From: Asterias rubens
Lineage: Eukaryota
Length of the DNA stretch: 64,000 bases
Assembly: GCF_902459465.1 (NCBI RefSeq)
Contig: NC_047078.1
Coordinates: forward strand, 6,572,001 to 6,636,000
Direction of reading: 5' to 3'
Positions 1-64,000 of this stretch are shown in pieces. Numbering within the stretch: the stretch's first letter is position 1; the number at the start of each line of letters is the position of its first letter. Below the pieces are notes generated by a model, which worked only from the letters and a program-made list of their open reading frames with translations, was not told the DNA's origin and ran no database searches. The position numbers were made by a program, and so were the translations under genes.

Positions 1-330
1 TGCCTTCTCAGCGTCCTCCAAGTGATGCTCTACTGCGTCTTCGTCTCGTTTGCTCCAGCTCAACATCATCATCTCTTCTTTCTGGAAGCAGTGGAAGAAC
101 CCCATCCTTGGCGCAGTACTTCGATCTCTCACATTGACAGCGCTGTAGTACACAAAGTGTACCCCCGGCGGGATCATCTTCACACCCTTGAAATTCTCAG
201 CTGTGTTCCATGTGTTGTAGTCAATGCCAAACTCGGTGCCGAGGGGGACATTGAGAAAGATGAGTGTAGCGCCCTCACTGAAGAGTTTCCTGGCTATTTC
301 TTGCGTCATTTGAGGAGACGATTCTGCCAT
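1..330 (-). CDS. AAR2: AAR2 splicing factor homolog (U5 snRNP assembly), first coding exon, runs off the left edge
   Basis: Minus strand reads MAESSPQMTQEIARKLFSEGATLIFLNVPLGTEFGIDYNTWNTAENFKGVKMIPPGVHFVYYSAVNVRDRSTAPRMGFF..., matching the AAR2 N-terminus (EGAT..L..P.GTEFGIDYN.W...F.GVKMIPPG.HF..YS...PRMGFF). Kozak context GCCACCATGG; acceptor CAACAG just upstream (exon starts 358). Not in the supplied ORF track. Confidence 0.95.
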   Translation of the reverse strand, partial: MAESSPQMTQEIARKLFSEGATLIFLNVPLGTEFGIDYNTWNTAENFKGVKMIPPGVHFVYYSAVNVRDRSTAPRMGFFHCFQKEEMMMLSWSKRDEDAVEHHLEDAEKA

Positions 331-1034
331 GGTGGCACTTTGTTGATTTATTGTTTGTCTGTTGATAAACATTAATAATTATTATTATTAGCTGGACAGT
401 ATGCAAAATTAATAAGTAACTGAGTGTAGAATTTGAGTAGTATTTGCACCTTCACCGTGGATAAAGAAAATTGGTTTAACTTTTAGGCAGGGCCTATGCT
501 TCCGCAGCTTTGGATTGATCGTGTTGATGATGACAGGCTACTATTTTTTTACTATGTTTGTGTAGACCTGCAGTAACTGGGGCTCTATATTTATTTTTAA
601 CAATTTTGACATTTGCATGTCTTCAAACTGGAGCTCTGCACACTCAGTTTCGTGTGAGGATGCAAATGTCAAGTAAGTATACTGTATCTGTAGTTAGTTG
701 GTCTACGTACAAACACGTTGTTGTATGTCGTAGGGGTCTAAACGCAACGCAGTTTGACAAACAACTAGTTGTTGTTATGCGCTTTTTCTGCCGCGTGGTG
801 GATGTTGATAGAGTCTAGCGCAGCCTTAAATGACTTAATGTCAGGTGCTGTACTGCAGCAGGTCCTCCCTTTATTTAATTAATGTAATTTTTTGGTTTTA
901 AATTTAAAAATGTTAAGAAATAACTTACGTTTTATTTGGAGTTTCTCACGTTTTCACTTACCTTTAGTTCAGTTCACTATCCGTATTTGCCTTTCAAAAG
1001 TTTAATTAAAGTTTGTACATGATCACGGTCTTAC

Positions 1035-1700
1035 CTTAAACTGGAAATGTTGATCTTGTTTCATCTCTTGCACTACGAATGAATTACTGAAGAAGATGAG
1101 CTGAGAAGAAACGCACGCCTTATGTAGCGCCCTCTCTAGTCAGACGCCGTGTACTCTACACGCCACGAACCCATGCAGTACAGGGAGGTGTTATTTCCCT
1201 CTGTGGACGTGTTTGGAAGAGAGGGACAATAATAATATTGGACTGGCTGGCTAAATCTCGTAAAAATCTTATAACTATTTAGAATCAATCAGACCCTAGC
1301 CCTTATGAGATTTCATGTCTCAAGTTTGAGATTCATAAACATTTGCAATTAGTGTAAAAACAAAAATGAAAAAAGGACAAACTTACCCCCCCCGCCCCCC
1401 CCCCCCCCCCCAAACCAAAAAATAACAAAACAAAACCAAAGGAACACAAACAATTGGTGGCAGCATTCAATTTAAGTGGTTTACCCTCTACTGGATGGAT
1501 TCTACCGTATTGGTGTAGTTTTTATTCGGTTGCTGTGTGTACACAATGTCGACGAAGGGCAAGGTGTGAACCTGGCTAAATTAAATCCTTAATTAAAAAA
1601 GGTAATTATTTGTAACTTCTAAGTTATATTTAACAGCTACCAACTACTGTAAATGTTAAAGAAATAGCGCACATATAGTTAAATTATTTTTTAGGCAGTG
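1035..1700. promoter_or_regulatory. Probable shared divergent promoter region of AAR2 and PIH1D2
   Basis: The start codons point away from each other about 2.1 kb apart. A minus-strand donor AAG|GTAAGA at 1035 suggests an AAR2 5' UTR exon, and there is a locally CpG-richer patch at about 1110-1180. TSS positions are not determinable from sequence. Confidence 0.45.
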
Positions 1701-2424
1701 CATTATGGTAGGGAGGTCGACGGAAAGGCCTCAATCGTAATTTGTATCTGTTTGTACACGAAAAGTGCTTGTGAAAAATCACCCAAAAGACATCATTTAA
1801 GTGCGAATTTTGATGTACAAAATCATCTGTGGTTAGCTGAAGACATTTCCCTTCACAATTGAGCAGTTTTTTCTCGATTGATTGGAATTTTAAATGAAAA
1901 ACACAGAGTTGAAAATAAGAAAATTAGCGCGTTTCAGAGAGCCCATTTTTGGTCGCGGGACAACTCAATCGACTTTGTGTCGAAAATGGGTTTTTTAAAG
2001 TGAGCCCCCTTGTGGCCTCGATAGCCTAAGGTCACGTGGGATATGTTGATATTTGTGTAGAGGAAGGTCTGAGGAGTTGATAGGTACCAAATTTAATAGA
2101 ATTTGATTGATATTTTAAACTGTTTTGATATCGTTCATTTTATTTTGTTACAAAAAGTTGAGGTTTTACACATAAATTTACATCAAAAATCCTCAATTTC
2201 TCAAAACCTATACAAAACTCATATTTTCTGAAAGCTTATACCTTCGTGATCATGTGCATATCTTTGTTTTTTTGCTAGGTAGCTGCTCATAGCTGCACAT
2301 TTAAGATTTAGAGGAGGGGTCCTGACAGATTGTTTTTGCAGCCTATGGACTCTTGTGTATTGAAGCTGTCCACACATTTGTTATCAAATTGTATTTGTAC
2401 AGACCAGAAGTACACCGTTAACCA

Positions 2425-2438
2425 GTTACCATGGCAAC
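2425..2438 (+). promoter_or_regulatory. RFX X-box overlapping the PIH1D2 start codon
   Basis: GTTACCATGGCAAC fits the RFX consensus GTNRCC(N0-3)RGYAAC, and its central ATG is the PIH1D2 initiator. Confidence 0.6.
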
Positions 2439-5400
2439 AGGGGAAGATGACATGATGAAGCAAGCTCAGACCATCTGGTCGATGCTTGACGAGCTGGCTG
2501 ACTCCAACCCCGATGGCTACCAGAAGTTCATAGAGAAGAATCTATCGAAAGGGAAGACTGAAACGGAAGCAGCCAAACCCTGGATGTGTGTCAAGACACG
2601 TTTTTTGGTTAGTCAATGTCTCATCTTTTAAATAGACTTGTGGACAAGTTGCTAAAGACCCAGGGGTCCATTTCACAATGAGTTAGGACTAGTCCTAAAC
2701 TAGTCCTAACTTAGGACTCCTTAGAGATATTAAAAACTTAAGGGTCGCCTAAGTAGGACGAGTAACTCGTCCTAACTCAAGATATGACCGGTCTTAACTC
2801 TTTGTGAAATCCACCCCAGGACACCTTTGGTAATTGTCAAAGACCAGTATCCTCACTTGGTGTATCCTGATGGTGTATCCCAACATGCATAAATTAACAC
2901 TGTGCAAATTTTGAAACAATTGTTCATTGAAAGTGCAAAAGATATTGTGAGAAAAAAACACCCTTCCCTTTTTGCACAAATTTGTGTGCTTTCAGATGCA
3001 TAATAAAAGCCGTCAGGTCTTTAATTATTTCAGTGAGAAACTACCTCTTTCTCAAAAACTATCGTACTTCAGAGGGAGCCGTTTCTCACAATGTTTTACC
3101 AATAGTGTCCAGTGTCTTTAAATGTATGTCGTGGTGATGTCACTCTTTCTACAATATATCTCGCAAGACTGTTGCTCCGCAGGAGACTTCGGCAATTTTA
3201 GCCACTGCCGCCTTTGTATTCATAAATGGAACAGTAGTCGGAAGCCATCAATATCGTTAGAACAGTAAATCACATGAGAGCATGCACAGGAATAACTTGT
3301 GCCTTGTCCACAAAGTTACCAATTCCGAAAAAGAACAAAGTTCGTCATAATTTAGTTGACTGTTAAAAAAATGTATGATTGTGGCATATTTGGGCAAACT
3401 GAAGAGGCAATTACAGCTCTTTCGCAGTCTTCACAGACAAACATCATGTATTAAAGCCATTGGACCCTTTCGGTAAACAATATTTTCCAAGGCCCACACT
3501 TCGTGTATCACAACTTTTATATAAAATAACAAACCTGTGGAAATTTAGGCTCAATCGGTCATCAGGGTCAGGAGAAAATAACGGGAAAACCCATCCTTGT
3601 ATCCGTTTCGCCGTGTTATGACATGTGTTTAAAATAAATCCGTAATTCTTTCTATCGAGAATTGATGTTGTTTTACTGTTTTCTCAAAAAGTAAAGCATT
3701 TCATGGACTAATATTTCAAGAGAAGTCTTTCACCACAACCTTCTGTAAACCCTGTAAGTTATTTGTAAATCTGTGAACTTTTATTTGTTTTTCTGTACCG
3801 AAAGGGTCCAATGGCTTTGAGGCAAGTTTTTTTATTTTATTTTTTTTTATTTGGTTCCTTATCATTTTTAGATCTACATGTACACTGTACTTCATTTTGG
3901 GGTTTTGACATGGTCAAAGAAGATATCAAAAATATTCCATCTTGTCAAATGTGCACTGAGAAGAAGCGAGCGAGAGCAGAAAACAAACAAAATACAAACA
4001 AACAATCAACAGATTTTCATGAAATAAAGTTGTACAATTTGAAGGTTACAGAATTGGTAAGAAACAAAATTTGTGATGATCACAGATTTACATAAAACTT
4101 ACACGGTCTAATGATGATGATAGTAGAAAACATCCCTTGAAATATTTCTGTCTGAAGTGTCATATTTCACGAGAAATACATAGTGTAATTTCGCATTTGG
4201 AGTTTATCGCTCAGTGAGCGTTTTATTCATTTTTGTTTTGGCATCGATGCAATGCAAAATTTGTAATCGGTTTTTCACTATTCTCTCGTGACCCAGATGG
4301 CCGATAGATCTCAAACTTCGACAGGTTTGACAATTTATGTTTAGGGTGGATTACATAAAGTGCTTACACTGCCAGCAACTATTTTGTTTGCAAAAACCAA
4401 TTCTGTAATGTTCCATTTCATTATTCTTTTAGAAGCCAAAGAAGGAGACTCTCTACATGAATATCTGCAGCTGGGCTAGAATTCCTAAGCCCAAGACGTC
4501 TACTGACCCGATCGCTGTCTCAGCTGGTCCAGTAGAAGATGAAGAAGATGAAACTGGTAAGGAGTAAACACAATTATTCAAATGAGTGACTGTGACTCTG
4601 GCTGTTGGCTTAAGTGGCTAATGGATGCAGTCATCTAGCCATACATGTAGCTATGGCTTAAAGGGAAGGTACACGTTTGGTAATTACTCAAAACAAATAT
4701 TAACTTTAAAACCGACTTGGTAACTAGCATTGGAGAGCAGTATAAAACATTGTGAGAAACAGCTCCCTCTGCAGTAACGTAGTTTTTGAGAAAGAGGTAT
4801 TTTCTCACTAAAATAATAAAAGACTTCTAGCTAGAAGTCTTTTATTCCTATCTGAAAGCACACAAATTCGTCTAACAAGGTTGTTTTTTGTTTCATTATT
4901 TTTCTCGCAACTTCGATGACTGATTGAGCCCAAATTTTCACAGGCTTGTTATTTTATGCTTATGTTGAGATACACCAAGTGAGAAGACTGGTCTTTGACA
5001 ATTACCAAACGTGTACCTTCCCTTTAATCCTACATTTAGTATAGAATGTTGTGGCCGAGTGGTCTAGTTCACCGGACCCAAGCTCTGGTGCAGTCAGCAG
5101 CAGAGTGTGGGTTCGAATCCCGGTCATGACACTTACATGTATTATGAACATGAATGCTTTTTGAGAAAGTGGGAAGGCAGTGCATTCATTCTGCTCTACC
5201 AGCGAGCCGTCGATTTCACAAAGAGTTAGGACTCGTCTTTTCTCGAGTTAGGACGAGTAACTCGTCCTAACTTACGATTAATCTTAAGGTCTGCATGCTA
5301 CAGTGCAGGGTTGGGACTCGTCCTAAGTCCTAAGATTAGTCTTAAGTTAGGAAGAGTTTTGTGAAATCGACGGCAGGCTCTTAGTGTAGCCACTCCATTG

Positions 5401-7618
5401 GGGCAAATCCAACTGGATTCGTTTATATGTGCAATACTAAATGCACGGGACCCTATGGGTTTACGTTCTGTACAAAGGAAACACCAATAATAATGATTTG
5501 TCACATAAGGACACAAGTGTCAAGACCAGCCGTCGATTTCACCAATATCTTCCTAACTTAGGATTAATCTTAGGACTTAGGATGAGTTAATTTCTGTATC
5601 CATAGACGTTAGGACGCATTGAACCCATAACTCGTCCTAACTCGAGATATGATTAATCCTAGTGTTTTGTGAAATCAGCTGCAGGACTCAAACCCACACT
5701 CTGATGATCAGAAACACCAGAGCTTCAGTCCAGTGTGCTTGACAAAGAGCTGTTGATTGACTTTCAAAGAAATAGCAGTAAATTTGTTTTACTTAAATCT
5801 TTTTAGGTCCCTACAAGGTGGTACGTGTTGCCGTCAACCCAGACGTCCTGGCAGAATGTGCCAAAAATGCAGAAGAGCAAGATCTTCTCATCGATCTCGC
5901 CATCAAGTATCTCAAGGAGCAGAAGAAACTTCACCTCTCACAAAACTTCCAGATCTGCCAGAATGTGAAGTTTAAAGGAGATGCAAGTAACTTAAAGAAC
6001 TTCTTCAACACAAAACAGAAGTCCGATCAGAAAGAAGATGAACGGGACAAGACGATGGAAAACCTGAGTAAGCTGACACCTGATTCGCTACTGAGCCGGC
6101 TGAGAGTATCTGATGACCAATCGGAATCCTCCAACAACAATAAGCCTGAAGTGTCGTTACAGTTGAACGGGAATGAGAAGCCTAAGAGTGGTTTGATTGA
6201 AGAGATCGGGAGCGTTGATGAGAAACTGAGCTGTCCCGAGTTTGAAGTTTTGATGAGAGAAGCGGACGGCAAACGGTGTCGGAGGTGTGTGGTCAGAATA
6301 TCTCTCCCTGATGTCCAATCCGTCCAAGAGTGTGAACTAAACATTGCAGAGGTATGTCAAAACCATTCATAACCTTTTATTGTATTAAAGACACTGGGCA
6401 CTATTGGTAATTGTCAAAGACTAGCCTTCACCATTGGTGTATCTCAACATATGCATAAAATAACAAACTTGTGAAAATTTGAGCTCAATCGGTCGTCGAA
6501 GTTGCGAGATAATAATGAACGGAGAAAAAAAAAAACTTTTCACACGAAGTTTTGTGTTTCAGATGCTTGATTTCGAGACCTCAAATTCTAAATCTGAGGT
6601 CTCGGAATCAAACATTACTTCAAAGGGAGGCGTTTCTTACAATGTTTTATTCTATCAACCTCTCCCCATTTCTCGTTACCAAGAAAGGTTTAATGCATAT
6701 AATTATTTTGAATAATTACCAATAGTGTCCACTGCCTTTAACTGCCAAATTGTAAATTTAAGACCACAATTAAGTGGGTTTTTTTTACTGCTAGTGTTAT
6801 GAATATTGATGAAATAAACAAACCATTAATAACAAATAAAATTAAAAAAATCATGTCTCATCTGAGCTAGATTTTTGGGGAAATGGACAGGAACTTTTTA
6901 ACAAGACCAGAAATGAAATGAGAACAGAAAATGAAAGTACAAAGTTTGAAATGTTTGAAATGTTCAAGATTTGCAATGTTTTAGTTTGAAGCTCTGAGAG
7001 AATATTGATCTCATTGAAAATAACAATAATAACAACCAGTTTTTATATAGCGCTTTTCACACCCGAAGGGCGTTTCAAAGCGCTTCCAACATTATTATTA
7101 TGGGTACAAATCTTAATCAACACTCCTATCAGATGAACTACATTTAATTGGTCATCAAAAGTTGCAAGAGAGTAATGAAAGAAACACCCTTGTTGCACAA
7201 ATTTGTGTGCTTTCAGATGCATATAAAAGGCTTCAGGCCTGAAGTTGTTTTTTTTTCTATTTGAGTGAGGAAGTACCTCTTTCTCAAAAACTACCCTCCT
7301 GAAGTTTGTTATACTACCAACAGCTCTCCATTGCTCATTACCAAGTTAGTTTTTATGCTAACAATTATTTTGAGTAATTACCAACAGTGTCCAATGCCTT
7401 CAGGAATGTTTTCTTATCAATTGATTTTGCTCTCTATTATAACAATTTATTCCTATTTTCCTTGTTATTTTGAATAGGAAGAAATATCACTGCTGGTTCC
7501 ATTGAAGTATGAGCTTCATCTACCGCTACCTGAAGCAGTTTTAGAAGACGACTCCTCAGCCAAGTTCAACAGTAAAACATCTTCACTGACACTTACCATG
7601 CCAACAAAACAATTATAA
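2431..7618 (+). CDS. PIH1D2: PIH1 domain-containing protein 2, 4 coding exons, 328 aa
   Basis: Exons 2431-2607, 4433-4556, 5807-6351, 7478-7618; all GT-AG, phases 0/1/0 consistent, total 987 nt. Protein has W.MLD.LA.S.P.GY.KFI, KPK...L..NIC.W.RIP.P, V..NPDVL and a C-terminal CS-like YELHLPLP...SAKFNSKTSSLTLTMP, matching PIH1D2. Confidence 0.93.
2816..3121. mobile_element. Kolobok/T2-type MITE, major ~380-bp family (degenerate left end)
   Basis: GGACACCTTTGGTAATTGTCAAAGACC ... CCAATAGTGTCCAGTGTCT-TTAA. Confidence 0.75.
3451..3820. mobile_element. TTAA-AG MITE, second subfamily
   Basis: TIR TTAAAGCCATTGGACCCTTTCGGTA / TACCGAAAGGGTCCAATGGCTTTGA. Confidence 0.75.
4658..5027. mobile_element. TTAA-AG MITE, third subfamily
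   Basis: TIR TTAAAGGGAAGGTACACGTTTGGTAATT / AATTACCAAACGTGTACCTTCCCTTTAA; the internal part is homologous to the major family. Confidence 0.8.
5045..5205 (+). mobile_element. tRNA-derived SINE 5' part
   Basis: GTGGCCGAGTGGTCTAG (box A) ... GGTTCGAATCCC (box B), followed by SINE body rather than a tRNA acceptor stem. Confidence 0.65.
5207..5376. mobile_element. Palindromic MITE with internal TTAGGAC repeats (relatives at 2661-2820 and 5529-5684)
   Basis: TIR GCCGTCGATTTCACAAA / TTTGTGAAATCGACGGC. Confidence 0.7.
6385..6741. mobile_element. Major TTAA-AG MITE copy
   Basis: TTAAAGACACTGG..ACTATTGGTAAT ... ATTACCAATAGTGTCCACTGCCTTTAA. Confidence 0.85.
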
Positions 7619-8932
7619 CAATACAACTTTTTTTTAATCATCTGAATCTTCTTCAAAGAGAACTGCAGGCTTCTGCAAGTCTTTTAAGGTTTGAATGCTT
7701 TACTCTACTGGAGATGCGCAAATATTTTCTGACAATACAGTATGTCATGACCTTGTGGTTTTAGAGCATCGAATTCAAGCTGGCGGTTAAGTCATCGGGT
7801 TGTGGATTCGAATCCCAGTCATGACACTTTTGTCTTTGAGCCAGTTGCTTACCATAATTGCATCTCTTCACCCACTGCAAGGCTATAAATGGTCCGTACC
7901 TGCAAGGGTAGACTGGTTGAACTCGTATTTGAAAAAGCCTTAGAAGCACTCGGCAGCCTCTGGCTGTCTTCTCCCCAGGAAGCCGACAAATATTAATTGA
8001 AGGTTCTTGGCCCCGTTACCAGGGCACATACATAGTTATAAAATGCAGTACATATGAACTTGTTTTATTAATATTTACACCAATACAGCGTTTTTGAGCA
8101 GGCTATAACTGTAATGAACTAATTTTGGAGTTTTCTTCAACAGGAAAATACCATAGGATCACTTGCAAATTCTGAACAATAATGGGGAGATTTCTTCTCT
8201 TTGGCAATGACTCTGACAAAAGTTTGTGTCTATTTTGGAAAGCCTACTTGTTAAAAAAAATGATAATAGTAATAGTTTTATGGTAGTAAATATCTTGCAA
8301 CATTATTTCTGTCTGAAGTGCCTTTATTGATTAGAAATATATAACAGTATGTCGAGAAATTTTGATACCAAAAGATTGACTCAAGAATATAAAACTATTT
8401 TGTTTGCATTCATACCATAGGTCCTTTTGGTTTCGAGCAGTTTGCAACAGCTAATTCCATATTCTCAATGAAAAATGTATGAATTGTAACAAAGTGTCTG
8501 TTTTTGAAAATATACTTTTTATTGACGGCAACACAATTTCACATACAACCACAACAATTTCACAAGTTTAATGAGTACTGAAGTACCATGACTTCTAAAT
8601 AAGTACATTTTGCTTACTAAGACATTCTAACATTTTTTTGAAACAGATTTATGAATTTATAAATTAAATATTCGATTTACAATTTGAATATTCACGACTG
8701 GTTAAAAATATGTTACTCTTTCTCTATTTACAGTTTTTCTTGCTTAATTTTTTTTTTTAAGAATCAAAATTTAATTTAAATGGGGCCTACATCTAACTAA
8801 ACATAATATAGTGAAAGTGTGAACCATGGAGGTCATTCATGTGTGAACATATATTGAAATGTAGGCCACGTTCTTGTGTTTTTTCCCTCTCTATTTTGTT
8901 AGTGATTTTTCCCAATTTCTTGGTAGTGAGCT

Positions 8933-9144
8933 TATAGACGATGTGACCTATGTTTACATTCAAACCGCCCTCTGTTGACAAAACACTAACATAAGTCATG
9001 TTTCGCCCGGCACTGAGTTGCGTAGGCAAAGTAAGCTTGCGTACACTTTCTAGCTGGCTGCCAAAACGCAAAGGTTTTGCCCGGCGGTATGCGCGCGAAT
9101 CATGTTATGGTTTTCGTGTGACGTCAGAGGTCACATCGTTTATA
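8933..9144. mobile_element. MITE with ACGATGTGACCT TIRs (second copy 54503-54708)
   Basis: TATAGACGATGTGACCT ... AGGTCACATCGTTTATA; near-identical dispersed copy 45 kb away. Confidence 0.8.
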
Positions 9145-10884
9145 TATTGTGTTTTTTTACATAATATTGGGTGTATTGCAAAGCTAGGCTCCGACTACCG
9201 GCTTGGGCAGTTGCTTAGGCTCCGGCTTTGACCTGGGTCTGTCCTCAATGTTGCGAAGTAGTGAACATAAGACAGTACTTCAACTTCGAACAGAGCTCTG
9301 GGCAAAGGTCGAAATAAAAAATGTCTTTGTAAGAGTGTACCCTACAATGATTGGGATTTATAATCCAACGATGTCAAAAACCCGTGTTTGTGCAAAACGC
9401 TCAATTTTAAACATGCTATGTAAGATTTTTTGCCGATTTGACCCAAAATTTTTGATTTAAAATTCAATAGGTATTTTGATGGGGGGTCGAGAAAGTTACA
9501 AGCTTTCATTTGAGCCATTGCTCGAAAAAGTCCGCCAATTATTAGTAGCAGTGAAATAAAGTGCTCAAAATTAGTTTTTGTCGGGATCCCGACAATATAT
9601 CACGTGACCAATTCTTATGTTGTGTGTTTCTTGTACCAAAGTTATTTTTTCTCAAACAGATGTAATTCTTCAACATCATGAAAGTTTCTTTTAAAGAACC
9701 CAAAATTTGTGACACTGCTAAGTGTCAGGTTTTTTTCTTAATGTTCGAATGATAAAAAACTTTCTCCACTTCGTTCATCCTTCAATAGACCTTGTGCACA
9801 TAACGTCATTTCAGTAGGGCGCCCTCACCTAGAGGTCAAAGGGAGGTTGTTCATTGGCCAATCCTGTGCGCCGCGCGTACAAATCTGTGCATTTCGATTG
9901 TTTCGTCACCGTGTTTCCACTAAGATGGTCGCTGGATGACGTCAATGCATAAGGTCTGAGCGTCCCATATGCCTACATGCCGAACAAATAAACTAATTGA
10001 CTAATGACTAGAGAACAATTTTATTCCGATTTTTTTTTTCTGAAAAATCAAGCTTGCATGCTACCAAAATGTTTTACGAATCAAATAATAATTCTACAAA
10101 GATTTGAATAATATATTTATCATTAATATTGAGATTACATATTTTGGAGATTTGAAACAATTTGCGCAAGATTTCTCTTTTTAAGCAAGTAAGTATTTTT
10201 AAAATACATGTAGTTGTCTTTATGAAGTTATTGATCACTTTATTTTGACTGGCACCGTCGATTGGTGGCGCTCTTTATATATTTTCCACCGATGACACTA
10301 CTGCAGTTTTGTTGGTTGATGTCGAAGGCGCCCACGCGAGTTCTGGAAGATGAAAACAAAAAGCTGTGACAGTTATTGACATTTTCATGGTAAGTACCAA
10401 ACCACATAGATCACCACAAGTTTGCGGTTCTTTTTGAGCTTATTTTCCGCCCAAAATTAATGTGAAGTTTGCTTTTGGTCCCCAAAAAAATCATAACAAA
10501 ACATAAACAATATCGACTTAAAATTTGAAGCAATGAAATGACATGTTTGAAATGTGAATGCAGGCCCATCTTTTGATTTGTTTTAATAACGTGTTCCTCA
10601 CTAGAGTATTCACGTAATTACTACTGATATTCGCGGTAGAACGAATTTGGAGCAGTTTTTAGGCCTAGCCATACGTACATACAAACTACTTGTATGTTGA
10701 TGATCACTACGAAAGAATCACATAAAGTTAAATATTTACATAACGGGTCAGTTTCATGGACCGGAGCTGCTTTTGAAGCACAGAAAAGTAGCAAAGTATA
10801 ACAAAAATAATGATGCTTTCCGGAATAGGGTAATGTCATAAAACAATGTCCTGCTTGTTTCTTTGTTGGCGTCTTTTGCTGTTA

Positions 10885-13800
10885 TTAAGCAGCTCTTTGA
10901 GATTGGGTCACTAGTCTAAAATTAACTGTTTTGCTCTCACTTTTCTTCCTGGATGAATTTCTTGCCTGTGAATCTCTACCAGACTTGCTTGATGAGTCTA
11001 TGTTCGGGTTGACCTTACATGAATGGAGTTTACGGAGCTTCGTCCACTTCAACTTGAACGCTTTGCCGACCTTTAAAAATTAAGGTCAACAAAGGTGAGA
11101 AACAAATTATAATAATTATGTAAAACAAGGAAAATACAACAAAAACAAGAACAAAACAAAACTTCTAGATCGCTGATGAAAACTGTTTGAAACGTATCTC
11201 TTCCACGAGGAAGAGTTGGTTCCCATCCAGATGAACTTAAAGTCACCTGGAAGTGGTATTTTGTCAAAATAAAGCTTTTGTCACTAAAATATGTGTTTTG
11301 ATGAGTGGAATGTGAATAAACAATTATAAGGTTTAAAACAAATTAGTGTCAATGTTATTTAGAGGGCGCTGTTGTGACGTCAATCGAGGCGCGATGAATC
11401 GCATGCAGTGCCAACACAAGATAGTGACGCATGGCGCAAGCTTAAAACATGCCCTCAAAGTTAAAACAATACCTGATTTTTTTCACGTTATAGGCAAATG
11501 CTCCTTTAGGTTCGTTACGTCTTTCTCTCTGTCCTTACTCTATGGTCTTTCAGGTACCTTCTTCGACTTCCCCACTAGCTGGAAAAGTTGGGATGGCATC
11601 ATGTTTTAGAAAAGAACTTTTCTCTTCATGTCAAAGTGTGTAGTGTATTCCGAATTCTCGAAGCACGACGGCTCGAAGTGTTTGCTGCACAGCGCTGGAA
11701 TAGGCGTCATACCGCACCACTTTGCAAACTGATCTTTAGTGGTTTTGCTGCATCCAGCAACAATACACTTGGTCGATATTGCCAGAAAAATGCAAGACTC
11801 GTAAAACTCACGACGAGGACTTAAATGTACTTGCACGTACGTGTGTTCGATGTTCGATCAAGGCAAAGTCTGCCTCGATTGACGTCACAAAAGGGGTAGG
11901 CGGAGTCACTCTCCACACAATTTATTATTTTTTTTTTAACATATAAATCCTTAAAAACAATTACTCAAAAAACTATTTTATTGTTCAGAAACATACTGTT
12001 TGAAATTATTTCCAGGTGACTTTATTAGTTGAGAAGATTGTCTAAAGTGCCTGGGGTAGAAAATGTTGACAAATAGACGAGTGATACCAGCTCTGGATTT
12101 TCTCCTAAGTTTTGTTTTTGAGGTGGTATATAACTTCGAATATGTCATTGTAATTCCAGTATCCATTATTTTGCTGCAGTAATGAGGTGTGTTTAGACAA
12201 TGGTGTGTGTTCAATAAAAACGCTTTTTGCATTGCCTTGCTGTTGATGCCCTGTATGTGCTAATACGTGTATGGCAACCCGAGCGTCCCGATAGCCAGAT
12301 ACAATTGAGATATCAAACAACTTCAGAAATTAAATAATTAAAAACAACAAAAACAAACAAAAAACTTACTTCTTCGTTCAGAACGCAGTGGAGAATGAAG
12401 ATCCATACGCCCTGCCCAAGATAAAAAAAAAAAATACATGAGCTTATAATAGATAAATAACTTTAAAAAAAAAAGCAGAAGCAATTTTTATTTTATACTT
12501 TACAGTCTTATACACAAAAATGGTTGTTCAAAATTAAACATTTTATTATGAAATGAAGTGAGTGAAATTCAAACCTGGGACGAATTCAGGATAACAAAGA
12601 CGTAGGAGAGAGCAGCAACAGACCCATTAATATTCATTAGTCCGATCAACCACGTGATCCCCAAAAGTGGCGTCAGAAGAACAATTGCACGGGCTCCAGC
12701 TCTAAAAAAAAAAAAAAAAAAAAATAGCAACAAAGATTGCCTTGTGATTATTTTTCTCATTTTTAGTCAAGTACTTAACACCCGTTTCAGACCGGCGCGC
12801 CTCTAACCAAGATTAGGAGCGACAGCTAGGTCGACACAGTACATGTTTTGTTTCAGACAGGCGAACTTAACCTAACATTTAAATTAGTTTCGGCCGTTGA
12901 AAAGATCGACGTCTGCAACCAAGCCCTCAAGATTCGTTCCGAACGACTGCATTAGTCGATCTTTTGACCTCTAGCGCGTCCGGCCGCTCCAACTGTTTCA
13001 GACATCGAGAGTGTACTTATTTCAGACATTTTATACTTACACTATCTTCTTGGTATCTGATTTGTTAGCCAGTGCCTCAAGTGACAGGAATACTCTGATG
13101 ACGCGAACAAGCACGCAGGTATTGCACTGAAAATGGAAAAAAGGGGAAAATTATCAATTGGAACTTTTTAACAAAGTTTAAAGAGTTACAGGTCTATAAT
13201 AATGTTAATTACAATGCGTGACCATCTCTCCTGTTTCTGAAAGTGATTCAGAAAGTGTTTCTGAAAGTGATTCTTTATTGTATCTTGCATTGTTTGTTTT
13301 TGTTCTTCAAAATTATAGATTCTACCATAATGGTTTGCAGTGTAGCACTAAGGTAAATTTATGTCATGAGTTTTTATGCATTGATAAAGGTGATGTGACG
13401 TTTCGATCATTAAATGGTAAATGGTTTCATGGATATAATTTTTTTTTCATAAAGAATGGAAAAGGTTTAACTTACCGCAGTGACAAATATGACTGGCGCT
13501 ACGAAGGCCCAGATGACACCGTTTTGGTTGTTGAGCCAGCAACTGCAAAATATTTTAAACAATGATTCGATTTTAATTACTTTAACCACAAAAAAGCCAT
13601 CTCCGAAGCAAGTTTTTTTTCTCTATTTGCAGACATGACCCGGACCCGTGTCCTTTGGGGACAAGACCAATTATAACGAGTCAGTATGACGGCCCGATAT
13701 GACCCGAAGTCTGACTCTAGTCAAAATGATCTACAAAGGGTCAAACTGACGCATAGTCTGAGCTAAAATCCTATTGAATTTTTTACCACTTCTGGGTCCC

Positions 13801-16800
13801 CTCTGATGGGCCAGATTCCCTGGGATCCGGAATCCGGGTCATACTTCTGGGTCCCCTCTGATGGGTCAGATTCCCTGGGATCCGGAGTCCGGGTCATACT
13901 TCTGGGTCCCCTCTGATGGGTCAGATTCCCTGGGATCCGGAATCCGGGTCAGATATGACCCGATAGTTTTCAGAGTGTTGCTGGCAATCTTGCTGAGCAG
14001 GGTTTATTTCTTAGTTGACTGCAACTCTGTTGACCGTTTCCATAATTGAATTAAGTGAGGGCATAACCATTATGAACATTTGAAAACCTACCTGAGACTG
14101 GATGTGTAGGAGCTGAACTTGGCTGCAAGAGTTATCCCAACGACGATAAGTGGAAAAACTAGGACACATAATTTAAAATATTTTTGTAAGACGTTAAACA
14201 TAATTTTTATGTCAATCGAAAAGTATTTTCGGCGTGTGTTGGTAAAAACAGTTGTTGTAAATTATCAATGTATACTTATACTAATGGGAAAATTGTTTGA
14301 GATCTTAGTGTTCAAGGGTCAAGGTTCAAGGTTCGCCCTTTATAACTTTCAATCATTTATTTGAGTTATTTTATTACATTGACATTTCAGAAAATGTTTA
14401 ATTTGGTTAAAACATCTGTTAACACGATTTATGTTTTGCTATCATTCGGCCGTCTATACATGCCAACCAGCACGGTTTGTTTATCAACAATTGAAAGGTC
14501 GATAGTAGCCCAAAATGGAATGGAAGCAACTCTCAGAGTTTGAACTTTTGACCTTGCAAGTAGGCGTGGTCTATGTATGTAGAATGACCAATCGCTTTAT
14601 TAGAGCTCGAATATAGACGAATAAGAAGTAACTCGTCATCTCATCATATTCCTATACTGTGCAGAAACCCCCTCTGGAGTATACTCGCACATTGGTTGAG
14701 GTGCAAACTAGCAGGTGCAGACATAAACTCAAGGCCTAAAAAGATACGCATACTGTGCAAGTAAAAGCATTTAAGCATTTTGTGTGGGGGATGGATGATT
14801 AACTGAACGAACTATCTAAACAGTAACTTTGCGGGTACAACTATTTATGTTATCTATTTTGAGGGAATGTCAGCTCTGAAAAGAGCCGGTGTGGTCTCAA
14901 CGTTTCGAACAGTACACACTCTGCTCGTCTATAGGAGAATGTAGACCTTTCATCCTATCTTACCCCATCCAATCACAAACAGCATGCCCATGTGAATTGT
15001 GGTTCGGAAAACACTGGTTGCCTTCAAGTAGAGATTAGCGCCCTCTAGCATCATCCATGAGAAAGACGAGAGGAGGAAATAATGCAGGAGTGCTGCGACG
15101 GCTTTGCAAGTAACCTGTGACACAAACACATTAGATAGTTCTTAATAAAATACTTTTCTGAATCGTTATTTTTTTTAATCAGATGTTTCCATCCTGTAGG
15201 TTTTTAATTAACTCACTATTCTGTGAAAAAAATAGCTCATGTTTCAGACTTCAAAGAAAGCAACGAAAGGTTCGTTGTGTTGCAGGAATGCCACACGTAG
15301 GCCCCGGTAAAAACCTGGCATTTTTAGCTTCAATTATGCATAACTGATTTGACCCATTTCTTTGTAATTTTTACACATTTCTGGAGCCAATCACCTAAAA
15401 ATGCGGCAGGCCCTAGCCTCGCTGGCTAACCCAAAAATTATTAATATTGTAAAAAGATTGAAACGTTGTCTTTGTGGACAAATCGTTTACTTACAATTTT
15501 TAACACCTACATGCCTAATTATGTATTCTGACTGGACCACTTACAAAATATTCATGTAAATAATCTTGTCTAACAATGTTAGTAGACTTTGAAATTCTAG
15601 CTGGCAGCAGACTTAAAAGTTTTCATTGGTAGGTTGTTGTAAGCACGCGCACTATAACTAAGAACAATGGATTTAACTAGTAAGTCTGCTGCCACCTAGA
15701 GTCCGAAAAGTTCCTCATTGTGTAAGAAGGAAACAAAAGTGAGGTTATTATTTACCTGGTTTTTCACGTCGATACCAGTGAGGAAGATGATCTGGGAAAC
15801 AAGGATGCTGACTGCTAAATTGCCGTGAATAATAATCGTCTGGTTTCTAAAAACCCTTCAAAGAAAAACAAATTAACAACAAAAATTAAGACATTCAATA
15901 TAGACAAATTATCACACCATCATTTTATTTGAACATCACCAAAATTTTAACTTTGTTTTCCTAAAAAGAGTCTTTATCTGAAATAAACACATTTGCAGTC
16001 GTCTCTTGTAATCTTGACGTTCTGGTATATATTTTTTTTATACATATTTTAATGTAGCCAGCCAGTGGCATTGGACTTAAAGGCTTCCGAGTCATCAATG
16101 GGTGCGTTCGATTAGCTTCCCCGGGTCGACCCCGTGTGTGGCGGGGTTTTTTCCAGGAAGAACGTGGGTAATTATCTGCACACGTTCGTCCTGGGAAAAA
16201 AAAACGCCACACACCGGGGTCGACCCGGGGAAGCTAATCGAACGCACCCATAGTTATTTAGTTATTTTTTGAATTCCAGTCATGTGTCATTGGCTTACTA
16301 TTCTTCAATTCAGTTCAATTAAATTTAACAAACTTTAATCATCATCAATAGGCAATTACCTAAGTTGGACAGCTCATAAAAAAACATAAACAGTTATGGC
16401 TAGAATTAGACAATATACAATTACTTAGAAGATATAAAGATGCTATTCTTGCATTTTGTATTGGTCTTGTTGTAATGCCGAATGAATAATAATAAATTAT
16501 CTTAATCTTACGTAAGACAGGCATATAGTGTCAGCGTCAGGCAGAGACATGTAATTGAGATGATACCGCCAGCTAGTGTCAGATTATCCAAAATCCTCAC
16601 GTCAGTCGCTGATAATGACTAAGGAGAAATCAAGAAAAGAATAATCTCGTTAATGCCATTTAAACTATTATACATATATATTTACTTTTTTTTCCAGGAA
16701 ATCTTATAGGGGTTGCACTGCAAGGTTTGTTTTTCCCTCACACTTTTTCTGGGAGGCAGTGGATCAGAACAATCAAACAAAATGTTTTTGTTCTATTAAC

Positions 16801-17788
16801 AGTTAGGAAAACAATGAAGTTCTTAAAAAAGAGGAAAACACTTGAATAAATGTACCTGTTTTGCCGGTGACAGCTGCACAAGAACCGCAAAATTAGTCAG
16901 GTGATCACAGGAGCATGTCACGTGAGTGTCATTCATAAACGCCCTCTTACATCCTTCATCTGACCAATAGCCATCCGAGTCACTGTAAACGGACGAGACA
17001 CTCTCTTAAAATTTCCGGAGGCAAGCTAAATCTAATTTTAAAACCACTTTTACATGTACAATTTATGACTTAATTCCTTGCAAATTCAGCTACATAAAAC
17101 GAGTCATGATATGGCTCAAATGTTATGAGTAAAAACCACTGCGTATGAACGTCTCTTATAACACTGTTAAAGTATTTCATTTTTTCAACCGAACTCTGCA
17201 AATCGTTTAGTTTTTGTCGCGCTAAACTTCTGCGGAATGTTTGTCAAGCAGCCCAGTCCGTTTAAAGACTCTGGACACCATTGGTAACTGCCAAAGACCG
17301 TTCTTCTCGTTTGGTGTATTTCAACATATGCATAAAATAACAAACCTGTTAAAATTTGAGCTCAATTGGTCGTCGAAGTTGCGAGATATCTATGAAAGAA
17401 AAAAATATCCTTGCCACACGAAGTTGTGTGCTTTCGTATGCTTGATTTCAAGACCTCAAATTCTAAATCTGAGGTCTCGAAACCAAATTCGTGGAAAATT
17501 ACTTCGTTCTCGAAAACTACATTACTTCATCATAGGGAGCCGTTTCTCACACTGTTTTATACTATCAATCTCTCCCCATTACTCGTTACCAACTAAGGTT
17601 TTATGCTAATAATTATTTTGAGTATTTTACCAATAGTGTCCACTGCCTTTAAGTTGTATTGTTTGACGTGTGATAAAAGCTGGTTTATTGTTCTGAGGTT
17701 GGTGATTATAGTTTTCATGATTTAGTTGTGCTGGTCTTGTTAATACTCGGCACACAACATAGGGATGCAGTGAAAGTAGAATTGTATC

Positions 17789-17827
<39 letters not shown>

Positions 17828-18437
17828 GGTATACTGCACAATATCCACATATCGGGCGGGATGTACACGTGCAGGTGACTGAGCAGCAATGATTTACATG
17901 AAGTGAGCCCCCCTGATGATGTTACCCATATCCATAGCTTGAAGTTTACTCTTAAAAATACTAATAGTTGGTGCGTCGCAAATATCCTGTGGTAGTTTGT
18001 TACATTCTGCAAAGGATCTTGGGAGGAAGGAGAATTTGTAACAGTCTTTGTTTGCAGAAGGCTTGATTAAGGCAGTTGCAGCCTGTTGTCTAGTTCCAAC
18101 CCTTCCCGTGTGCGATTTGGTCTGGTATGAATCAGTGTCTATGGCAGTAAGCTTGTGAACGGATTTGTAAAGCAGTGACAAGCGTTGGATGGCCCGCCGG
18201 TGTTCAAGACTTTGACCGTGCAGGGTCGCATTTAACGAAGTTAGAAAGTAAGCAAACAACTCAAACAATATTTTCATGAGAACTTCAAACCAATACATTT
18301 ACTGTAACAATGAATAACATCAATTGAATATTTGTTTAGAGATATGTTGCAAATGTTTCCTTAAATAATCAGAAAGATTCCAAAAAGGGAATTTTGATTA
18401 CCCTGTTTGGAACGTGCGCTAGACTTCGATATTATTA

Positions 18438-18475
<38 letters not shown>

Positions 18476-21400
18476 CAACTGAAAAGTAAGTTACTTTGTA
18501 GCTGCTGTCCAAAACGAGCAAGTGCGACTCCCATCGTTTGTGGTATCCATCTGCACAAGTTAAAAGAATAACACAAAAATAATAACATGAACTTATTATT
18601 AAAGGTAAAATTTAAATTATATGAAATTTACCAATGTATCTTTCTGTTTACACTTTCTTTGTTCTTTTAAATTCCGGCTTGCGAAATGTATGTAAAATAT
18701 AAACTTTACATCCTTATTAATTAAAATCCGAGGCTCCTAAAAGAATCATCAATCCAAAGGCAATGCGTCTAAATGGAAAACAATTTCAATTAATAATAAT
18801 AATAATAATGAAAGTTTTAATATAACGTTAAATTATAATTAAGTCCCAAAGTGCTTTAATTTGAAAAGTGAAAGAGTGAAGCCAGAGTACAGATACTACT
18901 GAAAATACAGAAAGAACTACATGAATGCATACAATGAATCTTAAAGTTATTTTACATAAAGATGTGTCTTCAAATTATACTTAAACTGTTTTAGAGAGGA
19001 GCTATATCTTTGAATTTAAAGACATCTTAGTCTGTTGGGGTGGTCCCAAGGTAATTCCAACTCAGAAAGACTTTGTTGTAGCCTGGTGATAGATTGATAC
19101 GTTGTATTTGCTGCAGACTGTATCTATGAAGTTTTGTACGTATGAAATTCTGTACGTACAACATTCACAGGCGAAATTATGTATGTGGGTTTTTTTCTGT
19201 CTTTTTTTTCGGTTTTTTTTTCCGTTGTTTTTTTTTCGTTTTCGTTTTTTTTTTTTTTTTTTTCTTTTTTTTTTGGGGGGGGTTGTTGAATGCCAATGAA
19301 GTCTGTTTCCGGCAAACTTAACAAGGTCATGGCGACTAGTTGGCGACGCGACCTGTTGGTGAAGTAAACACCATGGATGACCAAACTATCTCAAAGCTTG
19401 GGCCTTTACTAGTCGAGGGTTAGGCCTATGTGTTATGGCTGAATTTGATCGAACGGTTCGCAACAATGTTCCTTTTCGCAGGGTAACAAGAAGAAAACAC
19501 AATTAACTTTAAATATAAAAAAAAACTGAATGGTAAAAGATGCTCAGTTGCCTGAATAATGAATGGATTCAAGCGAATCTAGTCAAAACAAACATTAATA
19601 TGAACATATCTTTTACCTTTCTCGTAGCAATTGTCATGGTTGCCGTCAGGTTTTCTGACTTAGAGGGCGCACTTCCATCCCTGATGACGTTGAGTGTTAA
19701 GATACAGCTCCCAAGCGGCATGTAGGACTCATTCGTTTTGGCGCCAAACGGATAGATGATGTTAACGTCCCTAACGCACGAAAGACCCATCCCCAAGCGC
19801 CCACCTGTAGAAAATAAGTAAATAAAATTAAGCATTTCAAGGAAGACCTTATCATACTTTATTTTGCAAAAGTCTTTAAAATTTCGAATAAAAATAAAAA
19901 TATGAATCTATTTTTTTGTTTATCCCCGGGTTCAGTTAAAAGGTCCCAATCCTCAGACCCCTATACCCTAGGGTCAACGGTACGGTTTTTATGGCATAAC
20001 CCAAACCTGGTCAGTCAAGATCTTTGTCAGTTGAACCAATATGAAACACTTTTGACCCCTGACCCACATCCACACACGTGGGGTTATCGACTCCCAAAAA
20101 TGTAAAAGTTCTCATTGTTCTTCCAGTGTTTGGGGATGCTCCATTAATTGTATACAAAATACAAAGAAGCACCAACACACCCGGTTCCCACAAACATCCA
20201 CACACAACCTTAAGGATCCAAGTATGTGGGGTCCTTCTATCGTTGTTCTATTATTCCCCTTTCTAAAGAATTTGGAGTCCAGGTTGAACAAAGAATTTGA
20301 AAGAATTTCCTTGTGGGTCCGTTTTGGTCCATTGTTAGAACCAACAAGGGCGCGTTTGTAGATATTCTTTGTTCTGTGCACTTGCGAAACATAACTTCAA
20401 CTTTGGTGGAAATACTGGGTGCGTTCGGTAAGCTTCGCTGGGTCGACCCCGCAGTGCTCACTCGTGTGAGCCCCTGACAAGAGCTAACGAACGATCGCAC
20501 TCGCCCTCTCGTGGTGACGGCATGCACCTCAGCTAAACGAACGCCCCCATTGTGTAGACGTGTGTTAATCCACACAGTGTTACACTGTGATTTAGGTTCT
20601 AAGCTCCAGAAATGATTTGTGATGCTTGCACGCCGTATATATGTCGAATGGGTAATGAACATCGGTACCATGCAGAACTCAAAATGTCCAGATTTGCCGA
20701 ATTAAAGTTTGGTATAAAAACCAGATTCTTACCCTTTTCATTATCCAGGCAGAGATCTACGTTATGGGGTAACCCGTTACTTGATGCAGTGCTGATTGAA
20801 CCGCACTGTCCACTGAAGGTCCGAGCTTCAACAACTAAAACGGGAAGCCAGACACGTCATTGAATCAATGCATACATAACACTTTGAAATTGAGAAATAT
20901 GACAGGACATTTGAGATCGTAGGATTTCTAGGATTGTTCTATATTCTTCAACTTCACAGATATATGAAATTGTTGGTACACTTATTTTATTTGTTTATTT
21001 ATTTATTTCCTCAAAACCTCAAAAAATTGAGAAGAAAAAAAGATTTGTTCAGTTTGAGAAAATACAATACAGGCCGTTCACAAGTGTCCTCAGCATTTTA
21101 CTATTGTTATAGAGTAGCCTAACATATACAAAACCGTTGTCATGTCTTAAATTTAAGAAAAGCATTTTAAGTAAAAAAAATAAGCAAAATGCATACCCAT
21201 GTTTCTGCTCTTGTGTGAAACAACCGAAGTGTTGGTACCAAAACTGCCTAACAGCAATGGTAGTAACTCGTCCATAAATTGCATGACCTCTATGACCTCT
21301 GAACCATCAACCTGGAAACAAAGTAAGTATCAAGGTAGAGACACAACAGTTGGTTGTTCAGTTTGAGAAAAATGAGAGAGATAAAAGAAGGAATATAGTG

Positions 21401-22741
21401 GTAGCACTTCTACATTAATAAAACAAAACTGCATGAGCAGAATAGTTGGGTCAGTTTCTAAATAAAAGCCAGTCAAATAATATAAGAGAGTTTTTTAGAG
21501 CTTCTAAGATAACTGCTTATCGATAAGGGTTTGACACTTAAACATCAATAAAGAAGACCAGTGATGATACGACACACGGTATATCCCTTAAAGACATTGG
21601 ACACTATTGGTAATTGTCAAAGACCAGTCTTCTCACTTGGTGTATCTCAACATATGCATAAAATAACAAACCTGTGAACATTTGAGCATAATTGGTCGTC
21701 GAAGTTGCGAGATAATAATAAACGAAAAAAAACATCCTTGTCACACGAAGTTGTGTGCTTTTAGATGGTTGATTTCGAGACCTCAAATTCTACATATATG
21801 AGGTCTCGAAATCAAACTCGTGGAAAATTACTTCTTTCTCAAAAACTATGTTATTTCACAGGGAGCTGTTTCTCAAAATGTTTTATACTATCAACTTAGC
21901 AAGTTAAGGTTTTATGCTAATAAATATTTTGAGTAATTACCAATAGTGTCCACTGCCTTTAAAAGGTGGACTGCATGAAACAGACGTGCTAAAATACGGG
22001 ATTGATAAAGTCCATTATGATTCAGATGCAAAACCCGCCATAAGCAAGAAAATATGCACCTGTCTATTATGCGAGCGAGAGTAATGCAAGTTGCATAGAG
22101 CACCTTCAAGTTGCATAGAGCATCTTCAAGTTGCATAGAGCATCTTCAAGTTGCATAGAGCATCTTCAAGTTGCATAGAGCATCTTCAAGTTGCATAGAG
22201 CATCTTCAAGTTGCGTAGAGCATCTTCAAGTTGCATAGAGCATTTTCAAGTTGCATAGAGCATTTTCAAGTTGCGTAGAGCATCTTCAAGTTGCATAGAG
22301 CATCTTCAAGTTGCATAGAGCATCTTCAAGTTGCGTAGAGCATCTTCAAGTTGCATAGAGCATCTTCAAGTTGCATAGAGCATCTTCAAGTTGCATAGAG
22401 CATCTTCAAGTTGCATAGAGCATCTTCAAGTTGCATAGAGCATCTTCAAGTTGCATAGAGCATCTTCAAGTTGCATAGAGCATCTTCAAGTTGCGTAGAG
22501 CATCTTCAAGTTGCGTAGAGCATCTTCAAGTTGCATAGAGCATCTTCAAGTTGCATAGAGCATCTTCAAGTTGCATAGAGCATCTTCAAGTTGCATAGAG
22601 CATCTTCAAGTTGCATAGAGCATCTTCAAATTGCGTAGAGCATTTTCAAGTTGCATAGAGCATCTTCCCTACCTGAGGATTGCTCTCCGGATCGGTGTTT
22701 GATTCCTTCTCAAGTATCTCATTACTGAGCTCGATACCCTT
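10885..22741 (-). CDS. Adhesion GPCR (ADGRD1/GPR133-like), GAIN/GPS + 7TM + C-tail, 5' part not found
   Basis: 15 phase-consistent GT-AG exons: 22741-22673, 21311-21197, 20834-20733, 19804-19617, 18550-18495, 16982-16856, 16618-16512, 15855-15756, 15114-14964, 14158-14092, 13542-13476, 13126-13041, 12701-12575, 12411-12370, 11070-10885 (529 aa + stop). Motifs: CSFW...W...GC...CSCDHL|TNFAVLVQL (GPS), [29 protein letters not shown]...[34 protein letters not shown]. No signal peptide, so more upstream exons must exist or were lost. The most 5' exon is the least certain. Confidence 0.9.
11237..12025 (-). mobile_element. Non-autonomous Kolobok-like DNA transposon with a THAP-domain remnant
   Basis: Termini TTAA-AGTCACCTGGAA ... 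TTCCAGGTGACT-TTAT; internal [12 protein letters not shown]...[11 protein letters not shown] (THAP C2CH signature) on the minus strand. Homologous copies at 51078 and 62462. Confidence 0.75.
13788..13951. repeat. 55-bp tandem repeat x3
   Basis: ACTTCTGGGTCCCCTCTGATGGG(C/T)CAGATTCCCTGGGATCCGGA(A/G)TCCGGGTCAT starting at 13788, 13843 and 13898; intronic in the GPCR. Confidence 0.92.
16098..16251. mobile_element. Short GC-rich MITE with 37-bp TIRs (relative at about 20417-20570)
   Basis: ATGGGTGCGTTCGATTAGCTTCCCCGGGTCGACCCC / GGGGTCGACCCGGGGAAGCTAATCGAACGCACCCAT. Confidence 0.8.
17262..17652. mobile_element. Major TTAA-AG MITE copy
   Basis: Same TIRs and body (GAGACCTCA..TTCTAAATCTGAGGTCTCG internal palindrome). 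Confidence 0.85.
17740..18240 (-). mobile_element. 3' end of a non-LTR retrotransposon with a (CCAGAA)n tail
   Basis: Minus-strand [15 protein letters not shown]...[18 protein letters not shown]...FKSKL, typical of a LINE ORF2 C-terminus, followed by the hexamer repeat at about 17789-17826. Confidence 0.8.
21588..21962. mobile_element. Major TTAA-AG MITE copy
   Basis: Same TIRs and body. Confidence 0.85.
22087..22666. repeat. 20-bp minisatellite, about 29 copies of CATCTTCAAGTTGCATAGAG
   Basis: Direct head-to-tail copies with few variants (GCGTAG, CATTTTC, AAATTG) and no spacers; lies in a GPCR intron next to the donor at 22672. Confidence 0.97.
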
Positions 22742-23550
22742 CTGTGTAAAATACAAAATTTTACAATTAACTTAGTTTAACAAAATAATGATGTTGATGA
22801 TACACAATCTGTCTCTTGATATGGCAGTTTGTAGGTCAGAAAGCAACCATGTGTTTTTGTGAGTTATATGCTTTTTCCAGGAAGCTAATTACTTTCACGC
22901 ATGCATACAGTCTAGTCTAAAGCCTAAACTAGCCACATAAATCATTAAATGTATTCAACTGGATTGTTGAAGATCATGAATTAAAAGATTCGTTTTTAAA
23001 AATAAAAAATGTTGACGTTTCAAACATATAATTTAGTATTTATAAATACCTCGGACAGTTTCGTTATTCCTATTGGTTGAAACCGCGTCACGTGGGTGTG
23101 TATAAACCTTTGTTTATGACCGGTAAAAAGGTTTAATTCATGGGCGTGACACGCGACCTTGCACCTGTTCTTATAAGACAGTTTCTTCATTCCTATTGGT
23201 CGAGAGCAACAGCTGAAACAGTTGTGCCACATCACGCGATACGCGCGAGGCGGCGGAGGGCTTTACCATTTCATAGCTGGAGGGGTGTTGTATTGAAAGA
23301 AATCGTTAAAAAATTATAATTTTTGCATTTATTTTACTTTTTGACCAAAAAGTTATGATGTTTTTGACCGAAAAGGTATTTAGCCCAACTGTAAATATGA
23401 AAGTTTCACATTTAATTAGATTTGTCCGTTGTTATAAAGCAAACACGACTCGGCAGTCTTTATGCCATTAAGTATGATAAAGCCATGAATTATTAATTAC
23501 AAAAAAAAACTTCAAGCATTTAAATCCTATGTTTTCTTGTCTACAATTAG

Positions 23551-23825
23551 AACTGGACGCCGATTTACAGACGATGCGTATCGAAGACGAAGCTACCAAT
23601 CAATACTTTCCAGATGTTTTTGATGGTTCCACACACTACTGGGTTTTAATCAATCAACACAAACTGGAATTCGGTAGACTTGGAGAAACCAAGTCCCTTG
23701 AGTGTCAATCTGATAGGATTATTGAAAACATTATCATTTGGTCCCAGTCTGATATGACTATAGCATTCTATGGGACCTGCCCTGACGCTGAGTTTTATGA
23801 CTTCGATCATCCATTGTCTTCTTAG
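23551..23825 (+). pseudogene. Orphan last exon (D0) of the secreted FAMeT-like family, with no upstream exons found
   Basis: Intact acceptor ACAATTAG and an open frame ELDADLQTMRIED...FDGSTHYWVLINQHKLEFGRLGETKSLECQ...VAFYGTCPDA..., homologous to the last exon of the five downstream genes. No copy of the signal, constant or third exon lies upstream in the window. Confidence 0.7.
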
Positions 23826-24029
23826 TTGAGGACGGTTCCTTTGCATCCCAATCCACTCTGGCTTTACAAAAATGTTGTCTGTTGCTTGCCAATAACGTTG
23901 AGGGCGCTGTTCTGTAGCCGCCACTGTTTATTTTCTCTACCAGTGTTTGCTTATTATTTTTTATCCGTTAAATCTTTGCTGAGTTTTTGGCATCGTCTTT
24001 ATATTTGTTGTTGACGTGTTTGGTAAGTT

Positions 24030-25560
24030 TTCTGTGCTTTTGTGTGATATATTTTGGTGCTTTATCCGATTAGTTTTGCTTGTTATTTTGATGTTTTTGA
24101 TGTGGTTTTTGTGTCCGGTCGAGTTCACTATTTTGTAACGTGTGTTCATCATGGTGGTTGCCTTTTGGTGCCCGTTCTCGTCTGTTGGTGTTTTTACATC
24201 TGCTTTTTATCATACATAAGTCACAACGGGTTCAAATCTTTCCTGATGCTGAGACTGTCAGAAATGAGTATTTTGTGTCTTCAGACCAGTACATGTGTCT
24301 GACTAATTTATGTTGTGCCACTTTCAGCCTGTCATGGGGTAACATTACAGCTGTGCCGTACTGGATTTAATTTCTCAAAAGTTCCATTAGTCTTAATGGT
24401 CCAAACATGGCCAAACTACTCTAATTATTCCTGGTCATGACCCTTCACATGACATAACAATATTTATGGATATTTCTGTTAACCCAGGCCCACGTATTGG
24501 ATCTACTAGTAATGACGAGTTGCATTTTATACATTCAGATAGTTCGCATTCTATCATTTCTAATATTTCAACTATAATGTATTCCCGTGGTCAGCTTGTT
24601 AACATCCGTAAGACTTCTTGTCACTCCATTCAGCCTGGAATGCTTTCTATTCTAAAAGCGAATGGAATTCTTCGGTTCAGGGGTAATAGAGCGGGTCACT
24701 GTCACTTTAAGTGTAAAATTCCTGTTCAAATTGACCACCGGCTTGATTATGTTCATAATGAGAGAGCTTTGGAAAACCGCACTCCCGTCCTTAAACATAT
24801 TGTTGTACATCCTGCTGATCCCTCCGATGAACTGTTTAAACTATGTTGCTTATATACTAGATCTCTTAAAAATAAAGCAGCTAATTTTGTTTCTTATGCT
24901 ATATTAATAGTAAGGATTTGTTTGCCCTAACAGAGACTTGGTTTTCAGATATGGATGTTGCCCACAAGGTTGAAGCAACTCCACCTGGTTTTAGATTGAT
25001 AGATCATCCCCGGAAAAAAAAAAACATGTAGTTTCTGGTACATTTCCTACTAACTGGAAAGAAGCTTTTATATGCCCTTTATTAAAAAAAACCAAAAAAC
25101 AATCTTGATATGAAATTAGAAAACTACCGACTAATCAGTAACTTACAATTTATTTCTAAAGTAACTGAGAGGGCTTTTTGTGACCAACTTTATAGTCACA
25201 TGTCAAAACATTCCATGTTTCCGGTTATCATCTTACCGGAAGCATCGCAGTACAGAGACTGCTCTTATTGATTTACTGATGAGGATGAATTCCCAACATG
25301 TTATTCTGCTTGTCCTTTTAGACCTTAGTGCAGCGTTCGATACTGTTGATCATGACATTTTATTGAAACGTCTTCAGCCTAATGTGGAGTCACTGGCAAG
25401 GCCCTTGATTGGTTTTCGTCCTATTTGTCAGATAGAAGTCAACGTGTATCCATTCAAGGTACCTTATCAGAGAAGTTTAATATCAACTGTGGTGTTCCTC
25501 AGGGATCCTGCTTAGGACCAGTTTTATTGGATAGATACTACAATTATCGAAGTTCAATTG
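24030..25560 (+). mobile_element. Degenerate L2-like LINE fragments
   Basis: NPGP motif at about 24480, then RT fragments YRK.RSTETAL, LDLSAAFDTVDH.ILLKRL and GVPQGSCLGP, broken by frameshifts and deletions. Confidence 0.8.
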
Positions 25561-26968
25561 TTTTGTTTATGTCAATGCTTGTACAACTTTTGTCATTGAT
25601 ATTTATACGTTTTATTGTTGTGATTTTTCAAGTAAATTATACTGGATGTCTAAATTAATTTCAATTGATTTCTGATCGATGTTTTTTACCAGTAGCCCTT
25701 GACTCACCGATCGTGTATTAAAATAGTCTCAGACAGGGCATTTTGATTGATCAGTTGACATTAAACGACTTGTCCAAAAGTCGGCCTATAACCTTCACAA
25801 CAAACGCGTTTTCAAACCAATACCAATGCAACGTGTCCCTTTAATCACATCGTATCCCTTTAATCACATCGTATTCTAGTCAGTATGCCATGATAAACCA
25901 TGGACCATGTCATGTCCACGAGATCGTATAAATCAACAGGTTTCAGCAATTTGGTTAGAAAATGCAGGACTAAATTTTGCCAGCATCTTTTGTGCACAAC
26001 CTCAGTTTGTGAACTGTCAATGGTAGATGAAGCCAATTATAATTAAATTAATTAAGCAAACAAGTAGCATAAGCTTAAAGATAACCCAAGCGATGCATGA
26101 ACAAGCTAACAACACACAATGGGAAAAACAATAGGGAATTTTTTTCTTTTAAAAAGCAGATTCAGAATCCCTTTTATCATGTATGTGTACGAAAGGTTGT
26201 GCATGTGCTGTCAACGTGTAATAAGAGGGTGTTGCAATCAAAACAGGTCCCTCACTGTATGATTTTAAGACCAACCGTTTGGTAAAATCCAATTCATCCT
26301 TGCTGTTTTTAGAGCAGAATAATTACACAAGATACACTGCATTACGTATCGTAGAGCTACGGTGTGTTGTTTTTATATGAAATTTGATCCAAGGTATCCT
26401 TGAATGGCTCGAAAAGTCAATTTTCCAACTGACCGACCTGCATAATGCAGTAAGCATGAATTAATGCTGCTAAGCAGAATAAGGTTACCAGCGAAAAAGC
26501 TCGGGTAGTATTAAGCGGTTGTGACATGGTTCCCGACATAATTTCTTGTAGTTTATGGTAAGCACAGTTTTCTGCTAGATGTTTTCATTAAATTAGAACC
26601 AGGTTGGCTTCGGAGCTTCGGCCTAGCTGTGTCTTTTGATAAAGTTTAATTGAGCGACAGGTTTGTGATGTTGTGATGGCAACGGTTGTTTACACTAGCG
26701 ACCGTACGCGTCCTAATTGACTCGCGCGCAGTTGCTCGCCTCGGTGCCATTTAAAGTGTCGATGAAACTCTGGTTTGAAGGGGAACAGCAAACACTGCAA
26801 CCGAAAGTGGTAGAAAAACCACCAAAGTTCAATTCTGTTTTGTGTCGAAGTTGTTGGATAGGCAAGAGATAAAATAACTGTATGATTGTTGTTCCTTGAA
26901 GCACTAGTTAAATAACGCGCGGATCTTGAGGTATATTTATCAACGTGAAGGAAAGATTTGCTGCGAAC

Positions 26969-29900
26969 ATGTCGCTTCACGAGACACTTCTTATGTTTGT
27001 ATTTGTTGCTTCAGTCGGAATGGAAGGTAAGTTTTGATTCTTCAATAAAAAAGAGTCGTTTTATCACAAATGTGTTGCGTTTGAAAAAACAACGCCTCCC
27101 CTCAAAACAAATAAAAAGAGAAAAAATAATTAAAGCAACAAATTAATTTACAAATCTCAAAATAATATTGACAACGATCACTATTATACTTTGTTTGAAA
27201 TCATAGTCGGCTATTTTGGTATAAATTTATACACGTTTCTTCTATTTTCGTAATTACTTCGACCGGTTTATAAACATGTGGCGGGTTCAAGTTTAATTAT
27301 TTTATTTAATCATTTCCCTTTTATTTTATTGAGAGCAACATCCCTCTCAACTTCTTTTTACTGTCTTTACATGACGTATGCCCTATTGATCCGATGCAAC
27401 ACGCATTTCTCTTGTCGCCAAACTGGGTGTAAAAGGCAGTGGACACTATTGGTAATTACTCAAAATATTTATGAGCATAAAACATAATTTGGTAACGAGT
27501 AATGGGGAGAGGTTGATAGTATAAAACATTGTGAGAAACATCTCCCTCTGTAGTGGAGTAGTTTTCGAGAAAGAAGCGATTTTCCACAAATTTGATTTCG
27601 AGACCTCAGATTTAGAATTTGAGGTCTCGGAATCAAGCATCTGAAAGCACACAACTTCGTGTGGGGAGGGTGTTTTTTCTTTCATTATTATCTCGCAACT
27701 TGAGGAATTGAGTTCAAATTTTCACAGGTTTGTTATTTTGTGCATATGTTGAGATACACCAAGTGAGAAGACTGGTCTTTGACAATTACCAATAGTGTCC
27801 AGTGTCTTTAACATGCACACAGCGACATTGATGGAACTGGTATAAGTCGAGCATTTTGCGGGACTGCGTTCCGCGTGCAAGAGGTCAATGGTGGTCAGCA
27901 GTTTGTAAAAACTGATAGTACCAAAATTAACGTGAAAGTTTTGTTGACGCTAGATGGCAGCAGACTTGATAACCAGGTAAATTGCCATTGTTTATTACGT
28001 TCTGAGCATGTGCACAAAACCGACAATGGATTTACCTGGTAAATCTGCTGCTACCTAGTGTTCCAAAGTTTACAAGTCTTGTTATTCCCTGACTTCCTTT
28101 ACAACTGCAAATCATGGGATATTTGATTCACTGATTATTAAGGGCTTGACATGAATATCACTATAGTCGACTGGGTGAAATTGTTTAACAGGAATTCCAC
28201 TTCTTTATCACACAGTTTACGCATGCGTATGTTATGTCGGCCAGGAAGCAAACTCTGTCAAGGGTGAACCACCTCTGAAGTTACTGCCTGATCAAAACCC
28301 GTGTGAATGCACGGAGTTTCGTCCCGGTGGGGTTAACACAAAGCGACAGGCAAAGCCTCGTGAAGTAACGTTTGGTAATGACGGTCATCCAGAAGGCTGG
28401 ATTGAGAAGGACTGCATCAAAGGTATGACCTCATGTTTGTTGCTATCTTTGCAAGATGGACGATTCGATAACTCGTTTTGGGTTTGTGTCAATAATTGTT
28501 TCATTTTCCGGTTAACTCCTACAGAAGCAGCAACGCCAACTCGTCAACAGCAAGATGATGCCCAGAGTGGTAAGTAGTATTTTTTTTCGTTTTTTTTTTC
28601 GAAAGAAACCCATCGTGCCATATTAATAAAGGAATAAAAGGGTTGCGACGAGTTCTTAAACTGCCGTTCAAAACCAGCAGGGTCGTGGCCGTGCGATAAA
28701 GGCCCTCGCCTTCAGTTTAAGAACAAGTAACTGCTCTTTTATTCCCATTCATAAGTACCTTTATGGTTAAAAGGCGTAATGAAGTATGAAACTCTGTAAA
28801 ACTTATCCGTTTTTCGACGTCCTTGAGCTCTGTACGTGTGTTGCATTTTTATGACTGTGACGGTTTTCGGATATGCATTCGTGCGCGTATGTAATATGCA
28901 TCTAAACGTATCCGAAAACAACCGGTTATAAACGGCTCCAGCTGGTCATTCAACCGTTAAATCACCCCCACGTGACGCGCTCTCCACCAATGGGAATAGC
29001 GAAACTATTATATATATTATATATAACGAAGTAAAATTCTACAAAATAATGTTTACATCTTAGAGACGTTATGTAATAACAATAATTGTTTGTTCTCCCT
29101 TACTAGATACAACTTCCATGCCACCTTGCGACCCCTGGTCCTTAACAACGGACGTATTATTGAACATTCCTCCAATTGGAGAATCATTTCAGTCATACCC
29201 TGTTACACTTGAGTTCACACTGCACGGCTCTACCAGTGATCAGGTGGACATAACCTCTTACAACAACATGAACCCTCTTTGCATTGTTGGTAAGTTAGCA
29301 TTGTTTTGATTCTTAAAACATTGGATTTAAATCATGGTTTATTCTGCAAAGTAAATAACATGGAAGATAATCATAGATTTTTAGAGTTCAATTTTAAAAC
29401 AACTATACAGGAAAGTGCTTTATCGTCTGGAAATACAAATTTACCAAAGTGGTGTTTTTTATATTTTTAGTAAAATTTAAATTAGGTCGTGACACTTGTG
29501 TCCTTAAGCAAGACGCCTAACCATGGTTGGTTCGTAAAGTTGGTAGGTAGTGCTTACCCGCCAGGCTTCTGATGGATCATACCCAAGCCTACATCCGTAC
29601 TGTAAAGGGGGTAACTCTGTTTCAGCCGGAGAGTAAGTGGCAATTGCCCCTGGAAAAATAGTTTTAAAAACTGCCCTGAAAAAATCTTATGTCGTCAAGT
29701 TCTCGACCACTGTCAAAACAACGGACTTGATAGCTGACCAGCAACATGGGTTCATTCCTGGAAGGTCTTTTTCTACAGCATTGCTGTCAGCTAGTACTCA
29801 ATGGCTTCAATCTTTGGACGCACGAGTACCAATGGATGTTGTCTCCTTAGACTTTAGTCGTTTGCATGACACTATAAGCCACAATATTCTTGTTAAGAAA

Positions 29901-31859
29901 CTCCAACTTTGCTACAATATTAAGGGTGCTGCTCTTGACTGGATTGAGTCGTTTGTAACAAACCGCCTGCAACGAGTTGTCTACAAAGGCTTTACTTCAG
30001 ACTGGCTACCGGTCGGTTCAGGAGTGCCACAGGGCTCTGTACACGGCCCCCTGCTTATTGTTTTGTACGCTAACGATCTTCAACTTCAAATTCCTTCAAT
30101 CCTTGTACAGAACGCAGATGACAAATGTTTGTTTAAAAATGATGTAACATGACGCGCCGGATTCTCTACTTCAGAATTACTTCAACACTATAATAGAAAG
30201 GTTTTCGGTAACACCATGTAATGACTATCTCTAATGAGTTGGGTGGTTCTGAAAAGAACCGTTTGTTGAGTTGAAACCAACGGTTCTTTTCAGAACCACC
30301 CAAACTTATTAGAGATAGTCATTAAATGGTGTTACCGCAAACCTTTTTCTCTATCGTATTTCCACCATCATGCAAAGTTTCAAACCCTACTTAAACACTA
30401 TACCGTGTGTCTCAAAAAAAACTATACACCTTTTGAAATGACTGCCGAATAAAAAGTAAATGATTCTGTAGGGAAAGGTTTAGGTGTACGGATAGCTTAT
30501 GGACTGACCTTTGATATGGCACCAATAACTGCGAATTTTTTTTTTGATTGAGTTGATTTCGAGACCTCAGATTTAGAGCTTGAGGTCTCTAAATCAACCG
30601 TTTAAACGCACACAACTTCGTGTGTCAAGGGTGTTTTTTTTCTTTCATTATTATCTCGCAAGTTCGATGACCGATTGAGCTCAAATTTTCACAGGTTTGT
30701 TATTTTATGCATATGTTGAGAAACACCAACTGTGAAGGCTAGTCTTTGACAATTACCAATAGTGTCCACTGCCTTTAAAGGAACACGTTGCCTTGAATCG
30801 GACGAGTTGGTCTCTAAAAAGCGTATTATGTGCTATTGAGCTTTTAATTTTTTAAGCAATCTCAGCTCCCTTGTGAGTTTAGCCTGCTGAAACCAAATCA
30901 ATCCCAATAACCATCAATGTCTTGTTCTACGATACAAAACGTCGTCAACTCGTCCCAATTTCGTCATGTTGCTAAACAATTTCCTGCTAAGCAGAAATGA
31001 GCCGTATGCCTATACCAGTTGTGACATGGTAGTTTGGCCGGTAACCCTTATTTTGCAAGTTAGCGCTACTTCATTGTGCTAAACTGCTGTTGGTGCTTAA
31101 ACAGCTTTATTCATTCAGACTTATTACATTTATTTACATATTTCATGAAACAGTGTAAACAAATAAACTAAGCTATTTAATGAGACAGAGAAAAATAACT
31201 AAATAAAGTATGGAGGCATCATCTGGAAGCCGATGCTTATGTAGGGATGCCAGGGGACAGACAATTAATATAACATAAACGGGGACAAGAACGTACGGAC
31301 AGACAATTAGAACAAAGACAGACATGATTAAGACAACAATGATGAGAATAATAATTAAACAACAATAATTATACCAATAATAATGATAATAATTATTCAA
31401 TCTCGGGGATGTGAAGAAGTGCAAATCCTGATCACCCTTTTTTGAATGGTCATTAGTGAATGAAGCTTGTTTTTAGAAACTTGTGCCCAAATGTTTATGA
31501 AGTTTTATCTTGGATTGGAACCAACCCCAAGTATTTTTTCGCCAGACCTTGATTTATGTGTTTTCTTGTATGTTGTAGAACTGGACGCTGTGAAACAGGA
31601 GACGCGCATCTTTGAAGAATTCTATCCCACAAAAGACTTTCAAGATGCCTTTGATGGCTCCACACACTACTGGGTTACAATCAATCAATACAAACTGGAA
31701 TTTGGTAGACTGGGAGAAACCGAGTCGCTTATTGAGTGTCGAAATAATAAGAACATTGACGACGTTACCATTTGGTCCCAGTCTGATATGACTGTAGCAT
31801 TCTATGGGACCTGTCCTGACGCTGGGTTGTTTGACATAAGTTCCTTAATGTATTTTTAG
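26969..31859 (+). CDS. Secreted protein, array gene 1 (signal peptide + constant Cys-rich domain + Methyltransf_FA-like domain), 257 aa
   Basis: Exons 26969-27026 (MSLHETLLMFVFVASVGME), 28216-28422, 28525-28569, 29107-29289, 31579-31859. All introns GT-AG phase 1, ORF intact. The C-terminal LEFTL..S..D.V.I / HYWVTINQYKLEFGRLGET pattern resembles PF12248 by eye. Confidence 0.85.
27430..27811. mobile_element. Major TTAA-AG MITE copy (opposite orientation)
   Basis: AAGGCAGTGGACACTATTGGTAAT ... CAATAGTGTCCAGTGTCTTTAA. Confidence 0.85.
29715..30150 (+). mobile_element. CR1-like LINE reverse transcriptase fragment
   Basis: QQHGFIPGRS...DVV.LDFS...DTISH.IL..KL...GVPQGSV.GPLL..LYANDL...ADD; truncated with degenerate catalytic motifs; lies in an intron of array gene 1. 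Confidence 0.85.
30199..30344. repeat. Foldback/palindromic element (relative at 61271-61536)
   Basis: Arms AGGTTTTCGGTAACACCATGTAATGACTATCTCTAATGAGTTGGGTGGTTCTGAAAAGAACCGTT and its near reverse complement. Confidence 0.8.
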
Positions 31860-34601
31860 ATATCTCATAGTTGAGGACAATGCGTCACGGTCCCAATCCA
31901 CTCTGGCTTTTCAAAAGTTGTCAATTACTTGCCATAGAGGGCGGAATTATAATGTTATGAATTTTATATCGATTGCATTACAATCTGATTGTAAAAAGAA
32001 TACCTGGTCAAAAACACAATTGCAACGTGACGTCATCACGTACCGGGTCACTGCGAAAACTCCAGTGTTCAATTGATTCTTTTTGTAGCCGGATATGGCT
32101 ATTATACACAAACTATGTTTACCAAAGAATTGGATATTAAACTGACGTCATGTGATGATATGGTCGCAGGATGATACAAATAAAATCAATTTAACACAAC
32201 TTATTTTTGCAGCGTTTTTCATTTTATTTAGTTGCATTTATTTATTTGGTGATTTATTAATTTAATTTAATAAGTTGAGTACTTTCTAATTAAATTTGCT
32301 GTTACGGTAGTTTTGCAATAACTTTTTCGACGCTATAGTCTTAGCATATGCTTGAAAGTTTCAGCATCTCATGTCCAAAATGAACTTGGCAGTCTTTCAC
32401 AGCACTTGAAGCTGAGTGTGTCTCGTCTTGCAAGTTATATTCTTTATAGTCGTCGCCAATCGGCAATTAGTTTTATTTGGCAATCAGCACCTAATCTTTA
32501 CACTTTGTCAATGTTTTGCTCATTGATCCATATATAGATGTTCAGTTCATTATAATCGACTGTATTTTGTAATCTTTTTGAAACGTTTGCAAACCTTTTT
32601 TTTATGGGTTAGATATAAAAGTGGCGGTGTACTGTGTCAACTCGCACTAATAGTTGACTAGTATTCTTTTGATGTCATGAGAAACAATTTAGTTAAGACA
32701 TAATCAAATTTTAATGGTTTTTGACTTAGCCGTAATCGTACGAAAAGCTATATAGCTGTACTAAAGTACATGTAGATTGAATTGAAAATAAGGTTCTTTT
32801 TGCACAACATAACTTTTTGAAGGAATTTATTCAAAAACCGAGAGTCTTAGTTCCATTATGTACCCCAGTTTTCGAAAGACTTTGGCTCGGCCAATTAGCG
32901 ACAAAATACTGGGATTTTGTTGATGTGTTTGTTAATTACAAACAATCATTCATTTTTAAACAACCACTGGACGCTTGTTGTTGTAAGTATAGAAATTCAA
33001 CTTTTGCACCAGTTTTTTTATTAATTTCGGATGATTCCTCAGAAGCAGTTGAACCTCGTCTATGTTGTTATATAAAACGTTTTACTTTGTAATGATGTTA
33101 TACAGTGTTCTGTAACCAGCGGGGGATAGGGGCGCTTTATGACCCCCTTGCATCCCTCGCTCAGAACTCTTGCCACTCCCCTTTTTATTCCTCCCCTGCC
33201 CTCCAAATGAGGCTGAACAAAATTGCACAAATTAATGGCTCGATTTATTAACCCCTCTATTATCTTTGTGTACTCTTTGGGTCGTTCTAGGTGATGCTAT
33301 TATTTTAGGAATTTAAATGCAGCTGTTGATTTAGTTTGATCTAAGGCTGTTCGAACCAAACGTTGTATGGACACAACACGATGTTTGGCTGAGAATCGTA
33401 GTTTAATCGTATGTTAATGCTTGTTCAACATTGTAAATTGATTTTTATAACTCTTTCAGCAATAAACTCAATTTGCCGAGCAATTAAAAATGGCAGTATT
33501 AAACCCAATCCATTGCCATAGTTACGGTAGCAGCAATTGAAATGGTATAGCTATACTGGTAATTAAAGTACGGGTGTTGACAGAGTGTTGGTTGCAGATT
33601 GGACTGAATCACATTGCTTTACTTTATTACAAATCGATGCAATAACTCAATTACTATAATTTCATTGTAAACTGATGAGCTCCTAGACACCTGTTTAGAT
33701 AAATAAAACATTACTGACACAAATATTTAATAAAATGTCTTAATTATTTTCACGTTATTATACAACTATGCAACTATATAAGAGTTTACCATTCATGAGC
33801 AATATACTACTATGTAGAACAACCGAAATATTCTTGGATTGAGTTTTTCCCTAAATGATTTATTTCAAACCAGAATGTTTAAAATTTATGGCATTTTATT
33901 TACTTTTACTGACAATAAACATAAATTTACTTAGCGCTTTGACATTGTAATATTGGCGCTCCTAATAAGAAGGTAATTAGCATGTCAATGAAGTCAGCCC
34001 ACGATATCTTCAACGTCAAACTGTCAAACTGAAAAATCGACTTGAGCCGCGGCCAACTATAGTTACGCAAAGGGTTTTTCCTCCCTTCTTTTTTTGAAGG
34101 ATTTTAAACGGATTGATATTGTCCTTCGTTGGTCTTTGCACGAATCAAGCATCAATGACACACACGAGCACCCTGACGTTGTAGGGATGCTGATTAGCGT
34201 CACATGTTATGGTGAAAATTTAACTTTTATTTTATTTAGAAACATTTTGTTACCTCCTTGATGGGCAAAGTTCCATTCAAGCCGTTGCCAAATTATGCTA
34301 TGCAAGTTTTATTTTTATGAATAGGATTTTAAAAGGGAGGGATATACTTATTTATGTCCTTGGTTGGTCTTTGCACGAACCAAGTATTAACGATAAACAC
34401 GATCATTCTGACGTTGAAAGGCTGATGTTGAGCATCACATCTTGGTTGTTTTATTGACAAACAATTATTCCTTTCTTAATAACATCTGGACGCATAGGTG
34501 TTGTTAAGATAAATGTTCAACTACGCACCCGTGTGTTATACACTTCAGGGGATTCCTTTGTGTGTTGAAAATAATCAAGTATTATGGTATACTACGAACC
34601 C

Positions 34602-34985
34602 TTAAAGGAACGTTACAGAATTGGTAAGAAACAAAATTCGTGAAGATCACAGATTTACAAAAAAACTAACACGGTCTAATGATGATGGTATAGTAGAAAA
34701 CATCCCTTGAAATATTTCTGTTTGAAATTTCAAATTAAGATGAGAAACAAATAATCTAATTTTGCGTTTGGAGTTTATCGCCCAGTGAGCGTTGTATTCA
34801 TTTTTGTTTTGGCATCGATGCAATGCACAAAATGTGTAATCGGTTTTCACTATTTTCTCGTGACCCAGATGGCCGATCGATCTCAAACTTCTACAGGTTT
34901 GTCAGTTTATGTATATGGTGGATGAGATGAAGTGCTTACACTGCCAGCAAACCTTTTGCTAGCAAAACCAATTCCGTAATGTTTT
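34602..34985. mobile_element. TTAA-AG MITE, fourth subfamily (second copy at about 4045-4420)
   Basis: TTAAAGGAACGTTACAGAATTGGTAAG ... CCAATTCCGTAATGTT; the body is nearly colinear with 4045-4420. Confidence 0.75.
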
Positions 34986-36486
34986 GATATTACGCTCCTT
35001 TGCCACGATGTTATAAAGGGTTCGTAACCAGCGGGGGTGGTGCGCCATATGAACCCTTTGCATATCTCGCTCAGAACTATTGCCACTCCCCTTTAGAATC
35101 CCCACCCTTGAGACTGAACAATTTTCACAAGTTTATGGTTTGATAAATCAACCCCTCTAATGGTGTATGTGTCCCACTTGCCCCATCGCCATTGGAATAG
35201 TATAAGGCATGCACTTGTTATATAATTTGATTGGGTTTTTTTCTGGTTAAATGTTTTTTGGGTCGTTCCAGATAGGCGTTGCTGTTAAAGGAATTTAACA
35301 TCGCATCGTAAAATGTTGATTTGGTTTTAAATTTCTGTTAAATAAAACAATTTTCATAGGCACAGCATTATGGTGTTTTGGTGAACCTGCTGATAGAGTA
35401 GTTTAATCGATTTATGTAATTGCTTGTATCATTTTGTTATGATCCTCAACACAATTAATTTTGATATCTCAACAAATAACGATCGTGTACTAAAACGGTC
35501 TCAAACAAAGCATTTTTGTCAAACAGTTGACATTTGACGACTTTTTCAAAAGTCTAACAAAATAACATAATCGCAAGACGCACAAACTTGTAGACAAAGC
35601 AATTTTGTGAAACAGTTAAAATATAAAACTAATTTAAAAGTCATTTTATAAAAATTCTTGTAAATTTTTTAATATAAGTTTGTAAATTTAGATTTATAAT
35701 TATATCAGCATAAATATTGCGCAAAATATTTTGACGTTGTCATTATTTCATAATGGTTTTCGAAAAATTTATTTCACCATGGTGAAGCACCAGTAACTAA
35801 AATTTATCTGGTTTACAGTTTAAGTCAAAAGAAATTGTACATTATTTTCTTTTCGACAGTCAACATGACTTAACATTGACTATAATACATAAGTATCACT
35901 TGGACATCGTCATAATGGACGTCAAATGAATAAGAAGGTAATAAAAAACTTAAAGAAGTCAGCCCACGAAATATTCAACGTGAAACTCAGCCCTAGCCCA
36001 CTTTCGTAATACGTAGTTTCTTTTCAGTATTTTTTTAATAGGATTTCAAAACAAAGGGATACTAATTTGTCCTTGGTTTGTCTTTGCACGAACCAAATAT
36101 CTAACGATAAACACGAGCCTTCTGACGTTGAAAGGCTGCAGTACCACAACTAGCGATAATTAAACTGTTCTTCTATTTTACAAGGAAGGTTTTTTTTCTT
36201 GCCTCCCAATAGAATAGAAAAATCGATGTCAGCCGTGGACCACCATCGTTACGCAAAGGGTTTTTAATATTTTTTTAAATAGGATTTTAAAACGGAAGGA
36301 TACTTATTTATGACCTTCGCTGGTCCTTACACGAATGGAGTATTACGGTAAACACGATCATTTAGACGTTGATGGCTGCTGTTGAGCACCACGACTTGGT
36401 AAACATCTCCACTCGAGACTTGCTGTTTTGATTTGTTCTTCGCAAACTGAATCACGACTGACGGTTTTGAAAGTATCGCTACTACA

Positions 36487-39400
36487 ATGTCGCAGCTTAT
36501 TTCTCCCTTAACTGCAGTTTTACTGGCCACTGCCTACTTCCTTATTGGTAAGAACTACTAACTTCATGATGTTAATATTTTATTTAAATTTTCATTCTTT
36601 TATCTGTCTGATTGCCATCTTTTGGGTAATATTGCTCCTTATTTTCGAAAAACACATCTGCCCTTTACGAAACCATTGATCGGCTTAGTATTTGGTTTAA
36701 GCTAGCTTGGCCCGCGGTTGTTTTGGCGATTGCGTGTGCTTTGCGCACGCACTCGGAGTCGGGGCTTCAGACGAGACAGCAAAGCCTGAAGCCAAATCCA
36801 GAGCCCTAGTTTAATTTATACATTATGCTAAACAGACCTTTATCGTGCTACATCCATCTTGGTCATGTGCCACTTATCGAATAACAATAATGAATGCCAA
36901 TAATCATTTTGCAAACAGGAACCAGACTCTTTCATTCTTCAAGCCTTGGTTTGATAACGTTGATATCAATGGGAGAAATTCAAAATGGCAACAGCATGAT
37001 AAAATGTCTATTGAACCGGTCGAACAACAAAAGAGACTTGGAATTAACTCATATACATTTCGTCACACTGAATTATCCTCTTGGCTTTGGCTTAGACTAT
37101 ATAAACGAACAAATTGAATTCAAAATGATATGATCTCACTCTCATCCTTTTTAGCCGACGCATGCGTTTGTTATGTCGGTGATGAAGCAAACTCTATCAA
37201 GGGTGAACCACCTCTGAAGTTACTGCCTGATCAAAACCCGTGTGAATGTACGGAGTTTCGTCCCGGTGGGGTTAACACAAAGCGACAGGCAAAGCCTCGT
37301 GAAGTAACGTTTGGTAATGACGGTCATCCAGAAGGCTGGACCGAGAAGGACTGCATCAAAGGTACGACCAAATGTTTATTCTCTTTTCAAAACGTTTGTT
37401 GGCAGTGTACATTGAGTAAAAAGTGTTGAAACCAAACATGGGCGTGACACGCGAGCTTGTGATTATAAAACGATTTCTTCATTCCTATTGGTCGAGAGCA
37501 ACGGCCGGGATAGTCTGGTTCCCAGACCCAAAAATCCGGGACAGTAGTTTTGCCACATCACGCGATACGCGCGACGCGCACAGCATTCCCTTATAAGGAG
37601 TTGTTTACCCGAGGGCTTTACAATTTCATAGCTGGAGGGGTGTTGTGTTGAAAGAAATCATTGAACCGTTATAATGTTTGCATTTATTTTACTTTTTGAC
37701 CAACAAGTGTTGATGTTTTTTTGACCGAAAAGGTGTTTATGAATGGGAATCAAAGTATGTTGAATGGGTTTTCAACTAGTGGTTTAAACCCGCCGAGGCC
37801 TGACTCTTGATAATTTACCTCGACATCGTCTCGGTAAAATTATCAAGAACCAGGCCTCGTTGGGTTAAAACCACTAGTTAAAAACTGATTCAACACACAT
37901 TGATTCCCATTTTCCACATTTTTTCAAGAACGTCAAGCCCATCCGCATTTAAAGAGCCCAATAATTTACGGGAATGTGAATCCCCTACAACACTTGACGG
38001 CGATCAATTCAAATTTGTTATTGATTTATAGTGAAACAGACACCCCACTTATCTATTTTCATCAAGTATAATGACCGAACCTTTTTTCTATTGTTTAATA
38101 TTTTGTATTTCTTTCCGTCCGCCTTTCGGGCCCGTTTACTTATTGATTCATGTTCTCTTACCCCTCAAAATATGCCCAATTGTTTTCTAATTCACTTGAA
38201 TGCTTACCGAACTTAAATCTTACACTTTAATAATGTTTTGTCTTTGAAATTGTTCAATATTATATATTTTTGTTTCTCCCTGACTAGAGACAACACCAAG
38301 TCACACCACGTCACCTTGCGGCCCCTGGTCTTTCACAACGAACGAAGAGCTGAACATTCCTATATATAGAGAATCATTTCAGTTGATCCCTGTTACACTT
38401 GAGTTCACACTGCATAGCTCAACTGATGATCTGGTTCGGATAATTCCTTACAGCAATTCCATCCGTATTTGTACTGTTGGTAAGTTAGCATTGTTTTGAT
38501 TCTTAAAACATAGAATGTAAATAGAATGGCAATGTGCTTAAAGGCAGTGGACACTATTGATAATAGCTCAAAATATTTTTTTCGCGTCAAAACCTACTTG
38601 GTTACGAGTAATGGGGAGAGGTTGATAGTATAAAACATTGTGAGAAACGGTTCCCTCTGCATTGATGTAGTTTTGTAGAAAGAAATAATTTTCCACGAAT
38701 TTGATTTCGAAACCTCAGATTTAGAATTTGAGGTCTCGAAATCAAGCATCTGAAAGCACACAACTTCGTGTTGTGACAAGGGTGTTCTTTCTTCTATTAT
38801 TATCTCGCAACTTCGACGACTAATTGAGCTCAAATTTTCACAGGTTCATTATTTTATGCATATGTTGAGATACACCAAGCGAGAAGATTGGGCTTTGACA
38901 ACTACCAATAGTGTCCACCGCCTTTAAGCGAAAATATATTATTAAAATATAACTGTTTCCAAACTACAATTTGTTGTTTCAATTATAGCAATTTATTGTT
39001 TAGCCGTAAAGTTTGGTAAAGTATTTGTAAAAGAAACACGTTCTGAGAGAACGGTTATAAAACACATGACATTTGGACAATGTAGACGTGGTATTGAGGT
39101 TTTTTTTTGCATGTACTGCCAAGTGTGTGGTGTACCAATCAATTCAACCATAACTGAAAGTTACATGGGCCCAAATCGTCGAGTTGCTTATCGGCAGCAA
39201 ATAATTGCTTACATTGTCCTGCTGAATAGGAAATGAGCAGGGTATATGTCAAAAATATTACATGTCACCTCATGAACAGTATCCTAATTGTTGTTGCAAC
39301 ATTTTTATAATTTGTTTTTCTTTTCTTTTTTCTTTTGAGTGGAGCTCTAAGACTCCGTTTATTCGTCACCAGTAAAAACAAAGTACAAACAAATTCAATG

Positions 39401-39942
39401 GAACATTAACACATTCTGTTAGAACAATACATTAAGGATAAAAGAGGCTAGTTAAAAGACAATGAACAAAGGTGATATTACATACCAAACAACAAGAACA
39501 TCAAAACATGATAAAATGCAAGAAAAAACGTTAAACTTAAAACGAACGTAAAGGAAAGTAACTTGGAAGATGAAATTATTTTTACTTAGCTACCTTTGCA
39601 GCTCTATGACAATGGGCCTCGAATGAGGTCCTGCAACGCAAGTACTATCCAACGAGAACCTGATTCTATCATTCATTGTTTATTTTAGATCTGGACGCCG
39701 GATCTCACCAAATGGGCATAAGGGGAAGCAACGCTACCATACAGAACTTTCAAGATACCTTTGATGGCTCCACACACTACTTAGTTACAATCAATCAAGA
39801 CAAAATGGAATTCGGTAGACTGGGAGAAACCAAGTCCCTTGAGTGTCAAACAAATAAGACCATTGACGAAATTACCATTAGGTCCGAATCGGATATTATG
39901 ACTGTAGCTTTCTATGGGACCTGCCCTGACACTGGGTTTTAG
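36487..39942 (+). CDS. Secreted protein, array gene 2, 237 aa
   Basis: Exons 36487-36547 (MSQLISPLTAVLLATAYFLI), 37155-37361, 38288-38479, 39689-39942; GT-AG phase 1, ORF intact. Confidence 0.85.
37435..37910. mobile_element. Dispersed CpG-rich repeat ending in a ~170-bp palindrome (37742-37910); relative at about 23060-23400
   Basis: Shared GGCGTGACACGCGA...CATTCCTATTGGTCGAGAGCAAC...CACATCACGCGATACGCGCG; palindrome ATGGGAATCAA...TTGATTCCCAT. Confidence 0.7.
38538..38927. mobile_element. Major TTAA-AG MITE copy
   Basis: Same TIRs; inserted about 60 nt after exon 3 of array gene 2. Confidence 0.85.
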
Positions 39943-42900
39943 AACTTATAGTGCCCCAGCATTCTAGTTGATCACATTTTTTTGGGCATCCCAGTTTACT
40001 TTGGATTTTGCAAATGTTTTGCGGAAATTTAATAATTTGGATGCTATCGATTGCATTACAATCTGATTTAAAAATAATACCTTGTCAACAAACACCGTTG
40101 CAATGTGACGTCATCACGTACCGGTTCACTGCAAAAACTCCAGTGTTAAATTGATTCCTTTCGTAGCTGGAAATACGCCAACAAAGTTTACCAAATACTT
40201 GGGATAACTGATACCGTGTGGATATGGTCACATGATGATACCAATAAAATCAATTTAACCCAATAATTTGTGCAGTGTTTTATTTAATTAAATTTATTTA
40301 TTTACTGAATTAAAAAAGTAGTTTTTAATTATAATTATTTTTACGATAGTTCTTACAATTATTACGAATTTAAGCTTGGCATTCCCAAGATGGACTTTGC
40401 AGTCTTTTCACAGCAATTGAAGATGAGTGTGTCTCGTCCTGCCAAGGTCAGGTACAATCCTTCAAGTAGTTTCATTTCCCGTAGCTATCGATCGGCAACT
40501 AGTTTTATTTGGCAATCAGCACAAATGTTACACAACTCCACAGTTTTGCCTGTTTCTCCATATATTTTTTTTACTACTTTGCCTTCATAATTGCAGCTAT
40601 AAAAAAGCTTAATAAGAATAGCTAAGCTTTCTTAAAATGGACTTCAAACAGTTAAATGTAGGCCTACAGCATCATTTTGCGAAGGAAGTTTTTATTAATC
40701 TCGGAGGATTCCTCGAACCTCATCATGTTAAATCTCATCTAATATTTTTGTGATAATATTATAAATCGTGAGATGTAACTTTACTTTGTAATGATGTTAT
40801 ACAATGCTGTCACGAGCGGAGGCACAGACGTCATATGAACCTTTGCATCATATGGGTCAGAACCCCCCCCCCCCCCCCCGCTGAGAACCCTCTCCCTGCC
40901 CTCTAAATGAGACTGAAATAGTGCACAATTTAATGGTTCTTACATATCAACCCCTCTATATTATGTCTTTGTCCCACTTGCCCACTCCACATTGGAAAGT
41001 ATAAAAGCCACTAGTTATAATAACTTGACTGTTTTTGCTTCAGGTTAGTTGTATACAGGTATATATTCTTTTTGGAGCGTTTCAGATAGGTGTTGCTGAA
41101 TTTCACGTTGCATCTAAATGTGGCTGATGGTTTTGTTTTAACTTACTGTTCATAAAACAAGTTTTATAGACACGGCAATTAAGTTGTTGTGAGCCCGGTG
41201 AGGATTGTAATTTAATTGTTGCATGTAAATGCTTGTACAAAATTGTAAAATGATATTGTAAGTATAATGGTTAGGATCCTTCAAGCAATATTAAAACTAA
41301 TGTCTCAACTTAACTGCATTGGGTTTCTGATAGATGTTTGTTTTATTCGTGTAGCACTTGACTCACTGCTCGTATGATTTCAAAACAGAGGGATACTAAT
41401 TTTGACCTTAGTTGGTCTTCACTCGAATCAACGATAAACACGATCATTCTGACGTTGAAAGGTTGCAGTTATAAAAACTGTTTTAAATAAGGTTTTTTTT
41501 TTACACTTCAATTTAATGGGAAAAATCGATGCCGGTCGTAGACCACCTTCGTTACGCAAAGGGTTTTAATAATTAATATCTTTTCAATAGGATTTTAAAA
41601 CGGAAGGAAACTTATTATTTTTGTCCTTGGTTGGTCTTTGCACGAACCAAGTATTACCGATAAACACGAGCCTTCTGACGTTGATGGCTGTTGAACATCA
41701 CAACTTGGTAAACATCTCCACTCACGAGACTTGTTGTTTTGATTTGCTCTTCGCAAACTGATTCACGACTGACGGTTAAGGTATCGCTTCAATGTCGCAG
41801 CTTATTTCTCCCTTAACTGCAGTTTTACTGGCCACTGCATACTTCATTATTGGTAAGAACTACTTTTCATTCTGTTAATAGTAATACTGTTTTATTTTCT
41901 TTATTGTAGCTGCATGATTGCCATCTTTGGTGTAATTGTCTCCTTATTTATGAAAAACGTAAAAGCCCTTCACGAAACCACGGCTTCGGCTCGGGATTCG
42001 GTTCTATAGCTAGTTTGGCCCGGGGTTTGCAATGCGCGTGCTTTGCGCAAGCTCTCAGTCAGGGCTTCAGACGAGATAACGGAGCCTGAAGCCGAGTCCA
42101 GAGCCGAATTTTCGTATAGGGCCCTATGTTCAATTCATACATTATGCTGAACTAAAAAAAAACTGGACATTAACTGTTATTACCGGGATATTCAAACAAA
42201 TATTGTCAAACGTACGTGAGGTGAACACATACAGTTTGTCAAACTGAAATATCTTTTTGACCTTTACTGAGGATTCGTTCAAATTGATTTTCATCTCCTT
42301 TTCGTTATGATTTTTAGCCGACGCATGCGTATGTTATGTCGGTGATGAAGCAAACTCTATCAAGGGTGAACCACCTCTGAAGTTACTGCCTGATCAAAAC
42401 CCGTGTGAATGCACGGAGTTTCGTCCCGGTGGGGTTAACACAAAGCGACAGGCAAAGCCTCGTGAAGTAACGTTTGGTAATGACGGTCATCCAGAAGGCT
42501 GGACTGACAAGGACTGCATCAAAGGTATGACCCTCAAGTTTGCTTTTCTCTTTTCATGATTGATAGACGATTTATTCAACTTTTGTTATTAAAGGAACAT
42601 TACAGGTTGTGTTTTTGCTAACAAAAAGTTTGTTTGCAGTGTGCATTGACTACACATTGAGAAACAGCACAAAATGCTTAGTTTTGTTTTTATCAAGAAC
42701 GTCAAATCCATCCGCATTTAGAAAGACCAAACCGGGTACCAACCATATCTCTGGTCAGTAACTCAATTCACGGCGATCAATTCAAATTTGTTATTGATTT
42801 ATAATCAAACAGACACCACACTTATTTTTTTTCATTAATTGTAGGGATGACCGATTTTTTTTTCTTGTATAATATTTTGTTTTTCTTTCCTACGCCTTTC

Positions 42901-43706
42901 GGCCCTTTTTATTTATTGATTCATTTGATTTTCTCTCACCCCTTAAATATGCCCGATATTGTGTTCTCATATCAATTGAACACTTATCGATCTTAAATCT
43001 TACAAATATTGTTTTGTAATTGATTTTTTTTTAAATATTAGAATACTATTTTTGTTTCTCCCTTACTAGAGACAAAGCCCAGTGATACAATGTCTCCTTG
43101 CGGCTCCTGGTCTTTCACAACGGACGCATAACTGAACATTCCTCCCTTTGGAGAACCATTTCAGTCATACCCTGTTAGACTTGAGTTCACACTGCAAAGC
43201 TCAACAAGTAATCTGGTGCGGATGACCTCTTACAATAATTCCATCGGTATTTGCACTGTTGGTAAGTTAGCAATGTTTTGATTCTTAAAACATTGGGTGT
43301 AATTCGTGTTTTTTTTATGGGAATATCTAAAAATAGAAAACATGGAAGATAACTAGAGATTTCAGAGTTTAATAAACAAAAACACAAAAAAAACAAGCTA
43401 AGATGCTTCAGCCAAAAAATATATTATCAAAATATAACTGCTTCCAAATTACATTTTTTCTAATTATAGCAAACACTTATGCACCGTTTAAATTACAGTT
43501 TTTCTAATTATATCAAACACTTAAGCAATTTACTGTTTATCCGTAAAGTGTGTTCAAGTCTTTAAACAAACACGTTCTGAGGGAACGATTACCAAACATA
43601 ATATGACATTTGGACATTTAATTTTGTAGATGTTTTATTCAACTGTGTCACTCTTTAACCCATCTCCACTCCATTGGGATAAAGCATATATGCATGGATA
43701 AGCATT

Positions 43707-44097
43707 GAAGTGTCGTGGCCGAGCGGTTAAGGGCAAACTCTGGTGTTTCTGATCAGCAGAGTGTGGGTTAAAATCCCCAGCCGTGACACTTGTGTCCTTA
43801 AGCAGACACTTAAACCATTGCTTCGTCCTTCGGATGGGACGTAAAGCCGTTGGTCCCATGTGTTGTGTATCGCATGTAAAAGAACCCAGTGCACTTTTCG
43901 AAAAGAGAAGGAGTTCGCCCCGGTGTTCCTGGCTGTGGCTGCTGTATGCGTCGTAGCACCTTGTAAACCCTTACAAGGTTCTACATATTTGGGTCTCAGA
44001 ATTCTCACTTCAATAACCTATCTTTCTGAAAGTTTGTATATACTCAGCGCCTTGAGTACTTTGTTTGGTAGATACGTGCGTTATATAAGACTTTGAT
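43707..44097 (+). mobile_element. tRNA-derived SINE, near full length
   Basis: Box A GTGGCCGAGCGGTTAAG, degenerate box B GGTTAAAATCCC, GTGTCCTTAAGCAGACACTT core. The same family occurs at about 5045-5205, 5380-5745 (minus, split by a MITE), 7775-7990, and 62364-62465 plus 63497-63725. Confidence 0.75.
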
Positions 44098-44206
44098 TTA
44101 GTTTGGGACACTACGTCTTTGGCAGCACAGGCTGTTTGAACAATTAAAATTGAAATTGTTCAAACAGCCTGTGCTGCCAAAGATGTAGTGTCCCAAACTA
44201 AATCAA
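44093..44206. repeat. 114-bp near-perfect inverted repeat (53-bp arms, 8-nt loop)
   Basis: The arms are exact reverse complements except for one G/A position. Confidence 0.92.
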
Positions 44207-45580
44207 CCAAAAGAGTCATCAACGTCTCGTTCTAAGTTACAAGTGTGTCGTCACATGTGCCCAAACTCGTCGAGTTGGTTATCGGCAGCAAATAATTGCT
44301 TAACATGTTCCTGCTAAGCGGAAATGAGCAGGAGACCTGTCACAAATTGTACAAATAACCTCATTACTGGAACTCACGTTCCAAGTACTTTCCAACCAGA
44401 CCCTGAAGCTGTCTATTGTGTTTATTTTAGATCTGGACGCCGGTTTAAATGAGATGCGCATCGTTGGAGATGACGCTACCACAAGAAACTTTCAAGATGC
44501 TTTTGATGGTTCCACACACTACTGGGTTACAATCAATCAATACAAACTGGATTTCGGTAGAATTGGAAAAACCAAATCCCATGAGTGTCAAACTCAAATA
44601 ATTGTTGACAACATTGCCATTTGGTCCGAGTCAACTTTGACTGTGGCATTCTATGTGACCTGCCCTGACGCTGAGATTGTAATAGTTGCTGACGATTAAT
44701 TCCTTTTCACCCCAGTCCACTCTGACTTTGCGAATGTTTTCTGTTGCTTGCCATAGAAAGCTTCCCTTAAGATGACTTGCTATAGGGTGCAGTAGGGTTT
44801 GGAAAATGAGTAAAACAGTTTCACGAAAATAATTGTCGTCTCACTGAGACGCCATGTTAAGCATGTATAACTGATTTAATAACGGGACTCTACTGAAAAC
44901 ATTGTTCTGTCATTTTCACTTTCGTCTCATAATCTTGACTACCAACGAAGCTTAAAATTCTACAGGTAAAGTTGATTACATTACATCTTCGTTCACAGTG
45001 ATTGTTTAGGGATTCATTTTATGGGCACAAATTTGATCTAAGAAAGATACCCCCCAACTTGATAGTTAGTATTTGCTGTTTAGGTGCTATCTTAACGCTC
45101 TATATGCTGTACATTTTGACTCTCTCTTCGATATCTATATGCGACCAGACACATGGTGTCAATATTAACACCCTAGATTTGTCACTGTAGCAACAACGAG
45201 CAGCAGAAATAAACGGTACCAGCGAAAAAGCTCATACCAAGCGTTCGTGACATGGTGCCCTGTATTTTTTTTCTGATAAGCACAGTGTTCTGCTTAATAA
45301 TTTGATTAAACTAGAACTATAGGTAAAGCTTCGTATGGATGTGGCCTCGCGGTGTCTTTTGATGAAGTCTAATTGAGCGACAGGTTTATTGCCTGTTGTT
45401 TACACCAGCAACCGTCCATATTCGAGTTTTTAATACACGAACAATTTAATTTATATTTGTGGGAAAAATGGGACCAATATCGAGCTTTGTTATGCAGTAT
45501 ATGCATCATCAACGACTTCTGCGGAAACCAGCGACAAAGCTCATATCAACCGTTTGTGACCTGGTACCCTGTAATGTTTC

Positions 45581-45962
45581 TTAAAGGCAGTGGACACTAT
45601 TGGTAATCACTCAAAATGACGATTTGCATAAAACCTTACTTGGTAACGAGTAATGGGGAGAGGTTGATGGTATAAAACATTGTGAGAAACGGCTCCCTCT
45701 GAAGTGACGTAGTTTTCGATTAAGACGTATTTTTCCACGAATTTGATTTCGAGACCTCAGATTTAGAACTTGAGGTCTCGAAATCAAGCATCAGAAAGCA
45801 CACAACTTTGAGTGACAAGGGTGTTTGTCTTTCATTATTATCTCGCAATTTCGATGACCGATTTAGCTCAAATTTTCACAGGTTTGTGATGATGTTATGT
45901 TGAGATACAGCAAGTGAGAAGACTGGTCTTTGACAATTACCAATAGTGTCCAGTGTCTTAAA
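45581..45962. mobile_element. Major TTAA-AG MITE copy
   Basis: Same TIRs and body. Confidence 0.85.
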
Positions 45963-47964
45963 ACACAATTTCTGCTTTCGACTTTGTTTTTAGGCTATTT
46001 GAGGTAAAAACGCGCTTTTTAAGTTTTATGGTTGGAATCAAAACAAGGTTGAGTTTAGGTTTCGGTACGTGCAAGACAATGAAGTGCTTGTCAAAAATGA
46101 AGGGTGTACTATCGCGAAGTCAGACCTACTCTAAAACTTGGACGCGCTTAATCGAGGAAAAAAAACAATACGGAATAGCCTTTGTTTGTTGACAAACACT
46201 TTATGTCTAGTTATTATTGTTACTATTGTTATGTTAACTGGTACAGTAGTTTTGTACGATGTTGCAAGTCCTACAATACATCTGTAAGTGGGTGCTTTTT
46301 TAATTGCTGGGCTGGCGTGTTTAGTTTGGGTGGAGACATTTCGAGTAGACATTAGTTACGGCTTGATGTGCTAATTTTGATGTTTTAACACTATGTTTCC
46401 CATTCACACGAAGAAATTGTAAATGATCATCTTGCGAGATTATTTTTATATAAAAAGTACATCACATAAAGAAGGCGATGAAATGAGGCTTATTCAGGCT
46501 CGTTACCATGGAACTAGTATTATTAGTATTGATGATATTATTTGTTTTGGGGAGGTGGGGTGTATGACAAAAAATATGAGAGGGGACAAGTTGGGAGGAC
46601 TTGCCCTCTCAAGAGGTTTTGCTGAATTACAACCATTTGTTGCACTATTTTTTCGTGATTATTTTTGTAATTATAGTATTTTCTGAAAAACAACTCATTA
46701 CAGCGTTGCATAAATTATAGAGCATGCACAGTTTAATGCTCAGAGGGTGCATTCCACCAGTGGGTCCTCTTTTAACATCATTGTGTTTGTCATAATTTAA
46801 CAAGATTAAAGAGATACAGGAACACAATTATTTGCTCAGGTTTTTGTTTATTATTCATTGCACAGATACGATGCACATACAATATTTTGGAGGGACGTTT
46901 TCTTCATCTGACTTAAACAGAACGCTATATATTTGTTTTGGTTTTGGTTTTTATTGACGATGATGATTTTTATACTTTTTATGCAAGTTCGCTCATCAAA
47001 ACAAGCCACTCTACGTAAAGGGCTACAAGGAAGAAAACATAGAAATGCAGAAACTCAGTGGAGCTGAAGGTAGGAATTGATATTCCTTGCAAAAGATGAC
47101 AGACCATAGGATGAACGATAACATGCACCAGTCAAGTTTGTCTGTTGACATTTCCACGGAGCTGATGAGGGTGATGACTAACAACGGGATTTAGGTCATG
47201 CAAAGGACTTGTTGATATATGAGGCTATAAAATCACAACTTACTGGTATCAAATGAGATTCTACAAGCATCGAAAACCAGTCGACCACCAAGTTAAAAAA
47301 GAACCAGTACAGTTCCTACCAACAGTGTGTAAGTTCACTTAAACGAAAAATGGAAACAACTTAACTCTTCCCAAATATTGGTTTCTCAATTAACCCTTTG
47401 TTCCAGGCTGGTACTTCCATCAGTCTATAGCTGAACGACAGCCTGATGTTATAGTTATGGCACAGCCAATCAGCTTTACGAGTTGTTCCCCTTTGAGTGT
47501 TAGTTCCTCTACAATTCTAGTTTAATTACGTGTGTATTCAGCAATGAATACTCAATCAGAGAAACGTTTTGATATTAGGACTTGGTAGCAAGCGTGCTTG
47601 GTCCTGGCATTGACTTCAGTTTGTCTTATTAAACCTCAATTGTTATGATTTTGCTGTGGCAATGCCAATTACGGAGTATTCACACTTGGGCGCACGCCTT
47701 CTCGCTGAACGTATACGATCGTCGTTTTAGTTTTGATGCAATCATTTCAGCGTGTAAGAGCAGTAAATACTTCAACCCAACACAGCGGATGCGCAACTAA
47801 ATTTCTGTTGTTTTAGCAGATAATGTGAAACTTAGTGAACTGGCAACTGTTAAATTGTTAACTTTTTCACTTCGAGCTCTGCTTTCAGAATCAACAACCT
47901 TAGTCAACCCGGCGAACGCTGTAGAAAACAGACACCTAGTATAGTAGGTTCGCCTTTTATCAGC

Positions 47965-50900
47965 ATGATGTTCAATGTGATATGTCTCGCGTTTGCAATG
48001 CTACTTGTTGCGTCAATCGTAATGAAAGGTAAGGCATGTTCTAACACACAAGGGAAAGTAATTTTTTAAAAGGGGATACCAAATTTGACTACATGTACAT
48101 TGATCTGAACGAAATTATGTACCATGATCATTCGCCACTCGCTATGGTCTCCAGTTACCTTTGTTCTTGTAATAATATAACATGATTATAATACATTAAA
48201 ACTATTTTTCTTTCTTTTTTCTTGTCGATATTTTGACGTGTTGTGATATTTTTTAAATATTTGGTAACGCAATTTTTAAAATAGTTAAAGGTACATCAAT
48301 CTCTTGAATGATAGCACGTACTTAGTTCTAGTAAAATATTTAAATTGAGCTAACACTGTGGTACCATTTAGTCATTTTCACAGTGTAATGTCAGATATTG
48401 TTCATATTCAAATGTAAAAAGACGATACGTAATCGGGTTTATTTGTTAACAATTGTTGTACCATGTTTTTACATACTTACCAATTTACGGGGATTTACGT
48501 TTTTCCCTTTTTTGTTTCTTTATTTTTGTGTATGTTTTATAGCCTAAATAGACGGTGTTCACTGTCTGCCTTAAGTTTGGTAAATTTGATCACGCACTTC
48601 ATTCAAATATAAAACATTTCACTAAGTAAATGTTCCTAAAAAAAAAATTGTTCATCATTTTTTATTTCAATTTGAAATGACGATTAGTTTCTCTTGAAAT
48701 TGCTGATTGTATACAATGTACATCACTGTGTTCGTTTAAAAAAGGTATATTGACTGATGATATATAGGTTCAACGCAATTTAAACATAATTAAATATATA
48801 AATGCATCAATATATAGAACAATAATAATGTATTTGAGACGACGGATAATGTAATTGAGATGACGGGGAAATTACTGTTTCCGTTTAACCTCACAGCCGG
48901 CGCCTTCGTATGTTATGTCGGTGATGAAGCAAACTCTATCAAGGGTGAACCATCTCTGAAGTTACTGCCTGATCAAAACCCGTGTGAATGTACGGAGTTT
49001 CGTCCCGGTGGGGTTAACACAAAGCGACAGGCAAAGCCTCGTGAAGTAACGTTTGGTAATGACGGTCATCCAGAAGGCTGGACTGACAAGGACTGTATCC
49101 AAGGTATCGAACTCATCAAATCATATAATTATTTTAATTTTGTTTTGTTCATTTTGTATACATTTTTATTTCTGATGCTTCATTTTGCAGCAATTTCCAA
49201 GTATGTAGTCTTTGGTAATCAAAACGCAACCTGAAAAAAGTAATTTCGGATTTTTCCCTACGCCCATGTGTGTTATAGCACTGTATATCACTCACCACTT
49301 TCCCGAGGTCTGTGGAAAAAAAATCACAGGGCATATTACTCGGGTGGGTCAAGTTAAACCCACGACCTTTGGTGTTATAAAGCAGTGTCTTACCAACTCG
49401 AGTAATATGCCTGTGATTTTATTCACATAACTCGGGAAAGTACTGAGTGCTATTAAACACACTAGAGTTAAACTAAACTTGTATTATTCTCTCGCAAAAT
49501 TTTGGTGTTGACTTGGCTCGAAGCTAAACCGAAGTGAAGTTCCCGCACAAATGCAGCATGGCGACGGTGTTGTTTTACGTAACTGCATTTAATTTGTTGA
49601 ATAAGGGAACCCTGCCCCTTGCAAAAGGACACCCGGGGGAAACCCTGGAAAAATGTGCGAAGTCATAAAAGGACCAACTGGATTGGGTTTAGAAAGCCCA
49701 TCCAACATGACAGAACTAGCCAAGGTGTGTTTTGTGACCAATGAATAATGTATGATAAAATGAACTATTTTTCCGCGATGCAAATTTAGCAACTGATTAT
49801 GTTGTTTTCCCTCATTAGAGATGCAGACAAGTGGTAACATAACGTCACCGTGTGCCACGTATTCCTTGCAAAGTTATAAAGAACTGAGCATTTCACCATT
49901 AGTGGTGTCATCTCAGCCGTACCCAGTTACGCTTGAGTTTACGCTACAAAGCTTGAACAACAATGACGTGGTGGAGATAGACTCCTTCAGCATGGATAAT
50001 TATCTTCTCTGCCGTTTTGGTAAGTCAGGATTGCGTTGATCGTGTGAATTCCAGGAACTTGAGGCCTTTTCACACTAGCTCAATTTCGAACCGCGTTGAA
50101 ACCTAACCCGTGTCCTCTCCGGTTCAACCTCACTTCTTTTCAACACGGATCAGAGTAAAGCAACATTCTTACTTGGGCCAATTTTATAGAGCTGCTTAAG
50201 CGAAAAAGTTGCTTAAGCACGAAAATAGCTCGCTTATTTTACACGTTACTGGCCAAAATTTCATGCCATATACATTGCTTTTGACTAGTATTTAGCTGTT
50301 GTTTACTTAGCATAACAATTGAGTAGAGTCTTGGCCGGTAATCTGATTTTACTAAGAAATGAATTTTTTGCTTAAGCAAAATTTTGTGCTTCAGCAGCTC
50401 TATGAAATTGGGCCTTGGTCTTTACGTGAACCGGCTAATGCGTGAACCGTATATAGATTCACACCGGAAAAAAATGCAATTTCGATCCCGATTGAAATTT
50501 TCAACCCTGGTCCCTGACAGGGTTGATTTCAACCACGCTAGAGCATGCTACCCGGATCGGAAGCGGATTGAAAATTTTACAGTGTGAAACGGGTTGAACA
50601 AAATCTCCGGTTTGGAACCGGTTCCGACCCCGATATTTTGGACAGTGTGAACAAGCCGTTGTTGAGTTCAAAATTCAAACACTTATTAAAAATACGACCA
50701 AACTGCCACACCTTTGGTCACTGCTGTTGTCAATAAAAGAAAATTGTTTGTTTTTAATTCGAATAGCTTTGGTAGCCAAATTTAAATTACTTAATTGTAC
50801 TTCTTTTTAGTAAAGCGCTTCAAACGCAATCGTTATCACTTTGCAAATAAACACAAATTAAAGGCTCTAAACTATAAAAAAAAACTTGGTAATGTACCTC

Positions 50901-51978
50901 GTATCGAACAACAATAATGAATGCTAATAATCATTTTGCAAATAGGAACCAGACTATTTTGTTCTTCCAGCCTCAGTTTGGTAACATTGATATCAATAGG
51001 ATAAATTCAAGATGGCTTTACCATAATCAAGGTCTAAAGAGGATGTCAATACGATTATTCAGGTTTTGGTATTATTATTAAAGTCACCTGGAAATATATA
51101 TTTTTTTTCTTTCAAACATAAGAGTATATGCTTACGAACAATAAAACAATTAATTTTTTGTTTAGTAATTGTTTTTCACGATTTATATGTATAAAAAATA
51201 TATAAAGTTGTTTGGGGGGCTGACTCCGCCTACCCCTTTTGTGACGTCAATCGAGGCAGACTTTGCCTGCAATGCGTATAGTAAACACACGTGCAAAGTA
51301 CATGTACGACCAAATCGTGAGTTGGTACATTTCAAAAAGTGTTATTCTGCATTCCGCAGCAATACACCTGGTCGGCATTGCCGGGAAAAAAAAATTCACG
51401 ACTTGGTCCGTACAGTACTTTGCAATTGTGTTTACTCTACGCATTACAGGCAAAGTCTGCCTCGATTGACGTCACGAACAGCGCCCTCTCGGGTCGGGGT
51501 TTACTCCTAGATTTGTAAATAACATAAGAACTGATTTTTTAAAACCTTAGTTAACTGTTTATTCACATTCCACTCATCAAAACACATATTTTAGTGACAC
51601 AAGCTTTAATTTGAAAAAATACCACTTCCAGGTGACTTTAATATTGACACATTTCTTGTTTTGTTCGGGTTGTGTGTGTAATACAAAATTGTATTGTGTT
51701 TTTTAGAACTGGACATCTTTGCAGATCAGATGCGCAACAGTAACTTCAGAACCACTCAAACAGTAGACTTTCAAGATGCTTTCGATGGCTCTACACACTA
51801 CTGGCTGACAATCAATCAATACAAAATTGAATTCGGTAGACTGGGAGAAACCAGCGCCCTTAAATACCAATCGATGAGTGAGATAATAACCGGGGTTAGC
51901 ATTTATACCCTGTATGGCACGACTGTAGTATTCTACGGGACCTGCCCGGCTGAGGTTGAATCTGCAGACTTTCAGTAA
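47965..51978 (+). CDS. Secreted protein, array gene 4, 247 aa
   Basis: Exons 47965-48028 (MMFNVICLAFAMLLVASIVMK), 48897-49103, 49819-50019, 51707-51978; GT-AG phase 1, ORF intact. Confidence 0.85.
50063..50657. mobile_element. MITE (GGCC..TTCACACT TIR) with a nested second MITE at 50175-50414
   Basis: Outer GGCCTTTTCACACT / AGTGTGAACAAGCC; inner GGGCCAATTTTATAGAGCTGCT / AGCAGCTCTATGAAATTGGGCC. Confidence 0.7.
51078..51641 (+). mobile_element. Kolobok-like THAP element, internally deleted copy in the opposite orientation
   Basis: TTAA-AGTCACCTGGAA ... TTCCAGGTGACT-TTAA; homologous to 11237-12025, with the MPTRCIAAEC THAP start on the minus strand. Confidence 0.72.
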
Positions 51979-52587
51979 ATTATTTCCTTTGTTCAGGACC
52001 ATAAGGTCATTAATGCAGCTCGTATGAATTTCATCAAATTGCTTATGCGTAATTTGGAGCTCCCTGTTTGGTGGGGTTCGTTGATTAAAATTGGTCGTCA
52101 AAGATTTTTTTTTTTACAAAAATCCCATTCGCTTTTTGACAAAAGCATTGATGTGTTGATTAAAAAAAATTGTCATAACGGAGAGGGCGTGAGACCCCCC
52201 ATCGGTTTCATTCAAGACCGGGCTGATTCCCTTCTTTTAGAGGCACCAGACACCTTTTGTCAAAGACAAGTATTCTCACTTGGTGTAATACAAACATAGT
52301 GCAGCAAGAGCACACAAATGTTTGACATAATTTACGTGGTTTCAGGTGCCTAGTGAAGGCTTCAGGCCTGAAGTATTTTACCTGAATTAAATAATTGAGT
52401 GGACAAAATACATCATTCTCATAAAACTACGTTACTTCAGAGTGCAACGTTTCTGACAATGTTTATATCATTGGTACTCCGTTGATCATTCAAGTAAGTT
52501 TTTTATGGTAACTACAAAATTACCAAAAAATATTTGTCAAGTGTTTGTTCTAATTTTTCTTTAAAAAAACGTTTGTAAGAGCTGTCT

Positions 52588-52972
52588 TTAAAGGCAGTGG
52601 ACACTATTGGTGATTACTCAAAATAATTATTACCATAAAAACTTTCTTGGTGACGAGTAATGGGGAGAGCTGATGGTATAAAACATCGTGGGAAACGGCT
52701 CCCTCTGAAGTGCCATAGTTTTCGAGAAAGAAGTAATTTTCCACAAATTTTATTTCGAGACCTCAGATTTAGAATTTGATGTCTCGAAATCAACCATCTA
52801 AACGCACACAACTTTGTGTGACAATGGTGTTTTCTTCTTTCATTATTATCTCACAACTTTGATGACCGATTGGCTCAAATGTTCACAGGTTGGTTATTTT
52901 ATGCATATGGTGAGAAACACCAACTGTGAAGGCTAGTCTTTGACAATTACCAATAGTGTCCACGGCCTTTAA
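52588..52972. mobile_element. Major TTAA-AG MITE copy
   Basis: Same TIRs and body; a partial relative lies at about 52240-52530. Confidence 0.85.
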
Positions 52973-55566
52973 AAGAACACTAATTATGTTGTTTTCTGCT
53001 GGGAAATTTGTTGCTGCTTTCAATTTAAAACCTTGCAAATCTAGTTCGATGGCGTATACACCAGTTTAGGCGTTACACTTTGGCTCGCTTTCTTAGTGAT
53101 TTCATTGTGATAGTTTGTGGATGTGTTTTTAACTCTTACAAACGTTTTTGTGGTCATCCTTTAAGTAATGGAACTTGAGATAATAGTTCATTAGAAAAAT
53201 CAAGACTTCTGAGTGTATTTCAAATTTACAATGAGTACCACACGTTCAAGTTCAATATTTGTAGTGTGCGTTTAAAATATAAACAATCGGATTTATGCTT
53301 AAGAATTGAATTTGTTGTAGTATATCGGTATCGTATATATAGTAATCGTAATTGACAAGACACGTGCGATACACTGTTATTACTATATGTCCATACCGGA
53401 GTCCTAGTGAATTCTTTCCGCCGGAAATTAGGAGGAGGAGGGCGCTATCAGAAGAAGTTTGAACACAGTTCTCCATTTGGGGAGACTGCCCCATCGGCAC
53501 TTGCCATCATTACAGAGAAGTAGCGCTGTTATTAGGAATTTATTTATGCTTTGAATAATTTTAAGAGTACACCCTTTGCAATTGTAGTTAAATGTTCTGA
53601 CCAAGTGATAGAAAATACACTTACGTATTGATTAATGTGTTGTACTTTGTAGATGATCATACAAACGGTTTTAGACAATTTGGTGAAACCGCTGAGATAT
53701 TAAACTGTACTTAAAAAGAATTTTATATATCAGTGATTGTATAACTTTGCCAATTTATAAATTTATTTTCATAATGATTTTCTGACTGATGTTTTTACCA
53801 GTAGCCCATCGACTCACTGATCGTGTACACAGTTTTAGACAAAGCATCCCGGTGTAGGGGATGCTGTTAACGAAAACAAGGGAGAGTACAACAGTGTAAT
53901 AATGAACGGAAAACAAAATTGTGCTATTTTATGCAATTTAATGCTTTTAACCATCCTGTCATTGTAGCTTGCGCTGTTGGATGTGGCTGAAATGAAGTTT
54001 AAACAATTAGTGAAGCAGCCGTACACAAAAACATACATTGGTAAAGCCTTTTGTCACGCAGTTTAATCTAATTTTAAAACGGTAAATAAAAAGACGTACT
54101 TGGCAACGCAATTAATTATATCTTCATCGGAATGGTCTATCAAAAACTTAAATCTATCTTCCCTGCCAAGAATGTCAAAGTCTCTGTATTGATTTACAAT
54201 TATAAACCGACGTAACATTCAGTGCTGATTTCGTCAGAGTACTGGTTGCATAGGTTGAATCACATTGCAAACTCAAAATTAGTTTTTTAACATCGATTCA
54301 ATAGTATCAACAAAGGCTTCATTGTAATGTTATGAACTTGTTGGGCCCCTGTTTAAATCTTATCGAACACTATATATATTTTCAATTTAATTGTACTACG
54401 ACAATTGGCATTCTTTTAGTTTACCATTTGAAAGATCGTCCATAAAACATTGAAAATGTTTTACTCTGAAGAAAAAAGCTACAATACTATTGATTATACT
54501 TATATAGACGATGTGACCTATGTTTACATTCAAACCGCCCTCTGTTGACAAAACACTATATACGTCATGTTTCGCCGGGCACTGAGTTGCGTAGTCATAG
54601 TAAGATTGCGTACACTTTCTAGCTGGCTGCCAAAGCACAAAGGTTTTGCCCGGCGGTATGCGCGTGAATCATGTTATGGTTTTCGTGTGACGTCAGAGGT
54701 CACATCGTCAATAGCTTGGCTATTGTAATAATGTCAATTATGGTACTTGGTACTTGATGAAGTAATCCCTTTGCAGCTAGTAAATAAAAGCTTAACTGGG
54801 ATGATGTGCTGTGAAAGACGCAGTGACCAGTGGTTCAATAAGAGTGAGGATGTGAACAGAATCAGTATAGGATTGAAGTGGATTATGAATCAAAGTGCGA
54901 GAGCAGAAAAATGTAGGCCCACTGGTCACAATGCCCGTAAGGCTCCTTGTAATAATATGGTAATAAGAAGGTAATTTGCATTAAACAAAATAGTTAATCC
55001 AGTCCACGATAACTTCAATGATGACATTTTAAATATATTATGAGAACAATTGATTCCAGCCGTGTCAAACTTCCGTTACGAGAAGATTTTTATTAGGATT
55101 TTAAAATGGAGGTTTACCAAACTCGCCCGTTGTGCATCGCAGCACGAACCAAGTATTAACGATAAACAGGAGCTTTCTGATGTTGTCGTATCTTAATGAT
55201 CGTCTGTTGTTGTGTTGTAGTTATGGCAACACTATTTACAGCGTGTATACGTTCGAGTATGTGCAGTTTGCCTCATCACCGACTGCCCGTTTTTATATTC
55301 TGACGCAGTTACTTCAGTGTTTAGGGGGCTGTGAACACCGCAATTAAACATTCCGGTTGAGCAGTTATGTGGCAAGTAAACGTGAAACTTGGTTATCTCG
55401 AACTAGCATTGTGATTTTTGTTCACTGCATCAAGTAATTGCTTCAAAAGCAACAACCTTAACGATATCCATCGAGCGCCAGTTAACATATCACTAAAACG
55501 GACACCTGGGTGTATGGGGTTAACTCACGTTGACTTAAATCGTCGGCTGTCGCCTTCTATAAAATC

Positions 55567-58500
55567 ATGACGTTCAACAAGGTATTTCTTCCGTTTGTAG
55601 TCCTACTTGTGGCACCAAGCGCAATGAAAGGTAGGAAATGTTCTGACGAAAAAAAAATGCACTTTAAAGGCATTGGACACTATGGGTAATTGCTCTAAAC
55701 AATTATTAGCATAAAGCGGCCTTACTTGGTAACGAGTAATGGGGAGAGATTGATAGCATAAAATGGTGTGAGAATTGGCTCCCTCTGAAATGACTTAGTT
55801 TTCGAGAAAGTAGTAATTTTCCACGAATTTGATTTCGAGACCTTAGATTTAGAATTTGTGGTCTCGAAATCAAGCATCTGAAAGCACACAACTTCGTGTG
55901 ACAAGGGTGTTTTTTCTTTCATTAATATCTCGCAACTTCGACAACCAATTGAGCTCAAATTTTCACAGGTTTGTTAATTTATGCATATGTTGAGATACAC
56001 CAAGTGAGAAGACTGGTCTTTGACAATTACAAAAAGTGTCCAGTGTCTTTAAAGGGGAAGAACAATTTTTACTACAAGTAAATGTGACCGTGAATCTGTA
56101 CAATGATAAATCACCATGATTTCCATCAGTGATCGTTGCTCCTTTCAACAACTTATAAATGCATTAACAAATTGTCGATACTTTGTCTTACCAAAAGTTT
56201 TTCTGGTGTTTTTAAAATTGGGTTATGTAAATTTTGAAATGTTTAGGCTCAAGTCGCACCGATCTCCTAAAATGCATGTGGCAAGTAAGAAGAATAAATA
56301 AATATTAAACTTGCGGGTACAACCATGTGTAAATCTCTTATGAGTGAGTGTTGGCTCTGAAAAGAGCCGGTGTGGTCTCGACGTTTCTATCTCATTCAGA
56401 TTGGGCTTTGGTTTTCAACAATACACTTTAAAGCAAAGTATTGTTTTTTTTTTTTACTGTGTGACTGTTTTAATTCCATATTATGATGACATAGACATTA
56501 ACTCTTAAAAGCACATTATTAGTTTGAAGGGAATTATTTCGCAAATTGTGGTATTATAAACATCTGCATTGTTTCTACCACGTCAGTTTTTATGTTTATT
56601 TATTTTAGAGTAAAACCCAAAGATAAACCCTTCCTTTAAAGACAATCTGAAATAATTATTAGTTTTCACTGTAATGTCAGATTTATTTTCTCTCAGGGTA
56701 ATAAGAGACATGACTGAGAGACATGACTAATAAACTATCTATCTATCTAAAAAAAAAACATGTTTTGCTTGTTTAATAGACCGCCCTCTCTCGTTCAAAT
56801 GGTGAAACAAATCACAATAAGGATGGAAATGACAACCGTTGTTCTTGTATTTAAATCTTTCATGTTTTTAATTGCCGGTTCATATTGGAAAAATATGAAG
56901 AGACTGGTGGTTGCAGACAACGAAGGTGGTTATGATAATAATTATATTCGCTCCTGATAAAATAAAACCTCCCACTTAAGTATGTATTGATCAATATTAG
57001 GACCCGTTTATGCAACCCAAATCACCGCAACGTTAACATATCAACCTTGTGCGGTAATGATCTTAGCAGCTTCGGCTAGCATTGATTAATTAAACGATCC
57101 ATCAATAAAAGCCGGCCACCAAGCTTCTATCGTGTTAGTTGAAGGGGTTACGTTATAATATGTATTCAGTGGAAACTATTGGTAATTACTGAAAATAAGT
57201 CTTAGCATAAAACTTACCTGGTAACAAGAAATGGAGAGCTGTTGATAGTATAAAATATTGTGAGAAACGGCACCCTCTGATGTAACGTAGTTTTCGATAA
57301 ATAAAAGTAATTTTCCACTAAAATATTGATTTCGAGATCTCAGAATTAAATTTTGAGGTCCCGAAATCAAGCATCTGAAGTGAAAGCATGACAGGGCGTG
57401 TTTTTTCTTTCATTGTTATCTCGCAACTTCGACGACCAATATTGAGCTCAAATTTTCACAGGTTTGTTATTTTATGCATACTTATGTTGAGACACTAAGT
57501 GTCTTTGACAATATTATCAAATTGTTTCAGTGTCTTTATTGTTATTATTGTTCTGTTTTTGCGTCACCTTTTCCCTTCCCATTTTTGGCGAATGTATTTT
57601 TTATTTGGGAAATAACTTTTGAATATAGAAATAAATATGAAGAACAAATTGTACCATGATCATTCACCGTACGCAATTGCTTAAAAGTGACCATTGCTTC
57701 TGGTAATAAAATTTCATATAATAACATACAAATTGCTCTATTTAATTTGTATGACCAAAAGTGCTTCTGATGTATTAGGGGCCTATCACATTGGATATAG
57801 TAATTGTTTAAGTGTTACATGTTTTCAACAGTGAAGTCGCACTATTAAAACATGCACGTATTCAGATCGGGTTAACCCTAGCTTTAAACTACACCTATAA
57901 AGGAGAAGTAATCATTTGGATTTTGGAATTATTATATTATATTATTTTAATGCCATGTTTATATGCAATAAAATTGCCATGTGAAAATTTCTATTTCATA
58001 GCGTTATTTATTTAATTGCCGAAAATCTTTAGCGGTTATGTCTGCCCAGAAACAAAACGCCGTGTTTGGAATAAACAATTTCAGAAACATTTCACAATCT
58101 CAGATTGGAACTCTTTTAAGTTCCTATCTCTACAACTGCCTTCCTTTAAAGGGAATTGTTTTTTTTTTAAATTGTATGTATGTTTTCAACAGCTGCAGTG
58201 CTTCACACTTAGACAATGGACTACAACAAAACATGGAATTTTGTTCATAGACCGCCCTCTCTCGTCTATATGGTGAAAACTAAAATATGGTTGAAGGATG
58301 GGAATGACAGCAGTTGTTGCTCAATTGAAATTACATCCTTCAAGCTTTTATCAGCCGGCTCATATTGGAACAATGGATGGGATAGGAGGTTATGATAATG
58401 ATTATTAGTAATTTTTTTCTATTATTAATGTTTTAATGTCATTATGTAAAATAAAATTACAGTGAAATGCATTTTGGTTTTGCGTGTTTAAAAATATGTT

Positions 58501-61500
58501 ATACAAAAATACACACTAAAAATTTACCCTTTTCAAGAAAATACATATGCACATTATTAAATGTCCGTGCTGAAGTATGTACCTATCAATCATCTAGGGC
58601 CTGTTGTTTTATGGTCACAGTTTGTACCTTTAAACCTGTAGCCAGCGTGTGTGTTTGCTGAGCCGTATCTTCCTTTATTTACTTTCCCCACCTGTGTGCT
58701 TTGATAATGGCGCACTTGTTTCCTTTCAAGACGTGTTCATGCTTGACAAATTATGTGGTATGAAAGCTAACGCATGCCATAGCCGCACCCTCCTTCGATT
58801 CTGGGAACCTCGGGGCGGGATGCTGACCGGTGAAAACCTCGGGGATGTGATGTTCACTGCTTCTACCGTGGGGTCTGACGGCGCTACTGGCTGGACGTGG
58901 TATTGAGGGTCTCGGACTACCTTAACTGTGATGTACTACCGAAGGCTACCACGGAAAAATTTAACGACCTCGCCACCAATTTCCGGCCGTTTTTTGTTTT
59001 TGTTTCCTTTGCGCATGGACGACGACCGCCATGATTGGAGCGTTGAACAACAACACTCACACACACAAACATCATAAACATGGCGGAGTTCGATGTCACT
59101 GCGAGTCAAAAACGGCCCAATTTTGACAATTGTTTACAAACTGTTATTTTTCTCTCTTTTTTTCTGGATGTATATGTTATCCGGTAACCCTTCTTCTCAG
59201 GTAAGAAACAAATTCAGTGGTTTTGGAGTTAATTAACGGCGGGCAAATTGGTGGCGACGTGCGGAAAATTATCCACTGAACTAATTGTTATCATACACAC
59301 AATGTTTCAACCGTTGTCTTTGTCAGTTAATTTCGTTTTCTTATTGTTTTGGTAATTCCATCGTTTTATTAGTCTGCCGTGCGTTACGACTATGGGGTTT
59401 AACCTTGTGAGTTGGTCGTACGTAACACTGTTAAGGCAACCACGGAGTACTGTACGTTATAATATTAACCTTGCGGGTAAGGATCTAACAACACTCTGAA
59501 AGGCACTGGACACCTTTGGTATTAATTGTCAAAGACCAGGACTCTCACTTGGTGTATCCAAAAATAGGCATAAAATAACAATTTTTTGTCAAAAAATTTG
59601 ACTCAACTCGAAATTGAAAGAAAATAATGAAGGAAAAACACCAGATGCCCAATAAAAGGTTTCAGGCCTGAAGCCTTTGAATATTATCTAAGTGAGGCAT
59701 TATACCTCTTTCTCAAAAACTTCAGAGGGAGTCGTTTCCCACAATGTTCTATGTTATCAACAGCTCTCCATTGCTCGCTACCAAGTGTTTTTTTACGCTA
59801 ACAATTGTTTTGAGACATTGCTAATAGTGTCCAGTGCATATATTCGAAATTACCTGTGAAATATTATTTTATAATTGATTGTTTTTTTTATCACGCAGTT
59901 AACGCACGCGTATGTTATATCGGTGATGAAGCCAGCTCTATCAAGGGCGAACCACTTCTGAAGTTACTGCCTGATCAAAACCCGTGTGAATGCACGGAGT
60001 TTCGTCCCGGCGGGGTTAACACAAAGCGACAGGCAAAGCCTCGTGAAGTAACGTTTGGTAATGACGGTCATCCACAAGGCTGGACTGACAAGGACTGCGT
60101 CAAAGGTATGACCACAAAATTGCTCCTATTTTGTCACTTATTTTGTTATATTTCTCATGCCTCAATTTGACTATAATCTGCACGCATTTTCACATTCCGT
60201 TTTCTTTAAAAAAAAAAAAAAAACATAGTTAATGACCTGACGTCTTCATCCTAGAGCCTGGAGTCTTTCTAGAAGGCCATTTCCTATTTTTTATTATTTT
60301 TTTTTTTTCATTTATACCATGGTTCCTTTTGGTTGGTAAGCAGGTTGCAACAGCTAGGGCCTAATACAAACATAATCTCATCTCTTCTTTCAAGTGGTAA
60401 TTGAAGTTACCCAACTGTTTTGATTTATGTTTCTTCTTCGACCCATCAGAGAGGCAGACCACTTATACCTCACCACCCTGTGACACATATTCCTTGAACA
60501 GTAAGCAAGGACTAGCCTTTCCTCCTTATGGACAATCATTTCAGTCGTACCCCGTTAAGCTTGAGTTCACTCTGCAGAGCTCAACCAAAGATAGAGTGGA
60601 GATTGACTCTTTCAACATACAAAACATTTATCAATGCACTTTTGGTGAGTAAGTCTGGTATCCATTTTCCCCCCACAAGTTATGTTAATTTTTATTGTTT
60701 TTATGCATGCATACCTATATACACATTTTAAAGACACTGGACACACTATTGGTAATTGTCAAAGACCAGTGTTCTCACTTTGTGTATCTCAACATATGCA
60801 TATGAAAAGTTGAGCTCAGTTGTTCGTCGAAGTTGCGAGATAACAATGGGGGGAAAAACACCCTTGTCACACGAAGTTGTGTGCTTTCAGATGCTTAATT
60901 TCGAGACCTCAAAATCTAATTCTGAGGTTCGAAATCAAGATCGTTACTTCAGAGGGAGCCGTTTCTCACAATGTTTTATACTATCAACAGCTCCCCATTT
61001 CTCGTTACCAAGTTAGATTTTATGCTAATAATTATTTTAAGTAATTACCAATAGTGTCCACTGCCTTTAAGCAAACTTTTGTTATAAGACAGTGTTGTTT
61101 TGTGTGAAAGTAGTCGGTAAAGGCAATAACCAAAATATAATTGTTGCCCCAAAATAATGTTTCCAAACTCTCCCGTTCAGAACCCGCACATTATGTTGCT
61201 TTCCCAAACAAAACCTAAGTTCAGTACACAAGACCAATCAACCAAATCAAAATTATTATTATATAGTAAAAGTTTTGCGGTCACTCCATGTAATGATAAT
61301 CTCTTAATGAGTTGGAGTGGTTCTGAAATGAACCATAGAAGATGACGACCAAAGCATATTCATCGAAACGTCGAGTTGAAAACAATTATTCGATTCAGAA
61401 CCACCCCCACCCCAACTCATTTATTAATTTAATGTGCAAATCGAGAAAGTGATTTTCATGCTGGGCATGATGAATAAAGAATTGAATTGAATTGAAATAA

Positions 61501-61947
61501 ATTGAGATTACCATAACATGGTGTTACCGCAAACCTCACTACATTGTATATCGTATTTCCACCATGCAAAGTTTCAAATCCTACTGAAATATTAATTGTT
61601 TGTTGTTGTTGTTGTTGTTGTTGTTGTTTTGGTTTGTGTGTGTAACATAGTTTCTATCGTACATTGTAGAACTGGACGGCAACTTAGATCAGATGCGCAT
61701 CAAGAAAGACGGCATCATCACACAAACAAAAGACTTTCAAGATGTTTTTGATGGTTCCACACACTACTGGGTAACAATCAGTCAATACAAACTGGAATTC
61801 GGTAGACTTGGAGAAGCCAATGCTGTCCTTGAGTATCAATCGATCAATGAGAAAATAACCCGATGTAGCCTTTGGACCCAGTCTGGCACAACTTTAGTAT
61901 TATATGGGACCTGCCCTCCTGACGTTTCGATTTTTTCTACAAACTGA
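55567..61947 (+). CDS. Secreted protein, array gene 5, 247 aa
   Basis: Exons 55567-55630 (MTFNKVFLPFVVLLVAPSAMK), 59899-60105, 60450-60644, 61670-61947; GT-AG phase 1, ORF intact, AATAAA immediately after the stop. Confidence 0.82.
55664..56052. mobile_element. Major TTAA-AG MITE copy
   Basis: Same TIRs; inserted 33 nt after the signal-exon donor of array gene 5. Further degenerate copies at about 7130-7400, 30545-30778, 57170-57540, 59495-59840 and 61965-62190. Confidence 0.85.
60728..61070. mobile_element. Major TTAA-AG MITE copy
   Basis: Same TIRs and body. Confidence 0.85.
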
Positions 61948-62461
61948 TTTTAAATAAATAAAAATAAAGGCACTGGACACCTTTGGTAATGGCGAAGATC
62001 AGTAGGCCTAGTCACACTTGGTGTATTCAACATGCATGAAAACAAGCGGGCTGTAATATTTGGGCTCAATTGGTCTTCTACAACATGAAAGGAAAAAAAC
62101 TTGTTGCAAAACATTGTGTGCTCTCAGATATCTAAAAAGAAAAAAAAAAAGGGCTTCAGGTCTGACATCATTTAATATTTGAGTAACAAAACTGCAATAC
62201 TCCCGTTTAAGAAATCCGTCTCGCTGCTGAAGTAAATGTGCTGACTACCCGGGTGTCTGTTTGCAAGTGTCCGAAAGGGTAGCAAGTAGTAATATTAGCA
62301 TACTAGTTTCAATCCTTAGCAATATGTTAAACATTTAAGTAACAAATACAATCCGATTAGTTTGGAAGTGTCGTGGCCGAGCGGTTAAGAGCACCGAATT
62401 AAAATGCTGGCGTTTCTGATCAGCATTTGAGTTCGAATCCCCAGCCGTTCGTTTTGTGTTC

Positions 62462-63500
62462 TTAAACTTAGTTAGGAAGTGGTATTTTGTCAAAATAAAG
62501 CTTTGGTCACTCTTGTTTTGATGAGTGGAATATGAATAAACAATTAAAGATGCTATGTCAGATTTTTGGCCACAAACATTAAAAACAATTTTTTTGGGTA
62601 TTTCTAACAAAAAAAAGGCTTTACTTTTAATGGTCAGGAATCATGAAAAAAATTTAAACGTTTCTTATAAAACATCTAAGAATTGGTCACGTAATATATT
62701 GTCGGGATCCCGACAAAAACTAGTTTTGAGCACTTTATTTCACTGCTACTAATATATGGTGGACTTTTTCGAGCAATGGCTAAAATGAAAGCTTGTCACT
62801 TTCTCGACCCCCATCAAAATACCTATTGAATTTTAAATCAAAATTTTTGGGTCAAGTCGGCAAAAAATCTGACATATCATCTTTAACTAATGTTTAAAAA
62901 AATTAGTTCCATGTTATTTACAAATTTGAAAATAAGCCCGACCCGATACCTGATTTTTGTTCACGTTAGGCAAATGCTCCTTTAGGTTCGTTACGTCTTT
63001 CGGGTACCTTCTTCGACTTCCCCACCAGCTGGAAAAATTGTTGGGATGGCGTCATGTTTTAGAAAATAACTGTTCTCTTCGTGTCAAAATATGTAGTGTA
63101 TTCCGGATTCTCGAAGCACGACGGCTCGTGTTTGCTGCACAGCGCTGGAAAAGACTTGAAAACTGACCCAATCTTTAGTTGTTTTGCTGCATCAAGCAGC
63201 AATACACCTGGTCGACATTGTCGGAAAAAATGCAAGAAAAAAAAACCTTTTTCGAAACGTACAAACTTACGACTAGGACTTGAATGAACTTAAACGTACG
63301 TGTGTTCGATGTTCGATCGAGGCAAAGGGCAAAGTCTGCCACGATTGACGTCACAAAAGGGGTAGGCGGAGTCACCCCACACAACTTTTTTTTTGTACAT
63401 ATAAATCGTTAAAAACAATTACCAAAAACCAAATTTTATTGTTCAGAAACATATACTCTAATGTTTGAAGAAACAAAATTATATTTCCAGGTGACTTTAA
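62462..63500 (-). mobile_element. Kolobok-like THAP element inserted in a SINE and itself interrupted by a MITE (62544-62886)
   Basis: TTAA at both ends; right terminus TTCCAGGTGACT-TTAA; body homologous to 11237-12025; the SINE sequence resumes directly after 63500. Confidence 0.72.
62544..62886. mobile_element. TTAA-flanked MITE nested in the THAP element
   Basis: TIRs TTAA-AGATGCTATGTCAGATTTTT / AAAAATCTGACATATCATCT-TTAA; related inverted copy at about 9405-9600. Confidence 0.75.
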
Positions 63501-64000
63501 ACAAGACACTTAATCATTGCTTCGTCCTTCTGATGGGACGTAAAGCCGTTGGTCCCATGTGTTGTGTAACGCATTTAAAAGAACCCCGAAAAGAGAAGGG
63601 GTTCGCCCGGTGTTCAGTGCTGTGGCTGCTGTATGCGCAATAGCACCTTGTAAAACCCTTACAAGGTGCTAAATAATTTCAATTGGTAATAAAAAATAAC
63701 CTATCTTTCTGACAGTTTGTACTCAGCGCAGAGGTAATATTGATAGACAAAGTTTACATGTTGAACACACGTATCTAATCATGTAGTGCACACTAAACAT
63801 TATGGAGTTTAAAGCCGTTTACTCTCAGCATTATATTGTATTGTACTGTATATTCACCAGCACTTGTTATATTATTTAGATCGAAACAAAGAATTGCTGA
63901 TAGGCGCTACACTTTGGTTCGCAATTTGCTTTATAAGTGATTGAATTGTGATATTTGTCATTGTTCGTACAGTTTTAGACATTTTTTGGGAGTGAACCTG

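Follow-up and report, generated by a model that had tools for sequence, protein, structure and literature searches.

The Methyltransf_FA or FAMeT domain (PF12248) is found in crustacean and insect FAMeT, in CPAMD8-type thioester proteins and in mollusc shell-matrix proteins. Classical galectins, which are built on a beta-sandwich CRD, are cytosolic. Conotoxin superfamilies and the sea-urchin Sp185/333 genes combine a conserved leader or 5' module with diversified bodies and undergo partial concerted evolution. FAMeT domains occur in CPAMD8 and in the sea-star footprint proteins Sfp1/3/4a/5/7/8, and they are prominent in sea-star adhesive secretions; the literature thus agrees with an earlier sequence-only reading of this DNA, which had placed the domain in non-enzymatic extracellular proteins such as Sfp1 and CPAMD8.

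Here, we report the analysis of a tandem array in the window (the whole 64,000-nucleotide stretch of Asterias rubens DNA analysed), whose small proteins of about 240 aa consist of two modules. Like PF12248, the C-terminal heads are predicted beta-sandwiches of about 140-150 residues; PF12248 is their nearest family by language-model features for two paralogs, and its extracellular, non-enzymatic context in sea stars is comparable. Nevertheless, there are distinct differences. The first is that the array proteins give no Pfam HMM match to PF12248 at any threshold. The second lies in the domain context: the head is single, C-terminal in a small protein and fused to an orphan constant module, whereas PF12248 proteins join the domain to DM9, EGF, hyalin, WAP or macroglobulin domains. 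The galectin CRD (GRIFIN, galectin-3, -7 and -10) has a beta-sandwich topology in common with the heads, but the array proteins carry a putative signal peptide and cysteines, unlike classical galectins. With conotoxins and Sp185/333 the array shares clustered paralogs, a near-invariant 5' coding segment beside fast-diversifying ones and copy-number turnover between close species. It differs from them in that an internal exon, coding for part of the mature protein, stays invariant while the signal peptide varies, and in that the homogenized tract is one 207-nt exon with a crossover visible inside it.

At a probability of roughly 0.65, we read the locus as an Asterias-restricted tandem family of secreted proteins, each joining an orphan constant module to a FAMeT-like sandwich head, in a birth-and-death array with a homogenized exon 2. 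Among 1.84 billion representatives, family members were found only as A. rubens and A. amurensis proteins and a few ENA marine-metagenome ORFs, in line with the lineage restriction that had been proposed. The database entries are labelled only 'uncharacterized protein', and a search of a literature library by gene ID and peptide motif found no paper mentioning these genes or motifs.

Gene models and turnover of the array

Five colinear genes (g1-g5), each with a signal exon, a constant exon and two variable exons, make up the array (Table 1). Every splice site is GT-AG, every intron is in phase 1 and exon 2 measures exactly 207 nt in all five genes. Exon-to-exon matches across the array (E = 1e-13 to 1e-88) are far beyond chance. 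The models of g2 and g5 are letter-identical to the A. rubens RefSeq proteins XP_033641395.1 (LOC117301482) and XP_033641396.1 (LOC117301483), respectively; among the five genes, only these two have an A. rubens RefSeq match in the protein database. The four-exon layout of the sequence-only reading is thereby confirmed, but the FYGTCP ending that it gave to all five genes is FYVTCP in g3 and LYGTCP in g5. The signal exons vary across genes and fall into three types.

Table 1. Positions of the array genes, the relic copy and the constant exon within the window
Feature	Position (strand)	Exons or parts	Remark
g0 relic	23551..25540 (+)	orphan last exon 23551-23825, then sequence orthologous to DNA downstream of A. 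amurensis a1	
g1	26969..31859 (+)	26969-27026, 28216-28422, 29107-29289, 31579-31859	242 aa, intact
g2	36487..39942 (+)	36487-36547, 37155-37361, 38288-38479, 39689-39942	237 aa
g3	41792..44699 (+)	41792-41852, 42318-42524, 43070-43261, 44431-44699	TAA in exon 3
g4	47965..51978 (+)	47965-48028, 48897-49103, 49819-50019, 51707-51978	247 aa, intact
g5	55567..61947 (+)	55567-55630, 59899-60105, 60450-60644, 61670-61947	247 aa
Constant exon 2 copies	(+)	28216-28422 (g1), 37155-37361 (g2), 42318-42524 (g3), 48897-49103 (g4), 59899-60105 (g5)	

Two features were absent from the earlier reading: the in-frame stop of g3 and a sixth copy, g0, reduced to its last exon. Owing to its in-frame TAA and altered FYVTCP motif, g3 is probably a pseudogene or null allele; the A. 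amurensis orthologs are a6 (P0003), which is intact, for g3 and a7 (P0014) for g4. The last exon of g0 holds an intact ORF ending FYGTCPDAEFYDFDHPLSS and retains its acceptor site (tblastn E=6e-32), while exons 1-3 are missing, with a junction at about 23379-23382. The A. amurensis segment that holds e1-e3 of a1 (L001, 7835-12392) has no A. rubens counterpart although both of its flanks align at 90-93%; g0 lost these exons through a 4.6-kb deletion.

Eight copies are present in A. amurensis against five and the relic in A. rubens, and the A. amurensis array contains an internal 5.4-kb duplication (95-97% identity). The array would thus evolve by birth and death, through duplications, deletions and pseudogenes, with heads that diverge fast. 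It is most improbable, in our view, that it is mostly decaying, unexpressed DNA of a dying lineage-specific family, even though the stop codon in g3, the g0 relic and a stop ahead of FYGTCP in A. amurensis a1 all fit decay, as do the RefSeq matches being confined to g2 and g5 and the high pN/pS in the heads, which among paralogs locally reaches or exceeds 1. Between orthologs, no exon reaches a pN/pS of 1 (0.28, 0.72, 0.54; heads 0.5-0.7); furthermore, four array genes out of five, like most A. amurensis copies, retain intact ORFs and all splice sites, and neither the core beta-strand motifs nor three cysteines of the head vary in any copy.

Exon 2 and exchange between copies

The five copies of exon 2 are 91-98% identical in nucleotide sequence, compared with ~40% (unalignable) in the 300 nt on each side, and identity falls within ~15 nt of the splice sites. 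The near-invariance noticed earlier in the N-terminal part is borne out in the exon 2 peptides (84-94% identical to that of g1; mean column identity 95%), and the estimate by eye of ~45% between exon 3 of g1 and g4 was close to the measured 45.2% over 62 aa, so that the combination of one common constant module with divergent heads stands as described.

The silent sites set exon 2 apart from the exons that follow it. In exon 2, pS among paralogs is 0.066-0.084 versus 0.075 between A. rubens and A. amurensis orthologs, whereas the corresponding values are 0.39-0.48 versus 0.088 in exon 3 and 0.31 versus 0.092 in exon 4, a paralog divergence 3-5 times that of orthologs. Paralog introns are unalignable, while flanking and intron DNA of orthologs is mostly 88-96% identical. 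With exons 3+4, each of the five ortholog pairs groups together at 100% in the tree; the tree of exon 2 is star-like and fails to bring these pairs together. Identical E/Q and C/T variants are scattered over paralogs of both species, contrary to orthology.

One exchange was caught directly. Upstream of exon 2 (27852-28210), g1 matches A. amurensis a2 at 82-98% identity and a3 at 28-45%, but the relation is reversed downstream (28456-28997), with 88-100% identity to a3 and 24-82% to a2. The exon 3+4 tree joins g1 to a3 at 100%. By this comparison g1 is a chimera, its 5' part orthologous to a2 and its 3' part to a3, with the crossover point within exon 2 between about 28260 and 28410.

With silent divergence in exon 2 the same among paralogs as between orthologs, much more divergent flanks and a recombinant g1, exon 2 is best read as an island of gene conversion and unequal crossing-over in a birth-and-death array. 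Its sameness would then reflect homogenization by recombination between copies and not mere conservation, a cause missing from the sequence-only reading. As an example of one-exon concerted evolution it is unusually clean, with a crossover caught inside the exon by a two-species comparison.

Alternatively, exon 2 may be constant through purifying selection on its peptide and nucleotide sequence alone. Its ortholog pN/pS of 0.28 is the lowest of the three exons, and ortholog pS drops to 0.035 in its core (nt 31-180), as against 0.090 for exons 3+4 (Fisher test, p=0.014). However, under pure constraint the much older paralogs ought to differ several-fold more, which is what exons 3 and 4 show, whereas in exon 2 paralog pS equals ortholog pS in core and edges alike; pure constraint also fits poorly with the star-like tree, the variants that run against orthology and the crossover inside exon 2 of g1, and the exon gives no RNA-structure signal (folding z-scores -1.2 and -1.1) or Rfam match. 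We therefore consider it quite unlikely as the sole cause. Because the low silent divergence of the core is not predicted by conversion alone, homogenization may be reinforced by nucleotide-level constraint or by a low mutation rate; the extra conservation could reflect selection to keep homology or an RNA-level function. An RNA-level explanation of exon 2 constancy itself was dropped, as the folding z-scores and Rfam do not support it, and there was no sign of GC-biased conversion, as GC3 is not raised in exon 2.

Exon 2 is the sole homology left between paralogs, and under recombinational homogenization it would be kept near-identical by non-allelic exchange, both gene conversion and unequal crossing-over, with junctions inside the exon. 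Such exchanges would preserve the reading frame because all introns are in phase 1, and they would re-pair 5' halves (promoter and signal peptide) with different heads. A more speculative extension, possible but on balance unlikely, is that the constant exon is a recombination cassette that channels conversion and unequal crossing-over, repeatedly re-pairs promoters and signal peptides with diversified lectin-like heads and lets copy number shift quickly, and that the array is an asteriid germline-diversifying extracellular recognition repertoire (immune, gamete or adhesive). If so, it would stand beside Sp185/333, FREPs and VCBPs among the diversification systems of invertebrates.

Fold and family of the head

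Protein-level analyses used the RefSeq-identical g2 and g5 and A. amurensis orthologs in place of g1 and g4. The C-terminal ~150 residues are predicted with high confidence to be a galectin/ConA-like beta-sandwich: in the AlphaFold2 model, residues 100-247 have pLDDT 85-90, and a domain-only model reaches pLDDT 84.8 and pTM 0.80, from shallow alignments of 7-8 sequences. This PF12248-like fold, which the sequence-only reading had anticipated, superimposes on a DM9/PF12248 cluster model with TM 0.65 and rmsd 3.0 A (129/156 residues aligned). The fold match does not discriminate, however, since many other ConA-like sandwiches score alike, and FAMeT is not separated from galectin, SPRY or GH32-C sandwiches. 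In Foldseek, a FAMeT-named AFDB entry stands at rank 25 alongside galectins, GH16/GH32 domains and PL7 lyases, and the best matches among solved structures are galectin CRDs (Z 10-11.5, rmsd 2.8-3.1 A, ~122/135 residues), led by GRIFIN at Z 11.5.

Language-model neighbours point more specifically to FAMeT. For each of two paralogs 44% identical in the head, the top 16 neighbours are all PF12248 clusters, with best scores of 0.97 (P0013:92-247, 194/256 features) and 0.95 (P0016:91-237, 186/256 features), whereas a galectin cluster appears only at rank 66 with a score of 0.82. The match seen by eye to Methyltransf_FA is not reproduced by the PF12248 Pfam HMM, which gave no match at E<=10 whether the query was a single exon, a whole protein, the head domain on its own or one of seven members of the family. 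An exhaustive HMMER search with a profile of exon 4 only returned family fragments and two spurious repetitive proteins (P0007 and P0008), with no link to PF12248, and a word-indexed search with a whole-head-domain profile returned only the family itself. Membership of PF12248 at the Pfam level is not shown by these searches, which bear out that the family is restricted. It is the language-model neighbours and predicted fold that support Methyltransf_FA/FAMeT as the nearest known family.

It is also conceivable, if unlikely, that the head belongs to the galectins or other ConA-like lectins as a divergent member, and that its closeness to PF12248 is an artefact, the language model having responded to a common fold and animal origin. 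The ranking of galectins among solved structures, the mixed Foldseek list and the missing PF12248 HMM match would all agree with this. Yet the PDB ranking cannot favour FAMeT if no FAMeT-domain structure is solved, and a PDB sequence search with both modules gave noise only (E > 1), so that no solved structure emerged as a sequence relative. Moreover, the heads are 4-11% identical to galectins, a Pfam search of family proteins found no Gal-bind_lectin (PF00337) match, and scores such as those of the 16 PF12248 clusters are rated by the tool as rare by chance. The FAMeT-like assignment gives these uncharacterized proteins a structure-based identity, a predicted binding head on an orphan constant module. 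The variable heads may bind diverse extracellular ligands, such as glycans or matrix, and a small single-domain family would be easier than the giant Sfp proteins to express, crystallize and test on ligand arrays.

The constant module and the N-terminus

A single phase 1-1 exon encodes the ~68 residues of the constant module, a hydrophilic segment (GRAVY -0.82) with four invariant cysteines and a KR site. AlphaFold gives it pLDDT < 50, with no confident fold. The sequence-only reading did not recognize the module, and our searches found no relative either: a word-indexed protein search with the module alone returned only its own family. DUF4789 and EGF leads were dropped, as the best language-model score of 0.60 lay below the tool's noise level. 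The proposal of an effector or assembly module draws no support from a segment with such low pLDDT and no look-alike, although a shared role in processing, tethering or partner binding may be envisaged.

A processing role in its strict form would make the module a pro-region, from which cleavage at KR frees a disulfide-stapled N-terminal peptide of ~43 residues, hormone-, toxin- or antimicrobial-like, with the head as carrier or second product. A conserved leader with a variable body recalls toxin and peptide precursor families, the ...GVNTKR|QAKPRE... motif is invariant in 13/13 copies from two species, and a hydrophilic module predicted to lack a stable fold would suit such a role. Nevertheless, the furin-type R-x-K/R-R context is absent, sequence and language-model searches found no resemblance to a known peptide family, and the conserved cysteines flank KR on both sides, so that the cleaved parts could stay linked. 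We regard this as very unlikely and retain the constant module as a part of the mature protein. Exon 2 had been called Cys-rich, which is generous for 4-5 Cys per 69 residues.

The proteins are inferred to be secreted via a putative signal peptide, as judged from their hydrophobic N-termini. The exon 1 peptides are 19-21 residues long and 55-88% hydrophobic, with a GRAVY of +1.33 in g5.

Gene models of the array

In the window, tblastn with the exon peptides located the constant exon together with exons 3 and 4 five times, and an additional exon 4 copy at 23547-23801 (the g0 relic, whose exon spans 23551-23825) that was absent from the list in the sequence-only reading. When the splice sites were read, five plus-strand genes (g1-g5) of four exons apiece were obtained, with introns that are GT-AG and phase 1 throughout and an exon 2 of exactly 207 nt in 5/5 copies. 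The exon 1 products are hydrophobic leaders of 19-21 residues and fall into three types (MSLH..., MSQLIS... and MTFN/MMFN). The g2 and g5 models are identical, letter for letter, to the Asterias rubens RefSeq proteins XP_033641395.1 (LOC117301482) and XP_033641396.1 (LOC117301483), respectively, which validates the gene models. In g3, a TAA lies in frame within exon 3, and the motif FYVTCP stands in place of FYGTCP. The sequence-only reading had proposed a five-gene array with a shared layout and a nearly invariant constant exon; both hold, the exon 2 peptides having a mean column identity of 95%. Its estimate of about 45% identity between exon 3 of g1 and that of g4 agrees with the measured 45%.

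The A. amurensis ortholog of g5 (P0019) is annotated as a 258-aa protein whose first exon is a different one, not of signal type (MAALDWEALDVMLTGANLGDV...). In the window, a peptide resembling this exon is open at about 58649-58906, some 1 kb before exon 2 of g5; the P0019-type exon represents an alternative first exon or else an annotation error.

Features of the window accompanying the array genes (window positions)
Feature	Position	Strand	Remark
g0 relic, isolated last exon	23551-23825		
RVT_1 fragment, non-LTR retroelement	25180-25512	+	between g0 and g1
RVT_1 fragment, non-LTR retroelement	29637-30149	+	g1 intron 3
Rfam Histone3 3'-UTR stem-loop	30277-30322	+	above gathering score
Rfam Histone3 3'-UTR stem-loop	30220-30265	-	above gathering score
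~385-bp repeat copies	27432-27811, 38538-38927, 45581-45963, 52586-52973, 55662-56053		
~385-bp repeat copies, further	17261-17652, 21588-21973, 6385-6741, 60728-61070		
Tandem array, 20-bp period	22087-22667		~97% identity between shifted copies
Open exon, PIH1 N-terminal domain match	5818-6369	+	E 7e-07; PIH1_CS match weak

Head domain and constant module

No Pfam HMM matched the exons or whole proteins of any member, nor did a PDB sequence search with the head (the C-terminal ~150 residues, from exons 3 and 4) return a match. In an AlphaFold2 model of g5, run with a 7-sequence alignment, residues 100-247 are predicted to be all-beta with a pLDDT of 85-90; a model of the head domain only reached a pLDDT of 84.8 and a pTM of 0.80. 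Structure searches with the head model gave the galectin/ConA-like sandwich as its class: GRIFIN and galectins align with Z 10-11.5 and an rmsd of 2.8-3.1 Å over ~122 residues, with comparable scores for SPRY and GH32 C-terminal domains. A DM9/PF12248 cluster matched in an ESM Atlas shape search (TM 0.65, rmsd 3.0 Å, 129/156 residues), where it stands among many bacterial sandwiches scoring equally. The discriminating evidence on the identity of the head is a language-model feature search, for which g5 residues 92-247 and g2 residues 91-237 (44% mutual identity in the head) served as queries. For both heads the best 16 clusters are all PF12248, with scores of 0.97 (g5) and 0.95 (g2) and 194 and 186 shared features, values that are, by the rating of the search tool, rare by chance and characteristic of genuine family members. 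Thus, 'FAMeT-like' is the best label for the head. The same call in the sequence-only reading was reasonable, although it does not amount to formal Pfam membership in PF12248. The accompanying statement that the domain is present in sea-star footprint proteins and CPAMD8 agrees with the literature.

The constant module encoded by exon 2 (residues 22-90) is hydrophilic, with a GRAVY of -0.82, and four of its cysteines and a KR are invariant. Its pLDDT in the AlphaFold2 model is below 50; a feature search with the module returned noise alone (score 0.60), and sequence searches with it found no match outside the family. The module could be a disulfide-stapled segment that is flexible; alternatively, its fold may be hidden by the shallow alignment.

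Exchange of exon 2 and turnover of the array

Across the five paralogs, nucleotide identity is 91-98% in exon 2 and 59-80% in exons 3 and 4; the 300 nt flanking exon 2 on each side are unalignable (~40%). The A. amurensis locus, merged from four pieces (L001-L004) into 69.5 kb, carries eight array genes (a1-a8). In a tree of exons 3+4, g1/a3, g2/a5, g3/a6, g4/a7 and g5/a8 are paired with 100% bootstrap each, and the branches separating paralogs are long; the exon 2 tree is star-shaped and does not recover the ortholog pairs. Among the 13 copies from the two species, non-orthologs are 0.96-1.00 identical over exon 2 nt 31-180, and this identity drops to random at most ~15 nt from the splice sites. 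The proportion of synonymous differences (pS) between orthologs and between paralogs is 0.075 and 0.066-0.084 in exon 2, 0.088 and 0.39-0.48 in exon 3, and 0.092 and 0.31 in exon 4, respectively. Over exon 2 as a whole, silent sites have diverged between the species about as fast as neutral sequence would, yet old paralogs differ no more than orthologs; the copies must therefore have been homogenised. E/Q and C/T variants are common to scattered paralogs of both species, contrary to orthology. A direct recombinant is visible in g1: upstream of exon 2 its identity is 82-98% with a2 and 28-45% with a3, and downstream of exon 2 it is 88-100% with a3, which places the crossover within the exon. 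With exons 2 and 3 both phase 1-1, exchanges of this kind preserve the reading frame. Conversion alone does not predict the low ortholog pS of the exon 2 core (0.035 versus 0.090 in exons 3+4; p=0.014), for which no RNA structure, Rfam match or GC3 shift was found as an explanation.

The array has also gained and lost members. A. rubens is without the 4.6 kb carrying exons 1-3 of a1, which left g0 as a remnant, and a1 itself has a stop codon ahead of FYGTCP. No ortholog of a4 is present in A. rubens, and the 3' half of a2 derives from an internal 5.4-kb duplication in A. amurensis (95-97% identity). The broken g3 of A. rubens has an intact ortholog, a6. For orthologs, pN/pS values of 0.28 (exon 2), 0.72 (exon 3) and 0.54 (exon 4) were obtained, and paralog pN equals or exceeds pS in some exon 4 windows. 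Most likely, this is a predicted secreted, lectin-like and rapidly diversifying family, whose constant exon would be both upheld by non-allelic recombination and its mediator. The role suggested in the sequence-only reading, in recognition, adhesion, immunity or chemical signalling, would be a putative one. The family unites a FAMeT/galectin-like type of secreted protein with partial concerted evolution of a multigene family, both of known kind, and is not a categorically new system.

Distribution and genomic neighbourhood

An exhaustive HMMER search of 1.84 billion representative proteins with an exon 4 profile gave eight matches, six of which are fragments or members of the family; the other two are repetitive proteins and spurious. 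With a full-length member, the constant module by itself and a head-domain profile as queries, word-indexed searches matched only A. rubens and A. amurensis proteins and short ORFs of ENA marine metagenome assemblies. Two divergent ORFs resembling exon 4 (P0005, E 1.6e-15 against the exon 4 profile, and P0006, E 2e-11), from contigs of the ENA SOLA22-1 marine metagenome (loci L005-L008), are presumably of other sea-star origin, which hints at a range wider than the two Asterias genomes. No mention of the gene IDs or peptide motifs of the family turned up in the literature searched.

According to the annotation, the A. amurensis array (CP134970.1, 8.59-8.66 Mb) lies within the span of an opposite-strand gene, and is thus nested in a very large intron. 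This gene encodes an adhesion-GPCR-like protein of 830 aa with Lectin_C, GPS and 7tm_2 domains. The A. amurensis locus (L001-L004) corresponds by synteny to about 14000-64000 of the window. The two Histone3 stem-loop matches are inverted and directly follow the reverse-transcriptase fragment in g1 intron 3. The ~385-bp interspersed repeat, SINE- or MITE-like and 79-87% identical between copies, lies within or adjoins nearly every array gene and is present in the A. amurensis array too. The 20-bp tandem array, also found in A. amurensis, is directly upstream of the g0 relic. Upstream of the array, the open exon with a PIH1 match indicates an unrelated PIH1-domain gene.

What the first reader, a model, noticed from the sequence alone, without database searches (positions are those of the whole stretch)
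28216..60105. Exon-restricted nucleotide homogenisation: 115 of 117 core bases identical in five otherwise old paralogs
Seen: exons at 28216, 37155, 42318, 48897 and 59899 are all exactly 207 nt. In the 39-codon core (28275-28391 in gene 1) only two positions vary, both synonymous (TGC/TGT, GGT/GGC). Flanking introns diverge within about 10 nt, and the signal exons and exons 3-4 split into clearly older groups (genes 2/3, 4/5, 1). Protein-level selection cannot freeze synonymous sites. Inference: ongoing gene conversion focused on this exon, or a nucleotide-level constraint such as an RNA structure or regulatory element. Even the nonsense-bearing copy retains it.
Basis: partly seen in the sequence, partly recalled or inferred. 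Interest (0 to 1): 0.8.

Follow-up and report, generated by a model that had tools for sequence, protein, structure and literature searches.

The report
Exon-confined gene conversion in starfish lectin-like genes
Five old neighbouring starfish genes for secreted lectin-like proteins keep one 207-base exon almost letter-identical, silent sites included, most likely because the copies keep recombining with each other inside that exon; this is a clean but not unprecedented case of exon-limited concerted evolution.

Summary
The window is Asterias rubens LR699108.1:6572001-6636000. It holds five tandem 4-exon genes (signal exon, 207-nt phase-1/1 exon 2, exons 3-4 folding as a ConA/galectin-like beta-sandwich; no Pfam family).

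- In the 117-nt core of exon 2, 115 bases are identical in all five copies. Introns are unalignable, and exons 3-4 have dS 0.3-1.3.
- I fetched the sister species A. amurensis, which has eight copies. Exon 3+4 trees pair every A. rubens gene with its ortholog at 100% support. The exon 2 tree is a star.
- The few exon 2 variants are spread as a mosaic across paralogs and species (28 of 66 site pairs fail the four-gamete test).
- A. rubens gene 1 is a crossover product whose junction lies inside exon 2.

Best reading: recurrent non-allelic recombination (short-tract conversion, occasional unequal crossover) confined to this island of homology, plus strong selection on the encoded N-terminal module. 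That module also occurs in tectonin and FAMeT-type starfish proteins.

Not settled: the two species share no fixed core difference, and a contig from a third, different starfish keeps 112 of 117 core bases with only 1-2 silent changes. An added nucleotide-level constraint is therefore possible. No RNA structure or Rfam signal supports it. Assembly artefact is excluded. This is a new member of a known kind.

The parts
26969..31859 (+). Gene 1 (NCBI LOC117301751): e1 26969-27026, e2 28216-28422, e3 29107-29289, e4 31579-31859; 242 aa by homology
   Evidence: Splice sites and open frame. e1+e2 match P0002. A spliced e2-to-e3 joint of a gene-1-like transcript appears in run X10.
28216..28422 (+). 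Exon 2 of gene 1, 207 nt; near-invariant core 28275-28391. The crossover junction relative to A. amurensis lies inside this exon.
   Evidence: Upstream sequence is orthologous to Am_gX (85-96%) and downstream sequence to Am_g1/P0017 (90-100%).
28525..28577 (+). Short alternative terminal exon used by NCBI's 105-aa model of gene 1 (P0002)
   Evidence: The P0002 C-terminus reads from this stretch.
36487..39942 (+). Gene 2: e1 36487-36547, e2 37155-37361 (core 37214-37330), e3 38288-38479, e4 39689-39942; 237 aa
   Evidence: A 237-aa gene is called here in L001. The ortholog is P0018.
41792..44699 (+). Gene 3 (nonsense-bearing copy): e1 41792-41852, e2 42318-42524 (core 42377-42493), e3 43070-43261, e4 44431-44699
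   Evidence: The ortholog P0004 in A. amurensis is intact.
43129..43131 (+). In-frame TAA in exon 3 of gene 3
47965..51978 (+). Gene 4: e1 47965-48028, e2 48897-49103 (core 48956-49072), e3 49819-50019, e4 51707-51978; 247 aa
   Evidence: The ortholog is P0022.
55567..61947 (+). Gene 5 (LOC117301483, P0021): e1 55567-55630, e2 59899-60105 (core 59958-60074), e3 60450-60644, e4 61670-61947; 247 aa. Its exon 2 is the most diverged copy.
   Evidence: There are 8-9 private substitutions in exon 2.

Best explanation
The locus is a tandem array of old paralogs. There are 5 in A. rubens and 8 in A. amurensis. All encode secreted proteins.

Each gene has three parts:
- a signal exon;
- a 207-nt symmetric (phase 1/1) exon 2 that encodes a Cys-containing N-terminal module (C-x-C-Y-V-G-[DQ]-E ... 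P-C-E-C-T-E-F-R-x-G-G-V-N);
- exons 3-4, which encode a fast-evolving ConA/galectin-like beta-sandwich.

Shown: the paralogs predate the split of the two Asterias species and have diverged freely in introns, signal exons and exons 3-4.

Shown: exon 2, above all its roughly 118-nt core, is exchanged among copies. Its few variants are distributed as a mosaic, and one gene is a crossover chimera joined inside the exon.

Inferred mechanism: the exon is the only stretch long and similar enough to pair between paralogs. Double-strand-break repair therefore uses another copy as template (short-tract ectopic gene conversion) and occasionally resolves as an unequal crossover, which changes copy number. 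Strong purifying selection on the module removes converted or mutated variants that change the protein. Each conversion also erases linked silent differences, so the island of identity maintains itself. The exon ends (about positions 1-58 and 177-207) are reached less often and keep paralog-specific, orthologously conserved states.

Inferred: selection favours a uniform N-module (common partner, assembly or processing) combined with diversified lectin-like domains.
For: Synonymous freeze: dS for exon 2 is 0.02-0.17 against 0.3-1.3 for exons 3-4. Among amino-acid-invariant codons, 2/39 in the core against 17/39 in exons 3+4 carry silent variation (p = 1.2e-4).

Tree conflict: exons 3+4 give five ortholog pairs at 100/99-100 support with long paralog stems. 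Exon 2 gives an unresolved star with no ortholog pairs apart from the gX/gY/Ar_g1 group.

Mosaic variants: sites 14, 95 and 177, two of them transversions, are shared among non-orthologous copies in both species. 28/66 site pairs are incompatible and Rm >= 6 in 207 nt.

Crossover: Ar_g1 switches from Am_gX-like to Am_g1-like sequence within exon 2. Copy number is 5 against 8.

Asymmetry: Ar_g5 exon 2 has 8-9 private changes while Am_g5 is consensus-like. P0003 shows a g5-type exon with consensus residues in the middle.

The silent sites can change. Ar_g5-Am_g5 exon 2 dS is 0.142, at least as high as the 0.105 of its exons 3+4. The homologous exon of the apparently single-locus lectin L6-like gene differs at 7 of about 195 nt between the species, 3 of them silent.
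Against: - The classical signature of concerted evolution is absent. Paralogs do not cluster by species and no core substitution is fixed in one species. The expectation was only about 2.7 silent differences.
- Pooled ortholog pS in the core is 0.029 against 0.097 in exons 3+4 (Fisher p = 0.008, but the pairs are not independent).
- L009, from another starfish, keeps 112/117 core bases with 1-2 silent changes against 3-6 in the shorter exon ends. Conversion within a genome cannot produce conservation between species.
- GC3 of the core is not raised (0.39), so there is no GC-biased-conversion footprint.
- No de novo event or within-population tract was observed directly.
Confidence: 0.7

Rival explanations
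1. Nucleotide-level purifying selection on the exon 2 core is the main cause of the identity, and conversion is incidental. The selected feature could be a dense splicing-enhancer array, an RNA or DNA regulatory element, or a small-RNA target or source shared by all copies.
For: - Among 13 copies in two species, no species-specific core substitution exists and only 5 sites vary.
- Pooled ortholog core pS is 0.029 against 0.097.
- L009 from a different starfish has a 66-nt perfect block, and core pS (0.04-0.07) roughly equals pN (0.044), so all codon positions are slowed alike. Three of its 5 core changes are CpG transitions.
- CpG observed/expected is 1.11 in the core against 0.57-0.72 in exons 3-4.
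- The first ~20 nt of intron 2 are also shared by most copies and L009.
Against: - Folding z-scores are -1.2 and -1.1 on the two strands, and no Rfam match falls on any exon 2.
- No second open frame spans the exon.
- Ar_g5, an intact annotated gene, has accumulated silent changes in exon 2 at or above the neutral rate.
- Constraint alone does not explain the four-gamete failures or the chimera.
- The cross-genus evidence is a single contig of unknown species and uncertain orthology. If neutral divergence is only about 0.12, 1-2 silent changes are not unusual.
Confidence: 0.2
2. A single past homogenisation or a young exon. Exon 2 was spread or replaced among the copies shortly before the A. 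rubens/A. amurensis split. It has simply had little time to diverge, and there is no continuing exchange.
For: Both species have the same consensus and no species clustering. Whole-exon ortholog pS (0.082) is close to that of exons 3+4 (0.097).
Against: - Ortholog pairs differ at exactly those sites that are polymorphic among other paralogs (95, 177, 14). This is unlikely by independent mutation.
- The Ar_g1 chimera and the copy-number difference arose in or near the time of species divergence.
- 13 lineages evolving independently since the split should show about 15-18 silent core changes, whereas 3 silent sites vary (my calculation).
- L009 shows that the exon with the same borders is older than Asterias.
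Confidence: 0.07
3. Assembly or polishing artefact: consensus collapse of repeated exons.
For: The metagenome contig L002 joins gene-2 upstream sequence to gene-4 downstream sequence across exon 2. This shows that short-read assemblers can be misled here.
Against: The same exon with the same private end-differences is found in an independent chromosome-level assembly of another species. All sampled 31-mers are held by several independent runs. Copies keep distinct variants at their ends.
Confidence: 0.01

Closest known systems
Domain- or exon-restricted interlocus gene conversion in tandem families, for example the CEACAM N-domain exon (PMC7042247), primate class I ADH (PMC3409193) and Tigriopus GOT1 paralogs (PMC3728101); theory in PMC3924837. 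These papers appeared in my literature search; I read titles and abstracts only.
   Same: A segment of old tandem paralogs is kept far more similar than their age allows, silent sites included, while neighbouring segments diverge or diversify. There is tree conflict between segments, and unequal crossover changes copy number.
   Different: Here the tract is very short (about 120-190 nt), coincides with one symmetric exon, and is flanked by introns with no residual similarity. No species-specific homogenisation is visible between the two species compared, and no GC bias is seen.
Toxin or immune gene families with a conserved leader or pro-region and a hypervariable mature domain (conotoxin superfamilies, sea urchin Sp185/333, PMC3342357). 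From my own knowledge and the abstract only.
   Same: A secreted-protein family with a strikingly conserved N-terminal segment, including silent sites, joined to a rapidly evolving functional domain. Here omega is 0.3-1.1 between orthologs and dN/dS is about 0.4-1.1 between paralogs.
   Different: The conserved part here is not the signal peptide, which is the most diverged exon. It is a separate exon-encoded module that also occurs in other domain architectures. No toxin or immune role has been shown.
Lectin L6-like / tectonin proteins of Asterias (P0014 XP_033640591.1, P0007) and a FAMeT/EGF protein (P0013)
   Same: They share the exon-2-type N-terminal module directly after the signal peptide (34-58% identity; hhalign probability 97% to P0013). 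In the L6-like gene the module is also a separate exon.
   Different: The C-terminal domains differ: Tectonin propeller, or EGF plus Methyltransf_FA, against an unclassified beta-sandwich. The L6-like gene lies on another chromosome record (LR699107.1 in A. rubens), and its exon shows ordinary divergence between species.
Synonymous constraint elements / ultraconserved coding exons (from my own knowledge)
   Same: A coding stretch in which silent sites are as conserved as replacement sites, possibly across genera.
   Different: No overlapping function (RNA structure, second frame, Rfam family) was found. The cross-species evidence is one contig.

Membership tests
Interlocus gene conversion / concerted evolution tract | Paralog similarity in the tract, including silent sites, far above that of flanking segments of the same genes | tested here: met
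   dS is 0.02-0.17 against 0.3-1.3. Silent variation occurs in 2/39 against 17/39 invariant-amino-acid codons. Introns are unalignable.
Interlocus gene conversion / concerted evolution tract | Phylogenetic conflict between the tract and the rest of the gene | tested here: met
   Exons 3+4 give orthologous pairs at 100% support. Exon 2 gives a star.
Interlocus gene conversion / concerted evolution tract | Mosaic sharing of variants among paralogs (recombination signal) | tested here: met
   28/66 incompatible site pairs and Rm >= 6. The chimeric Ar_g1 has its junction in the exon.
Interlocus gene conversion / concerted evolution tract | [quoted passage not shown] | tested here: not met
   No fixed core difference between A. 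rubens and A. amurensis, and species labels are not clustered. Power is low: about 2.7 silent differences were expected.
Interlocus gene conversion / concerted evolution tract | GC enrichment at silent sites from biased conversion (frequent, not obligatory) | tested here: not met
   Core GC3 is 0.39 against 0.45-0.47 in exons 3-4.
Synonymous constraint element (nucleotide-level function in coding exon) | Silent-site divergence between species significantly below the local neutral rate | tested here: inconclusive
   Ortholog core pS is 0.029 against 0.097 (p = 0.008, pairs not independent). L009 core shows 1-2 of 26.7 silent sites changed against 3-6 of 17.5 in the exon ends (p = 0.01-0.28 depending on the copy compared).
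Synonymous constraint element (nucleotide-level function in coding exon) | An identifiable overlapping function: conserved RNA structure, known RNA family or second reading frame | tested here: not met
   z = -1.18 and -1.13. No Rfam hit falls on exon 2. Other frames are closed, apart from a 46-codon antisense stretch without splice signals.
Galectin / ConA-like lectin superfamily (C-terminal domain) | Jelly-roll beta-sandwich fold | tested here: inconclusive
   In the AF2 model, residues ~97-240 have pLDDT ~80 and are all-beta. The top Foldseek matches are galectins, LamG/LNS domains and PL7 lyases, with TM by target 0.4-0.66 and identity 7-15%.
Galectin / ConA-like lectin superfamily (C-terminal domain) | Sequence-profile membership / sugar-binding motif | tested here: not met
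   No Pfam family for any exon or full-length protein at E <= 1-10. Sugar binding was not tested.
Tectonin / lectin L6 family | Tectonin propeller repeats | tested here: not met
   P0007 has PF19193. P0004 and P0021 have none. Only the N-module is shared.

The most novel reading that the evidence does not exclude
The ~118-nt core of exon 2 is under selection as a nucleotide sequence in its own right across asteriid starfish genera. This could be an exonic regulatory or splicing element, or a small-RNA-related element, shared by a whole gene family. Ectopic conversion would then be the means by which the family keeps every copy matched to it. That would explain why two Asterias species share no fixed difference and why a third starfish keeps 112/117 bases with as few silent as replacement changes.
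Probability: 0.25. Interest if true: 0.65.

Novelty: new member of a known kind. Interest (0 to 1): 0.42.

Why it matters
The locus gives an unusually clean natural example of how short an island of homology can sustain concerted evolution. A single ~200-nt exon surrounded by unrelated introns stays uniform in genes that otherwise diverged long ago, and the same island serves as the breakpoint for gene fusion and copy-number change between sister species.

It also defines a previously unnamed, exon-encoded N-terminal module. Starfish combine this module with at least three different lectin-type domains: a beta-sandwich, a tectonin propeller and a FAMeT domain. That points to modular assembly of a secreted recognition repertoire.

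If the core proves to be constrained as nucleotide sequence across genera, it would be a family-wide dual-function exon worth functional study.

Tried and rejected
- Pfam on each exon peptide and on full-length proteins: nothing for this family.
- ESM Atlas on the exon 2 peptide: best score 0.61, uninformative.
- AF2 of the N-module with a 10-sequence alignment: mean pLDDT 48, no fold. In the full-length model the module has pLDDT ~30.
- RNA structure and Rfam: no signal on exon 2.
- Second reading frame: none convincing.
- GC-biased conversion footprint: absent.
- Read laying on four runs of other organism labels, meant as a cross-genus test. The names are coded. At least two runs (X7, X9) are essentially A. 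rubens, with introns showing 0-7 differences per 300-400 nt. X10 carries gene-1-type exon 2 and a spliced e2-e3 contig. The call gave support for splicing but no distant-species comparison.
- Scans of bacterial/archaeal genome contigs and viral contigs for stray starfish copies: none.
- Literature search for the LOC and XP identifiers, and for Asterias plus gene conversion: nothing on this family.
- Metagenome contig L002 (gene-2 5' side joined to gene-4 3' side across exon 2): I could not decide between a real recombinant allele and an assembly chimera through the 130-nt identical stretch, so it is not used as evidence.
- Dibasic processing site in the module (K-R, P-R): not conserved in L009 or the L6-like homologs, so a propeptide-cleavage role is not supported.
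Full report
**Identity of the window and the genes**

The exon 2 peptide finds an Asterias rubens protein (LOC117301751, P0002). Its locus L001, from GCA_902459465.3 LR699108.1, is 100% identical to window 16969-38577. The window is therefore A. rubens LR699108.1:6572001-6636000.

From splice sites, phases and open frames I built five + strand gene models. Each has four exons:
- a signal exon of 58-64 nt;
- exon 2 of exactly 207 nt;
- exon 3 of 183-201 nt;
- exon 4 of 254-281 nt.

All introns are phase 1. The products are 237-247 aa. Gene 3 carries an in-frame TAA at 43129-43131.

NCBI models gene 1 as a 105-aa protein with a short alternative last exon at about 28525-28577. A spliced contig in run X10 joins exon 2 to exon 3 of a gene-1-type transcript.

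**Check of the observation**

The five exon 2 copies align without gaps. Identity starts at the acceptor and ends 10-20 nt into intron 2, and beyond that the introns do not align.

Within exon positions 60-176, only positions 95 (C/T) and 113 (T/C) vary, and both changes are silent.

| Segment | dS among the five genes |
|---|---|
| Exon 2 | 0.02-0.17 |
| Exon 3 | 0.30-1.32 |
| Exon 4 | 0.31-0.69 |
| Signal exons | saturated except g2/g3 and g4/g5 |

Restricting to codons whose amino acid is invariant removes protein-level selection as an explanation. Under that restriction, 2 of 39 core codons carry silent variation against 17 of 39 in exons 3+4 (p = 1.2e-4).

**What the proteins are**

- No Pfam family matches any exon or full-length protein.
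- An AF2 model of the A. amurensis ortholog of gene 3 gives an all-beta C-terminal domain (residues ~97-240, pLDDT ~80). Its best structural matches are galectins, LamG/LNS domains and PL7 lyases, that is, a ConA-like jelly roll at low identity.
- The exon 2 part is not predicted confidently, even with a diverse alignment.
- An exhaustive HMMER search with the exon 2 peptide shows that this module also heads other starfish proteins. One is a tectonin-type 'lectin L6-like' protein (P0007/P0014). Another is an EGF + FAMeT-domain protein (P0013).
- In the L6-like gene the module is likewise a separate exon.

The module is thus a shuffled, symmetric-exon unit placed directly behind the signal peptide of several lectin-type secreted proteins.

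**Sister-species comparison**

The same search returned A. amurensis proteins. I fetched about 65 kb of the A. amurensis array (CP134970.1) and mapped eight copies. These are orthologs of genes 1-5 plus gB (P0019), gX (not in the called-gene list) and gY (P0020).

Orthologous non-coding sequence is 91-96% identical.

Trees:
- Exons 3+4 pair every A. rubens gene with its ortholog at 100% bootstrap, behind long paralog stems. All duplications therefore predate the species split, and exons 3-4 are not homogenised.
- Exon 2 gives an unresolved star. There are no ortholog pairs and no clustering by species.

Among all 13 copies, the core (positions 59-176) has five variable sites, four of them singletons.

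**Evidence for exchange between paralogs**

1. The informative sites of exon 2 are distributed as a mosaic. For example, position 177 (G/C, Glu/Gln) is C in Ar_g5 and in Am_gB, g2, g3 and gY. Position 95 is C in Ar_g1, g3, g5 and in Am_gB, g5. In total 28 of 66 site pairs fail the four-gamete test, giving at least six recombination events in 207 nt.

2. Ortholog pairs differ at exactly these shared sites. This is improbable under independent mutation.

3. Gene 1 of A. rubens is 85-96% identical to Am_gX upstream of exon 2 and unrelated to it downstream. It is unrelated to Am_g1 (P0017) upstream and 90-100% identical to it downstream. The switch lies inside exon 2. This is the expected product of an unequal crossover in the exon, and it fits the copy-number difference of 5 against 8.

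4. Ar_g5 exon 2 has 8-9 private changes while Am_g5 is consensus-like. A metagenome-derived g5-type ORF (P0003) has g5-type ends with consensus residues in the middle.

**Can conversion alone explain it?**

Conversion homogenises copies within a genome, but it should not slow silent divergence between species.

- Between the two Asterias species, pooled ortholog pS is 0.097 in exons 3+4, 0.082 in whole exon 2 and 0.029 in the core. The core deficit gives Fisher p = 0.008.
- The five pairs are not independent if the core is exchanged. With about 27 silent sites, a single lineage pair is expected to differ at about 2.7 sites, so the absence of a fixed difference is not significant.

A scan of metagenome contigs found L009 (JACSEG010020648.1). 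It carries a g5-type signal exon, a 290-nt intron and a 207-nt exon 2 with the same borders.

- Its 31-mers are held only by runs labelled organism H, I, J and 'starfish metagenome'. None of the organisms A-G that hold the Asterias exon hold them. L009 therefore comes from another starfish.
- Its introns match none of the 13 Asterias copies, and its signal-exon region is 76% identical to gene 5.
- Its core nevertheless keeps 112 of 117 bases, with a 66-nt perfect block. There are 1-2 silent changes and 4 replacement changes, three of the five being CpG transitions. The shorter exon ends have 3-6 silent and 8-17 replacement changes.
- Depending on the true neutral distance (unknown; more than about 0.1), 1-2 silent changes are either unremarkable or clearly too few (Poisson P = 0.38 to 0.014).

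I therefore keep an additional nucleotide-level constraint as a live rival or add-on at roughly 0.2-0.25.

Evidence against the constraint reading:
- no excess RNA folding on either strand (z about -1.2);
- no Rfam match on exon 2;
- no second frame;
- Ar_g5, an intact gene, accumulates silent changes in exon 2 at the neutral rate or above;
- the homologous exon of the apparently single-locus L6-like gene diverges normally between the species.

GC3 of the core is not raised, so biased conversion has left no footprint. CpG is retained: observed/expected is 1.11 against 0.57-0.72 in exons 3-4.

**Artefact**

This is excluded. Two independent assemblies, a metagenome contig and many runs carry the same exon. 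The copies keep private differences at their ends that are conserved between orthologs, for example the gene-4 and gene-5 5' ends.

**Verdict**

The most likely cause is exon-confined non-allelic recombination, meaning short-tract conversion with occasional unequal crossover, acting together with strong selection on the encoded module. The second inference, nucleotide-level constraint, is neither shown nor excluded.

Region-restricted concerted evolution in tandem families is well documented (papers listed, abstracts only). I therefore rate this a new member of a known kind. It is notable for three things:
- the very short, exon-coincident tract;
- the crossover chimera that ties conversion to gene birth and death in the array;
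- the unnamed N-terminal module shared by several starfish lectin-type proteins.

Earlier notes of this scan on the same genome report similar patterns in other lectin-like families (s1-150749, s1-178640). I did not test them.

Noticed in passing
window 16969-25245 (- strand) and the whole array: An adhesion-GPCR-type gene (GPS, 7tm_2) lies on the minus strand upstream. In A. amurensis the annotated 830-aa homolog (Lectin_C, GPS, 7tm_2) spans the entire array on the opposite strand, so the lectin-like genes appear to be nested in its intron.
   Followed up: no
window 27432-27814, 30540-30781, 38541-38930, 45583-45962, 52589-52975, 55669-56055, 57167-57468: A ~400-nt interspersed element with an internal palindrome, starting CAGTGGACACTATTGGTAATT, is inserted in introns and spacers of every gene. 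It accounts for much of the intron length differences.
   Followed up: no
window 43676-44097 (intron 3 of gene 3): A very high-copy repeat, with summed contig depth 10^4-10^6 in all four runs. The consensus of the sequence adjoining it in other copies starts like a tRNA (…GGCCGAGCGGTTAAG…), suggesting a tRNA-derived SINE. Next to it, at 44094-44205, is a long hairpin that gives sub-threshold microRNA-model hits on both strands.
   Followed up: no
window 30220-30322 (intron 3 of gene 1): Two facing matches to the histone 3' stem-loop model (39.1 and 34.2 bits, gathering 34) sit inside an inverted duplication. This is probably a palindromic repeat rather than a histone mRNA element.
   Followed up: no
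window 22087-22667: A tandem repeat with a ~20-nt register, seen as shifted self-matches of 96-97%.
   Followed up: no
L006 16073-21700 (A. amurensis): An apparently intact eighth family member (gX, 227 aa by homology) is absent from the called-gene list of that locus. Its exons 3-4 are closest to gB/P0019, suggesting a recent duplication in A. amurensis.
   Followed up: partly
exons 3-4 of all genes: Between orthologs, omega is 0.29-1.14, and exon identity (91-96%) is no higher than intron identity. The beta-sandwich domain therefore evolves at or near the neutral rate, apart from a conserved block (F-Q-D-A-F-D-G-S-T-H-Y-W-V-T-I-N-Q-Y-K-L-E-F-G-R) in exon 4.
   Followed up: partly
L002 (ENA ERZ1764477 contig, 2201 nt): This contig joins gene-2 upstream sequence (99.2%) to gene-4 downstream sequence (98.6%) through exon 2. 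The switch lies somewhere in exon positions 58-187. It is either a recombinant allele or an assembly chimera.
   Followed up: partly
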